This document shows, piece by piece, positions 1 through 64,000 of a DNA stretch of 64,000 nt. The DNA comes from Raja brachyura. Lineage: Eukaryota. The DNA is taken from positions 42,098,001-42,162,000 of the forward strand of contig OY740805.1 of NCBI GenBank assembly GCA_963514005.1, written 5' to 3'. Positions within the stretch are counted from its first letter, which is position 1; each line of letters begins with the position of its first letter. The position numbers and the translations under genes were made by a program. The notes under the pieces are model-generated. The model was not told the origin of the DNA and searched no databases. It saw only the letters and a program-made list of their open reading frames with translations.

Positions 1-300
1 TTCCGGCGGCGGTGGCGGCCCAGCTCAGTCCCGGAGCGGTTCCGGCAGCGGTGGCGGCCCAGCTCGGTCCCAGAGCGGTTCCAGCAGCAGCAGCGGCAGC
101 AGCAGCCCTGATCCGTCCCAGGGCGGTTCCAACAACGGCGGCGGCGGCAGCAGCGGCCCGGCTCGGTCCCAGGGCGGTTCCAGCAACAGCGGCGGCAGCA
201 GCGGCCCGGCTCGGTCCCGGGGCGGTTCCAGCAACAGCGGCGGCGGCGACGACCTGACTCGGTCCCGGAGCGGTGGCGGCAGCAGTGGCAGCGGCCTGAC
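1..300. repeat. GC-rich minisatellite (about 36-42 bp unit, cccggctcggtcccagggcggttccagcaacagcggcggcagcagcgg-like)
   Basis: About 7 visible tandem copies; the Ala/Pro-rich ORFs 12..257 and 25..309 just reflect the repeat. Confidence 0.85.
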
Positions 301-379
301 CGCGACCAAGGGCCCAGTGGAATACCATCACCCGGTGGGGTCACACTGAGGCCTGGATCGCCTCGGTGCAGAGGGAAAC

Positions 380-590
380 AAAGAGGGAAGAGACAGAGAC
401 TTTAAGACTTTGCCTTCCATCACAGTGGGGAGATGTTTGGTGAACTCACTGTGGTGGATGTTGGGTTTGTGTTTGTTGTGTGTTCTGTCATTTTTAAAAG
501 GATTGTATGTATGACTGCAGGGGAACGATGTTTCGTTCAGACCAAAAGGTCTGAATGACAAATAAAGAATCTAATCTAATCTAATCTAAT
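380..590 (+). mobile_element. 3' end of a Rex1/Babar-type non-LTR element (or derived SINE), truncating the DIRS element
   Basis: Terminal stem-loop ttcagacc-aaaa-ggtctgaa, then acaaataaa and an (ATCTA)n tail; same 3' architecture as 53250-53300. Confidence 0.55.
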
Positions 591-592
591 GC

Positions 593-1640
593 TTACCCAC
601 CATTGTAGCTCAATTTTAGCCTTGATTTTAGCAGCTGCATAGGTCTGTCAAAGTGTCCAGCATTTGCTTTTAATGCTGAAATTTTTGCTCTTTGCAAATT
701 TTGATAATGTAATGGGCCAAATTGCGCAGCTGGAAATGTAGCTACAAGTTTCCCAATTACCTTAGCAGCGTGTCTGATATTCTGTACCCTGGCGCAAGGA
801 AGGCGGTTACATGCCTCTTTTATATCTATTGCTTTGCTGGCTGGGATAGTGACAATCATTTGATTGGTGTTAATAGTGAATCCCAGGTAGTCCATGACCA
901 TAGACGGGTTGAAGTTAGATTTGTCTGGATGGATAACAAACCCTAGTTTCTCGAATAACGTTTTGGTGGCTGTTACTGCTAGTTCAGCTAGTTCCAGGGT
1001 TTTCCCCGCAATTAAGATATCGCCTAAATATGCCATGACTATATAATTACGTTGTCTAAGGGATGCCAATATTGGTTTTAATTTTTTTGTAAATAACCTA
1101 GGGGCTGTGGTAAGTCCATTGGGTAGGGCTTTGTATTGCCACAGTTGCCCATCCAGACAAATTTTAAGCATTTCCGGTGGTGTTCTTTTATAGGTACTGG
1201 ATAGTATGCATCTTTTAAATCGATGCAGGCCATAAAGTACCCTCGGGAAATCAGCAGTTTAGCCGTTTCAAATGTCTCCATCTTGAAATGGGTATATTGT
1301 ACAAAAGTATTTAAATGGGTTAGATCAATGATAATCCGGCATCTACCATCTTTTTTGGTTTTTGTAAAGATGTTGGACACAAATTCAAAAGGTCAATGTG
1401 TCGTTTTCTCTATTATCCCTCTGGCAGATAGCCTTAATATTTCCGCAAGTCCTTCCTCTTTCTCTTTTTCGAGAGAGTGCAAGTTTGCGGCCAGGTACAT
1501 GTTGAGTTGGGGGAAGACGCCCATTGATAAATTCTATCTCGTAACCCTGAAGACTTTGTAGAATAAAGTATCCGAAGTTATAGCACCCCATGCATCCCAG
1601 AATGCACGCAACCTTCCTCCTACTTGTGAGGTTATGCATG
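593..1640 (-). pseudogene. DIRS reverse transcriptase, frameshifted, YLDD changed to YLGD
   Basis: RT motifs split over 3-4 frames. Confidence 0.85.
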
Positions 1641-2087
1641 CAGCTTTCTTGAAAGAACCAGACCCCCTTACCTCCATGGCTACCGGTGGGGCTTGGTGTT
1701 CTGGGATTTTGGTGGACGTTGTGTTGCTGGGGTGGGGTTTTGGCGCATCTTCCATGCTGGCCTCTGTTGGCCCTGCCCTAAAGAAGGCTTCTGCTGATGG
1801 GGAGCGGTCGGTGGGTAAGCTCTCGGTGCCCTATCCGGTTGTCCCCGAGGCTTGGAGTTAGGGTACGGATGGTGTCTCCGGTACGCCTGTGGCGTGGTTG
1901 ACGACGGAGGTTTCGTCAGTTCGACTGCTTTGGCCTCCTCATCCAACTCTTTGACCTGTTTAGGTAGGTCCTCCCCGAACAGCTGCCTGGGCGGTGGTGT
2001 GGTAGAGGCTTTGCACAACCCTGCAAATTTCGGCTTGAGTGTGGGCCGGATGGAGCTTTTCCTGAAACAATTAATTTCAAATTGCGT

Positions 2088-3390
2088 TCAAGAAGGAACT
2101 GCAGATGCTGGAGAATCGAGAAACTCAGCGGGTGCAGTAGCATCGAAGGCGCGATGGAGATAGGCGACGTTTCGGGTCGAGACCCTTCTTCAGACTGGTC
2201 AGGGATCAGGGAAACGAGAGATATAGACGGTGATGTGGAGAGATAAAGAACAATGAATGAAAGATATGCAAAAAAGTATTGATGATAAAGGAAACAGGCC
2301 ATTGTAAGCTGTTTGTAGTGTGAAAATGAGAAGCTAGTGCGACTTGGGTGGGGAGATAGGGAGAGAGGGAATGCCAGGGCCCGAGGGCTGAGGGAGAGGT
2401 GGCGAAGGGGAGGAGGCAGCCTGGGTTAACAGAATTGAGAAAATTAAATGTTTAAGCCCAGAGGATGCAGACTCCCCAAGCGGAATATGAGGTGCTGTTC
2501 CTCCAACTTGCGGTGTTGCTCACTCTGGCCGTGGAGGAGGCCCAGGACCGAGAGGTCGGATACGGAATGGGAGGGGGAGTTGAAGTGCTGAGCCACCGGG
2601 AGGTCGGGTTGGTTATTGCGGACCGAGCGGAGGTGTTCGGCGAAACGATCGGCCAGCCTCCGCTTGGTCTCACCGATGTAGATCAGCTGGCATCTGGAGC
2701 AACGGATGCAGTAGATGAGGTTGGAGGAGGTGCAGGTGAACCTCTGTTGGACTTGGAAGGACTGCTTGGGTCCCTGAAAGGAGTGGATGGAGGAGGTGAA
2801 GGGACAAGTGTAGCATCTCTTGTGGTTGCAAGGGAAAGTGCCCGGGGAAGGGGTGGAGCGGGAGGGAAGGGAAGAATTGACAAGGGAGTTGCGGAGGGAG
2901 CGGTCTTTGTGGAAGGCAGACAGGCGGGCAGATGGGAAGATGTGGCGAGTGGAGGGGTCACGTTGGAGGTGGCGAAACTGGCGGAGGACTATCTGTTGTA
3001 TGTGCCGGCTGGTGGGGTGAAAGGTGAGGACCAGGGGGACTCGGCCCTTGTTGTGAGTGGAGGAATAGGGAGAGAGGGCAGTGTTGCGGGGTATGGAGGA
3101 GACCCTGGTGCGAGCCTCTTCTATAGTGGGGGAGGGGAAACCCCGTTCTCTGAAGAACGAGGATATTTGTGATGACCTGGTGTGGAACACCTCAATCTGG
3201 GAGCAGATGCGGCGTAGACGGAGGAATTGGGAATAGGGGATGGAGTCCTAACAGGAAGCAGGGTGGGAGGAAGAGTAGTCCAGGTAGCTGTGGGAGTCAG
3301 TTGGTTTGTAGTGGATGTCGGTCAGTAGTGTATCAACTGCAATAGAGATGGTGAGGTCAAGGAATGGTAGGGAAATGTCGGAAATGGTCC
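2088..3390 (-). mobile_element. 5'-truncated Penelope-like element (RT C-terminus + GIY-YIG endonuclease + 3' repeat)
   Basis: ORF 2444..3190 with LIYCIRC..IYIGETKR GIY-YIG signature; exact 14-bp TSD atttcaaattgcgt at 2074-2087 and 3391-3404. Confidence 0.92.
2166..2193 (-). ncRNA. Minimal hammerhead ribozyme motif of the Penelope-like element
   Basis: Minus strand reads CTGAAGA-A-GGGTC TC GACCC-GAAAC-GTC: CUGANGA box, 5-bp helix II, GAAA box, palindromic ACGU helix III remnant, GUC cleavage triplet. Confidence 0.7.
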
Positions 3391-4648
3391 ATTTCAAATT
3401 GCGTATTGCATAACAGAGCCAGAGCATCTTGTTGTTCCTCTGTTATATCGGTCCCGTCCAGGGTTCTGGCGAATGCCGTAATGCCTGAAGTCAACAGCTG
3501 TAAGATTTTCTGTCTCTTCAGCTCCTGGGCCCTGGTTCCGGGACTGATGTTCCCCCAGATGGGCATGTTGACTGTTGGGACATTCAGGGTTACACAATTT
3601 CCTGGGGCTTTATATTTCTCCATAGCCTCCGTCAACACCTGTTCCTGCAGCTGGTGGGTTGTGAGAACATTTATACTTGCCGCTAGTTTGGGTTGAAGCG
3701 GTTTTCCTGAATGTCCAGGCTTTGTAAATTTGGAGACCACCTCAAATAGCTCTTCCTGTGGAACTATTGGCGCAGTGGCCTCTTCTACTGTTGGCTCCTG
3801 CCCAACCCCTCATCGAAGTCAGCTAACCACTGACTTCTGGCGCTGCCGGCGGATGAGGGAGAAATACTTGTCGGACCCACAGCAAGACTCCTGGATCGCT
3901 GGGATCCCCGCTCTTGATGTTACAGGTCTCTTTGGAGTGGCTGCTCTACCATTCGCTCCTTCCTGGCCATGCGACCGCCGCCGCAATAAGCGGACGACAA
4001 GTCGGCTTCCCCAGGTTCTTCATGCTGGGGAAGCCGACTTGGGGCTTCTACCAACGGACGAGGTGATGTCTAGGGTGCATTGGCAGGTAGTCGCTGCCTG
4101 CCGCTCCTGCGGGGCCGCACGACTCCCGCGTGGACTTGCCGCAAGTCCGCCGTCTTCCGGAGTGTAGCGGCCCGCCTGTCTGGTTAGACAGAAGCGGAGA
4201 TGAGTCGGTGCCGGCCGCCGCAGCGGGGCTCCCCGGCATCCGCGCGGGCTTACCGCCACCCCCGGTTACACGGGTCTGTGACGGCGCATGGTCGCTGGCT
4301 GCCGCCTCAGCGGGGCCGCACGACCGAAATCCGCTGCCACCGGCCTGCACTCCGGCAGCCTGTCCCGGTGGTGAGCCGGTACCTCCTGCTCCTGCGGGGC
4401 TGCCCGACTTCCCAGCAGATCCATCACCGGTCCGCAATCTAGCAGGTTACCCCCGGCGGCCTGTCGATGCCGTCCGCTGCAGCGGGGCTCGATCTGGACG
4501 CAGCTTTCCCCCTGGTCCGCCCTCTGGGTACCTGCAAAACAGGGGAAACAGAACGCGCCGCTGTCCGTGGCACGTTTTTACCTACCTGTTTGCCGCTAGC
4601 CCTGACTTTGGGCGATGGCGGCATGAAGTCAGGGTCTATACTACCCTG

Positions 4649-6435
4649 AATACACAAAAGGCCGGAGAAACTCAGCGGGTGCAGCAGCATCTAAGGAGCG
4701 AAGGAGATAGGCGACGTTTCGGGTCGAGACCCTTCTTCAGACTGGTCAGGGATCAGGGAAACGAGAGATATAGACGGTGATGTGGAGAGATAAAGAACAA
4801 TGAATGAAAGATATGCAAAAAAGTATCGATGATAAAGGAAACAGGCCATTGTAAGCTGTTTGTAGTGTGAAAATGAGAAGCTAGTGCGACTTGGGTGGGG
4901 GAGAGATAGAGATAGAGAGAGAGGGAATGCCAGGGCCCGAGGGCTGAGGGAGAGGTGGGAAGGGGAGGAGACAGCAAGGGTTAACAGAATTGAGAAAATT
5001 CAATGTTTAAGCCCAGAGGATGCAGACTCCCCAAGCGGAATATGAGGTGCTGTTCCTCCAACTTGCGGTGTTGCTCACTCTGGCCGTGGAGGAGGCCCAG
5101 GACCGAGAGGTCGGATACGGAATGGGAGGGGCAGTTGAAGTGCTTAGCCACCGGGAGGTCGGGTTGGTTATTGCGGACCGAGCGGAGGTGTTCGGCGAAA
5201 CGATCGCCAAGCCTCCGCTTGGTCTCACCGATATAGATCAGCCGGCATCTGGAGCAACGGATGCAGTAGATGAGGTTGGAGGAGGTGCAGGTGAACCTCT
5301 GTCGGACCTGGAAGGACTGCTTTGGTCCCTGAAATGAGTGGAGGGGGGAGGTGAAGGGACAAGTGTAGCATCTCTTGCGGTTGCAAGGGAAAGTGCCCGG
5401 GGAAGGGGTGGATTGGGAAGGAAGGGAAGAATTGACAAGGGAGCTACGGAGGGAGCGGTCTTTGCGGAAGGCAGATGGAGGGAGATGGGAAGATGTGGCG
5501 AGTGGAGGGGTCACGTTGGAGGTGGCGAAACTGGCGGAGGACTATGTGTTGTATGTGCCGGCTGGTGGGGTGAAAGGTGAGGACCAGGGGGACTCGGCCC
5601 TTGTTGTGAGTGGGGGAATGGGGAGAGAGGGCGGTGTTGCGGGGTATGGAGGAGACCCTGGTGCGAGCCTCATCTATAGTGGGGGAGGGGAAACCCCGTT
5701 CTCTGAAGAACGAGGACATTTGTGATGACCTGGTGTGGAATACCTCATCCTGGGAGCAGATGCGGCGTAGACGGAGGGATTGGGAATAGGGGATGGAGTC
5801 CTTACAGAAAGCAGGGTGGGAGGAAGAGTAGTCCAGGTAGCTGTGGGAGTCAGTTGGTTTGTATTGGATGTCGGTCAGGAGTGTATCACCTGCAATAGAG
5901 ATGGTGAGGTCAAGGAATGGTAGGGAAATGTCGGAAATGGTCCAAGTGTATTTGAGTGCCGCATGGAAGTTGGTGGTGAAATGGATGAAGTCAGTCAGTT
6001 GTGTGTGGGTGCAGGAGGTGACACCAAAGCAGTTGTCAATGTAACGGAGGTAGAGGTCTGGGATGGGGCCCTGGTACGCCGAGAACAAGGATTGTTCAAC
6101 CTGCCCCACAAAGAGGCAGGCGTAGCTAGGGCCCATGCGTGTGCCCATAGCTACACCTTGTGTTTGGAGGAAATGGGAGGAGTCAAAAGAGAAGTTGTTG
6201 AGGGTAAGGACCAACTCCGCTAGGCGGACGAGGGTGTCAGTGGACGGGTATGGGTTGCTCCTCTGGTCGAGGAAGTACCGGAGGGCTTTGAGACCATCCT
6301 GGTGGGGGATGGAGGTGTGGAGTGACCGGACGTCCATGTGACTGGACGCTGCTTAGATGCTGCTGCGCCCGCTGAGTTTCTCCAGCCTTTTGTGTACCCT
6401 CGATTTTCCAGCATCTGCAGTTCCTTCTTTAACAC
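4649..6435 (-). mobile_element. Penelope-like element (RT + GIY-YIG, one frameshift) with an inverted copy of its 3' repeat at the 5' end
   Basis: ORF 5444..6337 (QGVAMGTRMGPSYA, LRYIDN) and 4981..5514 (GIY-YIG); 6353-6435 is an inverted 3' repeat; TSD tctatactaccctg 4635-4648 vs tccatactaccctg 6436-6449 (13/14). Confidence 0.92.
4713..4740 (-). ncRNA. Minimal hammerhead ribozyme motif
   Basis: Core identical to 2166-2193. Confidence 0.7.
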
Positions 6436-6787
6436 TCCATACTACCCTGCTCCTGCGCAGTGCTCCGACCACCATTCAGCTCCATGCCCTGCTGTGGTGG
6501 AGAGTCGGGCCCAGCCAACTCCGCAGGGCTGCCCAACTTCCGCGGCTTTTTCCCCGCCCGCAGAGCGGGTGCTGCCGGTGCTGCGGGCAGCTCCGAGGAT
6601 ATCGGCCGCTGACTTCCCTCCGAAGTCCCGCGGCTCTTGGAAGCTTTCGCCTTCCCTTTTTTCTCCATCGCACCTGTAAGTAGAATAACTAAGCTTACAG
6701 GGACAACCAGCTCAAGGTTAGTAAAACTTACCCTAGAGCTTCTTTTGAAGGTGCCGTTGGGGAAGAGCACTCCCTCCCCCAGCTGTC

Positions 6788-6959
6788 TGTCGCGTTTGTT
6801 AGTATAATAAGGCTCGTACCACGACGTAAACAGAGTATATCTTTAATTAGCAACTCTGTACAGCAGCCGCCTGCTTGTGTGCTTGCCCGGCAACTCCCTA
6901 ACTGCCACACCCCCGGGTTCCCACGTCACCTCCGGCCACTGCATTCCCATAATACCACA
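6788..6959 (-). repeat. Gypsy 3' LTR
   Basis: Direct repeat of 11222-11393; preceded on the minus strand by the purine tract caaagaaagggaga (6960-6973). Confidence 0.97.
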
Positions 6960-7186
6960 TCTCCCTTTCTTTGAGAACAAAGGGTGGACTACCTTTGTCT
7001 CTGCAGGTCTTAAGGGGTTTATTCTGCCCTTTTGCTGGAAGACCTGTCCTTGATTCAAGCATGCAAAGTAGAAATAAAATAACTTCTGCATTACCATACT
7101 GTGAACTATTACTTTAGCAGGCTGTGTTCTTCAAAACTTAAACTCTCTGGTTTCAGGTAAATGTACCAGGTTTACAGAACAATAAA

Positions 7187-10100
7187 TCACAAATCAAGTC
7201 TCTTCGGCTTTCTAACTTCTCTCCCACACCTGGTCCGCACAGTCTCTGTGGTGGGGCCCTCTCTGGTGGGTGATGTTGTCACTGATGGAGCTGGCTCTGG
7301 TGGAGCTGGCTCTGGTGGAGCTGGCTCTTCTCCCACCGGTGGCTCATCAGCGTCGACTACCCCACTGTTGGTCTGCAGCGACACCAAGTGCTGCCGGTTC
7401 CTCCTCAGTGTGCCCTGCGGCACCTGGACGATATAGGAGCGAGGGGTATTGTGTGTAGATAGCACTTTGCCCTGGACCCGTGCATCGGTGATCCACACCT
7501 CCTCCCCAGGTACTAGTGGCTCCAGATTTCTCACTCCGTGCCTCTTGTCGAAGGATCTTGCGTCGTACCACCTCTTCTCCCTTTCTTTGGCCCGCAGCGC
7601 GTTGTAGTCAGGCAAAACTGGATTCAGCAGGGTTGGAAGGGCAGGAACAGTAGTGCGGAGGCGGCGCCCCATCAACAGCTCGGCCGGGCTATAGCCGTTC
7701 TGTAGAGGGGTTGCTCTGTAGGCCAGCAATGCAAGATATGGGTCTGACGCCTTTGTTAGCAGGTTTTTCACGGTTTGTACAGCGCGTTCCGCCTCACCAT
7801 TGCTTTGAGGAAACCTGGGGCTGCTCGTGATGTGCACAAAGCCATACTCTGCTGCAAAGGCTTTAAAGTGGCTACCTGAGAACTGGGGCCCATTGTCACT
7901 TTTAAGAACTTCACCAATTCCATGACGAGAAAACATGGATTTCAGGTGTACCACCACATCTGTGGACCTTGTGGGTGACAGCAGAGCAACTTCCACATAC
8001 CTGGAGAAATAATCTACTACTAGTAGATAAGTCTTGCCTTTCAGCGTGAATAGGTCAGCTCCCAAAGTTTGCCAAGGCCTGTCTGGCATCTCCGTTGGCA
8101 TCAGCGGCTCTTTGACATTCCTTCTCTCTTGGATGCAGGTTCTACATTTCAGCACCATATCATTCAGCTGGCTGCTGAGTCCTGGCCACCATACCGTCTG
8201 TTTGGCCCGGCCCCTGCACTTTGTTACCCCCAGGTGTCCCTCATGTAGTCTCTGCAGCACATTACCTTGTAAGGCTGATGGGATGACGAGCCTCGTGCCC
8301 CGCAGCAGCAGCCCATCGTGCACAGTCAGCACTGCTCTATCAGCCCAGTAATGTCTCAGCACTCCCTGCAGTTGGCTTTTGTCGGGCCAGCCGTCTGTGC
8401 AGTACTCCATCAGTGCAGAGCATGTGCTGTCTGCCCGCAGGTGCTCACGTAGGCTGCTCAGATAATCTCCACTGACAGGAATGTTGCTGATGACAGAGTC
8501 TACATAGATGTTGGTGTCCTCTAATAGGCTTGTGTCTGTGTGTGTTCTTGCGGCTCTCAGAGGAGCACGCGATAGGGTGTCGGCTGTCCCCATGCTTTTG
8601 CCAGGGACATGATTGACTGTATAGTTGTACCTCATGAGTCTCATCCTAAATCTTTGGACTCTTGGTGGGAGGTCATCCAAAGCTTTCCCTCCCAGCAGAC
8701 TCACCAACGGCTTGTGGTCAGTTTCCAGCTCGAATGGTCTTCCCAGGATGAAACAGCTGAACCTTTTACATGCCCACGTCGCAGCCAATGCCTCCTTCTC
8801 TACTTGAGCATAACGCTGCTCTGTTGGTGTCATTGACCTGGACGCATATGCCACAGGTGACCATATGGCATCGCTTTTCTGCAGCAGGACTGCCCCCAGG
8901 CCAAAGGAAGAAGCATCAGCAGAGATCTTTAGAGCACTGTTTGGGTTGTATAATGTGAGTACCGGTGTGGATGACAGCTCTGTTTTTAACTGATCAAAGG
9001 CGGCCTGCTGCTCTGTCCCCCAGTACCAGTGGTTCTTCTTGGACAGCAGGTCTCGTAGCACTTTGTCTTTTTCAGCCAGGTTAGGCAAGAAGCGACCCAG
9101 CTGATTGACCATGCCCAGAAAACTCCTGAGTTCGCTGACATTTTTGGGTGCATCCATTTCTTGTACTGCTCTCGTCTTCTCTGGATCTGGCTTCACTCCA
9201 TCTGCTGAAATCACATGACCCAGGAATCTGACTGTGTGGCGTGTGAGCTCACATTTGTCCATGTTGAGCGTAATGCCGGCCTTATATGCCTTCTCTAGCA
9301 CCGCATGCAACCGCACATCATGCTCCTCCTGCGTCTGTCCCCAGACCAGGATGTCATCCATGTGACACAGTACCCCCTCCAGGCCACCGGTCACTTCTGT
9401 CATCATCATCCTTTGAAAGTGCTCGGGGGCTGATGCTATGCCAAAGGGTAGACGATTAAAATAGTAGCGCCCAAAAGGCGTGATGAAGGTGGTGTATTTG
9501 GCAGACTCTTTTGTCAATGGTACTTGCCAAAAGCCCATGTTGGCATGTAATTTGCTGAATACTGTTGCGCCAGCTAGCATGCCCAGAGTGTGCTCGACAG
9601 AAGGCAGGATAAACTTTTCTCTGCATACTGATCCATTCATCATCGTGAAGTCCACACAAATGCGAACATCACCTGTTTTCTTCGGCACCACCACCATCCC
9701 GGCACACCAATCAGTTGGCTCCTCAATCTTGGTGATTACGCCCATCTTCTCCATACGGTCTATCTCCTTCCTCACTTTTCCCATAAGCGGCAGAGGGACT
9801 CTGCGTGGCGTGTGGAGAGAGAAGGGCACAGCCTCTGGCTTAAATTTAATTGAGTATGGCCTCCGAACAAGACCCAAGCCGCTACACAGCTTCGGATATT
9901 GTTGTTTCACTGATTCCACGGTGATGCCGTTAACCCTGCACACAAGCTGAAGCCGTTCTATGGCAGGCCTTCCCAACAGTGCAGTGTGCAGGTCTTTTAC
10001 TACATAAATGTTTTCAATGGTTGTCTTTTTGCCTCTGCGCAGTGTTTCTCTGGCTACACCCAGGACAGAGAGTGCATTGCCCCCTGGCCCAAACAATGGG

Positions 10101-11158
10101 CGTGTCGACACTGCCAGGCGCTTCACATCATGCCCCTCTGTAATGTCATGGTACACCTCGGCTGGCATGGCGGTGACATCAGCACCAGTGTCTATTTTAA
10201 AGCACACTTTCTTTTTTCTCACTTCTAGCTGCACCGTCCACGGGTCTTTTCCAGCATCCACGGCTCCCAGGAAAAAGCTCTCTTCTTCCTCTGTAGTTAC
10301 AGCATTGAGAGATTTTGCACTGTTTCTGCACAGTCTACCATAATGTCCCTTTTTGCCACAGTTGTGACACACAGCATCTTTAGCAGGGCATTCCCATTTC
10401 CCATGCGAGGGCATTTTTCCACATCTATAACAGGCCTTTGAACCAGGCTGAGGCCGTGTATTAAATCTATTTTTGCTTGGTGTTTGTGCTTGTGGCTGAG
10501 GCTTTGAGGGAAATTTGGGTTTTCTGTAGCTTTTAGCATGCACAGCATCAACATTAGAGCACTTGCTAGCACCGCTATTTTCTCCTCTTAAGTCAGACCA
10601 CTGTCGTCTAACATCTGCAGACTGCCTTGTTTTTGTTATTGCAGTTGCCAGGGTTAGGTCTCTGTCTAGCTGTAGTTTTTCTGACAATGAGACGTCTCTC
10701 AGCCCGACCACTAACCTGTCGCGGATCAGCTCGTTCTGTAACTGTCCATAGTTGCAGTGTTCAGCTAATCCGTATAGAGCAGTGATGAAGGAATCCACCG
10801 TTTCTCCTGGCAGTTGCACACGCTGATTGAACTTGGCTCTTTCATAGATTACATTCTTTTTAGGTATAAAAAATGCATCAAAGCCCGCCTTGACATCCGT
10901 GTACTCCCTCCTCTCATCTGCAGTTAGCGTTAGCCCCTTCAGCACATCTTCGGCTTCATCGCCCATGCAATACACTAACGTGTTCACCTGGTTTTCTGCC
11001 GACGTCGCGTTTAAATTGCTTGCAAGCCGAAAGCGGTCGAATCTCCTTATCCAACGCTCCCATTCTTGAGGCTTGGTGAAATCGAATGGCTCTGGAGGTT
11101 GTATGGTGAACGTAGCAGTTGGTGTGGGTTGCGCCATATCTGCAGGCTCGTCTCCCAT
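7187..11158 (-). CDS. Gypsy gag-pol polyprotein (about 1323 aa): gag, 2 zinc knuckles, protease, RT, RNase H, integrase
   Basis: CYRCGK..H..C and CHNCGKKGHYGRLC, DTGAD, LPFG..APEHFQ, HMDD, ADAS/EKEALA/TDH/ADTLSR, HEGH..CRTC, D-D-E (ADLF, SDNG, EAER); first ATG after the PBS is at 11158. Confidence 0.93.
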   Translation of the reverse strand: MGDEPADMAQPTPTATFTIQPPEPFDFTKPQEWERWIRRFDRFRLASNLNATSAENQVNTLVYCMGDEAEDVLKGLTLTADERREYTDVKAGFDAFFIPKKNVIYERAKFNQRVQLPGETVDSFITALYGLAEHCNYGQLQNELIRDRLVVGLRDVSLSEKLQLDRDLTLATAITKTRQSADVRRQWSDLRGENSGASKCSNVDAVHAKSYRKPKFPSKPQPQAQTPSKNRFNTRPQPGSKACYRCGKMPSHGKWECPAKDAVCHNCGKKGHYGRLCRNSAKSLNAVTTEEEESFFLGAVDAGKDPWTVQLEVRKKKVCFKIDTGADVTAMPAEVYHDITEGHDVKRLAVSTRPLFGPGGNALSVLGVARETLRRGKKTTIENIYVVKDLHTALLGRPAIERLQLVCRVNGITVESVKQQYPKLCSGLGLVRRPYSIKFKPEAVPFSLHTPRRVPLPLMGKVRKEIDRMEKMGVITKIEEPTDWCAGMVVVPKKTGDVRICVDFTMMNGSVCREKFILPSVEHTLGMLAGATVFSKLHANMGFWQVPLTKESAKYTTFITPFGRYYFNRLPFGIASAPEHFQRMMMTEVTGGLEGVLCHMDDILVWGQTQEEHDVRLHAVLEKAYKAGITLNMDKCELTRHTVRFLGHVISADGVKPDPEKTRAVQEMDAPKNVSELRSFLGMVNQLGRFLPNLAEKDKVLRDLLSKKNHWYWGTEQQAAFDQLKTELSSTPVLTLYNPNSALKISADASSFGLGAVLLQKSDAIWSPVAYASRSMTPTEQRYAQVEKEALAATWACKRFSCFILGRPFELETDHKPLVSLLGGKALDDLPPRVQRFRMRLMRYNYTVNHVPGKSMGTADTLSRAPLRAARTHTDTSLLEDTNIYVDSVISNIPVSGDYLSSLREHLRADSTCSALMEYCTDGWPDKSQLQGVLRHYWADRAVLTVHDGLLLRGTRLVIPSALQGNVLQRLHEGHLGVTKCRGRAKQTVWWPGLSSQLNDMVLKCRTCIQERRNVKEPLMPTEMPDRPWQTLGADLFTLKGKTYLLVVDYFSRYVEVALLSPTRSTDVVVHLKSMFSRHGIGEVLKSDNGPQFSGSHFKAFAAEYGFVHITSSPRFPQSNGEAERAVQTVKNLLTKASDPYLALLAYRATPLQNGYSPAELLMGRRLRTTVPALPTLLNPVLPDYNALRAKEREKRWYDARSFDKRHGVRNLEPLVPGEEVWITDARVQGKVLSTHNTPRSYIVQVPQGTLRRNRQHLVSLQTNSGVVDADEPPVGEEPAPPEPAPPEPAPSVTTSPTREGPTTETVRTRCGREVRKPKRLDL

Positions 11159-11203
11159 GTCGCGCCAAAACGATACCCCTTCCTCTTTTTTTTGCTTACA
11201 AGG

Positions 11204-11221
11204 ATCCCACTTCTGACACCA
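11204..11221 (-). other. Primer-binding site complementary to tRNA-Leu(CAA) 3' end
   Basis: TGGTGTCAGAAGTGGGAT directly after the 5' LTR. Confidence 0.85.
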
Positions 11222-11393
11222 TGTCGCGTTTGTTAGTATAATAAGGCTCGTACCACGACGTAAACAGAGTATATCTTTAATTAGCAACTCTGTACAGCAG
11301 CCGCCTGCTTGTGTGCTTGCCCGGCAACTCCCTAACTGCCACACCCCTGGGTTCCCACGTCACCTCCGGCCACTGCATTCCCATAATACCACA
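11222..11393 (-). repeat. Gypsy 5' LTR
   Basis: Direct repeat of 6788-6959. Confidence 0.97.
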
Positions 11394-11657
11394 CTGTCGA
11401 CTGCAAATGCGAGCAACCATATGTCGCGCATGCGTGCTGGCGGGGTCTTCACGAAGTCAATCACGTGACTCGGATGTAAAATATACCCAAACAGAAATGT
11501 GCAACAGTTGTCGTTTGTCCACGCTCTCCGTCAGTGTAAGCTTCTGCTAATCTATCAACCATTCCTCTCACCCTGTCTTGCTTCCACTGGTTCCGTTTGC
11601 CTGTGTTTGCCCCATATCCCGCTAAACATTTCCAATCCATGTGTCTGTCCAAATATA

Positions 11658-11814
11658 TGTGTTAAAGAAGGAACTGCAGATGCTGGAAAATCGAGGGTAC
11701 ACAAAATGCAGGAGAAACTCAGCGGGTGCAGCAGCATCTATGGAGCCAAGGAAATAGGCAATGTTTCGGCCCGAAGCGTTGCCTATCTCCTTCGCTCCAG
11801 CATTTTGTGTGTCC
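11658..11814. mobile_element. Short fold-back Penelope-derived element
   Basis: Matches the Penelope 3' repeat, folds back around tttcggcccgaa; exact 14-bp TSD tctgtccaaatata at 11644-11657 and 11815-11828. Confidence 0.85.
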
Positions 11815-12047
11815 TCTGTCCAAATATAGTTTACATGTTGTTATAGTACCCGCTTCAACGATCTCCCCCGGCAGTTAGTTCCATACACCCGCCACCCTCT
11901 GTGTGGAAAAGTTGGCACAGGTTTCCACGAAATCTTTAAATTAAAACAGCAGATTCAGGACAGGGAGCTGTGGCTCTGAGGGGGCGCTCAGCCTTTCCAC
12001 TTCAACCAATCGAATGACAAATGCAAGCAGATGGAATATGACAGAGA

Positions 12048-12186
12048 GGTGTGTTATAGTGTGTGTATATAGTTATGTGTGTTGTGTGGATATGTGTGTG
12101 TATATATAGTTATGTGTGTGTATATAGTCATGTGTGCTGTATGTGTGTATATATATCCGTGTGTGTGTATATATGTGTGTGTGTGT
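12048..12186. repeat. (TG/TA)n microsatellite, continuing at 13630-13715 on the other side of the hAT insertion
   Basis: Visible dinucleotide repeat. Confidence 0.9.
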
Positions 12187-13629
12187 CAGGCACGTGCGGT
12201 GAGTAATTAGTCAGGGTAAGCACTCAGTACGCTTAAAAAAATTAAACCGCGCATGCGCAGTTTGTTCTCTCCGTTAAATACATTTAAAAATAAAATCAGT
12301 GACAATTCAATTTGCCGAAGGCTTCCTCGTCTCCTTTATTCTGAATTACTGAATTGGGGGGGGGGGGGGGGGGGGAAGGGGGGGGGAGGGTGAATGGTAA
12401 GGGCAGATGGAAAGATGGAGAGATGGTGGGAAAAGCGGGAGCACAGGGATTAGTTAAATCAGTTGTCATCTTATTGAATGACAACACTTGTTGAAGGGAC
12501 CAATTGGGGGAACATTTCCTTTCACAGCGTGTGAAGAGCCTGTGCCAGTGGTAAAGTTGTGGGGAGGGCACGAGTGTTGAGAAGGAGGGTGTCAGGGATA
12601 CTGCCAGTAACTCACTCACAACTATCGCAGCTCTCCGGGCGCAAAGCCACGCACTGTAGCTGGGGATAGAAGCAGCTCGGGGAGCTACGAGCAGACACCG
12701 GGACCCAACAGCAGAACTGGCCGCAACTTCAGTGCCTTCTGCCGGCCCGCTCACCTTTGGCAGTGCTCTCCGTCGGAACACCTGTCACCTGCTGTTCGCC
12801 GACTTCGCTCATGTCAGCGGTGTCCTGCAAATCCTTAAATTCCCACAGCCGAGTAACCTCAAACGCGCTGTTGGAATTTAAGGACATGAGTGAGGCCAGC
12901 AAGCGGCAGGAGAGAGGTTTTTAGACGGAAAACTGCCAGAGGTGAGCGGGGACCGGCAGAAGGAGCTAAGGTGGCGGCCGGCCGCTCAGCCACCCAAGCT
13001 ACTTCTCTCCCCCCCCCCCCCCCCCCGGCCTCAATGCGGTGGAATTCCACGCCTCCTTGCAAGGAGCGTCGCAAGTGGCAGTTTCCCGATCCCCTCCTTC
13101 ATAACATTCATGCCCTCCCCGCAACTTTACCCCGGGCCAGACTCCTCAAACGCTTGGAAAGGAGGTCTCCCCCCACCCCCCGGGAAATACGATATTTAAA
13201 AACATTACCAATATATGTACTTACCACATCATTGGTACACTAGCTCCATTCTTCTCTCGCTGTTTCCTAACATACACTTAAAATATTGACAAACCATATT
13301 TGAAAACCCCGCCAAGAAACTAGCGCTGCGCATGCGCAGTAGGATGATGCGCGTGCGCAGTGTTACAAAGGCAAAATTTCTGCTGCCTTCAGCCCCGCTT
13401 GAAACTGACGGCTTCAGGCAGCGCTCACGGCACGTGGGCTGCACAGACCTTCCCGTGCTACAAGCGCTGTGGATGAAAGGCACGGAGAATTATGCCTATG
13501 TAAGTGATCGGTCTCTTACATAGGCATAATTCTCCCATGCCTTCACTATTTATATTTAGTAATGACTATATTATAATTTTAGTCAGGGTAGGCAGTGCCT
13601 ACCTTGCCTACCCTGACGGCACGTGGCTG
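12187..13629. mobile_element. Non-autonomous hAT-type DNA transposon, copy 1
   Basis: TIRs caggcacgtgcggt / acggcacgtggctg, 8-bp flanks gtgtgtgt (weak on its own because it lies in a microsatellite), homologous to 44830-46645, no transposase ORF. Confidence 0.85.
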
Positions 13630-14021
13630 GTGTGTGTGTATTTGTGAATGTGTGTGTATCTGTGTGTGTACATGTGTATATATATGTATATGTATGTGTA
13701 TACATGTATGTGTGCGTTCCCCGGGGAGGGGGACCAGTGGCTGAGGATACAGCCACGGATGGAAGCTGGCAGAGAGCACGGTTGCAGAGTGGAGGATGCA
13801 GCTTCACCTCGCTGTTGTTCCCGGCTGGAGTTACCATCAGTGTCTGGAATCTGCCCTCACCCTGTCTGCAGTCAACCCCAGCTAAAGCTTTTTGTTTCAT
13901 CTTCAGAGTCTGAGGATCGATTTCACACCAAAGTGAAACACAGCTGTGATGGCCATTCACTGGAACACTGACAACCAAGCGTTGAGTAGATTTACCCAAC
14001 TTTGGTAATGTTTACTTTTCT

Positions 14022-14304
14022 TTAGTTCAGAGATACAGCATGGAAACAGGCTCTCCGGCCCACCGAGTCCACGCCGACCATCGGTCGCCCGTTCACACAT
14101 GCACAATGTCACTCCACGTTCTCATCCACTCCCTACACACGAGGGGCAAATTACAGAAGGCCAATTAACCTACAAACCTGTACCTCTGTGGGAGGAAACC
14201 GGAGCACCCGGAGGAAACCCACACTGTCACGGACAGAACGTACAAGCTCCGCCCAAACAGCACCTGTAGTCAGGATCGGACCCGGGTCTCTGGCGCTGTG
14301 AGGC
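14022..14304 (-). mobile_element. tRNA-derived SINE (HE1/V-SINE-like)
   Basis: B-box-like gggtccgatcc head, V-domain-like gggtttcctccgggtgctccggtttcctccca, CR1-like tail; relatives at about 32870-33155, 40200-40432, 40577-40740, 53480-53565, 58525-58815. Confidence 0.7.
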
Positions 14305-14655
14305 ACCTTCTTCTCCCCGCTCCCGTCCGGCAGAAGGTACAGAAGCTTGAAAGTGAGCACCACCAGACTCAGGAACAGCTACTTCCCCTCTGTCATCAGG
14401 ATTCTGAACTGTCCTTCCATAAGCTAGGATACTGTCCGATCCACCTCTACCCCATTGCGGACATTGGACTTTGTCTGGAACTGATGTACTACAATGCTGA
14501 GAACTATATTCTGCACTCTGTATCTTCCCCTTTGCTCTACCTGTTGTACTTGAGTTTGGCCTGATTGCATCTATGTACGGTAGAACGGATCTGTTATGGA
14601 CAGCAAGCAAAACAAGGCTTTTCACTGTACCTCAGTACAGGTGACTTCAATAAAA
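14305..14655 (+). mobile_element. Rex1/Babar-like LINE 3' fragment
   Basis: LPSGRRYRSL..TTRLRNSYFP-type C-terminal motif and aataaa end. Confidence 0.6.
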
Positions 14656-14874
14656 ACAATCATAAACACAAACCTGCACATTTCATGCGCAAACACGTCT
14701 AACCGCAAGTCTCTGTGCGTTTATAAAGCTTTGCGTAAGGTTTCCAAAACAAAATACATGTTCTGTACAGCCCCATTTATTTCTAGCACAGACATTCATT
14801 GGTGAAAATTACAAAAAACAATTTGAAGTATTCCCCGTTATACAGTTCATTTGTCGATGTCATGTCGACCTTAT

Positions 14875-15556
14875 ACAGAGAAGTGTCAGGTGTTGCATTT
14901 TGGGACGTGGAACAAGGCCAGGACCTTGACAGTAAATGGTGGGACTCTGGGTAGTGTTGTAGAGCAGAGGGATATAGGAGTACAGGTGCATGGTTCCTTG
15001 AAGGTCGAGTCGCAGGTAGATAAGGTGGTCAACAAGGTGTTTGGCACTTTGGCCTTCATCAGTCAGAGTACTGAGTGTAGAAGTTGGGAGGTCATGATGC
15101 AGTTGTATAAGACGTTGATGAGACCACATTTAGAATATTGTGTTCAGTTCCGGGCACCATGTTATAGGAAAGATACTGTCAAGCTTGAAAGGATTCAGAA
15201 AAGATTTACGAGGATGTTGCCAGGGCTAGAGTGTGTGAGCTATAGGGAGAGGTTGAGTAGGCTGGGTCTCTATTCTGTGGAGTGTAGGAGGATGAGATGT
15301 GGTCTTATAGAGATGTACAAAATCACGAGAGGAATAGATCTGGCAGATACACAGAGTCTCTTGCTCAGAGTAGGGGAATCGAGAACCAGAGGACATAGGT
15401 TCATGGTGAAGGGGAAAAGATTTAACAGGAATCCGAGGGGTAACTTTTCACACAGAGGGTGGTGGGTGTATGGAACAAGCTGCCAGAGGAGGTAGTTGAG
15501 GCTGGCACTATCCCATCGTTTAAGAAACAGTTGGACAGGTAGATGGATAGGACAGG
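14875..15556 (+). mobile_element. CR1 LINE ORF2 3' fragment
   Basis: ORF 14851..15495 (KCQVLHFG, RPHLEYCVQF, LERIQKRFTRM, RTRGH). Confidence 0.9.
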
Positions 15557-15576
15557 TTTGACCTGTATCATCCTCT

Positions 15577-15835
15577 GGGGTCAGTTTGACCTGTATCATC
15601 CTCTTGACAGACTCTGCGGCGACTCCCAGACTCCACAATCGAATCTCCGCCACCTCCACCTCCCAATAATGTCTCCCCGATGTGAATCCCTCCAATCCCA
15701 GCACACACGGCCAGTGTGTAAACCTCTTCCTGGTGTCAGGGAGACTCCTCCGGGTCCCGGTCAGCCTCACCCTCTTCCGATCCTCAGACACCTCGAGCCG
15801 CGGACCCGCTGTTTCCACATCCAGGGTGACGGAGA
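15577..15835 (-). pseudogene. Truncated B30.2 (PRY-SPRY) exon, duplicated copy
   Basis: Acceptor cttctcccccag, [42 protein letters not shown]; the SPRY C-terminal half is missing and CR1 abuts the break. Confidence 0.88.
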
Positions 15836-16449
15836 CTGGGGGGAGAAGCAGAGAATCAGAGAGTTCCCGGGGGTCGGGGGGAGACTCGGGCAGCGCGGCC
15901 CCGGGACCGGGGGGAGAGGCCGCTCGGCCTCGGGCACAGGCGGGCGGACAACTGGACGATATCCCGGCTGTTTTCCAGCCCACCAACATCCCATGGACAA
16001 AAACATGTTCCCCGGAGTTTCCTAACTGTGGTGGAAGTGGAGGGGAACCGAGTTAACGGTGAGAAATAAAAACAAACAGCTGGAGGAAGTCCGCGGGTCA
16101 GGCAACACGTGTGTGAGGAAATGACAGAACACGTCTTGGGTCTGGACACTTCTTCATTCTCATGCTTCCCTCTGCTCCCTCCGTAGAAAGAGACAGGGGA
16201 AGGGGTGCAGCAAAATACTTTATTGTTTATCTATGAGTGTGTGTTAGAGTGTGAATGTGTGTTAGTGTGAGAGAGTGTGTGTGGGTGTATGAGTGTGAGT
16301 GAGTGTGAGTGTGCCTGTCTGTGTGTGTGTCACTGTGTGCGTGTTAGTGCGTGTTTTAGTGTATGTGTTAGTGTGTGCCTGTCTGTGTGTACATACACAC
16401 ACACGTACATATATTTACCGGGCAAATCTGGTAATGCTGGCTCAGTGTG

Positions 16450-17450
16450 TGTGGTATTGTGGATAGTGAAGATGGTTGTCAAAAATTGCAGCAGGATCTT
16501 GATCGGTTGGGCAGATGGGCTGAGGAATGGTTGATGGTATTTAATACAGGATTCAATACAAACTTAATGTAGGAGTGCAGTAACATAGTTCCTTGAAAGT
16601 GGCGTCACAGGTAGATAGTGTGCTCATAAAGCGTTTCAGCACATTGGCCTTCATCAGTCACAGTATTGAGTATAGAAGTTGGGAGGTCACGTTACGGATA
16701 TATAAGACGTTGGTGAAGCCACATTTGGAGAGTTGTGTTCAGTTCTGGGCACCATGTTATAGGAAATATGTTGTCAAGCTGTAAAGGGTACAGATAAGAT
16801 CTATGAGGATGTTGCCAGGACTCGAGGGCCTGAGCTATCGAGAGAGGATGAGCAGGCTAGGACTTTACTCCTCGTAGTGCAGGAGGATGAGGGGTGATCC
16901 TATAGAGGTGTACAGTATCGTGAGAGGAATAGATCGGGTAAACGCACAGAGTCTCGTCCCCAGAGTAGGGGAATTAACAATCATAGATTTAAATAAAGGG
17001 GGGGGGGGGGGAGTAGAGTTAACAGGAACCTGCGAGGGAACTCTTTTACACAAAGGGTGATGGGATTATGGAACGAGCTGTCGGAAGAGGTAGTTGAGGC
17101 AGAAGTGGATACAATTATGACAGGCATAGAACGCGTGGACAGTCAGAATCTTTTTCCCAGGGTGCAAATAATCAAAGACTCGAGGACATAGCTTTAAGGT
17201 GAGAGAGGCAAAGGTTAAAGGATTTGTGCGGGACAAGTGTTTTTCCCAGTGTGGGGAGCACCTGGAATGTGCTGCCAGGGTGGTGGTGGAGGCAGATACG
17301 ATAGTGGCATTTTAGATAGACACCTGGATATACAGGGAATGGAGGGATATGGATTATGTGCAGGCAGATAAGAGCTGGTCTTCGCACCATGTTCTGCACA
17401 GACATTGAGGGCCGAATGGCCTGTTCTTGTGCTGTCCTGTTCTACGTTAT
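16450..17450 (+). mobile_element. Old CR1 3' fragments (duplicated at about 22880-24070)
   Basis: CR1 RT C-terminal peptides (ORF 16593..16784 and 23240..23431). Confidence 0.8.
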
Positions 17451-17534
17451 GTTGAACGAATTCATGATCTGCGCTATAGCCGACATAACACACACCATAT
17501 GGTTTTATTGAATTGTACATCAGCCTGTACTTAC

Positions 17535-17561
17535 CATAATATCATTGCACATCCTCGTGCC
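17535..17561 (-). other. Putative 27-nt cytoplasmic micro-exon (duplicate of 24159-24185)
   Basis: tttgtgcag|27 nt|gtaagt; contains TGA in the phase-1 frame. Confidence 0.55.
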
Positions 17562-17699
17562 CTGCACAAAACAGAAATATTTCACATTTTCACTGCAACT
17601 AAAATTGGAAATAAAATAATGACAGCGGGAGCAAGAAACAAAGAGAGGGGGGCACAGTGACACAGCTCTTCACAGCTCCAGGGACCTGGGTTCAATCCT

Positions 17700-20600
17700 G
17701 AATTTGAACAGCTAGATACCAAATTGTACAGCAGAACCAAGAAGGTAATAATCTCTGGATTGCTACTTGAGCCGAGAGCAAATTGGCATAGAGTTAACTT
17801 TCCGTAACAGGACGGAAAGTTAAAGAAGGGATAAGAGAGTAAGGTCAGGTAAAATCAGAACTGGTGTGAGAGGAGGGGAGGTGAATACAGAATTAAAGGT
17901 GTTGTATTTGAATGTGTGCAGTAGAAGAAATAAAGTGGATGAGCTTGTAGCACAGTTACAGGTTGGTGGGCATGATGTTGTGGGAATGACAGAGATGTGG
18001 CTGCAAGAGGATCGGAGCTGGGAGCTGAATATTCAGGGTTATACATCCTATCGGAAAGACAGACAGGTGGGCAGAGCGGGTGAGGCAGCTCTGTTGGTAA
18101 GGAATGAAATTCAGTCCCTTGCGAGGGGTGGCATGGGATCAGTAGGTGTGGAGTCATTGTGGATAGAGCTGAGAAATTATGCAGGTAAAAAGTTTCTAAT
18201 GAGAGTTCTCTACTGGTCCCCAAACAGTAACCAGGATATAGGGTATAAGTTACATCAGAATATACAATTGGCATGTAAGAAAGGCATTACTACGGTGGTG
18301 ATGGGAGATTTCAATATGCAACAAGGTTGGTACTGGACCCCAAGAATAGGAATTTCTGGAATGTTTCCGAGATGGATTCTTAGAGCAGCTTGTGGTGGAG
18401 CCCACCAGCAAAAAATGAAACTCTGGATTTAGTGTTGTGTAATGAACCGGATTTGACAAGGGAACTCGAGGTACAGGAACTACTAGGAGGTAGCGACCAC
18501 AATATGATAAGTTTCAACCTGCAATTTGAGAGGGAGAAGGTGAAATCAGATGTGTCGGTATTGCAGTTGAGCAAAGGGGACTATGGAGGCATGAGGGAGG
18601 AGCTGGCCAAAGTTGACTGGAAAGGGACCCTAGCAGGACTGAAAGTGGAACAGCAATGGCAGGAATTTCTGGGAATAATTTGGAAGATGCAGGATCTTTT
18701 CATTCCAAAGAAGAAGAAAGATTCCAGGTCGAGAATGAGGCGACCGTGGCTGACAAGGGAAGTCAAAGACTGTATAAAACTAAAAGAGAAGGCGTATAAC
18801 ATTGGAAAGATTAGTGGGAAGCCAGAGGATTGGGAAGCTTTTGAAGAACAACAGAAGGTAACTAAAAAGGCAATACGATGAGGAAAGATGAAATATGAAG
18901 GTTAGCTAGCTGGAAATATCAAAAGGATAGCAAGAGTTTCTTCAGTTATACAAACAGTGAGAAAGATGTAAGAGTGTATGTTGGACAGCTGGAAAACGAT
19001 GCAGGAGACGTGATAATGGAGAATAAAGAAATGGAAGAGGAGTTGATGAAATTTTTTGCAACAGTCTTCACAGTGGAAGCCACCAGCAACGTGCCTGAAA
19101 TGCAAGAGAGTCAGGGGGTGGAAGTTAGTGGAGTGGCTGTTACTAAGGAGAAGGTGCTGGGAAGCTGAAAGGGCTGAAGGTGGATAAGTCACCTGGACTG
19201 GATAGACTGTACCCCAGGGTTCTGCACGAGGTGGCTTTAGAGATTGTGGATGCATTAATACATAGATAGATACATAGCATCTGTGATATTTCAAGAATCA
19301 CTAGAGTTAGGAGTGGTTCCAGATGATTGGAAATTTGCCAATATTACCCCGCTGCACAAGAAGGGAGCAAAGCAGAATATTGGGAATTATAGGCCGGTTA
19401 GTCTGTCTTCGATGGTTGGTAAGATTTTAGAGTCCATTATAAGGGCTGGGCCTACGGAGAACGTGCTTCATGATAAAATAGGTCAAAGTCAGCATGGTTT
19501 TGTGAAGGGGAGGTCTTGCCTGAGGAATCTGCAGGAATACTTTGCAGAAGTAAACAGCAGGACAGACAAAGGAGATTTACTGGATGCTGTTTATCTAGGT
19601 TTTCAGAAAGCCTTTGATAAGGTGCCACACGTGAGGCTGCTCAGGAAGATGAGAGCCCATGGTATCAAAGGGCAGATACCAGCATGGATAGCAGGTTGGC
19701 TGGATGGCAGAAGGCAAAGAGTGGCAATAAAGGGGGTTATTCGGGTTGGCTGCCAGTGACTAGCGGAGTTCTGTGGGGGTTGGTGCTGGGGCCGCTACTC
19801 TTCACGTTTTATATTACTGATTTGGATGAGGGAATAGAAGGCTTTGTGGCTAAGTTTGCAGATGACACGAAAATAGGTGGAGGGGCAGGAAGTGTAGAGA
19901 AAGCAGGGACGCTACATAAGGACTTGGACAGGTTGGGAGAGTGGGCAGAGAAGTAGCAAATGGAATGTAGTGTAGCAAAGTGTGGAGTCGTGCATTTTGG
20001 TGGCTGCAATAAAGACATAGACTATTTTCTAAATGGGGAGAGAATCCAGAAATCAGAGGTGCAAAGCGATTTGGGAATGCTGGTGCAGGATTCCCTCAAA
20101 GTTACTCTGCAAGTTAAAAGTAAAGTGGATAGGTATATGGACGAGAAGGGAATGGAGGGGTATGGTCTGAGTGCAGGTAGATGGGACTAAGGGAAAATAA
20201 ATGGTCGCCACGGACTGGAAGGGCCGAGAAGGCCTGTTTCCGTGCTGTAATTGTTATATGGTTATATGGTTATAAGTCCAAACGGTAGTAAAGAAAGCAA
20301 ACTCAATGCTAGCATTTATTTCAAGAGGGCTAGAATACAAAATTAGGGATGTAATGCTGAGGATCTATAAGGTACTGGTCTGGCCGTTTTTGGAGTATTG
20401 TGAGCAATGTTGCGCCCTGTATCCGGGGAAGGATGTGCTGGCTCTGGGATGGTCCAGATGAATTTACAAGAATGATTCCAAGAATGAGTGGTTTAACATA
20501 CGATGAGCATTTGTCAGCACTGGGCTTGTACTCGCTGGAGTTTAGATGAATGCTATTAAATAGCAAATAGCCTTGGATAGAGTGGATGTGGAGAGGATGT

Positions 20601-20910
20601 TTCCACTAGTGGGAGAGTCGAGGACTAGAGGTCATAGCCTCAGAATTAAAGGACGTTCCTTTATGAAGGAGATGAGGAGGAATTTGAGGAGCAGATAGAG
20701 GGTGGTGAATCTGTGGAATTACTTGCCACAGACGGCGGTGGAGGTGAAGTCAATTGATATTTCTAAGGCAGAGATAGTTAGGTTCTTGATTAGTACTGGT
20801 ATCAGGGGTGATGAGGAGAAGGCGGGAGAATGGGGAGAGATACATCAACCATGATTGAATGGCCAAGTAGATTTGTTGGGCCGAATGGCCTAATTCTGAC
20901 CCTATCACCA
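17700..20910 (+). mobile_element. CR1 LINE ORF2 (endonuclease + RT), degenerate, with nested CR1 tail
   Basis: MGDFN, SDHNMI, NYRPVSL, QHGF, KAFDKV, KFADDTK motifs across broken frames. Confidence 0.9.
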
Positions 20911-21049
20911 AATAGCATGTGACCTTTAGACCTGACCTTGGAGACTTGTGGGGTGCACATATTCCCTGTGAGTCTGTAGGTTTCATGTGGGTGCTGTGCC
21001 CCCCCCCCTCCACGCCCCACATCCCAAAGACCGGAAGTTTGCTTATCTT

Positions 21050-21582
21050 TTACTCACCCGGAACAGAACCGGAGCAGATTCTCATCCACTTGTCTTCATC
21101 CCAAGGCCAGAAGAAAGGATAAAGTTTCTCCGTGAATGTGTTCCCAGTGAAGGTGTGGAGATGGGACTTGGTGTCCGCGTCGTAAAATGCAACTGTCCCG
21201 GACTCGTAACTGAGATAAACTCCCACCCTCCCGGGGATGGGACGGGCGGGGAGAGGGGATGGAGGGGAGGTGAGTGCATCAAACCCGTCATCCCGCCGCC
21301 TGATGCTCCAGACTCCAGTCTTCGGCCTCAGTGTGACCCGTCCATTCCTCTCCACAGACTCTGCGGCGACTCCCAGCCTCCAGCGCCGACTCCCCGCCAC
21401 CTCCACCTCCCAGTAATGTCGCCCCGATGTGAATCCCTCCGATCCCAGCACACACGGCCAGTATGTAAACCTCTTCCCGGTGTCAGGGAGACTCCTCTCG
21501 GTCAGGGTCCGTCTCACCCTCTTCCGATCCTCAGACACCTGGAGCCGCGCATGCGCTGTTTCCACATCCAGGGTGACGGAGA
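21050..21582 (-). CDS. Intact terminal B30.2/PRY-SPRY exon (phase 1) of a butyrophilin-like gene
   Basis: Acceptor AG 21584-21583; open 177-codon frame [44 protein letters not shown] ending TAA at 21050; a TRIM origin is not excluded by the domain alone. Confidence 0.9.
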
Positions 21583-21671
21583 CTGGGGGGAGAAGCAGAG
21601 AATCACAGAGTCCCCGGGGGTCGGGGGGAGACTCGGGCACAGGCGGGCGGACAACTGACACCTTGCCCGGG

Positions 21672-22220
21672 GTTTGTCCAAATCTGAGGAAGGACATTAT
21701 TGCCATAGAGGGAGTGCAGCGAAGGTTCACCAGACTGATTCCTGGGATGTCAGGACTGTCTTATGAACAAAGACTGCATAGACTTGGTTTATACTCTCTA
21801 GAATTTAGGAGATTGAGAGGGGATCTTATAGAAACTTACAAGATTCTTAAGGGGTTGGACAGGCTAGATGCAGGAAGATTGTTCCCGATGTTGGGGAGGT
21901 CCAGGACAAGGGGTCACAGCTTAAGGATAAGGGGGAAATCCTTTAGGACCGAGATGAGAAGGAATTTTTTCACACAGAGAGTGGTGTGTCTCTGGAACTC
22001 TCTGCCACAGAGGGTAGTTGAGGCCAGTTCATTGGCTATATTTAAGAGGGAGTTAGATGTGGCCCTTGTGGCTAAGGGGATCAGAGGGTATGGAGAGAAG
22101 GCAGGTACGGGATACTGAGTTGGATGATCAGCCATGATCATATTGAATGGCGGTGCAGGCTCGAAGGGCCGAATGGCCTACTCCTGCACCTAATTTCTAT
22201 GTTTCTATGTTTCTATGTTT
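21672..22220 (+). mobile_element. Young CR1 3' end with (TTTCTATG)n tail
   Basis: ORF tail LGLYSLEFRRLRGDLIETYK; near identical to 50620-51150; absent from the duplicated intron at about 15960. Confidence 0.9.
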
Positions 22221-22494
22221 CACCACAACAACATCGGGTGGACAACACACATCTGTCACGGAGTTTTTGTCACGCTTCCTCATTCGCATGCTTCCCTCTG
22301 CTCCCTCCGCAGAAAGAGACGGGAAGGGGTGCAGCAAAATACTTTACTCTGTTTGTCTGTTAGTGTGTGTGTGTGCATGAGAATGCCTCTCTGTTTTCCT
22401 GTCTGTGTACATACATACACACGTACACATATTCACCGGGCAAAACTGATAATGCTCTGTCAGTGCGTGCATAAATTGAGCGGCATCTGTGCAG

Positions 22495-22745
22495 AGGTGA
22501 GGGGTTTGAGCAAGACAAGTGGGTTCAGGTGAGGGGGTGGAGCAAGACAAGTGGGTTCAGGTGAGGGGGTGGAGCAAGACAAGTGGGTTCAGGTGAGGGG
22601 GTGGAGCAAGACAGGTGGGTTCAGGTGAGGGTGGGAGGGTGGAGCAAGACAGGTGGGTTCAGGTGAGGCGGGGAGGTGGAGTAACTCAGGTGGGGGGGGT
22701 GGGGGGTGGGGGGTGGGGAGCAACACACGTGGTTCAGGTGAGGCG
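22495..22745. repeat. 32-bp minisatellite aggtgagggggtggagcaagacaagtgggttc
   Basis: 4-5 good copies then decayed copies. Confidence 0.88.
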
Positions 22746-24158
22746 GGGTGATTGGTAGAACGACCAGGTGGGGAAAGAAGGGTGGGGACAGGAACCGAGG
22801 CCGGAGGTGATGAGCTGAAGAAAAAGGGATGAGAATGATGGATTCTGACAAGAATTGAAGGTGTGGTGAGAAACGTAGAACCAGAGGAAGGTTGGAGCGC
22901 ATTGGATCCAAGAAGAGATAGCTAATTGGATAGAACATTGGCTTCATGTAGGGAAGCAGACGGTGATGAGGGAAGGTTGTTTTCCGGACTGGAGGCCTGT
23001 GACTAGTGGTGTGCCTCACGGTTCTGTGCTTATATCAATGATCTAGATGAGAATGTACATGGCATGATTAGCAAGTTTGCAGACAACACAAAAGTGGGTG
23101 GTCTTGTGGATAGTGAAGATGGATGTCAAAAATTGCAGCAGGATCTTGATCGGTTGGGCAGATGGGCTGAGGAATGGTTGATGGTATTTAATACAGGATT
23201 AAATATAAATTTAATGTAGGAGTGCAGTAACATAGTTCCTTGAAAGTGGCGTCACAGGTAGATAGTGTGCTCATAAAGTGTTTCAGCACATTGGCCTTCA
23301 TCAGTCACAGTATTGAATATAGAGGTTGGGAGGTCACGTTGCGGATATATAAGATGTTGGTGAAGCCACACTTGGGGTGTTGTGTTCAGTTCTGGGCACC
23401 ACGTTATAGGAAATACGTTGTCAAGCTGTAAAGGGTACAGATAAGATTCACGAGGATGTTGCCAGGACTCGAGGGCCTGAGCTATAGGGAGAGGGTGAGC
23501 AGGCTAGGACTTTATTCCTCGTAGAGCAGGAGGAAGAGGGTTGATCAGAAAGAGGTGTAGAGTATCGTGAGAGGAATAGATCGGGTAAGCGCAGAGTAGG
23601 GGCATCAACGACCATAGGATTAAAGTGGTGGTGGGAGTAGAGTTAACAGGAACCAGAGAGGGAACTCTTTTACAAAAAGGGTGGTGGGTATATGGAACAA
23701 GCTGTTGGAAGAGGTGCTTGAGGCAGAAGTGGATACTATTATGACAGGCATAGAACGGGTGGGCAGTCATAACCTTTTTCCCAGGGTGAAAATAATCAAA
23801 GACTTGAGGACATAGCTTTAAGGTGAGAGGAGCAAAGGTTAAAGGATTTGTGCGGGGCAAGTGTTTTTCCCAGTGTGGGGAGCACCTGGAATGTGCTGCC
23901 GGGGGTGGTGGTGGAGGCAGATACGATAGTGGCATTTTAGATAGACACCTGGATATACAAGGAATGGAGGGATATGGATTATGTGCAGGCAGATAAGAGA
24001 TGGTCTTCGCAACATGTTATGCACAGATATTGTGGGCCGAATGGCCTGTTCTTGTGATGTACTGTTCTACGTTATATTGAACCATTCATGATCTGCGCTT
24101 TAGCCAACGTAACACACACCAGATAGTTTTACTGAATTGTACATCAGCCTGTACTTAC

Positions 24159-24185
24159 CATAATATCATTCCACATCCTTGTGCC
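24159..24185 (-). other. Putative 27-nt cytoplasmic micro-exon of BTN-like gene A
   Basis: tttgtgcag|ggcacaaggatgtggaatgatattatg|gtaagt; positional homologue at 59249-59275. Confidence 0.55.
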
Positions 24186-24329
24186 CTGCACAAAACAGAA
24201 ATATTTCACATTTTCACTGCAACTAAAATTGGAAATAAAATAATGACAGCGGGGAGCAAGGAACAAAGAGAGGGGGGCACAGTGACGCAGCTCTTCACAG
24301 CTCCAGGGACCTGGGTTCAATCCTGAATT

Positions 24330-25345
24330 TGAACAGCTAGATACCAAATTGTACAGCAGAACCAAGAAGGTAATAATCTCTGGATTGCTACTTGAGCTGA
24401 GAGCAAATTGGCATAGAGTTGAGAGGATTAGAGAGGTGAACGAATTAGAAGTATTAGAGATTGTGGACGCATTAATGCATAGATAGCATCTGTGATATTT
24501 CAAGCATCACTAGAGTCAGGAGTGGTTCCAGATGATTGGAAATTTGCCAATATTACCCCGCTGCACAAGAAGGGAGCAATGCAGAATATTGGGAACTAGA
24601 GGCCGGTTAGTCTGATTTTGGTAGTTGGTAAGATATCAGAATCCATTATAAAGGCTGAGTTTACGGAGAACTTGGTTCATGATAAAATAGGTCAAAGTCA
24701 GCTGTTTTGTGAAGGGGAGGTCTTGCCTGACGAATCTGCAGGAATACTTTGCAGAAGTAAACAGCAGGACAGACAAAGGAGATTTACTGGATGGTGTTTA
24801 TCTAGATTTTCAGAAAGCCTTTGATAAGGTGCCACACGTGAGGCTGCTCAGGAAGATGAGAGCCCATGCTATCAAAGGGCAGATACCAGCATGCATAGCA
24901 GGTTGGCTGGGTGGCAGAAGGCAAAGAGTGGCAATAAAGGGGGTTATTCTGGTTGGCTGCCAGTGACTAGCGGAGTTCTGTGGGGGTCGGTGCTGGGGCC
25001 GCTACTCTTCACGTTGCGTATTACTGATTTGGACGACGGGATAGATGGCTTTGTTGCCAAGTTTGCGGATGATATGAAAATTGGTGGAGGGGCAGGTAGT
25101 ATAGAGAAAGTAGTGACTCCGCAGAAGGACTTGGACAGGTTGGGAGAGTGGGCAGAGAAGTGGCAGATGCAATATAGTGTAGCAAAGTGTGGAGTCATGC
25201 ATTTTGGAAGTAGGAATAAAGATGCAGACTATTTTCTACATGGGGAGGGAATCCAGAAATCGGAGGTGCAAAGCGACTTGGGAGTGCTGGTGCAGGATTC
25301 CCCAAATGTTAATCTGGAAGTCAAATCGGTAGTAAAGAAACCAAA
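24330..25345 (+). mobile_element. CR1 RT fragment (duplicate of 19240-20110)
   Basis: ORFs 24709..24966 and 24891..25376. Confidence 0.85.
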
Positions 25346-25439
25346 TGCTTTCTGCCTCTGGCTGCTACAAATGTGAGAAGTGCATCCAGGTACAGCTCCT
25401 GAAGGACCGTGTTGGGTAACGGGAGCAGCTAGTGGATTA

Positions 25440-25932
25440 CATAGAAACATAGAAATTGGGTGCAGGAGTAGGCCATTCGGCCCTTCAAGCTTGCACCGCC
25501 ATTCAATATGATCATGGCTGATCATCGAACTCAGTATCCCGTACCTGCCTTCTCTCCATACCCTCTGATCCCCTTAGCCACAAGGGCCACATCTAACTCC
25601 CTCTTAAATATAGCCAATGAACTGGCCTCAATTACCCTCTGTGGCAGAGAGTTCCAGAGACCCACCACTCTCTGTGTGAAAAAAGTCCGTCTCATCTCGG
25701 TACTAAAGGATTTCCCCCTTATCCTATAAACCGAGTCTATCCAGTCTTTCTTCATAAGACAGTCCTGACATCCCAGGAATCAATCTGGTGAACCTTATCT
25801 GCACTCCCTCTATGGCAATAATGTCCTTTCTCAAATTTGGAGACCAGAACTGTACGCAATACTCCAGGTGTGGTCTCACCAAGACCCTGTACAACTAAAG
25901 TAGAACCTCCCTGCTCCTATACTCAAATCCTC
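25440..25932 (-). mobile_element. CR1 3' fragment
   Basis: Reverse complement of the CR1 tail family seen at 21672-22220. Confidence 0.85.
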
Positions 25933-28085
25933 AGGTTCAGCCGAGAAACGGAGTCATTCCTCGACAAGTCCGACAGCAAGATTGTTACACCTAAGGTACT
26001 GGAAGAGAGAAGGTGGGTGACGGTGAGAAAGGGAGGGAAACATTTAATGCAAAGGTCCCCGGGTGTTGTACCTCTTGTGAACAGGTTCACCCACTTAGAT
26101 GCTGTCGGGACAGAAGACGTTATCAATCTGAGCGACGGACTGGCTTAAGAAGCAAAAAGTGCTGTTGAGCTAAAACCAAAGAGGCCAACGTCAGGCAACG
26201 CTATTGTAGTTGGAAACTCCATTGTGAGAGGTGCGGACATGGGTTTCTGCAGGAACACACGGGATTCGAGGATGGTGTGCTGCCTTCCTGGTGCCAGGAT
26301 CCAGGATGTCACGGACAGAGTGCAGAAAATCCTCAAGGGCCAAGGTGAACAGCCGGAAGTGGTAGTGCATGTCTGCACAAACGATGTTGGAAAGAAGGGG
26401 ATGAATATTCTGCAGCGTGACTTTAGAGAGCTCGGAAAAATGTTGAAAAGCGGGACCTCCAGGGTTGTTATCTCCGGTTTGCTTCCAGTTCCTCGTGCTG
26501 GCCAGAGCAGCAACAGGGAGATACGGGGCCTGAATGTGTGGCTGAGGAACTGGTGCAGGGGGCAGGGATTTAGATTCTTAGATCACTGGGATCTGTTTTG
26601 GAGTAAGGGGAAACTGTACAAAAGGGACGGATTGAATCTTAACAGGAGGGGGACCAGCATTCTGCCAGGCAGGTTTGCCACTGCCACACGGGTGGTTGTA
26701 AACTGAATAAGGGGGATGGGGTGTCAAATGGGATAGTCGAGGATGGAGTTAAAGGGAAAGAGATTAAAGGGAAAGCTAATGACCCCAGAATTAACGGGAA
26801 AGGCTCACAAAGGGATAGGAGAGTATGGCCATGTGTAATAGGGATCGATGTGAAAGGTGAGATGCGTAAGGAATTAAAAGTATTGTATATGAATGCGCAA
26901 AGTATAAGAAGTAAAATAGATGAGCTTGAGGCTCAGTTAGAGGTTGGTAGATATGACATTGTGGCGATTACTGAGACGTGGCTGCAGGAGGATCGGGCCT
27001 GAGAACTTAATATTCAGGGTTATACATCCTATAGAAAGGACAGCCAGGTGGGCAGAGGAGGAGGAGGGTGGGGGGGGGGGGGGGGGGGGGGGGTAGCTCT
27101 GCTGGTGAGGGATGGAATTCAGTCCCTTGCGAGGGAAGACATAGGGACTGATGAGGTAGAGTCACTGTGGATTGAGTTGAGGAATTGTAAAGGCAAGAAG
27201 ACACTAATTGGTGTTATATACAGACGCGCAAATAGAAGCCCGGGTGCAGGGTGTAAGTTGCAGCAGGAGTTAAAACTGGCATGTAACAAAGGTAATGCCA
27301 CTGTGGTGATGGGGGATTTCAATATGCAGGTAGACTGGGAAAATCAGGTTGGTTCAGGACCCCAAGAAAGAGAGTTTGTAGAATGCCTCCGAGATGGATT
27401 CTTAGAGCAGCTTGTAATGGAGCCGACCAGAGAAAAGGCAATTCTGGATTTAGTGTTGTCCAATGAACCAGATATGATAAGAGAACTCGAGGTAAAGGAA
27501 CCGCTTGGAGGCAGTGATCATAATATGATCAGTTTTAATCTGCAAATGGAGAAGGAGAAGGTTAAATCGGAAGTGTCAGTGATGCAGTTGAACAAAGGGG
27601 ACGATGAAGGCATGAGAGGGGAGCGGGCCAAGGTAGTCTGGAAAGGGATCCTGGCAGGAATGACGGTGGAACAGTAATGGAAGGAACTTCTGGGCATTAT
27701 CCAAAAAACGCAGGATCATTTCATTCCAAAAAGGAAGAAAGATTCTAAGGGGAGTAGGAGCCAACCGTGGCTGACAAGAGAAGTTAGAGATAGAATAAAA
27801 CTAAAAGAAAAGATGTATAACACAGTAGTGAGTAGCCGGAAGCCAGAGGATTGGGAAACTTTCATAGGATAACAGAAGGAAACAAAACGGGCAATACGGA
27901 CAGAAAAGATGAAGTACGAAGGGAAGCTGGCCAGGAATATAAAGAAGGACAGTAAAAGCTTCTTTAGATATGTTAAGAGAAAAAGAGTAGCAAAGTCAAA
28001 TGTGGGTCCCTTGAAGGCAGACACGGGTGAAATGATTATGGGCAACAAGGAAATGGCAGAAGGGTTCAATGGGTAACCCTTCACT
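25933..28085 (+). mobile_element. CR1 LINE: ORF1 SGNH-esterase domain and ORF2 endonuclease, 3' part lost
   Basis: ORF 26224..26706 (CLPGARI, VVHVCTND, DGLNLN) and ORF2 (YMNAQSI, ETW, MGDFN, SDHNMI). Confidence 0.9.
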
Positions 28086-28395
28086 AAGGAAGGCACAAAC
28101 AATCTCCCCCACCCAAGTCACACTAGCTTCTCATTTTCACACTACAAACAGCTTACAATGGCCTGTTTCCTTTATCATCGATACTTTTTTGCATATCTTT
28201 CATTCATTGTTCTTTATCTCTCCACATCACCGTCTATATCTCTCGTTTCCCTGATCCCTAACCAGTCTGAAGAAGAGTCTCGACCCGAAACACCGCCCAT
28301 CTCCTTCGCTCCTTAGATGCTGCTGCACCCGCTGAGTTTCTCCAACCTTTTGTGTACCCTCGATTCTCCAGCATCTGCAGTTCCTTCTTTAACAC
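28085..28395 (+). mobile_element. Penelope 3' repeat fragment with decayed hammerhead (28267-28294)
   Basis: Reverse complement of 4650-4900; no TSD, sits at a CR1 deletion junction. Confidence 0.85.
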
Positions 28396-28734
28396 TTAAC
28401 ATATGATGAGCGTTTGACGGCACTGGGCCTGTACTCACTGGAGTTTAGAACAACGAGGGGGGACCTCATTGAAGCTTACAGAATAGTGAAAGGCTTGGAT
28501 AGAGTGGATGTGGAGAGGATGTTTCCACTGTCTGAAGAGTCTAGTATAGACACAAAAAGCTGGAGTAACTCAGCGGGACAGGTGGCATCTCTGGAGAAAA
28601 GGAATGGGTTCATTCTCTCCAGAGATGCTGCCTGTCCCACTGAGTTACTCCAGCTTTCTGTGTCTATACGTGGTCTGAAGGATCTTTTCCTGTACTGTTC
28701 TATGTTCTATGTTTTGTTCTGAGCGTAGTCACTG

Positions 28735-29755
28735 TATATAACCATATAACAATTACAGCACCTCGGCCCTTCTAGCCCGTACCGAACACTTACTCTCATC
28801 TAGTCCCATATACCTGCAGTCAGACCATAACCCTCCATTCCTTTCCCGTCCATATACCCACCCAATTTATTTTTAAATGATAAAATCGAAACTGCCTCCA
28901 CCACTTCCACTGGAAGCTCATTCCACACATCTACCACTCTCTGAGTAAAGAAGTTCCCCCTCATGTTACACCTAAGCTTCTGTCCATTAATTCTCAAATC
29001 ATGTCCTCGTGTTTGAATCTTCCCTACTCTCAATGGAAAATGCTTATCCACGTCAACTCTGTCTATCCCTCTCATAATTTTAAAGACCTCTATCAAGTCC
29101 CCCCTTGGGGTGGAAGATTGCAACCTTCACATGGTAAGCCCCGTTTCGATTAATGCAATCAACTCAACGTGCACAAACGGAAGATCAAACAGAACAAGTT
29201 GCCCAACAACTTTAGGTTGTGCACGCCACACGAAAGAAGACAAAGTCCCCCCTTAACCTTCTGCGCTGCAAAGAACTATCTTGTTCAACCTTTCTCTGTA
29301 ATTTAGGTATGAAACCCAGGCAACATTCTAGTAAATCTTCTCTGTACTCTCTCTATTTTATTGACATCTTTCCTATAATTTGGCGACCAGAATTGTACAC
29401 CACATTCCAGAATGGGCCTCACCAATGCCATGTACACTTTTAACATTACATCCCAACTTCTGTACTCAATGCTCTGATTTATAAAGGCCAGCACACCAAA
29501 AGCTTTCTTTACCACCCGATCTACATGAGATTCCACCTTCAGGGAACTATGCACAGTTATTCCTACATCCCTCTGTTCAACTGCATTCCTCAATTCGCTA
29601 TAATTTACCATGTACGTCCTATTTTGATCTGTCCTGCCAAGATGTAGCACCTCACACTTATCAGCATTAAACTGATCATCTGCCATCTTTCAGCCCACTC
29701 TTCCAAATGGCCTAAATCTCTCTGTAGACTTTGAAAATCGACTTCATTATATTCA
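28735..29755 (-). mobile_element. CR1 3' fragment with (GTTATATG)n-type tail
   Basis: ORFs 28800..29123 and 29303..29686; same subfamily as 37677-38900 and 54655-55558. Confidence 0.88.
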
Positions 29756-29989
29756 GTATCTGTATTCGCCACATTCTCTGATAGCATGATTCAGATAACA
29801 AAACCATTCCCTGTGTTAAAACATCACTCCTCAGATCCCTGCACGCATCGTCCTCTCACCTCATCACCTCATACCTTTGATACCTACCGCGGGAAATAAG
29901 ATGTTGACACTCTATCCTATCGTTGCCTCTCATAATCAGACAGTTTGGGCCGAATGGCCCGTTCCTCTGCTGTCTCCGAAATATCTTAC

Positions 29990-30016
29990 CTTCCATAGAG
30001 AGAAACAGCTGCAGTT
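29990..30016 (-). CDS. 27-nt phase 1-1 cytoplasmic micro-exon (ELQLFLSME) of BTN-like gene A
   Basis: cttgttttcag|aactgcagctgtttctctctatggaag|gtaaga; paralogue at 60098-60124. Confidence 0.78.
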
Positions 30017-30784
30017 CTGAAAACAAGAAGCAGGAACATGTCAGTGAGTGAGGCCGGCAGCACGTTCCACGCTGTGCACAAACAGAGCACAATTCACACG
30101 GTGCCCTCTGATTGAGACACTGCGCTAGGAGGTGGGGCACAAGGACCCCACATTCACCAGAGCCGGAGGAGACGGTGATGGAGACAAACTCCACCTGCAA
30201 CTGACCGCAAGGACACTGCGCACCGAGATTTCCTCCAAGAACCTTCCCCATGTGGCAAGGCTTGCTCTTCCTCCACCCTTTAGGCCGTGAATCCCACAGC
30301 CTTCACACGGGTTGTGTGAATGGGATTTTCCCACTTCCTTTCTGCACCATCTGCTGTGGCTCAGTGAGGTTTTCTCCTCTCGCCTCGGTCGCAATGTTGA
30401 GCTTCAGCAACTCGAGTCGTAACTCCAGCTGTCGCTGCGGTGCTGAGCCGAGGAAACCACCAGAGGAGCCTTCAGTTGGCCCAGTCGTAAACCTGTGGGT
30501 TTTGTCACACCAATGTGGAATATACAACAGTGCCATTAGGGCTCTCATGCTAATGTTTATACTTGATCAGACCTTTCTCAAACAACAGGGCCAGGTCGTT
30601 GCTCGGAGAGAGCTTGTGGTGATTACACCAACTTATCTCTTCTGACTTCATGAATGGCCATTGTACTTCAAAGGACACCTCAATGATTCAAGATAGACAC
30701 AAAATGCTGGAGTAACAGCGGGCAGGTAGCATCACTGGAGAGAAGGAATGGGTGAATTTCAGGTCCGAGAAACATAGACAAATA

Positions 30785-32420
30785 TGCGCAGGAATAGGAT
30801 ATTCCTTCTGCAGTTGTACAGAGCCCTAGTGAGACCACACATGGAGTATTGTGTGCAGTTTTTGTCCCCTAATTTGAGGAAGGACATTCTTGTTATTGAG
30901 GGAGTACAGCATAGGTTTACAAGGTTAATTCCGGGGATGGTGGGACTGTCATATGCTGAGAAAATGGAGCAGCTGGGCTTGTACACTCTGGAGTTTAGAA
31001 GGATGAGAGGGGATCTCATTGAAACATATAAGATTGTTGAGGGCTTGGACACACTACAGTCAGGAAACATGTCCCCGATTGGGGGAGTCCTGAACCAGGG
31101 GCCACAGTATAAGAATAAGGAGTAAGCCATTTAGAACGGAAACGAGGAAACACTTTTTCTCACAGAGAGTGGTGAGTCTCTGGAATTCTCTGCCTCAGTG
31201 GGCGGTGGGGGCAGGTTATCTGGATGCTTTCAAGAAAGAACTAGATAGGGCTCTCTAAAATAGCGGAGTCAGGGGATATGGGGAGAAGGCAGGAATGGGG
31301 TACTGATTGGGGATGATCAGCCTTGATCACATGGATTTAAGAGAGAGCTGGATAGAGCTCTGGGGACCTGTGGGTTTTCGAGTCAAGGGATATGGGGAGA
31401 AGGCAGGCACGGGTTATTGATAGCGGCCAATCAGCCATGATCACAATGAATGGCGAACCTACGCTGCACTCCCTCAATAGCAAGAATGTCCTTCCTCAAA
31501 TTAGGAGACCAAAACTGTACACAGTACTCCAGGTGTGGTCTCACCAGGGCCCTGTACAACAAGAGTAGGACCTCCTTGCTCCTAAACTCAAATCCTCTCG
31601 CAATGAAGGGCAACAATCTATTTGCTTTCTTCACTGTCTGCTGTACCTGCATGCTTACTCTCAGTGACTGATGTACAAGCACACCCAGGTCTTGCACCTT
31701 CCCTTTTCCTAATCGGAAACAATTCAGATAATAATCTGCCTTCCTTTTCTTGCCACCAAAGTGGATTACCTCACATTTATCCACATTGTACTGCATCTGC
31801 AATGTATCTGTCCTCTCACTCAACCTATCCAAGTCACTCTGCAGCCTCATGTCATCCTCATCGCATCTCGCACTGCCACCCAGCTTTGTGTCGTCTACAA
31901 ACTTGGAGATGTCACATTTGATTCCCTCGTCTAAATCGGTTATATATATTGTAAATAACTGGGCTCCCAGCATCGACCCTTGCTGCACCCTACTAGTCAC
32001 TGCCTGCCATTCAGGAAAGGACCCATTAATTCCTACTCCCTACTTCCGGTCCTCTATCCATATCAATACCCTACCCCCAATACCATGTGCTCCAATTTTG
32101 CAAGCTAATCTTTTGTACGGGACCTTGTCAAAGGCTTTATGAAAGTCCAAATACACCACATCCACTGGCTCTCCTTTATCCATTCTACTTGTTACATCCT
32201 CAAAAATTCCAGAAGATTAGTCAAGCATGATTTCCCCTTCATAAATCTATGCTGACATTGACCGATCCTGTCACTGCTTTCCAAATGCGCAGCTGTAACA
32301 TCTTTAATAATCGACTCAAAACATCTTCCCCACGACCGATGTAAGTCTACAGTAACTGGTCTATAATTCCCCGTTTTCTCTCTCCCGCCTTTCTTAAAAA
32401 GTGCATACCCTCCAGTCCAC
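30785..32420. mobile_element. Two tail-to-tail CR1 fragments (+ 30785-31450, - 31455-32420)
   Basis: ORFs 30784..31125 (+), 31431..32000 and 32192..32422 (-). Confidence 0.85.
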
Positions 32421-33199
32421 ATGAACTGATCCAGATTCGAGAGAACATTGGAGACCCTTCTTCAGACTGAGAGTCAGAGGAGACGGAAACGAGAGATAAG
32501 GAAGAGTGAGGTGTGAAAACGGGAGATGAAATGGGATGCAGATCAAGGAAATGTACAATAGATAATTGTTAAGCAGGAGAATGTGACAACGAAACATACA
32601 GAGATAAGATTTAATCTGGGGGACACTCGGACTGGTCGGAGAATTCGGAAGAGGGAGGGATGGAGAGAGAGGGAAAGCAAGGTTACTTGAAGTTACAGAA
32701 GTCAATATTGTAAGCTGCCCAAATGAAAGATGAGATGCTGTTCCTCCAATTTCCGTCGAGCTTCACTCTGAAGATGGAGGACGCCCAGAACAGAAACATC
32801 AATGTGGGAACGGGAGGGGGAGTTAAAATCTTTAGCAACGGGAGATCAGGTATGTCTAGGCGGACTGACCTGCATGGGTTTTCTCCGAGATCTTCGGTTT
32901 CCTCCCACATTCCAAAGACGTACAGGTTTGTAGGTTAATTGGCTTGGTAAATGTAAAAAGTGTCGCTAGTGGGTATCGGATAGTGTTAAGGTGCGGAGAT
33001 CGCTGGTCTTTGGGAGTGGGAGAAAACTGGAGCTCCGGAGAAAGCCCACGCGGTCACCGGGAGAACGTACAAACTCCATACAATCAGCATCAGGATTGAC
33101 TCGGGTCTCTAGCGCTACAAGGCAGCAACTCTACCGCTGCTCCACAGCGCCGTCCTAGAATCTCCTTGTGCCGGCACTAATCCCATCTGCCTGTGTCTG

Positions 33200-34400
33200 T
33201 AACACGTTGAACCAACTTGCCCATGCCGGCTAACATGACCCAGCTACACTAATCGTATCTGCCTGCGTTTGGCCCATATCCCTCCAATCCTGTCCTATCC
33301 ATGTACCTGTCTAACTGGTTCTGAAACGTTGTGATAGTCCCAGCCACAACAACCTCCTCTGACAGCTTCTACCATACACCCACCACTATTTGTGTGAAAA
33401 AGGTTTTCCCTCAGATTCCAATGAATTATTGTCTCCTTCAGCTTCATCTCTGGTCCTCGATTCACCTACTCTGGGCAAGAAACTCAGTTATTGAGTAGAT
33501 CAGTTATTTTGTAACACTTGGCTGCTGGTTTTCTGGGCGTTTGCCTCCACCGGATCTATTCCTCTCATGATTTTGTACACCTCTATAAGATCAACTCTTG
33601 TCCTCCCAGCCTACGTAACCTCCCCTTATAGCTCAGACCTTCTAGTCTTGGCAACATCCTCGTTAATCTTCTCTGTACCCTTCCCAGCTTGACAACATCG
33701 TTCCTATAACATGCACCTGTACTCTTAGATCCTTCTGCTCTACGACATCTCCAGAGAGAAGAGCCCTGCCGTTCACTGTGTAGGTCCTGCCCATGTTAGA
33801 CTTCCCAAAATGCAACACCTCACTTTTTGCTGTATAAAATTCCATCAACCATTCCTCAGCCCACCTGGCCAATCGATCCAGATCCTGCAATGTTTCACAA
33901 CCATCTTCACTATCTGCAAAACCACCCACTGTTGTATCTTCACCAAACTTGCTAACATTGCCATGTATAGAAACATAAACATAGAAACATAGAAATAGGT
34001 GGAGGGGTAGGCCATTCGGCCCATCGAGCCTGCACCGCCATTCAATATGATCATGGCTGATCATCCAACTCGGTATCCCGTACCTGCCTTATCTCCATAC
34101 CCCCTGATCCCTTTAGCCACAAGGGCCACATCTAACTCCCTCTTAAATATAGCCAATGAACTGGCCTCTCATCCATATATTCTCATCCAAACCAATGATG
34201 TAGATGACAAACAGTAACGGGCCCAGCACCGAACCCTGAGGCACTCCAGTAGTCACAGGCCTCCAGTCCCAGAAGCAACCTTCCACCATTACCCTCTGCT
34301 TCCTTCCATGAAGCCAATTTGCTATCCATTCAGCTATCGCTTCTTGGATCCCATGTGATCTAACGCTCCAGGACAGCCGACCATGCGGGATGTGTCAAAC
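33200..34400 (-). mobile_element. Old CR1 fragment with nested younger CR1 tail (about 33967-34170)
   Basis: SKFGEDT..QDLDRL..WLMEF motifs. Confidence 0.8.
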
Positions 34401-34512
34401 TAGGGAGCTGTGATCAAATCTAACGTTTGTGTGGATGCTAAATTGTGTACAAAATATAAACGTTTTATAAACTTTCTGAATGCAATAACGCGGCACCATA
34501 TCTTGCTCTCAC

Positions 34513-34632
34513 CTTTAATCATTTTATCTTCTTTTCTGTGTAACATTATATTGAAAGCAGCAGCCGTTACCACGAGGGCCACAAACGCCCAGAAAACCAG
34601 CAGCCAAGGGTTGGTTTTAGGAAATAACTCAT
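34513..34632 (-). CDS. Transmembrane exon (120 nt) of BTN-like gene A: DELFPKTNPWLLVFWAFVALVVTAAAFNIMLHRKEDKMIK
   Basis: atatag| and |gtgaga splice sites, phase 1-1, hydrophobic stretch followed by basic residues, directly downstream of the IgC exon. Confidence 0.85.
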
Positions 34633-34754
34633 CTATATTGGTGAATGAAAATAGATCAGTAACAGCAACAGGAAGGAACTACAGATGCTGGTTTGCGCAG
34701 TGAAAGTTAGTTCAGAACTCGCTTTTGTAGAATGTTTCCCAGGTTCCCACGTAC

Positions 34755-35039
34755 CTGATATCTGGAGATGGGCCTCTCGTGTTTTCCCCGTTGACCTACT
34801 TCGTATGAAACAGGAATACCTGTTCACAGAATCACTTGTGACATCGATGTGACTGTGGACAGTGATCAGCCCGCTGGTGTCCTCAGTGAACAGTGTGTCA
34901 GACCGTGCTGTTACATCTTGTCCACTCCCATCCAGCCACCGTATCACCGGCTTGGGAAACCATCCATTCGACTTACACACCACACGCACTCCTTGCGTGG
35001 TGCTTTCCTCCAAGCGGATCCAGGGCCGGAGGCCAAATC
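34755..35039 (-). CDS. IgC exon (285 nt) of BTN-like gene A
   Basis: ttgcag| GFGLRPWI..VVCKSNGWFPKPVIRW..YSCFIR..LQIS |gtacgt; BTN/B7 C-domain motif C.S.GWFP.P..W. Confidence 0.92.
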
Positions 35040-35046
35040 CTGCAAT

Positions 35047-35794
35047 GAATGAATGGATGAATGAATACATTTATTGGCCAAGTATTCACATACAAGGAAT
35101 TTGCCTAGGTGCTCCGCCCACAAGTGACAACATGCCATACAGTGACAGTTTGGAATGACACATAAAACATTAAACATTAATAATAACACATTATCATAAA
35201 CATGTGCATTAAATAAAATACCAGAGCAAAAGGAGGCTACAGATTTTTGGTTATTGAGTAGAGCTACTACTCATGGAAAAAAGCTGTTTTTATGTCTGGC
35301 TGTTGTAGCTTTGGCAGTCGCCTTCCAGAGGGAAGTGAATCAAAGAGTTTGTTGCCAGGGTGAGAGGCATCAGAGATGATCTTACCCGCTCGTTTCCTGG
35401 CCCTTGCAGTTTACAGTTCATCAACGGAGGGAAGGTTGCAGCCAACTACCTTCTCAGCTGATCGGACAATTCGCTGCGGCCTCCGGATGTCGGGCTCAGT
35501 GGCTGAGCCAAACTAGAACGTGATGGAGAAGGTGAGGACCATCATAGAATTGGACCATCATTGCCTGTTGCAGATTGGCCTTCCACAGCTACCGCATGAA
35601 GTACATCCTCTTTTGGGCCTTTTTGACTGTCGCGTCGATGATGGCCCCCCCATTTAGGGCCCTTGGAGATGATGGTTCCCAGGAATTTAAAGGACTCCAC
35701 AGATGTGACTGTGGTGTTGTTGATGGTGAGTGGTGTGAGGGGAGGGGGAGCTCTCCTAAAGTCTACATTTAATTCCACCGTCTTAAGAGCATTG
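35047..35794 (-). mobile_element. Rex1/Babar-like LINE, 3' half with (ATTC)n tail
   Basis: ELNVDFRR..VESFKFLGTIIS; continues the RT half at 37095-37569. Confidence 0.85.
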
Positions 35795-36118
35795 TTTAAT
35801 TAGTGGGAAAGGAAAGTCTACAAGAATATGTGGCTATTGAACTGCAGAGGCTAGTTTGTACCGAAGGCAGACACAAAATGCTGGAACAACTCACTGGGTC
35901 AGGCAGAGGGATAGGTGATGTTTCCGGTCGAAAATATATGCAGCAGCTTTCGTTATGCATTATTGAATCTTTCATTGAAAGACTAAGAGCAAAGTATCCA
36001 GACCAATATCATTTCGAAGAGTTCCAAACTATAACAAAATAATCACATTTGCTTTCTTTAAATCGCCAGCAGGAAAGATTCTACAAATATTCTGAAGCTT
36101 AACCATTGTATTTTCTAG

Positions 36119-36466
36119 AGGAGTTCGCTGTGATTGTGCCGGACTATCTAGTGGTGGCCATGGTGGGTGAAGATGCCGTGTTGGAATGTCAGAAGGTACC
36201 GGATACATCACTGGACGCTCTGGAGGTCCGATGGTTTACAACGAGCCCGGGGTCACCGGTACATTTGTACACCGGCGGCCAGGACCGAGCTGAGGTGCAG
36301 GACGGGGCTTACCGAGGGAGGACGGAGCTTATTCGGGAAGAGTTTCCCCGTGGAAACGCATCGCTTAAACTGAAGAGGGTCAAAGTATCAGATGCTGGAA
36401 TGTACACGTGTTCCATCAGCACCCCCACGTCCAGTCACCAGGCGGCGCTGCGGCTGCAGGTTGAAG
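36119..36466 (+). CDS. IgV exon (348 nt, open frame) of BTN-like gene A, inverted relative to the rest of the gene
   Basis: ttttctag| EFAVIVP..VGEDAVLEC..LEVRW..VHLY..YRGRTEL..GNASLKL..V.VSDAGMYTC..LQVE |gtgagt, phase 1-1. Confidence 0.93.
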
Positions 36467-37094
36467 GTGAGTCCCTATGGAGGCATAGAGTTCACACCAG
36501 GGTTTACACCGGGAATGTCAGTAAGCTGCCCCCCAGACTGGGATTTTACTGGGAAGGTCAAGGGTTACTGACAATGTTGACCGCTGCCTCGGCACAGGCT
36601 GGGAGTGACACGGCCTGGAACGGAATGGCAGCGGCGAGGTTGTGTGTAGGAAGGAACTGCAGATGCAGGTTTACACCGAATGTAGACATAAAATGCAGGA
36701 GTAACTCCGCGGGACAGGCAGCATGTGTGGAGAGCAGGAATGGGTGACGTTTCGGGTCGAGACCCATCTGAAGACTGAGAATCATGGGAGAGGGAGTCTA
36801 GAGATATGGAAGGGTAAGGTGGGAAAAAGATGAATCAAAGGGGACGCGGTTCAAGTAAAATGTAGAACAGATCATTGTTAGCTGAAGGGGAAGGTGACAA
36901 CGAGGCGATGGGGCGGTAACGCAGCGGTACCCGGTCACCCAACCAATGATCGTTGGAGTTCCCACCGCTGCTCTTTCTGTGGCTCTTCAGGCCCCGGCGT
37001 CATCTGCTGCTCACTGACCCAGCACACGGAAAGCCCTTTCCATGCCGAGATACATGTGTAACTATCGTGTTTACCGATTACATTCCGATTGCAG

Positions 37095-37569
37095 TTTGAA
37101 CATCGGGCCAATAGATCTGTGGATGACGCAGTCAACCTAGTCCTGCACTTCATCCTCCAGCACCTAGACTGCCAGGGGACCTATGCGAGGATTTTGTTTG
37201 TGGATTTTAGCTGTGCATTCAACACCATTGTGCCAGAGCTACAAACTCTCCAAATTGACTGTGCCTGAACCCCTCCGTCAGTGGATCACCAGCTTCGTGA
37301 CAGACAGGAAGCAGCATGTGAGGCTGGAAAAGCACATTTCAGCCCCGCAGACCCTCAGCATAGGAGCACCTCAAGGCTGTGTACTCTCGCCTCTCCTCGA
37401 TTCTCTCCACACCAATGACTGCACCTCCACAGATTCCCCTGTCAAGCTTCTCAAGTTTGCGGACGACACAACCCTGATTGGACTCATCCAGGATGGGGAG
37501 GAATCTGCCTACAGACAGGAAGTGGCACAGCTGGTGTCCTGGTGCCTTCGTAACAACTTGGAGCTCAAT
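37095..37569 (+). mobile_element. Rex1/Babar-like LINE, RT half (inside the inversion)
   Basis: GAPQGCVLSPLL, KFADDTTLIGLI, NNLELN. Confidence 0.88.
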
Positions 37570-37676
37570 AGGTCATGGGTACACAGAACACTCTGCCTTC
37601 ACTTTGTTGTACACTTTGATCCAGCTTCTGAACCCCCACACACCCCCCCTCCCCCCACACCCCCAGAATTTTTGAA

Positions 37677-38898
37677 GAGGTTACTAGGGAAATTGATGAG
37701 GGTAAAGCAGTGGATGTTGTCTATATGGATTTCAGTAAGGCCTTTGACAAGGTTCCCCGTGGAAGGTTGGTTAAGAAGGTTCAATCTTTTGGTGTTAATG
37801 GCGGAGCAGCAAGATGGATTCAACAGTGGCTGAATGGGAGATGCCAGAGAGTAATGGTGGATGGCTGTTTGTCAGGGAGGAAGCCGGTGACCAGTGGGGT
37901 GCCTCAGGGATCTGTGTTGGGTCCACTGTTGTTTGTCATGTGCATCAATGATCTAGATGATGGGGTGGAAAATTGGATAAGTAAGTATGCAGATGATACT
38001 AAGATAGGTGGTGCTGTGGATAATGAAGTAGATTTTCAAAGTTTACAAAGAGATTTGGGCCATTTGGAAGAGTGGGCTGAAAGATGGCAGATGGAGTTTA
38101 ATGCTGATAAGTGTGAAGTGCTACATCTTGGCATGACAAATCAAAATAGGAAATACATGGTAAATGGTAGGGAATTGAGGAATGCTGTGGAACAGAGGGA
38201 TCTAGGAATAACTGTGCACAGTTCCCTGAAGGTGGAATCGCATGCAGATAGGGTGGTAAAGAAATCTTTTGGTGTGCTGGCCTTTATAACTCAGAGCATT
38301 GAATATAGGAGTAGGGAAGTGATGTTAAAATTGTACAAGGCATTGGTAAGACCAATTCTGGAGTATGGTGTACAATTTTGGTCGCCTAATTATAGGAAGG
38401 ATGTCAACAAAATAGGGCGAGTACAGAGGAGATTTACTAGAATGTTGCCTGGGTTCCAGCAACTAAGTTACAGAGAAAGGTTGAACAAGTTAGGTCTTTA
38501 TTCTTTGGAGCGCAGAAGGTTAAGGGGGGTCTTGATTGAGGTCTTTAAAATGATGAAAGGGATAGACAGAGTTGACGTGGATAAGCTTTTCCCATTGAGG
38601 GTAGGGAAGATTCAAACAAGAGGGAATGACATGAGAATTAAGGAACAGAAGTTTAGGGGTAACATGAGGGGGAACTTCTTTACTCAGAGAGTGGAATGAT
38701 CTTCCAGCAGAAGTGGTGGAGGTAGGATCGATTTTAACATTTAAAAGTAAATTGGATAGGTATATGGACGGGAAGGGAATGGAGGCGTATGGTCTGAGTG
38801 CAGGTGGATGGGACTAGGGGAAAATAAATGGTGGGCACGGACTGAAAGGGCAGAGAAGTCCTGTTTCCGTGCTGTAATTGTTGTATGGTTATATGCTT
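37677..38898 (+). mobile_element. CR1 RT 3' portion
   Basis: ORF 37710..38699 with [10 protein letters not shown] and YADD; gttatatg tail. Confidence 0.93.
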
Positions 38899-39016
38899 AT
38901 AGTCCAAATCCTGCAATCTGGATGTAATCGGTGAAAACAATTGTTACATGTGTATCTTGACATGGAAAGGGCTTTCCGTGTGCCGGGTCAGTGAGCAGCA
39001 GAGGACGCCGGGGCCC
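38899..39016 (-). pseudogene. Intron end, acceptor and about 12-nt stub of the IgC exon of BTN-like gene B
   Basis: gattgcag|gatttggacta matches 62608-62720 and 37000-37094. Confidence 0.75.
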
Positions 39017-39699
39017 AGGGCCGGATTTAGATGAAGAGAGGCCCTAGGCTGTTCCACTTGTGAGGCCCCTCCCAATCCCCCACCCCCACGACTAGAGGAA
39101 GATGGTCCACCAGATTGGCACCGATTTGCAGCCGAGCATTTGCAATGAGATGAGGGGCAGGAAAGCTGTGCTTTATTTATTTATTTATTGCCAGTGCTAG
39201 TGTCGAGTTATCGGCTTAAAAGAATATTATTCTGAAATGGAGGACAATGAAAATTACTGAAGCGTTGTTTAGAAACTACAGTGCATTGTGACAGCATATG
39301 TAAGAAAGGCCTGTGACAGTGTCAAAAATATTATACAACTTGCAGGGCTCTCACTTTTTTTCCCTGTTGTCAGCCGGGCAACCTTGGCAGCTTTTTAAGT
39401 TGCCAAATGACAGTTTAGGTGGTCATTTCAGACGGCTTGCATGCAATAATGCGCTCGGAGAAAGTGCGTAGTTACTAGTCGGAATTATGCTCAATGAAGC
39501 ATTCACATATTATTTCTGCTTCAAATAAAGTCACAAACTAAACATATTCAGCAATCAAGACATGATATATACCACAATGGCATGCAGCAAAATTATAATA
39601 CAGTATCTCAACTCTTTTTACACTTTGCAATTAATGCAATTTCTAATATTTCTTTCCATTTCCAAACAAAATTGTGGTTGGATTATTCAGTGGATGATC

Positions 39700-40105
39700 A
39701 ACCTCAGTGAGACGAAGCGTAGGCTTGGCGATCGCTTCACACAACACCTCCACCCAGTTCGCAATAACCAACCTGATCTCCCGGTGGCTCAGCACTTCAA
39801 CTCCCCCTCCCATTCAGAATCCGACTTTTCTGTCCTGGGCCTCTTCCATGGCCAGAGTGAGGCCCAGCGTAAATTGAGGAGCAGCACCTGATATTTCGCT
39901 TGGGCAGTTTACACCCCAGCGGTATGAACATTGACTTCTTCAATTTCAGGTAATCCCTGCTTTCGCCTCCCCTTCCCAGCTCTCCCACAGCCCACTGTTT
40001 CTGCCTCTTCCTTTCTTCTTCCCGCCCCCCCCCCCACCCTCACATCAGTTCGAAGAAGGGTCTCGACCCAAAACGTCGCCTATTTTCTTCGCTCCATAGA
40101 TGCTG
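39700..40105 (+). mobile_element. Older Penelope GIY-YIG/3' fragment
   Basis: ETKRRLGDRF..NNQPDLPVAQHFNS; decayed hammerhead at 40050-40077. Confidence 0.85.
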
Positions 40106-41059
40106 AAATAAAATGAAATGCTACCTTTATTGTCGTTCGGACCGAAAGGTCTGAACAAAATTTCGTGCTGCCTCACCTGCTGTGTTTGTCCTGCATTTCT
40201 TTCTACCCATTCACACAAGTTCTATTATCCCACTTTCCTCACCAACTCCCTACACATTAGGGGCAATTTCACACAGACAAGTTAACCTAGAAAGCCAGTG
40301 CATCTTTGGGATGTGGGAGGAAACCCACACGCTTGCAGGGAGAATGTGCAAATTCAACACAGACAGTGCCCGAGGACAGGATCGAACACAGATCTCTGGC
40401 GTGTGAGGCAGTACGTCTACCAGCTGTGCCACTATATTTTGTTTTGCAACACAAAAAGTTATACGTTGATAACTTTGGTTACTAAAACAATTAAAATATC
40501 AATTTTCAGTCTTATATCTCCAAGTGATGCTATGTCCCCCTTTACAGCTACTGTATGTTTTAATTAAGTTCAAGACTATGGGGCAGTATATTGGCCATAA
40601 AGTTGCTGCCTAAAAGTGCCAGAGACCCGGAATTGATCCAGAATATGGGTGCTGTCTGTACGGAGTTTGCTCCTTTTCCCTTTGATCGCATGGGTTTTCT
40701 CCGGGTGCTCTTGTTTCCTTCCACATTCCAAAGTTGTGCAGGAATCTTTCAGACCCAACCCAATAAGTAATATTTTCCTTTTGTCCAGAGAATCTGTCTG
40801 ACCTGTTGAGTTACTCCAGCTGTTTGTGACTATCTTCAGTTTTGTGTCTATGACAACATCTGCAGTTCCTTCCTACACACACAATACTATACGAGAGAAC
40901 TTTATTAATCCCAGGAGGGAAATTCTGTGCATGTGTCTATATATATTACACACACACATAAAAAGAAATGCACATATTTATATATATTCATATATAAATA
41001 TACAGAGTTTTGTTTTCTCATTTATAACATTGTTTACAGAGTACTATGTTTACATATTT

Positions 41060-41480
41060 ACATACTCGCTGGAATTTAGAAGATTGAGGGGGGATCTTAT
41101 AGAAACTTACAAAATTCTTAAGGGGTTGGACAAGCTAGATGCTGGAAGATTGTTCCCGATGTTCGAGGAGTCCAGAACAAGGGGTCACAGTCTAAGGATA
41201 AGGGGGAATTCCTTTAAGACCGAGATGAGGAAAACATTCTTTACACAGAGAGTGGCGAGTCTCTGGAATTCTCTGCCACAGAAGGGCCAGTTCATTGGCT
41301 ATATTTAAGAGGGCGTTAGATGTGGCACTTGTGGCTGAAGGGATCAGGGGGTATGGAGAGAAGGCAGGTACGGGATACGGAGTGGGATCATCAGCCATGA
41401 TCACATTGAATGGCAGTGCAGGCTCGAAGGGCCGAATGGCCTACTCTTGCACCTATTTTTCTATATGTTCTATGTTCTCT
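41060..41480 (+). mobile_element. CR1 3' fragment
   Basis: YSLEFRRLRGDLIETYK..RTRGHSL. Confidence 0.85.
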
Positions 41481-42227
41481 GTTCCTGTTGTGCTGCTTCA
41501 AGTAAGGATTTCATTGTTTTAACTGGGACGTGAGAGAATAAAACACTCTTGACTCTCGACTTATTGTGTGGGATAGAACTAGTGTATGGGTGATCGGTGG
41601 TCGGCGTGGACTCGGTGGGCCGAAGGGCTTGTTTCCATGCTGTATCTTTAAATTAAACTAAAGACACTAAACCCAGAGGGAGTCTAAAGAAGGGCCTCAA
41701 CACGAAACGTCACACAATTTCGTCTATGCAGAGTTGCTGACTGCTCCATGGAGATTCCCCGCACAATTAAAGCATGGAATAGTCTTCACCCTACCATAGG
41801 TACCCAACCAGGTGCAACTAAATTTAAGGTACCTCGTTTTATCCCAAGAACCCTTTTTTGCTTAAGTCCAAGGCAAGAGTCAAGAGAGTTTTATTGTCAT
41901 GTGTCCCAGAGAGGACAATGACATTCTTGCTTGTTGCAGCACAACAGAATATGTAAACATAATACAGAACAGGAGATAAAAGTGTGTTTATATACCATTG
42001 ACCATATATACACTCAATAAATAAACAGATAAAATGCAATAGGCTGTTATTGTTCAGCCCCCCACCACCTCCAGTTTAAATTCCATTTGGAATAATTATG
42101 GAGGACCAGGAAACCAGAAGCAAGTTACTCCAGGGAGTTACTCCAGATCTAGGGTCAGGGAGTGATTCTGAGTTGGTTTTCAGCGGTCGCGGCGAGGCGG
42201 CGACCGGACAGCAATGGCGGCCAGATC

Positions 42228-43905
42228 ATAGAAAATAGGTGCAGGAGCTGGCCATTCGGCCCTTCGAGCCTGCACCGCCATTCAATATGATCATGGCTGA
42301 TCATCCAACTCCGTATCCTGTACCTGCCTTCTGTTACCCCCTGATCCCTTTAGACACAAGGGCCACATCTAACTCCCTCTTAAATATAGCCAACAAACTG
42401 GCCTCAACTACATTCTATGGCAGAGAATTCCACAGATTCACCACTCTCTGTGTGAAAAATGATTTTCTCATCTCGGTCCTAAAAGACTTCCCTCTTATCC
42501 TTAAACTGTGACGCCTTGTTCTGGACTTCCCCAACATTGGGAACAATCTTCCTGCATCTTGCCTGTCCAACCCCTTAAGAATTTTGTAAGTCTCTATAAG
42601 ATTCTCCCTCAATCTTCCAAATACCAGCGAGTACAAGACGAGTCTATCCAGTCTTTCTTCATATGGAATTCCTGCCATCCCAGGAATCAGTCTGGTGAAC
42701 ATTCTCTGTACACCCTCTATGGCAAGAATCTATTTGCTCAGATCAGGAGATCCTGTACAACTGCAGTAGAACTACCCTGGTCTTGTACTCAAATCCTTTT
42801 GCTATGAATGCCAACATACAATTCTCCCATTTTCCTAATCGGTCACCATTCAGATAATAGTCTACCCTTCTGTTTTTGCCACCAAAGTGGATAACCTCAC
42901 AATTATCCACATTAAACTGCATCTGCCATGCACTTGCCCACTCACCCAACCTATCCAAGTCACCTTGCAGCCTCCTAGCATCCTCCTCGCAGCTAACACA
43001 GCGCCCCAGCTTCGTGTCATCTGCAAATTTGGAGATGTTGAATTCAATTCCCTCATCCAGATCATTAATATATATTGTAAATAGCTGGGGTCCCGACACT
43101 GAGCCTTGCGGTACCCCACTCGTCACTGCCTGCCATTCTGAAAATGACCCATTTACTCCTGCTCTTTGCTTCCTGTCTGCTAGCCAGTTCTCTATCCACA
43201 TCAATACTGAACCCTCAATACCGTGTGCTTAAAGTTTGTATACTAATCTCTTATGTGGGACCTTGTTGAAAGCCTTCTGAAAGTCCAGATATAACACATC
43301 CACAGGTTCTCCCTTATCCACTCTACTAGTTACATCCTCAAAAAAGTCTATAAGATTCGTCAGACATGAATTACCTTTCATAAATCCATGCTGACTTTGT
43401 CCAATGATTTCACCACTTTCCAAATGCGCTGCTATCCCATCTTTAATAACTGACTCTAGCATTTTCCCCACTACCGATGTTAGAGTAACTGGTCTGTAAT
43501 TCCCCGTTTTCTCTCTCTCCCTCACTGTTTAAAAAGTGGGATTACATCAGCTACCCTCCAATCCTCAGGAACTACTCCAGAATCTAAAGAGTTTTGAAAA
43601 TTTATGACTAATACATCTGCTATTTCTGGGGCTACTTCCTTAAGTACTCTGGGATGCAGCCTATCTGGCCCTGGGGATTTATCGGCCTTTAATCCATTCA
43701 ATTTACCTAACACCATTTCCCGGCTAACCTGGATTTCACTCAGTTCCTTCATCTCATTTGACCCCCGGTCCCCTGCTATTTCCGACAGATTACTTATGTC
43801 TTCCTTAGTGAAGACATAATCAAAGTAGTTATTCAATTTGTCTGCCATGTCCTTGTTCCCCATGATCAATTCACCTGTTTCTGACTGCAAGGGACCTATA
43901 TTTAT
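42228..43905 (-). mobile_element. CR1 ORF2 (RT) fragment in the IgV-IgC intron of gene B
   Basis: ORFs 42415..42702, 42743..43204, 43229..43525, 43522..43917. Confidence 0.9.
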
Positions 43906-44026
43906 CCCACAATTCAAAGCAAGGGAGAAACTTGACCTTCCCAGTAAAATCCCAGTCTGGGGGGCAGCTTACTGACATTCCCGGCGTAAACCCTGGTGTG
44001 AACTCTATGCCTCCAGAGGAACTCAC

Positions 44027-44375
44027 CTTCAACCTGCAGCCGCAGCGCCGCCTGGTGACTGGACGTGGGGGTGCTGATGGAACACGTGTACATTCCAGCA
44101 TCTGATACTTTGACCCTCTTCAGTTTAAGCGATGCATTTCCACGGGGAAATTCTTCCCGAATAAGCTCCGTCCTCCCTCGGTAAGCCCCGTCCTGCACCT
44201 CAGGTCGGTCCTGGCCGCCGGTGTATAAATGTACCGGTGACCCCGGGCTCGTTGTAAACCATCGGACCTCCAGAGCGTCCAGTGATGTATCCGGTACCTT
44301 CTGACATTCCAACACGGCATCTCCACCCAACCATGGCCACCACCGGATAGTCTGGCACAATCACAGCGAACTCCT
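44027..44375 (-). pseudogene. IgV exon of BTN-like gene B (349 nt, +1 frameshift near 44330)
   Basis: Near identical to 36119-36466 with intact splice sites; atggttgggtgg versus atggtgggtga. Confidence 0.9.
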
Positions 44376-44829
44376 CTAGAAAATACAATGGTTAAGTTTC
44401 AGAATATTTGTCGAATCTTTCCTGCTGGCGATTTAAAGAAAGCAATTGTGATTCTTTTGTTATATTTTGGAACTCTTCCAAATATCATTGGTCTGGATAC
44501 ATTGCTCATATGAAAGATTCAATGCATAATAAAAGCTGCTGCATATATTTTCGACCGGAAACATCACCTATTCTTCTGCCTGACCCAGTGAGTTGTTCCA
44601 GCATTTTGTGTCTGCCTTCGGTATAAACTAGCCTCTGCAGTTCAATAGCCACATATTCTCGTTGTCTTTCCTTTCCCACTAATTACACAGGTCAGGGGTA
44701 CACAGAACACTCTGCCTTCACTCTCCCGCACACCAAGGAATCCAGCAAGTTGAAAAATGTCCTTTAAAGAAACAAAGCTGCTGCCCTTCCCCAGTCTGTG
44801 ATCCATGTAACTCCCAGACACGCAGCAAT

Positions 44830-46645
44830 CAGGCACGTGCCGTGAGTAATTACTCAGGGTAGGCTCTCAGTCCGCTTTAAAAAAACTAAACCGCGCATGC
44901 GCAGATTGTTCTCCCCGTTAAAGAAATAAATAAATAAAGAAAGAAAGACAGTGACATTTCAATTTGCCCAAGGCTTCCTAGTCCTAGACCAATTGGGGGA
45001 ACAGTTCCTTTCACAGCGTGTGTAGTCTGTGCCAGGGGTAAAGTTGTGGGGAGGGCACGAGTGTTGAGTAGGGCGCGAAGCCACACACCGTAGCTGGGGA
45101 TAGAAGCAGCTCTGGTATGAGCAGCCACCGGGACCCTTCAGCAGAACTGGCCACCCCTTCAGCGCCTTCTGCCGGCCCGCTCACCTTTAGCAGTGCTCTC
45201 CGTCGGAACACCTGTCACCTGCCGTTAACCGAGCTCATGTCAGCGGCTTCCTGCATATCCTTAAATTCCCACAGCCGAGTAACCTCAATCGCGCTGTTGG
45301 AATTTAAGGGCATGAGTGAGGCCAGCGAGTGGTAGGAGAGAGGTTTTTAGACGGAGAGTTGCCAGAGGTGAGCGGGGACCGGCATAAGGAGCTAAGGTGG
45401 CGGGGGTACACAAAAGGCTGGAGAAACTCAGCGGGTGCAGCAGCATCTAAGGAGCGAAGGAGATAGGCGACGTTTCGGGCTGAAACCCTTCTACAGACTG
45501 GCTAGGGATCAGGGAAATGAGAGATATAGACGGTGATGTGGAGAGATAAAGAACAATGAATGAAAGATATGCAAAAAAGTATCGATGATAAAGGAAACAG
45601 GCCATTGTAAGCTGTTTGTAGTGTGAAAATGAGAAGCTAGTGCGACTTGGGTGGGGGAGAGATAGAGAGAGGGAATGCCAGGGCCCGAGGGCTGAGGGAG
45701 AGGTGGGAAGGGGAGGAGGCAGCAAGGGTTAACAAAATTGAGAAAATTCAATGTTTAAGCCCAGAGGATGCAGACTCCCCAAGCGGAATATGAGGTGCTG
45801 TTCCTCCAACTTGCGGTGTTGCTCACTCTGGCCGTGGAGGAGGCCCAGGACAGAGAGGTCGGATACGGAATGGGAGGGGGAGTTGAAGTGCTGAGCCACC
45901 GGGAGGTCGGGTTGGTTATTGCGGACCGAGCGGAGGTGTTCGGCGAAACGATCGGCAAGCCTCCGCTTGGTCTCACCGATATAGATCAGCCGGCATTTGG
46001 TGGCGGCTGGTTCCGCTGTCCGGCAAGGCGGCCGTTCAGCCACCCGAGCTACTTCTCTCTCTCCTCTTCCCCCCCCCCCCCCCCCGGCCTCAGAGCGGTG
46101 GCATTGCATGCCCCCGTGCAAGGAGCGTCGCAAGTGGCTGCTCCCGACCCCTCATTCATAAAATTCGTGCCCTCCCCGCAACTTTACCCCGGGCCAGACC
46201 CCTCAAACGCTGTGAAAGGATCTCTCCCCCCACCCCCACACCCCGGGAAATACAGTATTTAAAAACATAAACACAAAATGTACTTACCACATTATTGGTA
46301 CACGACAAACCATAGTTTAAAACCCCGCCAAGAAACTAGCTCTGCGCATGCGCAGTAGACTGATGCGCATGTGCAGTGCAGCAAAGGCAGAATTTCTGCT
46401 GCCTTCAGCCCCGCTTGAAACTGACGGCTTCAGGCAGCGCCGACGGCACGTGGGCTACACAGAGCTTCCCGTGTTACAAGCGCTGCGGATGAAAGGCACG
46501 GAGAATTATGCCTACCTAAGAGATCGGTCTCTTACATAGGCATCATTCTCCCATGCCGTTACTATTTATATTTAGTTATTACTATGTTATAATTTTAGTC
46601 AGGGTAGGCAGTGCCTACCTTGCCTACCCTGACGGCACGTGTCTG
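44830..46645. mobile_element. Non-autonomous hAT-type transposon, copy 2, containing a Penelope insertion
   Basis: TIRs caggcacgtgccgt / acggcacgtgtctg; exact 8-bp TSD gcagcaat at 44822-44829 and 46646-46653. Confidence 0.92.
45404..45998 (-). mobile_element. 5'-truncated Penelope-like insertion
   Basis: Near identical to 4650-5250; flanking duplication ggtggcgg at 45396-45403 and 45999-46006. Confidence 0.9.
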
Positions 46646-47169
46646 GCAGCAATGTTGTACACTTTGATCCAGAATCTGAAATGCCTCCCGTGATCATCAG
46701 TGTGATGAGAGGTTTAAATATTTAAGATAGAAATGGTGAATTGTGAGGCAAGCAGACTCTTCCCAGCTTTAAGTGCTGGAACTGTGGTGATAATGACAGG
46801 GAAAGAACCCCGTGGATGGTGGAAATCTGAAACGGGAAATGCCAGCTAGTGTGTGAATGGCAAGTACAGGCCTGATGTGTCCACTCTGCAGAAACACACG
46901 CCACATGGAGCTGTGTAGTAGAGGCTGCTGAATGCCATGGAAACAGACAGTATAATAATGTAAATAGACCATTCATGGGGAGAGCAGATTGGGAGAGGTG
47001 GGAAGATGCTTGGTGCGTCTGTTCAATTGGAAATGGCCAGCACATAATTAGAGTCATAGAGTGATACTGTGTGGAAATGGGTCATTCGGCCCAACTTGCC
47101 CACACCGGCCAACATTTCCCAGCTGTACTAGTCCCACCTGCCCGCCTTTGGTCCATATCCCTCCAAACA

Positions 47170-47853
47170 TGTCCTGTCCATGTACCACACCTGTCCTATC
47201 CATGTGACACACCTGTCCTATCCATGTGACACACCTGTCCTATCCATGTGACACACCTGTCCTATCCATGTGACACACCTGTCCTATCCATGTACCACAC
47301 CTGTCCTATCCATGTACCACACCTGTCCTATCCATGACACACCTGTCCTATCCATGACACACACCTGTCCTATCCATGTACCACACCTGTCCTATCCATG
47401 TACCACACCTGTCCTATCCATGTACCACACCTGTCCCATCCATGTACCACACCTGTCCCATCCATGTACCACACCTGTCCCATCCATGTACCACACCCGT
47501 CCCATCCATGTAAAACACCCGTCCTATCCATGTACCACACCTGTCCCATCCATGTAACACACCTGTCCCATCCATGTACCACACTTGGCCTATCCATGTA
47601 CCACACCTGGCCTATCCATGTAACACACCTGTCCCATCCGTGTAACACACCTGTCCCATCCGTGTACCACACCTGTGCTATCCGTGTACCACACCTGTCC
47701 CATCCATGTACCACACCTGTCCTATCCATGTACCACACCTGGCGTATCCATGTACCACACCTGTCCTATCCATGTACCACACCTGTCCTATCCATGTACC
47801 ACACCTGTCCTATCCATGTACCACACCTGTCCTATCCATGTACCACACCTGTC
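47170..47853. repeat. 22-bp minisatellite (cacctgtcctatccatgtacca) of about 31 copies, resuming at 51150-51200
   Basis: Head-to-tail units with no spacers. Confidence 0.95.
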
Positions 47854-50800
47854 CCCAGTTCTGGGGAAGGTGGGACCAGTACAAACAGGACGGTCTGCAC
47901 CTGGGCTGGAATGGAACCAATGTCCTTGGGGGAGTGTTTGCTAGTGCTGTCGGGGAGGATTTAAACTAATGTGGCAGGGGATGGGTACAAGAGCAGAGAG
48001 GCAGGTGGGTGTAAAATGAGGGTAGAGGCAATAGGTAGCAAGGTGAAAAATAATAGTGGCAGGCAGACAAAACCAGGGCAAAAATCAAAAAGGGCCACTT
48101 TTCAACATAATTGTATAAGGGGTAAGAGCGTTGTAAAAACAAGCCTGAAGGCTTTGTGTCTCAATGCAAGGAGTATTCGTAATAAGGTGGATGAGTTGAA
48201 CATGCAGATAGCTATTAATTATTTTGATATAGTTGGGATCACGGAGACATGGCTCCAGGGTGGCCAAGGCTGGGAGCTGAACATCCAGGGATATTCAATA
48301 TTCAGGAGGGATAGAGAGAAAGGAAAAGGAGGTGGGGTAGCGTTGCTGGTTAGAGAGGAGATTAATGCAATGGAAAGGAAGGACATTAGCGTGGAGGATG
48401 TGGAATCGGTATGGGTAGAGCTGCGAAACTCTAAGGGGCAGAAAACGCTGGTGGGTATTGTGTACAAGCCACCTAACAGTAGTAGTGAAGTTGGGGAAGG
48501 TATCAAACAGGAAATTAGAAATGCGTGCAACAAAGGCAAAACAGTTATAATGGGTGACTTCAATCTACATATAGATTGGGTGAATCAAATTGGCAGGGGT
48601 GCTGAGGAAGAGGATTTTTTGGAATGTATGCGGGATAGTTTTCTAAACTAACATGTAGAGGAACCAACGAGAGAGCAGGCTATTTTAGACTGGGTTTTGA
48701 GTAATGAGGAAGGGGTAGTTAGCAGTCTTGTTGTACGTGCCCCCTTGGGCAAAAGTGCCAATAATATGGTTGAGTTCTTCATTAGGATGGAGAGTGACAT
48801 TGTTAATTCAGAAACAATGGTTCTGAACTTAAAGAAAGGTCACTTTGAGGGTGAATTGGCCAAGATTGACTGGCAATTAATTCTAAAAGGGTTGACGGTG
48901 GATATGCAATGGAAGACATTTAAAGACTGCATGGATGAACTACAAAAATTGTTCATCCCAGTTTGGCAAAAGAATAAATCGGGGAAGGTAGTGCATCCGT
49001 GGATAACAAGGGAAATCAGGGTTAATATCAAAGCAAAGGATGATGCGTACAAAGTAGCCAGAAAAAGCAGCATACCAGAGGACTGGGAGAAATTCAGAGA
49101 CCAGCAGAGGAGGACAAAGGGCTTAATTAGGAAAGGAAAAATAGATTATGAAAGAAAACTGGCAGGGAACATAAAAACTGACTGCAAACGTTTTTATAGA
49201 TATGTGAAGAGAAAGAGATTAGTTAAAACAAATGTAGGTCCCTTGCAGTCAGAAACAGGTGAGTTGATCATGGGGAACAAGGATATAGCGGACCAATTGA
49301 ATAACTGAAGAAGGGTCGGACCAATTGAATAACTGAAGAAGGGTCTCGACCCGAAACGTCGCCTATCTCCTTCGCTCCTTAGATGCTGCTGCACCCGCTG
49401 AGTTTCTCCAGCTTTTTGTGTAACCCCCAATTGAATAACTACTTTGGTTCCGTCTTCACTAAGGAAGATATAAATAATCTGCCGGAATTAGCAGGTCAAA
49501 GGAGGAATTGAGTGAAATCCAGGTTAGTCGGAAGTGGTGTTGGGTAAATTGAATGGATTAAAGGCCGATAAATCCCCAGGGCCAGATAGGCTGCATCCCA
49601 GAGTACTTAAGGAAGTAGCTCCAGAAATAGTGGATGCATTAGTGATAATCTTTCAAAACTCTTTAGATTCTGGAGTAGTTTCTGAGGATTGGCGGGTAGC
49701 AAACGTAACCCCTCTTTTTAAGAAGGGAGGGAGAGAGAAAACGGGGAATTACAGACCAGTTAGTCTAACATCGGTAGTGGGGAAACTGCTAGAGTCAGTT
49801 ATTAAAGATGGGATAACAGCACATTTGGAAAGTGGTGAAATCATTAGACAAAGTCAGCATGGATTTACGAAAGGTAAATCATGTCTGACGAATCTTGTGG
49901 AATTTTTCAAGGATGTAACTAGTACCGTGGATAAGGAAAAACCAATGGATGTGGTGTATCTGGACTTCCAGAAGGCTTTCGACATGGTCCCACTTAAGAG
50001 ATCAGCATACAAACTTAAAGCAAATGGTATTGGGGGTTCAGTATTGATGTGGATAGAGAACTGGCTGGCAAACAGAAAGCAAAGAGTAGGACTAAACGGG
50101 TCCTTTTCACAATGGCAGGCGGCGACTAGTGGGGTACCGCAAGGCTCAGTGCTGGGACCCCAGCTATTTACAATATATATTAATGATCTGGATGAGGGAA
50201 TTGAAGGCAATATCTCCAAGTTTGCGGATGACACTAAGCTGGGGGGCAGTGTTAGCTGTGGGGTGGATGCTAGGAGACTGCAAGGTGACGTGGATAGGCT
50301 GGGGGAGTGGGCAAATGTTTGGCAGATGCAGTATAATGTGGATAAATGTGAGGTTATCCACTTTGGTGGCAAAAACAGGAAAGCAAACTATTATCTAAAT
50401 GGTGGCCGATTAGGAAAAGGGGAGATGCAGTGAGACCTGGGTGTCATGGTACACAAGTCATTGAAAGTAGGCATGCAGGTGCAGCAGGCAGTGAAGAAAG
50501 CGAATGGTATGTTAGCTTTCATAGCAAAAGAATTTGAGTATAGAAGCAGGGAGGTTCTACTTCAGTTGTACAGGGTCTTGGTGAGACTACACCTGGAGTA
50601 TTGCGTACAGTTTTGGTCTCCAAATCTGAGGAAGAACATTATTGCCATAGAGAGAATGCAGAGAAGGTTCACCAGACTGATTCCTGGGATCAGGATTGTC
50701 TTATGAAGAAAGACTGGATAGACTTGGTTTATACTCTCTAGAATTTAGGAGATTGAGAGGGGATCTTATAGAAACTTACAAAATTCTTAGGGGGTTGGAC

Positions 50801-51150
50801 AGGCTAGATGCAGGAAGATTGTTCCCGATGTTGGGGAAGTCCAGGACAAGGGGGTCACAGCTTAAGGATAAGGGGGAAATCCTTGAAGACTGAGATGAGA
50901 AAGACTTTTTTCACACAGGGAGTGGTGAGTCTCTGGAACTCTCTGCCACAGAGGGTAGTTGAGGCCAGCTCATCGGCTTTATTGAAGAGGGAGTTAGATG
51001 TGGCCCTTGTGGCTAAGGGGATCAGAGGGTATGGAGAGAAGGCAGGTACGGGATACTGAGTTGGATGATCAGCCATGATCATATTGAATGGCGGTGCAAG
51101 CTCGAAGGGCCGAATGGCCTACTCCTGCACCTAATTTCTCTGTTTCTATG
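47854..51150 (+). mobile_element. Near full-length CR1 (ORF1 esterase end, ORF2 EN-RT with stops, 3' tail)
   Basis: DGLHLGWNG; ORFs 47971..48651, 48697..49308, 49534..50433 (FADD), 50446..51059. Confidence 0.95.
49307..49426 (+). mobile_element. 120-bp Penelope 3' stub beginning in the hammerhead core (intact core 49333-49360)
   Basis: TSD ccaattgaataact at 49293-49306 and 49427-49440, plus a third copy at 49321-49334. Confidence 0.9.
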
Positions 51151-52154
51151 TCCCATCCATGTACCACACCCATCCTATCCATGTAACAGCCCTGTCCTAT
51201 CGAAGTAAGAGTATAGAAATTGAAGAATATTTGCCAACAGGCTACAGTAGACATTTGGTGACAAGGGAAGTGTCATCACTGTTGTGATGCAGGAACCCAA
51301 ATGTACACAGCAAGCACACACGGGCAGCAACGTGATAGCAACAAGATATTCGCTTTCAGTGACACTGCTGAAGGACAAACAATATTCAGGCAGCCAAACA
51401 AGTTCCTCTTCAGGGTACATGCTCTTCAGGTCAGCAGTTTCATCACAACTAAAGACAGTAGCTACAACAGGGCAGCATCTTGTCAAACACATTTCATTGT
51501 ACCATTGACCCTGTGTTAACCTACACATGATAAATAAAACTGAATTGAATTGCCCCAGGCTGTGCCTCATGGCTCAGCAAGGGTTTGAATCCACCATCTC
51601 CGACTCGGCCACGCGGTCGCTGACTGTCCCGTTTCCGCCCAGTCTCATGTAAGATTAGACAGAGTGTGCAAACTACCGAACAAGGCGCGATTGACTCTTG
51701 CATTGACTATTCCACAGCTTACCCATCATTACAGTCTGGAGAAGTAGCATCAGTACAATCCTGTGTCTTCCCTTCATCTTCGGATGAAATCGCGGCGCAT
51801 TTTGACTTGAAGAGAGAAGGCCGAGTTACATTGAATAAAAGGAGCATCACTTAAGTATTGACATTAATATTATTCATAGTAAGGATTTAATTTGCTATTA
51901 TTTTAACTGGTATATCCATTCACAATAAGTCAGTTATCGAGATTAGCACAAACATACACAAACTAAAATTTCACTCACCTACATTGCACTGCTAAATTCC
52001 AAGACTGACATTTTATCTGGGATTTGTTCCATGTGCATTCGTATCGTTATTAGCTTTGGTAGGAATTTGCAAACATATTTTATGTAAATGGACATTACAA
52101 TTGGTTTCAGCAGTACATCGAGCCAATTTTCACCATTCCTGCCAGGAAGCAGCG

Positions 52155-52425
52155 GTGAGGAGAGAGCCATGGTGGGGGGGGAGTGGGCTGGGGAGGGGGG
52201 GCGGGTGAGGAGAGAGCAGGGGACGGGGGCGGGTGAGTAGAGAGCTGGTGGGGAGGAGAGGGCTGGGGAGGGGGAGGGTGAGGAGAGAGCTGGGGAGGGG
52301 TGCGGCCGAGGAGAGAGCTGAGGGGGAGGAGAGAGCTGGGGAGGGGGGCGGGTGAGGAGAAAGGGGGGGGAAACGAGAGGGCGGTGGGGAGGAGAGAGCT
52401 TGGGAGGGTGGTGAGCGAGAGGGAT
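52155..52425. repeat. Purine-rich low-complexity repeat (gaggagagagctgggga-like)
   Basis: Visible G/A-rich tandem units. Confidence 0.8.
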
Positions 52426-52719
52426 AGCAGTGGTCAATGCTGTAATATCTCAATTGTGTTGAGCTGCAGTGAGAAGTCAAGGTACTAAGATACAAGATAT
52501 TAAGCGTGCGGGGATATTCTGAACCATGGAGTAAAATTGCAACACGACCAACTCATTGTAAAGATATCGGTTGCCATCAGAAAGTACTGAGGCCAATAAT
52601 AGCTAAATAGTTGCAGCATTTCCAGCGTTTACTGATAATGTTTCAGATTTCCAGCATTAAACTGGGTGATGAGGAAATGGAGGGGAAGTTTCGGGAAAGG
52701 CAATATAAATGGAAGGAAG

Positions 52720-53300
52720 GGAAGAACCTGCTCCTCTTTACGTCAAAGGAGACATGGTGGAGAGAGTCACTGACTTTAAGTTCCTGGGCACATACATCTC
52801 CCAGGACCTTACATGGACAGTGAACACCATCACTCTCGTAAAGCAGTCACAGCAGCGACTATATTTCCTGAGGACAAACATCACACAGGACTCATCCCAC
52901 CCTGTCAACCACCTTTTCAATCTGCTGCCCTCTGGGAGGCGATATGGGTCTTTGAAGGCCCGCACTTGCAGACTAACCAACAGTTTCTACCCACGTGCCA
53001 TTAGAGAACTTAACTCAAACAGATAACACTACGGGCAACACTACACAATTCGGGGTGCATTATAAAAATTTGTCTGCTAGAATGTGCAATATAATGTGCA
53101 TCATTTTTATTATCTATTACTTATTTATGCATTGATCTTGTAGTAAATGTAAATGTGAGAGTAAATGGTTGTTTGTGTTATTGTGTTTTGTTCTTTTTCA
53201 TCTTTTTATCCTGTGTCTTTTATTGTTTACCATTGAAGGGGATGCACATGAAATTTCGTTGTACAGTTGATGTGCAATGACAAATAAACGTATTTGATTT
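52720..53300 (+). mobile_element. Internally deleted Rex1/Babar-like LINE 3' fragment
   Basis: VERVTDFKFLGTYISQDLTW..QQRLYFLR..LLPSGRRY..NSFYPRAI; acaaataaa tail. Confidence 0.85.
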
Positions 53301-53719
53301 GGTTCGGATGGAGGTCGGAAACACTGCGGTGAGGGTTACCTGATGTTAGAAAATGTGGATGTCCATTCCACTGTGGGTAACGCAGGTGGTCAACGAGGTA
53401 GACACACCATGCTGGAGAAACTCAGCGGGTGAGGTAGCATCTATGGAGAGAAGGAATTCAGACTGGAGAAGGGTCTCGGCCGTACAAACTCCGTACAGAC
53501 AGCACCCGTATCAGGATCGAACCCGCGTCTCCGGCGCTGTGAGGCAGCAACTCCACCGTGCCGCCGATGTAGAGGAAGCTCCTCCTTGGCCCAACAATAC
53601 AGCTATTACTGTTTCGGCAGGGGTTTAAAAAATCAGATCCGTTTCTTCCCACTCTCGCAACTCCGGGTTCAGTTACATTACTATGTTCCCAGCAGTAACA
53701 CATGAGCCGTTTCAGCGCA

Positions 53720-54420
53720 GTTTGTCGCCGCGCTCGGTGTTCGGGACGGTGACGCCGGCCCAGAGTTTCAGAGAGAGGAGCAGCAAGTTCCCTTCTTGCA
53801 ATCGCGGCCACATCCCGCCCGCCCGTCGCAGACTGAACGTGACCACTGGGATTAAATAAATCCCGGTGACCGGCCAGCGCTCCCGGGGTGTCACCGACTG
53901 CCGCCTCCCTCCCTCCCTGACCCGCACCCGCTCTCCCGAGCGACCAGACTCGCCGCTCCGGCCCCGGAAACCTACCGGGACTGGGACCGAGCCGGACCCC
54001 GGGGGCAGTGGGCCGGGCCGGGCCGGGGCAGCGGGGGTTCCCTTTCACCGAATGCCGCTGGCAAACAGGTGAGTGAGTGATCGCTTTGTCCCAGCGGCTC
54101 CGGCGCCGTGAGTTGTCCCGGAGCCCCACTCACCTGATCAATCCCCGCCCGCCCGGCGCGGCCGCTTCCCCTCCCTCCCTCCCTCCGGCCGGGAACCTCC
54201 TTGTCCCCGGGGGCCGAGTCTGTCACCGGCGCCCAGCAACAGAGCGGAGTAACCGGCGTCAGAGAGAGCGCTTTCTTCAGCCTGGGAACGCAGGGGAACG
54301 GCGGCCGCCGAGGGAGAGAGAGCGAGAAATCCTCTCAGGTTTTCATAAAATGGAAGCCAGAAATGGGCGCGGTGGAGAAAGTTAAACCAGGTGAGGTTTC
54401 CTCAATGCGGCCCGGAATGT
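53720..54420. promoter_or_regulatory. CpG-rich island-like unique sequence, possible promoter/first exons
   Basis: High GC and CpG density outside recognisable TEs; + strand donor-like sites cag|gtgagt (about 54068) and cag|gtgagg (about 54390). Confidence 0.45.
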
Positions 54421-54654
54421 TGCACAACTGGTTCTGGTTGTTTACTGCGCAAACACCTCGTCAAGTCAAGTCTAGTCTAGTTTATTCGTCACATACGCAT
54501 ACGAGATGTGCAGTGAAATGATAAGTGCCAATGCTTGTGGATTGTGCACAAAAAAACCCACGAACAGAATAGAATCAGTAATTACATATTTATGGGAGAA
54601 AAAAGAAAGAAAAATACGGCAATTTGAAAAAGACACCACACAACAGTAAATAAT

Positions 54655-55558
54655 AGGGGGTGGTGTGGATAATGAAGAGGATTTCCAAAGTGTACAGAGT
54701 GATTTAGGCCAGTTGGAAAAATGGGCTGAAAGATGGCAGATGGACTTTAATGCTGATAAACGTGAGGTGCTACACCTTGGCAGGACGAATCAAAATAGGA
54801 CGTACATGGTAAACGGTAGGGAATTGAAGAATACAGTTGAACAGAGGGATCTGGGAATAACCGTGCATAGTTCCTTGAAGGTGGAATCTCATATAGATAG
54901 GGTGGTAAAGAAAGCTTTTGGTATGCTAGCCTTTATAAATCAGAGCATTGAGTATAGAAGCTGGGATGTAATGTTAAAATTGTACAAGGCATTGGTGAGA
55001 CCAAATCTGGAGTATGGTGTACAATTTTGGTCGCCCAATTATAGGAAGGATGTCAACAAAATAGAGAGGGTACAGAGGAGATTTACTAGAATGTTGCCTG
55101 GGTTTCAACAGCTAAGTTACAGAGATAGGTTGAATAAGTTAGGTCTTTATTCTCTGGAGCGCAGAAGGTTAAGGGGGGACTTGATAGAGGTCTTTAAAAT
55201 GATGAGAGGGATAGACAGAGTTGATGTGGACAAGCTTTTCCCTATGAGAATAGGGAAGATTCAAACAAGAGGACATGACTTTAGAATTAAGGGACAGAGG
55301 TTTAGGGGTAACATGAGGGGGAACTTCTTTACTCAGAGAGTGGTAGCGGTGTGGAATGAGCTTCCAGTGGAAGTGGTGGCGGCAGGTTCGTTGGTATCAT
55401 TTAAAAATAAATTGGATAGGCATATGGATGAGAAGGGTTTGGAGGGTTATGGTATGAGTGCAGGCAGGTGGGACTAAGGGAAAAAAGTTGTTAGGCATGG
55501 ACTTGAAAGGCCGAGATGGCCTGTTTCCGTGCTGTAATTGTTATATGGTTATATGGTT
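54655..55558 (+). mobile_element. CR1 3' fragment
   Basis: ORF 54665..55477 open to the natural stop; gttatatg tail. Confidence 0.92.
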
Positions 55559-55559
55559 A

Positions 55560-56249
55560 AATTGGGACAGTACGTTAGTCCCTGGTGAGATCGGAGTTTA
55601 CAGTCCTAATGAATGGCCTCTGGGAAGAAACTCCTTCTCATCCTCTCTGTTTTCACAGCATGGTGTGAGGGATAAGATGATTAAACCACCATCATTGTGA
55701 GGGGCCGAGTGGTTGTAACCACCAACCTTGTGATGGGCCGAATAGTTGGAATCACCAACCTTGTGATTCGAACAAACTGTTACTGTCCTTCAGAGCTGTT
55801 GATAACATTGTAGAATAACAAGATGAGGTAAGGAATGTAGCTGACAACACAGAAGCTAGTCTTTAGGTCAAAGGCAATTAAGTAGGTTAGGGCAAAAGCG
55901 ACTGAGCATGCTTAATGAAATAAATGAATATTAACTTTACGCCCCTCATGACAAAGAACCTAATTTAAATGTACATGCGATGTATGATGTGGGAGAAGAG
56001 GGAATGATTGATGACGCACGGAGGGGAGGATTGGAAGATTGTGAACCTCGGTACCCTGATTGGAAGGGGTCAGAAGGGGAGGCGTCCGATCAATAAAGAC
56101 TGCATAATAAATTGTATAAAAATAGACGTTTTTCCTTTGCTCGGTGTGCCTCAACTTGGAGAGGCACCCGATTCTGCAGACTCGCAAATAAAGCATTTTT
56201 TGTTTCCATGATTTAGTCTCTGAGTAGTGATTGTGAGCACAAAACTACA
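55560..56249 (+). mobile_element. Probable solo LTR (5' end obscured)
   Basis: Short enhancer-like tandem repeats 55683-55767, TATA-like tgtataaaaa about 56113, aataaa 56187, ends ...actaca; interrupts a LINE. Confidence 0.55.
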
Positions 56250-57370
56250 TCTCACAATGGCAACGGAGGCGTTTGCCTGACAGTAGCAGCTGGAAGAATC
56301 TGTTGCTGGGGTGGAAGGCGTCCCCTGTGATCTTGTTGTCTCTGGATCCACACCTCCTGATGTATAGTTCCTGCAGGGGGGCGAGTGTAGTTTCCATCTT
56401 GCGTTCGGCTGAACGCACTACTCTCTGCAGAGCCTTCTTGTCCTGGGCAGAGCAGTTCCCAGACCAGATTGTAATGTTTCCGGACAAGATGCTTTCCACA
56501 GCCGCTGAGTAGAAGCACTGGAGGATTCTCGGAGACACTCTGAGTTTCCTCAATTGCCTGAGGTGGTAAAGGCGCTGCCTTGCCTTACTCACCAGTGCGG
56601 CAGTGTGTTATGTCCATGTCAGATCTTCTGAGATGTGGACTCCCAGGTATTGAACGCAGCTCACCCTTTCCACAGTATCCCCATTTATCCTCAATGGTGT
56701 GTACGTCCTCGGATGACGTGCCCTCCTAAAGTCCACAATCAGCTCTATAGTTTTTGTGACATTCAAGAGGAGGCTGTTGTCCTCACACCAGAGTGCCAGA
56801 TTTGGTACAGGTACAGAGTACCATTCTTTGGTACAGGTACAATGGTGGATTTTTTGAAGCAGGCAGGGACCACGGACTTGTCCAGGGAGAGGTTGAATAT
56901 TGTTGTGAGCACCGGAGATAGCTGCGCAGCACAAGACTTAAGTACTCGCCCCGAGATGCCATCTGGGCCGACAGCTTTCCTCGTGTTCACACGTGTCAGA
57001 GCCCTCCTCATGTCGTGCTCGGCCAATGAGAGTGTGTACGCATCCCCAGCGGTGGCCCTCCCTCCAGCCTCGCTAGCCAGCGCGCTGGCGGTGTTGTCGT
57101 TAGCCGGCAAGCTGGAAACGAGCTCATCTGAAAACGAGCGTAGAAAAAGTTCAGGTCATCAGCTAGGGAGGTGCCGGCACTTCCGGTTGAGGGGGAGGAG
57201 GCTGCTCCGGTAGTTGGTTATAGTGCGTAGCCCCCTCCAAACGCGCCTGGTGTCCTGCTGCACCATCTGTGACTCCATCTTGTCCCTGTACCTCCTTTTT
57301 GCTTCCTTCACCGCCCTTCGCAGTCGGTAGGACTCTCCCTTGTGGAGTCCATTATTCCGGATGCCAGGTC
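56250..57370 (-). mobile_element. Rex1/Babar-like LINE ORF fragments; probable 3' tail at 54461-54650
   Basis: KAVGPDGISGRVLK..IFNLSL..PACFKKSTIVPVPK; TIELIVDFRR; KARQRLYHLRQL. Confidence 0.85.
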
Positions 57371-57994
57371 AGAGCTGTAGGCAGCGGTGCAAGCATTCAA
57401 GGCAATCAGAATGATGCAGGACGGCATTGGTGGAATGAAAGGACGCAAAGTGATCGATCATCCTCCTGCACGCCAAGGAATGAAGTCGGAGCCTGCCCAA
57501 CCTCGCCCTATAGCACAACCCCTCAAATGCTGCCAGCATTCTGCTAAAATAAACCGTATTGAATAAGTCAATGTATCTGCTTACTCTTCCTGGAATGATC
57601 TTGTACAACAACATTTCTAATTCATCCTTCTCCAGGAGTGAGGTATACATGAGGTTTTACACTGGTGGTGATTTTAGCTTGAAAACGCGGGTTCAGGACA
57701 GGCACCAATGGTTCTGAGCTCCTGCCCAGCCTTCCCAGTTCAGGGAACAGAGTGAAGAATGGAAGCAGAAGGATAGCGGGTCCGGAACTCGGGCTTTTGT
57801 TTTGATTTGGGCCGATATTATTTATTTTATTTACTGAACGTATTTGTTTGTGTCTGAAGTTATCTATTGAATATTGTTTTCACAGATTGTTTTGCTGCTG
57901 CCAGTGAGAATGTAATTATTAATTATTATGTAAATAATTTGCTTTGAAGAAGGGCTCGAGCCCGCAACCAGAGATCCTGCCTTTTCTCAAGGTC

Positions 57995-58234
57995 CTCTCC
58001 ACAGACTCTGCGGCGACTCCCAGCCACCAGCCCCGACTCCCCGTCATCTCCACCTCCCAGTAATGTCTCCCCGATGTGAATCCGTCTGATCCCAGGAGAG
58101 AAGACCAGTATCTAAACTTGTTCCCCGGTGTCAGGGAGTCCCCTCTCGGTCCCGATATTTCTCACCCTCTTCCCATCCTCAGACACCTCGAGCCGCGAAT
58201 GCGCTGTTTCCACATCCAGGGTCACCCCTGGAGA
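57995..58234 (-). pseudogene. Truncated, frameshifted B30.2 exon of BTN-like gene C
   Basis: VTLDVETAHSRLEVSEDGK, extra G near 58125, then [24 protein letters not shown], then the homology ends. Confidence 0.85.
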
Positions 58235-59248
58235 CTGGGGAGAGAACCAGAGAATCAGAGAGTCGCCGGGTGTCGGGGCGAGACGCCTGCAGCGCGCGCG
58301 GCCCCGGGACTGAGAGAGGTCCGAGTGGGATTGAAGGACAGAGTGAGGAGCAGGTGGATCCGGGGAATGGGGAAAGCTGGGGGGGGGGGGGGGCATGGGA
58401 CGTGTCAAGGGCAGGAGGGCGAGCTGCTGGGAAGAGCAATTGGTGCTGAGCAGAGTGAGAACGGGGTGCGTCGACCCGTGCGGCAAGGGTGAGAAGGGAC
58501 AGTACAAATGGGCAGGGGAGCGTCACTTTAGAGATACAGCATAAAACAGGCCCTTCGGCCCACCGAGTCCGCACCGACCAACGATCACCCCGTACACTAA
58601 CAGTACCTTACAACGTGGGACAATTTACAGTAGACAATTGATCCTCAAATTAAAAAATCATCTTTGTAGTGTGGGAGGGAACCAGGACACCTGGAGATAA
58701 CCAACGCGGTCACGAGGAGAATGTAAAACTCCGCACCGGCAGTACCCATATTCAGGATGGAACCCGTTCTCTGGCGCTGTGAGGCAGCAGCTCTACCCTC
58801 TGCTCCACTGTGGCGCCCGAAATGGCAGTGGTGGGTTGAGCGGCAGAGGACACGGCAGGTGGGTTGATGATGGGGAAGAGCGTTGTGGGTAGGATTGGGG
58901 AGACGATGCTGCGGGGGAGAAATGGGATAACTGGAGATTGAGAAGAAAGAGGGGCAACGATGGGAAGTAAAAGAGCGCGAGGCACGGGGGCGAGCAAGTT
59001 GGGTGGGTGGCGGAGTGGAGGAAAGGTGGTAGGAAGTGAGAGAGGTAGCGGTGGAGACGAAAGTGACAGTGCAAGCGTGAGCAAGAGGGATAAAGAGGAG
59101 AGCAACGTCACTGTACCGAGGTACATGTGACAATAACGCTTCATCGAATGGGTCACAAAACATTAAAGGCAGAATGGGATGGCTCTGTGAGCCGGAATAG
59201 AATGTGAAATAGTACAAAGTATTGGGATGCAAAATTATCTGTACATAC

Positions 59249-59275
59249 CGTATTCAATATCCATATCATCATAAC
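59249..59275 (-). pseudogene. Putative second 27-nt micro-exon of gene C (GYDDMDIEY), acceptor AG changed to AA
   Basis: Flanks homologous to 17535-17590 and 24159-24215; donor gtatgt. Confidence 0.5.
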
Positions 59276-60097
59276 TTGCATAAAAACAGAAATACTACAC
59301 TTCAAAACTTTCATTGTTTGCTGATGGATGATTCAAAGTAGAAATGAAAATGTCCACAAGATAGGTTACAATCCACAATAACAGCACAGATCAAATGGTC
59401 TATTCATCTCGAACCATCCAGCCGAACATCTTGAAGCAAGCTGGGCGGAGGTCGCAGAGAGAGAGCTCTTCCTGACGCCCAGACTGTAATCAGTAAGGAC
59501 AGGCAACAGAGCATTTTCCATGACAATTCTCAACGTTGTTGTTTCTCAAGGCTGCATCCTCAGCCCCTTTTAATACCGCCTGAGACTCATGATTTCCCGA
59601 TGTTAAAATAAGGGAACTGCAAAAAGGCAAGAAGAATTTGTCCCAAGTAAACCATAATCTGGGTGTATATTTGCAGATTTCACTGAAACACAGTTGGCTT
59701 TTCATGTAGGTTTCTTCCAAATTGTATTCAGACATTCACAGCATAGAATAATTATTTATCCAATTCTGTTAGAGATAAATTAATAAGAACTTTTTTTAAA
59801 ATTTCGTTCACTAAGGGATTCCAAGACATAAAATGAATAAACACAGTCCATCCAACTGCGGTCTGAAAGGTGAGAAGGATGGAAAAACCAGAGACTTGGT
59901 GGCGAGTGGATTAGAAGAGGAAGATAGAACGATGCAGCACAGGAACAGGCTCTTTGGCCCACAATGTCTGTGCCGAACATGGCACTAGGATTAGTGGAAC
60001 ATGGACCACGGAGACAGGAGAAGGGCTGTGAAACGACATTGAACATTTCTCAGTCAGTCGATATAAATTGTAGTCGCAAGTCATCGAAATATCTTAC

Positions 60098-60124
60098 CTT
60101 CCAAAGTGCAAAACAGCTGGAGTT
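60098..60124 (-). CDS. 27-nt micro-exon (ELQLFCTLE) of gene C
   Basis: attttcag|27 nt|gtaaga, paralogue of 29990-30016. Confidence 0.75.
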
Positions 60125-60637
60125 CTGAAAATAAGAACACGTCCCAGGACCGTGTCAGTCACTGCGCACAGACAGAGCACAGCGGTGCTCTCTGGATTCA
60201 GACACTGTTGACAGTAAACGAGTGCACCATCTAAACTACTTGCCGAACATGCCCATGGATCTGCAGACTTTCAACACCCTTTGGGTTGAAGTAATTTCCC
60301 CAGATCACCTCTAATCCTCCTGCCCAAAACCTTCAACCTATTGCCCCTAGTTATTGGTCTGACAGTTCATGGAACTACATCCTTCCCAATGGCTCTATCC
60401 CATTATTCCATACGCCAGGGCATCTTCCCTTGGCGGCTTCACCCATCACCCTCGATGAGAAAACATTGCCCCTAAGGTTTGTATTAAATCTTTCCCTGCT
60501 CACCGTAAACTGATGCCTTCTAATTCGTGATTCACTGCCCATGGTAAAATACTCTGTGCACTCACCTTATCTATTCCCTTCATGAATGTGTACATCTCTA
60601 TAAGATCACCCGCTCATTCCCCAGCGCCCCTTCTCAC

Positions 60638-60763
60638 CTTGAATCTTTTTGTCTTCGTATCTGTGGATCATTATATTGAAAGCAGCAGTGACCACAAGGC
60701 CGGCAAACACTCAGAATATCGGCACGCAGATGTTGAACTCGTTAACTTTATTGACGAACAGAT
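60638..60763 (-). pseudogene. TM exon of gene C (126 nt) with in-frame TGA
   Basis: ttctag| NLFVNKVNEFNICVPIF*VFAGLVVTAAFNIMIHRYEDKKIQ |gtgaga; stop at 60711-60713 aligns with Trp of gene A. Confidence 0.8.
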
Positions 60764-62333
60764 CTAGAAGGGAAATGCGTACACTCGTATCAGATGTCCC
60801 AGCGCTTGAGATCCGGAGCTACAGCGAGATATTCGGCCGGTTGACTTAATTCCTTGGAGAGCAGGAGGCTGAAGGGTGATCTTATAGAGGTGTGCTAAAC
60901 CATGACGTGAATAGAGAGGGTGAGTGCACAATCTTTTACCCAGTATAATCAAGAATTAGAGGGCGCAGGCTTAAGGTGAGGGGGGCAAGATTTAATGCAA
61001 ATCTCAGGGGCAACGTTTTCACACAAAGGGTGATGGGAATATGGAACCAGCTGCCAGAGGAGGTAGTTGAGGCAGGTACTATAATATCATTAAAAATACA
61101 ATTGGATAGGGATGCGGATAGGAAAGGTTTGGAGGTAGTTTGAGTTTATATTTTACCAGTAGCATTTTGTCTGGCAAGCCAGTTTCAGAACCCTTTCTCT
61201 GGTGAAATGTGCGCCGATCTGGGAAGCGCCCTCGACCGCTATCCCCGCCAACGGGTGTCACGGGGACAGAGGTTTATAATGATAAAGGTCGATCTTCTCA
61301 TTAAGCAGGGCCATGGTTGGGAATGGTTCGTATCACTTCACAGGCTGGCCGTCTAGTGAGTGATGTGTCCAAGTAACTCGCACAAGAACCAACTCACACA
61401 AATAGCGTGTTTACTGAGATCTCAGCCGCTGCTATGAACCGACATGAAACACGGGGCATCCATATCATAAAATAATGTGTAGATTTCATCTTCAGTAATG
61501 TCACAGCACAGCAGCAAACTTCCGGTTCCGATCTCGCCCCTGTCACGGGCATTTGAATAAGTTGATGGAGATGACTGATGTTTGTGGGGGTGGTGGGGGG
61601 TGGGGGGGGGGGGGGGGGGGGTGAGGGGGGGGGGTCTTTTATTCTGAACCAGCATCTGCAATTCCTTGTTTCCTCATTGGGACCGTATGGAAAGGCATTG
61701 AACTTGCTCCCACTAAGACAGGAGGAGCGGGAGGTGGAACTGAATCTATCAGCTATCCCAACGCACTAGTAGTCTCCTCCCAGCGGCAACGAGTCAATAA
61801 CCCCATCTCCCCATCCACTGCATCAACAACCAGCCCCAGCTGCCCATCACTTGCCGAATGTTAGGGTTCATTCCTGAGGTATCCCACACCTAATCTGTTA
61901 TAGACCCTGTGTGTAGGAGGGAACCGCAGATGCAGGTGAACACCGCAGATAGACACAAAATGCGGGAGTAACTCGGCGGGTCAGGCAGCATCTCAGGAGA
62001 GAAGGGACGGGTGACCTTTCGGGTCGAGGCCCTTCTTCAGACTGAGAGTCGGGTGAAGGGAGACTAGAGATATAGAAGGGTAAAGTGTGAAAACGACAGA
62101 TCAAAGCAGACGTTGAACAAGGAAATGTAGAATGGTTCATTGTTAGCGGAGGGGATGGTGACAATGAGGCATACAATCAGCAAAATTATTCAGGACGGTG
62201 AAACTTGTCGAAGAACTAGGGTGTGGCGGTACAGAGAGAGGGAACGGTTACTGAGTTTACTGAGTGTATGCCTCCTGCATTTCCGTGTGCCAACTTCTCT
62301 CTTTTATAGATGGTTATCCAGGTTCCCACATAC

Positions 62334-62618
62334 TTGATATCTGGAGATGGGCCTCTCGTGTTTCGCCCAGTCTTTTATTTCGTATGTAACAGGAATACCT
62401 GTTCACAGAATCACTTGTTACATCGATGTGACTGTGGACAGTGATCAGCCCGCTGGAGTCCTCAGTGAACAGTGTGTCAGACCGTGCTGTCACACCTTGT
62501 CCACTCCCATCCAGCCACCGCATCTCCGGCTTGGGAAACCATCCATCCGATTTACACACCACACCCACTCCTTGCGTGGTGCTTTCCTCCAAGCGGATCC
62601 GGGGCCGTAGTCTAAATC
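62334..62618 (-). CDS. IgC exon (285 nt, open) of BTN-like gene C; its IgV exon is expected beyond the window end
   Basis: gattgcag|GFRLRPRI..CKSDGWFPKPEMRW..YSCYIR..LQIS|gtatgt; 81/95 aa identical to gene A IgC. Confidence 0.92.
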
Positions 62619-62879
62619 CTGCAATCGGGACGTAATCGGTAAACACGATTGTTACACGTGTAATCTGGCATGGAAAGGGTTTTCCGTGTGTCGGGTCAGT
62701 GAGCAGCAGAGGATGCCTGGTGCCTGAAGAGCCACAGCGAGCAGCGATGGGAACTCCAACGATCAATGGTTGGGTCACCGGGTAGCGCCGCGTTGCCGCC
62801 CCATCTGCTCGTTGTCACCTTCTCCTTTAGCTGACAATGATCCGTTCTACATTTTCCTTGGTCCGCGTCCCCTTTAGAC

Positions 62880-63630
62880 ATTAGACAATAAACAATAGGT
62901 GCAGGAGTAGGCCATTCAGCCCTTCGAGACAGCACCGCCATTCAATGTGATCATGGCTGATCATCCCCAATCAGTACCCCGTTCCTGCCTTCTCCGCATA
63001 TCCCCTGACTCCGTTATTCAGCTCTCTATACTTCCATAAGAGCCCTGTTTAGCTCCCTCTTGAAAGTATCCAAAGAACCGGCTTCCACCGCCCTCTGAGG
63101 CAGAGAATTCCACAGACTTTGATTTCTCTTCTTCACACCTAACCCTTCCATATCTCTGACTCCATCTCCCATGATTCGCAGTCTGAAGGATCTCGACCCG
63201 AAACGTCACCCTGTAGCGGCACCTAGTGGCTAATCGGTGTATGACAGAACCCAAGTCAGAGGCCGGGTCTGTAACGTGACAGGGTTGGTGCGCGGTATGT
63301 CACGTAGAAACATAGAAAATAGGTGCAGGAGGCCATTCGGCCCTTCAAGCCAGCACTGCCATTCAATGTGATCATGGCTGATCGTCCACAATCAATAACC
63401 CGTGCCTGCCTTCTTCCCATATCCCTTGATTCCACTAGCTCCTGGAGCTCTATCTAACTCCCTCTTAAATCCATCCAGTGACTTGGCCTCCACTGCCCTC
63501 TGTGACAGCGAATTCCACAAATTCACAACTCTCTGGGTGAAAAAGTGTTTTCTCACCTCAATCTTAAATGGCCTCCCGTTTATTCTAAGACTGTGGCCCC
63601 TGGTTCTGGACTCACCCAACATTGGGAACA
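62880..63630 (-). mobile_element. Two CR1 3' tail fragments (about 62880-63120 and 63305-63630)
   Basis: ORF 63392..63658 (RTRGHSL..FFTQRVVNLWNSL). Confidence 0.8.
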
Positions 63631-64000
63631 TAGGGAGGTTGCACGGCAGTCGGGTCACGACCCATGACCCGTACTGTTGCTAAAGCCTGTTAAAACCCGC
63701 CGAAATTGTCAATTTTTGCGCTGTAAATAATTATGGAAATCGGGATAAGCGTGAGAGACATTTAGCCTACTTCAGAATTCCAAAAGTGAGGCGAGATGAT
63801 GGTTGATAGAAGCGAGAGCTGAAGGGACAACAACAGCCAAAGTGCTTGGCGAACATTGGCCGTTTGCTCATTGCATTTCATCAACAGTAAGGCATTATTT
63901 GTGGAGTTTTTCTTGATTTCTTTGGCATCCAAAAAGTTTCAGAAGTGATAAATCTGGCTGTAAAATTTTAAAATCGCCCATGGTTCTGAAGTGGGTTTTT

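Follow-up and report, generated by a model that had tools for sequence, protein, structure and literature searches.

The 64-kb stretch of DNA analysed here (the window) contains three or four paralogous exon sets and no complete colinear gene. IgV exons of 348 or 349 nt, IgC exons of 285 nt, TM exons of 120 or 126 nt and micro-exons of 27 nt are followed by a terminal PRY-SPRY (B30.2) exon. Direct reading of the sequence revealed that every exon is flanked by an AG acceptor and a GT donor, in phase 1. The original prediction had placed phase 1 exons of these types with GT-AG sites in the window, and they are real; the boundaries that it drew, at 15577, 21050, 36466, 38899, 44375, 57995 and 62618, all fall on real features. 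Its statement that all of the exons lie on the minus strand is incorrect, as the 348-nt IgV exon of gene A is on the plus strand.

Exon content of the window

The downstream exons of gene A are as follows.

34755..35039, minus strand: IgC exon, 285 nt, open; C2-set_3 9.2e-19; top single-domain PDB matches BTN2A1 and BTN1A1
34513..34632, minus strand: TM exon, 120 nt, open; hydrophobic stretch of 22 residues; aligns with P0042 (Mustelus BTN1A1-like) in its TM region
29990..30016, minus strand: micro-exon, 27 nt, ELQLFLSME, with AG/GT sites, phase 1
21050..21582, minus strand: terminal B30.2 (PRY-SPRY) exon, phase 1, open, with stop codon TAA at 21052-21050

The B30.2 exon of gene A is the only intact one in the window. 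It lies downstream of the 27-nt exon on the same strand and is phase-compatible with it. This exon matched PRY at 3.9e-20 and SPRY at 1.1e-21, and its best PDB matches were BTN2A2 and BTN3A (3e-43 and below; BTN2A2 3e-43), ahead of TRIM21. That all four downstream exons remain open is compatible with a gene A that works in some haplotypes at least. Direct reading of the two arms of the inverted repeat described below revealed no leader (signal peptide) exon, and short tblastn searches with 14 homologous leaders returned only noise.

The second exon set, gene C, and an additional B30.2 exon comprise the following features.

62334..62618, minus strand: gene C IgC exon, 285 nt, open; C2-set_3 up to 3e-20 among the two IgC exons
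60638..60763, minus strand: gene C TM exon, 126 nt, interrupted by an in-frame TGA at 60713-60711
60098..60124, minus strand: gene C micro-exon, 27 nt, ELQLFCTLE, the same peptide as in P0042 (Mustelus BTN1A1-like)
57993..58234, minus strand: gene C B30.2 remnant, with frameshifting insertions of 4 nt and 1 nt; homology is lost at 57993
15577..15835, minus strand: orphan B30.2 exon, with acceptor and PRY retained and SPRY truncated where the 3' end of a LINE begins

The IgV exon of gene C was absent from 63100-64000, indicating that it lies beyond the end of the window. The orphan B30.2 exon is 5.2 kb downstream of that of gene A, and both it and gene C would be pseudogene remnants. The micro-exon regions of genes A and C are homologous (29977-30029 and 60085-60137, 88.7%). 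The predicted 27-nt micro-exons exist in both genes. Only one was found in each, giving a juxtamembrane segment of ~18 residues. A minus-strand scan for AG-N(21-33)-GT yielded a single convincing micro-exon, the known one of gene A, with the limit that its pyrimidine filter missed the 27-nt exon of gene C, which is known from direct reading.

Judged by Pfam, PDB ranking and elasmobranch homologues, these exons belong to the butyrophilin (BTN/BTNL) group, and the predicted BTN/BTNL architecture of IgV-IgC-TM-short exon-B30.2 was borne out by the same comparisons. All similarity searches were run exon by exon, and V-set, C2-set_3, PRY and SPRY matched far above cut-off. The IgV exon matched V-set at 6e-13, and its PDB matches were MOG (72.9 bits), BTNL8 (70.2) and BTNL3 (68.5), above VTCN1, CD276 (per domain) and PD-L1. 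Among the profiles proposed for the locus, V-set, PRY and SPRY fitted, whereas C2-set_2, the CD80-type model, was weak on the IgC exons (about 1e-4). These fit PF22705 C2-set_3, the BTN3A2-like Ig-C model, instead (9.2e-19 and 3e-20; 67.7 versus 23.1 bits). CD276 appeared as a top match as an artefact of two summed domains; per domain, BTN2A1 and BTN1A1 were the best matches of IgC.

Family members elsewhere encode type I membrane proteins with an IgV-IgC ectodomain, a single span, a short juxtamembrane segment derived from the 27-nt exon and, on the cytoplasmic side, PRY-SPRY (B30.2); by analogy the products would be cell-surface immune regulators. The control of gamma-delta T cells invoked in the original prediction stands as an analogy only; we know of no functional tie of butyrophilins to these cells shown in any cartilaginous fish. 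We also considered a BTN3A1-like phosphoantigen sensor and rejected it. H351 is the key phosphoantigen residue of BTN3A1 (PMC7348870), and aligning the window sequence with BTN3A3 chains (R351, or H351 in the variant) puts Trp at this position ('RFEW[H/R]YCVLG' versus 'RFTYWPCVLG').

The inverted IgV block and "gene B"

Upstream of the gene A IgC exon lies an inverted repeat with an IgV exon in each arm.

35047..35792, no strand assigned: repetitive insert from the gene A IgC acceptor to the left arm; an (ATTC)n tail abuts the acceptor; very high contig depth in 4/4 runs
35793..37094, plus strand: left arm, with upstream flank, intact IgV exon and IgV-IgC intron up to the IgC acceptor AG
36119-36466, plus strand: intact IgV exon, 348 nt, open, within the left arm
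37095..38899, plus strand: spacer between the arms, holding a plus-strand LINE fragment with homology to other copies from 38004; reverse transcriptase ORF 37710-38699, RVT_1 5.9e-24
38900..44689, minus strand: right arm ("gene B"), with frameshifted IgV, intron with LINE insertions, acceptor, the first 12 nt of IgC and then a break
44375-44027, minus strand: right-arm IgV exon, 349 nt; an extra T at 44330/44329 shifts the frame

The arms align at 35793-36562 and 44689-43931 with 94.3% identity over 771 nt. Their IgV exons are 97.4% identical and the flanks about 92%, and each arm carries different transposon insertions. The 3' end of the spacer LINE meets the end of the right arm at 38899/38900. 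The intron upstream of the gene C IgC exon, 62619-62875, matches 37094-36837 in reverse, and the region 37094-36742 was matched in reverse orientation only. Gene B had been described as an exon set spanning 38899-44375. What lies there is the frameshifted IgV exon and 12 nt of IgC, with no micro-exon. Searches with the window exons and with full-length shark and ray templates turned up no further IgC, TM or B30.2 exon for gene B.

The acceptor motif 'ATTGCAG' is present at 3/3 junctions. The IgV exon and IgV-IgC intron of gene A lie inverted just upstream of its IgC exon. A second, correctly oriented copy of IgV plus intron lies 9 kb upstream, frameshifted and ending 12 nt into IgC against a LINE. 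Each of the three junctions is no more than about 12 nt away from the IgC acceptor, which suggests that a single event, either an inversion or a fold-back duplication, rearranged this site, where retroelements are present at both junctions. The window supplies a concrete example of such a rearrangement, in which an IgV block was turned around at the IgC acceptor between retroelements.

As assembled, the window yields no complete IgV-IgC-TM-B30.2 protein. Colinear exons on a single strand that give one open reading frame were absent from it: the intact IgV exon is on the plus strand, the minus-strand IgV exon is frameshifted, and gene C carries a nonsense codon and frameshifts. These lesions were read from one assembly, in which a 1-nt indel, a single TGA or an inversion could be an assembly error or confined to one haplotype. 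We therefore weighed whether gene A is in reality an intact, working IgV-IgC-TM-B30.2 butyrophilin and the inverted IgV block or upstream frameshift an assembly or haplotype artefact. Its IgC, TM, 27-nt and B30.2 exons are all open with canonical splice sites, inverting 35047-37094 restores exact colinearity with gene C, and the two arms resemble each other more closely in the IgV exon than in its flanks. However, a 5.7% difference between arms that bear different transposon insertions is not that of a trivial fold-back artefact, the recurrence of the acceptor motif at every junction needs more than a mis-oriented contig, and the leader exon is missing. On this evidence we regard an intact gene A as unlikely.

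Also in favour of an intact gene A, near-identical IgV, IgC and TM exons occur in spliced form in public runs. In a 526-nt contig of run X2, 35038-34755 is joined directly to 34632-34513, corresponding to a spliced IgC-TM junction exactly at the predicted borders, which it confirms. The contig is about 97% identical to the window and so cannot be tied to this locus. The same four differences from the window in the TM exon were found in 4/4 runs, and the contigs may stem from an allele, a paralogue or a sister species. Contigs of run X1 end exactly at exon borders, whereas DNA-like runs cross them. Of the junctions along IgV, IgC, TM, short exon and B30.2, IgC-TM alone was seen, in this one contig, among assembled contigs of the four public runs. 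These contigs do not reach across the inversion junction, and 35039-35075 was skipped as repeat.

The original prediction held that at least three paralogues, A, B and C, each separate and potentially functional on the minus strand, lie here with a spare B30.2 exon. The exon-type sequences do recur three or four times where predicted, and this part of the claim stands. The genes do not: what is present is an inverted IgV, an IgV stub, a broken gene C and a lone B30.2 exon. Gene B consists of a frameshifted IgV only, gene C is broken by a nonsense codon and two frameshifts and its B30.2 is cut short, and the IgV exon of gene A is on the opposite strand. Three working paralogues are contradicted by the sequence as assembled and would need all five lesions to be errors, which we consider extremely improbable. 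The window is instead probably a transposon-rich piece of a BTN/BTNL-type cluster in a skate- or ray-type genome, in which decay and rearrangement prevail over intact genes. The locus is a mostly pseudogenic fragment of an already known family, and the proposed birth and death within the array is supported.

B30.2 exons and TRIM39-like genes

The nearest B30.2 sequences (80-85% identity) are annotated as TRIM39-like or zinc-binding protein A33-like in skates and rays. In a tree, the window B30.2 sits amid skate TRIM-type rows within a well-supported elasmobranch clade. BTN-type and TRIM39-type B30.2 domains of elasmobranchs are intermingled in this tree.

Both the annotation of the closest matches and the position in the tree would fit B30.2 exons that belong to TRIM39-like genes with RING, B-box and coiled-coil parts outside the window, leaving the Ig and TM exons to a B7-like protein that lacks B30.2. 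The TRIM39-like and A33-like models carry RING, B-box or coiled-coil parts, whereas the window offers Ig and TM exons in their place. When 150 B30.2-family proteins, TRIM-type included, were searched by tblastn against the 64 kb, no RING or B-box exon emerged, and everything matched was an Ig, TM or B30.2 exon or a piece of a transposon. In addition, the strand and phase of the gene A B30.2 exon suit the 27-nt exon above it, P0024 and P0042 combine exactly these parts, and the interleaving of the two architectures makes closeness to TRIM-type rows uninformative on linkage. That these exons belong to TRIM39-like genes is accordingly very doubtful, and we retain the assignment to a butyrophilin cluster.

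It is conceivable, albeit on balance doubtful, that the elasmobranch B30.2 exon is a module repeatedly exchanged or homogenised between BTN-like and TRIM39-like genes of the same cluster. If so, tandem spare B30.2 exons, such as the pair behind gene A, would be raw material for this process, and butyrophilins and TRIM cytoplasmic sensors would co-evolve as a single pool in each lineage.

Comparison with butyrophilins in other vertebrates

The closest protein matches come from Rhinoraja, Amblyraja, Leucoraja, Pristis, Hemitrygon, Mobula and Mustelus, and the prediction of a cartilaginous-fish-type genome agrees with these skates, rays and Mustelus. Full-length homologues with V-set, C2-set_3, PRY and SPRY include Pristis 'BTN3A3-like' P0024 and Mustelus 'BTN1A1-like' P0042. 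P0042 matches the IgV, IgC, TM, micro-exon and B30.2 exons, and those of gene A are colinear on the minus strand save for the plus-strand IgV. No protein at least 90% identical to the locus was present in a collection of 5.8 billion proteins; the best match was 85%, and the window locus itself therefore appears unannotated in that collection.

The description of the cluster as hidden, or novel, is weak. NCBI (Gnomon) has already annotated butyrophilin-like genes ('butyrophilin subfamily 1 member A1-like / 3 member A3-like') in many elasmobranchs, and butyrophilins have been reported in all jawed vertebrates, four chondrichthyans included (Marenco et al. 2026, PMC12841164). Most of the chondrichthyan butyrophilins lie on the chromosome that carries MHC class I, and lineage-specific duplications occur (Marenco et al. 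2026, PMC12841164); within the window there are no MHC genes. The locus opens no new question: that cartilaginous fish have butyrophilins, that these are linked to the MHC and that they expanded within lineages is already published and annotated. Its contribution is a closely read batoid case of birth and death among butyrophilins, together with a caution for annotation, as in this cluster predictors could easily build a spurious complete gene by using an IgV that is inverted or frameshifted, or by drawing on adjacent B30.2 exons.

Among elasmobranch relatives, the Ig exons of Mustelus P0042 are 60-67% identical to those of the window and the peptide of its 27-nt exon is identical, and the B30.2 of Pristis P0024 is 77-79% identical. 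The window locus differs from the annotated elasmobranch models in being a degraded member.

Mammalian BTN1A1, BTN2A1/2, BTN3A1-3 and BTNL3/8 share the domain order and exon plan (348-nt IgV, 285-nt IgC, TM, heptad exon and one terminal B30.2, here all phase 1); the general butyrophilin exon plan has been described (PMC6790196). In PDB sequence comparisons, mammalian butyrophilins also rank first for B30.2 and, domain by domain, for IgC, with BTNL8 and BTNL3 second to MOG for IgV, and their clusters expand and decay as here. They differ in having several short exons rather than one of 27 nt, and the window copies are broken or rearranged. Chicken BG genes, MOG and B7-H3 (CD276) have a related B7/BTN-type IgV; however, MOG and the BG genes lack the combination of IgC and B30.2, and CD276 lacks B30.2.

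Butyrophilin-type exons among retroelements

To locate every butyrophilin-type piece, we searched the window by tblastn, using as queries both the Ig and B30.2 ORFs it contains and full-length homologues from sharks and rays; the exon anatomy was read directly from the sequence in three frames. All exons have an AG acceptor, a GT donor and phase 1. The exons, under the original names for the three butyrophilin-like (BTN/BTNL) sets (genes A, B and C), are as follows, with tblastn matches in brackets.

36119-36466, plus: gene A IgV exon, 348 nt, intact, within an inverted repeat (36106-36561, plus)
35039-34755, minus: gene A IgC exon, 285 nt, open (34636-35070, minus)
34632-34513, minus: gene A TM exon, 120 nt, with a hydrophobic run of 22 residues
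30016-29990, minus: gene A micro-exon, 27 nt, ELQLFLSME
21582-21050, minus: gene A B30.2 exon, open, TAA at its end (21053-21730, minus, complete)
15835-15577, minus: extra B30.2 exon, truncated, acceptor and PRY part kept (15573-15893, minus, partial)
44375-44027, minus: gene B IgV copy, 349 nt (43932-44388, minus)
62618-62334, minus: gene C IgC exon, 285 nt, open (62293-62625, minus)
60763-60638, minus: gene C TM exon, 126 nt, TGA in frame at 60713-60711 in this single assembly
60124-60098, minus: gene C micro-exon, ELQLFCTLE
58234-57993, minus: gene C B30.2 remnant, homology ending at 57993, with 4-nt and 1-nt insertions in this single assembly (57941-58264, minus, degraded)

The three-frame reading bore out the exon sizes and boundary coordinates of the original prediction, which had described at least three minus-strand BTN/BTNL paralogues across 15577-62618. 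However, the exons are not all on the minus strand, since the intact gene A IgV exon lies on the plus strand. Nor are the sets intact as had been supposed: the gene B IgV is frameshifted, gene C carries its TGA and insertions, and the extra B30.2 exon is truncated. The window as assembled holds no complete IgV-IgC-TM-B30.2 reading frame, with lesions known from one assembly, and the number of genes was overstated.

The window contains no N and is densely filled with retroelements, among them LINE ORFs with endonuclease and reverse transcriptase. A Ty3/gypsy-type LTR retrotransposon gag-pol ORF (7187-11344, minus; 1385 aa) is unbroken and has RVT_1, RNase H, and integrase zinc-binding and core domains; this copy looks young and maybe still coding. 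ORFs with a conserved '...YIGETKRRL.DRF.EHLRSVRNNQPDLPVA.HFNSPSHS...' block recur at 2444-3190, 4981-6337 and 45729-46133 (minus) and at 39562-39891 (plus), and we take the block to resemble the GIY-YIG endonuclease end of Penelope-like elements; two of these ORFs had no Pfam match. A minisatellite at 47163-47854 (22-nt unit, 31.5 copies, 93% matches) gives rise to spurious long ORFs on both strands and in several frames.

For family assignment, single exons were used as queries against Pfam, PDB and protein collections. Pfam identified V-set, C2-set_3, PRY and SPRY, with IgC scoring 67.7-72.5 bits for C2-set_3 ('BTN3A2-like Ig-C') versus 21-23 bits for CD80-type C2-set_2. By sequence, the best PDB matches of IgV were MOG, BTNL8 and BTNL3, above which 4-Ig CD276 ranked solely through the summing of two of its domains. 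The best per-domain matches of IgC were BTN2A1 and BTN1A1, and B30.2 ranked BTN2A2 and BTN3A1/3 (~1e-43 to 1e-39) ahead of TRIM21 (~1e-37). Among 1.84 billion representatives, the B30.2 ORF matched elasmobranch proteins at 66-83% identity, including a Pristis 'butyrophilin subfamily 3 member A3-like' and Mustelus and Carcharodon 'BTN1A1-like' proteins, with V-set, C2-set_3, PRY and SPRY domains. The gene C micro-exon peptide ELQLFCTLE is identical in a Mustelus BTN1A1-like protein. Collectively, the Pfam, PDB and elasmobranch homologue matches support assigning the exons to the butyrophilin family, broadly defined, as originally proposed.

A proposed rearrangement at the IgC acceptor

The gene A IgV exon and its intron sequence lie in the left arm of an inverted repeat, of which gene B is the right arm. 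The segment 35793-36562 (plus) matches 44689-43931 (minus) with 94.3% identity over 771 nt, and a second stretch pairs 36990-37094 with 39015-38911. In gene B, the IgV frame is shifted after ~15 codons by an extra T at 44330/44329 (in this single assembly) and LINE insertions break up the intron. Its homology extends past the acceptor into the first 12 nt of IgC and stops at 38900, abutting a LINE on the plus strand whose 3' end lies there, in the spacer between the arms (37095-38899). The gene C intron upstream of IgC (62619-63211) matches 37094-36742 in reverse orientation only. Gene A IgC shares just ATTGCAG with the gene C intron side; the sequence upstream of this is a repetitive insert that has an (ATTC)n tail. 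The tail (35040-35075, minus) leads straight up to the gene A IgC acceptor, whose pyrimidine tract it forms.

If 35047-37094, which comprises the repetitive insert and the left arm, were flipped, gene A would again be colinear from IgV through the intron to IgC, and three of three junctions fall within ~12 nt of the IgC acceptor. We propose that a single event, an inversion or else a fold-back duplication, rearranged the locus at this acceptor; both junctions have retroelements. The two arms share 94% identity and genes A and C 87-91%, so the rearrangement would be younger than the split between the two genes. The earlier interpretation of an array undergoing birth and death stands.

Spliced contigs in public sequencing runs

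We compared the window with contigs assembled from four public runs (X1, X2, X13 and X17), none of which is recorded as RNA. A 526-nt contig from X2 joins 35038-34755 directly to 34632-34513, a splice at exactly the predicted IgC and TM borders, and carries 47 nt and 75 nt more that are unplaced. In X1, one contig spans exactly the TM exon, and the end of another coincides precisely with the IgV donor (36466). Contigs from the DNA-like runs X13 and X17 run across those exon borders. The contigs confirm the exon model at the level of the family. They differ from the window by ~3%, and the TM exon has the same four substitutions relative to the window (34541, 34552, 34568 and 34581) in all four runs, DNA-like and RNA-like; the window TM allele was seen in none of the four. 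Because of these differences, the contigs are not assignable to the window locus.

B30.2 exons and known butyrophilins

Behind gene A are two tandem B30.2 exons (21050-21582 and 15577-15835, minus), 5.2 kb apart; the second loses homology around 15577, at the point where a LINE on the plus strand begins with its 3' end. The nearest B30.2 proteins come from skates (Rhinoraja, Amblyraja and Leucoraja; 80-85% identity), followed by stingray, manta and sawfish (69-79%), with no match at 90% identity or above in the protein collection searched. A BTN3A1-type phosphoantigen sensor is not supported, with Trp found at the H351 position.

The majority of the nearest matches are annotated as TRIM39-like or A33-like. 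The tblastn survey found no further Ig, RING, B-box or B30.2 exons in the 64-kb window. A maximum-likelihood tree built from 56 B30.2 domains puts the window B30.2 within a starred (99) elasmobranch clade in which Ig-attached and RING/B-box-attached domains interleave and group by taxon, although some gene models from clusters of this kind may have been joined wrongly. Forcing the seven BTN-attached rows together, a group named after the tree was seen, cost 73.6 log-likelihood units (AU p = 6.6e-5), and a single group of BTN-attached elasmobranch B30.2 domains is rejected. Given this interleaving, likeness to TRIM rows is therefore no argument against a BTN gene. The pattern would fit exchange or homogenisation of B30.2 exons, or mis-joined gene models, and raises the hypothesis that B30.2 exons have been exchanged recurrently.

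The array is a fragment, pseudogenic for the most part, of a family that is already known and annotated, and its novelty had been overstated. For mammals, a plan that runs from IgV and IgC through TM and heptad exons to B30.2 is textbook (PMC6790196). Butyrophilins have been described in all jawed vertebrates, the chondrichthyans Hemiscyllium, Carcharodon, Hypanus and Callorhinchus among them; most sit on the chromosome that carries MHC class I, and they are duplicated by lineage (Marenco, Olive and Pontarotti 2026, PMC12841164).

Follow-up and report, generated by a model that had tools for sequence, protein, structure and literature searches.

The closest described relatives of the locus analysed here are the skate butyrophilin 1A1-like genes (P0001 of Amblyraja radiata, P0003 of Rhinoraja longicauda, and P0006 and P0007 of Leucoraja erinacea, all of them predicted records, not tested proteins), with which it shares the leader-IgV-IgC-transmembrane (TM)-linker-B30.2 order and IgV domains that are 81-91% identical. 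It differs from them in the inversion of one IgV exon and the frameshift in the other, in the LINE lying at the IgC acceptor and in the lack of one linker exon. A single leader followed by more than one IgV module also occurs elsewhere, since the annotation of P0001 places three tandem IgV domains behind one leader. The reshaping of tandem butyrophilin paralogs by a structural variant is also described for human BTNL8*3. BTNL8*3 is a polymorphic 56-kb deletion in segmental duplications that yields a confirmed fusion protein (PMC3729544), whereas the lesion described here is an inversion, for which any protein product or polymorphism is hypothetical.

Two described groups of rearrangements resemble the inversion itself. 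In Drosophila subobscura, the O7 inversion and a 2,026-bp microinversion, the latter similar in size to the present segment, carry inverted end duplications in the inverted state only, as the present segment apparently does, and a break inside an earlier insertion is reported as well (PMC7584159). The duplications are, however, 58 and 534 nt long there and 3-4 nt here, where the comparison is made via a B-like site, that is, the corresponding site of a paralogous module. In the LINE-1 flanking-inversion cases, the insertion likewise goes together with a retained target-site duplication and an inversion on the kb scale, but the breakpoint lies at the integration site (10.1101/2024.12.14.628481), while in our case a completed LINE was cut midway. 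A literature search by title or abstract start, with most subscription papers outside its scope, found no paper on this locus.

The window, that is, the whole 64,000-nt stretch of Raja brachyura DNA analysed (GCA_963514005.1, contig OY740805.1, 42,098,001-42,162,000 of the forward strand), most likely holds a small inversion made by end-joining within an immune gene cluster that evolves by birth and death, a neatly resolved, ordinary lesion. The reading we hold to be probable, with moderate confidence, is that a 1.78-kb germline inversion was formed by end-joining of a staggered break in a LINE and a blunt break in an intron, in a gene copy that was already decaying.

Layout of the butyrophilin locus

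The exon layout was established by mapping skate butyrophilin-like proteins onto the window, and the exon boundaries and domains were examined separately. Judged by the homology of its IgV, IgC, TM and B30.2 exons to those of butyrophilins, this is a skate butyrophilin (immune-receptor) locus. Its exons and the elements at the junction of its two modules, B and A, are the following:

51777-51723, - strand, leader (signal peptide) exon, the sole matching leader found in the window
44375-44027, - strand, IgV exon of module B in sense orientation, 349 nt, with a +1 frameshift
38897-39015, - strand, IgC stub of module B, native acceptor plus ~14 nt of exon, then a stop
37669-38896, + strand, second LINE fragment, at the junction of modules B and A
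36119-36466, + strand, IgV exon of module A, 348 nt, AG/GT boundaries, open frame, Pfam V-set E 1.2e-13
35039-34755, - strand, IgC exon, open
34632-34513, - strand, TM exon, open
30016-29990, - strand, first linker exon, 27 nt
21582-21050, - strand, B30.2 (PRY-SPRY) exon, open to the stop

The IgV exon of module A, the closest named relatives of which are P0001 of A. radiata (91%), P0003 of R. longicauda (88%) and P0006 of L. erinacea (87%), lies on the + strand, opposite to the IgC, TM, linker and PRY-SPRY exons. This strand arrangement had been proposed for IgV, IgC, TM and B30.2 in the initial annotation, and both the exon mapping and the Pfam domains bore it out. The order of the exons suggests that the B30.2 exon at 21582-21050 belongs to the same locus as IgC and TM. 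At one residue, IgV-A has Leu where all 19 pattern-matched homologs (of 41) have Pro.

The same annotation spoke of a gene A and a gene B. The loss of IgV-A from the sense strand stood, but the division into two separate genes did not, as a single leader serves both modules. Module A has no leader of its own, and module B lacks a full IgC, TM and B30.2; since IgV-B is in addition frameshifted and followed by an IgC stub, A and B are not two working genes. No intact sense-strand IgV that could be spliced in frame was found in the locus: IgV-A is inverted, while the 349-nt IgV-B, whose frameshift is read from the assembly, terminates at codon 77, which leaves 173 nt to the next junction. A stop that far upstream of a junction would trigger mRNA decay. 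Splicing to the acceptor of the stub gave a computed product of 22 aa.

The upstream intron of module A ends near 37636 at the second LINE, which we take to be CR1-like, and beyond this element lie the native acceptor, ~14 nt of IgC and module B. Within the junction (37669-39015), the LINE is 5'-truncated, its 3' end lies ~14 nt into the IgC exon, and its 5' end abuts a C-rich tract and the intron of module A. Either a deletion fusing tandem paralogs or a LINE-associated tandem duplication could have produced this arrangement; if the former, it may be a fusion of a 5' half to a 3' half like that in BTNL8*3 (PMC3729544). Two further observations concern module B. Its upstream intron has ~1.9 kb of extra sequence (44723-46652) that is related to 12186-13630, has no counterpart in module A and is probably a transposon with a nested element, and a tandem array with a unit of ~22 nt occupies 47163-47855 between IgV-B and the leader.

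The inverted segment and the origin of its ends

The inversion and the interrupted LINE comprise the following features:

35791-37569, inverted segment including both 4-nt ends, 1.78 kb
35791-35794, + strand, left breakpoint ATTG, within the LINE, 748 nt from the LINE 3' end
37566-37569, + strand, right breakpoint CAAT, intronic, upstream of IgV, with 3 letters more than module B
44675-44722, + strand, module B counterpart of the intron breakpoint, without the 3 extra letters
37095-37569, + strand, 5' part of the LINE (RT fragment of a truncated non-LTR retrotransposon), carried within the inversion
35047-35794, - strand, 3' part of the LINE, with AATAAA at 35075-35070 and a (TTCA)n tail that is now the IgC acceptor tract
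35040-35046, + strand, first copy of the target-site duplication, CTGCAAT, containing the AG of the IgC acceptor
37088-37094, + strand, second copy of the target-site duplication, in reverse complement; this is the native acceptor, which is now inverted and joined to the 5' end of the LINE

The breakpoints proposed earlier, attg at 35791-35794 and caat at 37566-37569, were confirmed: the inverted identity between them is exactly 4 nt and its outward extension is 0 nt. A match of at least 4 nt is expected at a random cut pair with p=0.017. When 35795-37565 was re-inverted by a script, the LINE reading frame became continuous over the cut and module A became collinear with module B (94% over 807 columns). 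The claim that this operation rejoins the LINE therefore held, with a continuous RT-type frame and a restored 7-bp target-site duplication. The accompanying claim, that the restored intron is contiguous in module B, held for collinearity but not for identity at the break, where module A has three more letters, AAT. The A/B alignment contains six gap events in 774 columns, one of them exactly at the break, and the other private insertions of module A are 3 and 9 nt long.

The ancestral arrangement is indicated by P0007 of L. erinacea. This predicted protein consists of IgV, a read-through of the V-C intron and IgC, and maps to 36064-37093 on the + strand and then to 35046-34756 on the - strand. 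As it is continuous and contains no LINE, the ancestral order is un-inverted and LINE-free. Together with the junctions and the re-inversion, this order supports the proposal that an inversion removed IgV from the sense strand of its gene, and the segment is likely to be a real germline inversion.

For an independent view of the break sites, public sequencing runs were used, of which 22 were listed as matches, with a best share of 0.65 and no RNA run among them, and four were compared with the window, all as assembled contigs. At the LINE site, the letters duplicated in the ATTG/CAAT ends are single-copy: the reading frame is continuous with one copy, and 12 contigs of LINE copies from run X4 agree with this. 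At the intron site, three of them are absent from module B and from record 20 of X4, which is B-like. Compared with a B-like ancestor without these letters, and with the 4-mer being single in the LINE family, the inversion lost nothing and gained 3 nt. An independent insertion at the break is unlikely, since only five other gap events occur in the 774 columns. These sequences make it probable that the ATTG/CAAT ends arose as a fill-in duplication at a staggered break. Inverted duplications that are confined to the inverted state are regarded as the footprint of staggered-break end-joining, but the same paper adds that replication-based repair or repair synthesis can also produce them instead of staggered cuts (PMC7584159). 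A short inverted match at both ends of an inversion can accordingly be a repair product and not its cause.

The initial annotation had instead explained the inversion by microhomology-mediated joining, with the 4-mer already present at both ancestral sites, which would have the same consequence for the gene. We regard this as unlikely, though with a substantial remainder of probability. Both junctions can indeed be written with the same 4-mer without loss, a match with the low random expectation given above, and the other private insertions of module A (3 and 9 nt) show that it could have gained the three letters earlier. Compared with a B-like ancestor, however, only 2 nt are common to both break sites, so that the 4-nt match would require a separate, A-specific 3-nt insertion exactly at the break. 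Neither module B nor the un-inverted contig (record 20) of X4 has the three letters, so that a 4-bp microhomology predating the inversion is disfavoured. Moreover, microhomology-mediated joining usually deletes sequence, and no sequence was lost here. An inversion by homologous recombination (NAHR) was rejected, as none of the eight short inverted pairs found (13-22 nt) lies at the breaks.

Returning to staggered-break end-joining, the proposed course of events has four steps. First, two IgV modules would have been brought under one leader, with the second LINE and the IgC stub at their junction; this layout is observed, and it may have originated by deletion between tandem paralogs or by internal duplication. 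Second, the 5'-truncated LINE would have inserted in sense orientation at the IgC acceptor, where its 7-bp duplication is observed. Third, breaks in the LINE and upstream of IgV would have been rejoined in reverse, with no loss and, relative to module B, an observed gain of 3 nt, which may come from filling in a stagger of 3-4 nt with letters of the LINE side. Fourth, IgV-B would have become frameshifted and the second linker exon lost, as both are seen in the assembly. The predicted outcome is that no normal IgV-bearing butyrophilin is made from the locus. Most likely the case matters little beyond its readable event order, namely module duplication or fusion, a LINE at the acceptor and an inversion through the LINE.

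The LINE at the IgC acceptor and the predicted products

The LINE fragment is ~1.2 kb long and 5'-truncated, has a (TTCA)n tail and is flanked by the 7-bp duplication; its piece at 37270-37569 matched RVT_1 with E 5.3e-06 (below Pfam's cut-off). It had been described as Rex1-like. The RVT_1 fragment, the short-repeat tail and the target-site duplication uphold its nature as a LINE, while the family name Rex1 is a presumed label. In the accessible part of PMC6274825, Rex1 is covered in general terms only.

The LINE insertion predates the inversion, since the break lies 748 nt inside the LINE, both target-site copies are intact, and the frame and the duplication are restored by re-inversion. In the computed pre-inversion transcript, splicing from IgV to the native acceptor, then joined to the LINE 5' end, met a stop one codon after IgV and gave a product of 135 aa. 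We infer that this acceptor was used into the LINE before the inversion. The AATAAA of the LINE lies 30 nt before the remaining IgC acceptor. The LINE had thus probably already damaged splicing before the inversion, but a full 455-aa product was still possible via the LINE-tail acceptor (computed), so inactivation by the LINE is likely as a prediction only.

The inversion is likely to have struck late, in a gene copy already in decay, and would then belong to the usual degeneration of duplicated genes. Between 29990 and B30.2, a motif scan that made no splice-site demand did not detect the second linker exon, whereas it found a copy in the neighbouring gene at 59273; an earlier scan requiring splice sites had found none in either gene. 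Open frames persist in IgC, TM, the first linker and B30.2, which is compatible with recent decay as well as with retained function.

Retained function would mean that the locus still works as an IgV-less butyrophilin, its leader being spliced to IgC via the LINE-tail acceptor, and this we consider improbable. The leader and IgC join phase 1 to phase 1, with a predicted product of 339 aa in frame to the stop of the intact B30.2, and the tail-derived acceptor has 16 pyrimidines in 21 positions with no upstream AG within 40 nt. The hijacked native acceptor was removed by the inversion. Upstream of the leader, there is a CpG-rich stretch (53900-54400) with a donor site near 54133 on the - strand, which may hold a promoter and a non-coding first exon belonging to the leader at 51777. 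On the other hand, splicing would have to skip both IgV-B and the stub acceptor, the AATAAA precedes the acceptor by 30 nt, and the second linker exon is missing. When IgC was used as the query for IgV-less homologs, none was found among nine, and all nine had a V-set (a weak result, from 72 candidates). If RNA showed an IgV-less butyrophilin with a transposon-tail acceptor, it would be a natural test of IgC-TM-B30.2 without IgV in a cartilaginous fish.

A related possibility, which we think has little chance of being right, is that the inversion acted as a second-site suppressor, which flipped out the captured acceptor together with IgV and left the (TTCA)n tail as acceptor. If so, the 339-aa leader-IgC-TM-B30.2 product could act as a membrane-anchored B30.2 sensor or dominantly modify paralog dimers, and it might be either fixed or still segregating in a single skate lineage. 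Such an IgV-less product, if made, would be of interest because B30.2 of human BTN3A1 binds phosphoantigen and BTN3A chains form dimers (PMC6050389).

It is similarly improbable that the inversion arose in one step during the integration of the LINE, with remodelling of endonuclease-made ends. LINE-1 insertions with a flanking inversion of ~1 kb and a preserved target-site duplication are described in 10.1101/2024.12.14.628481, and here both the retained LINE end (37566-37569) and the LINE target site (35040-35046) end in CAAT, a coincidence noticed post hoc that may hint at the same endonuclease. The described cases, however, break at the integration site, and the present break is 748 nt inside a contiguous LINE copy, whose 5' junction looks like that of any truncated copy and has the usual orientation relative to its duplication. 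Twin priming was ruled out by the same normal 5' junction and by the position of the break within the contiguous LINE.

Contig evidence and other features of the window

Five pieces of X1 contigs, 1170 letters in all, showed 9 differences from the window, but X1 may still be the source sample. Its record 7 spans the intron-LINE junction and matches the window over 205 nt without a difference. Another X1 contig has 34 aligned letters on either side of 35819 and so reaches 35786 or beyond, over the left break; this reading rests on the from_end column, taken as the smaller distance to the aligned end, which agreed at 34541, 34568 and 34581. Un-inverted controls stopped at 35791, 35793 or 35797 under seven of eight scoring schemes, and the most lenient scheme ran all of them to the edge. 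The left breakpoint is thus probably crossed by an X1 contig. In X4, the 12 contigs of other LINE copies run past 35794 into sequence now found at 37565 downward, and record 20, an un-inverted module whose indels resemble those of module B, has its alignment end at 35793, where it would be expected to end if the three letters were missing.

It is very unlikely that the inversion is an assembly artefact. None of the 32 contig pieces listed bridges either inversion junction, and the region is full of repeats and paralogs; against this, the two junctions are reciprocal and base-exact with a 3-nt gain, the breakpoints have no repeat that could mislead an assembler, and X1 supports the left junction indirectly. 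X1 probably carries the inverted junction, while X4, which has the same organism label, listed only the B-like un-inverted contig there, in assemblies whose contigs collapse paralogs. The case would gain importance if both orientations segregated with different expression.

Some further differences were seen among the contigs. In the IgV region (36171-36562), the contigs of both X1 and X4 stop at 36562, the point at which module B passes into a LINE, while one from X7 continues through it. The ratio of IgV to TM contig depth was ~1.7-1.9 in X1 and X4 and ~1.1 in X3. The depth ratios and the ends at 36562 give a weak hint that the two-module layout is shared within the organism of X1 and X4 (organism A). 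Four positions of the TM exon (34541-34581) set the window apart from all four runs, and at the two of these that change an amino acid the window matches P0001; paralog swap, gene conversion or collapsed contigs are possible causes.

One inverted pair flanks the segment:

35732-35748, + strand, 17-nt G-rich arm, complementary at 16 of 17 positions to 37645-37661, both arms outside the breakpoints

The pair may have helped to bring the two sites together, or its right arm may have been patched in at the B/A junction with LINE sequence as the template. Only 2 of 613 equally spaced flank pairs of the window reach this length, one of them probably being this locus itself. A programmed, reversible on/off switch of recombinase or RAG type, one sense of the on/off allele suggested earlier, has next to no probability, even though an Ig-type exon is cleanly inverted and flanked by this imperfect pair, because the arms are of low complexity and are separated from the breaks by 43 and 76 nt, neither recombinase sites nor repeats at the breakpoints were found, there is no CAC within 5 nt of either break, the best site within 40 nt has seven mismatches to the RSS consensus, and one break is inside a transposon that has no counterpart in the related skate record.

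The window contains other traces of duplication and decay. The neighbouring butyrophilin copy (57994-62875) is also broken: its IgC is open and both linker exons are present, the TM exon has a stop and a codon gap, and B30.2 is frameshifted and truncated. A second, truncated B30.2 exon was detected at 15836-15573, and two pairs of duplicated intron blocks, 16447-17795 and 23094-24420 (92%) and 19237-20118 and 24454-25325 (90%), lie nearby; by these similarities, 15573-25325 appears to be a further tandem duplication at the 3' end of the locus. A 1390-aa open frame on the - strand (7190-11359) has, judged by eye, the gag/protease-like features of an LTR retrotransposon.
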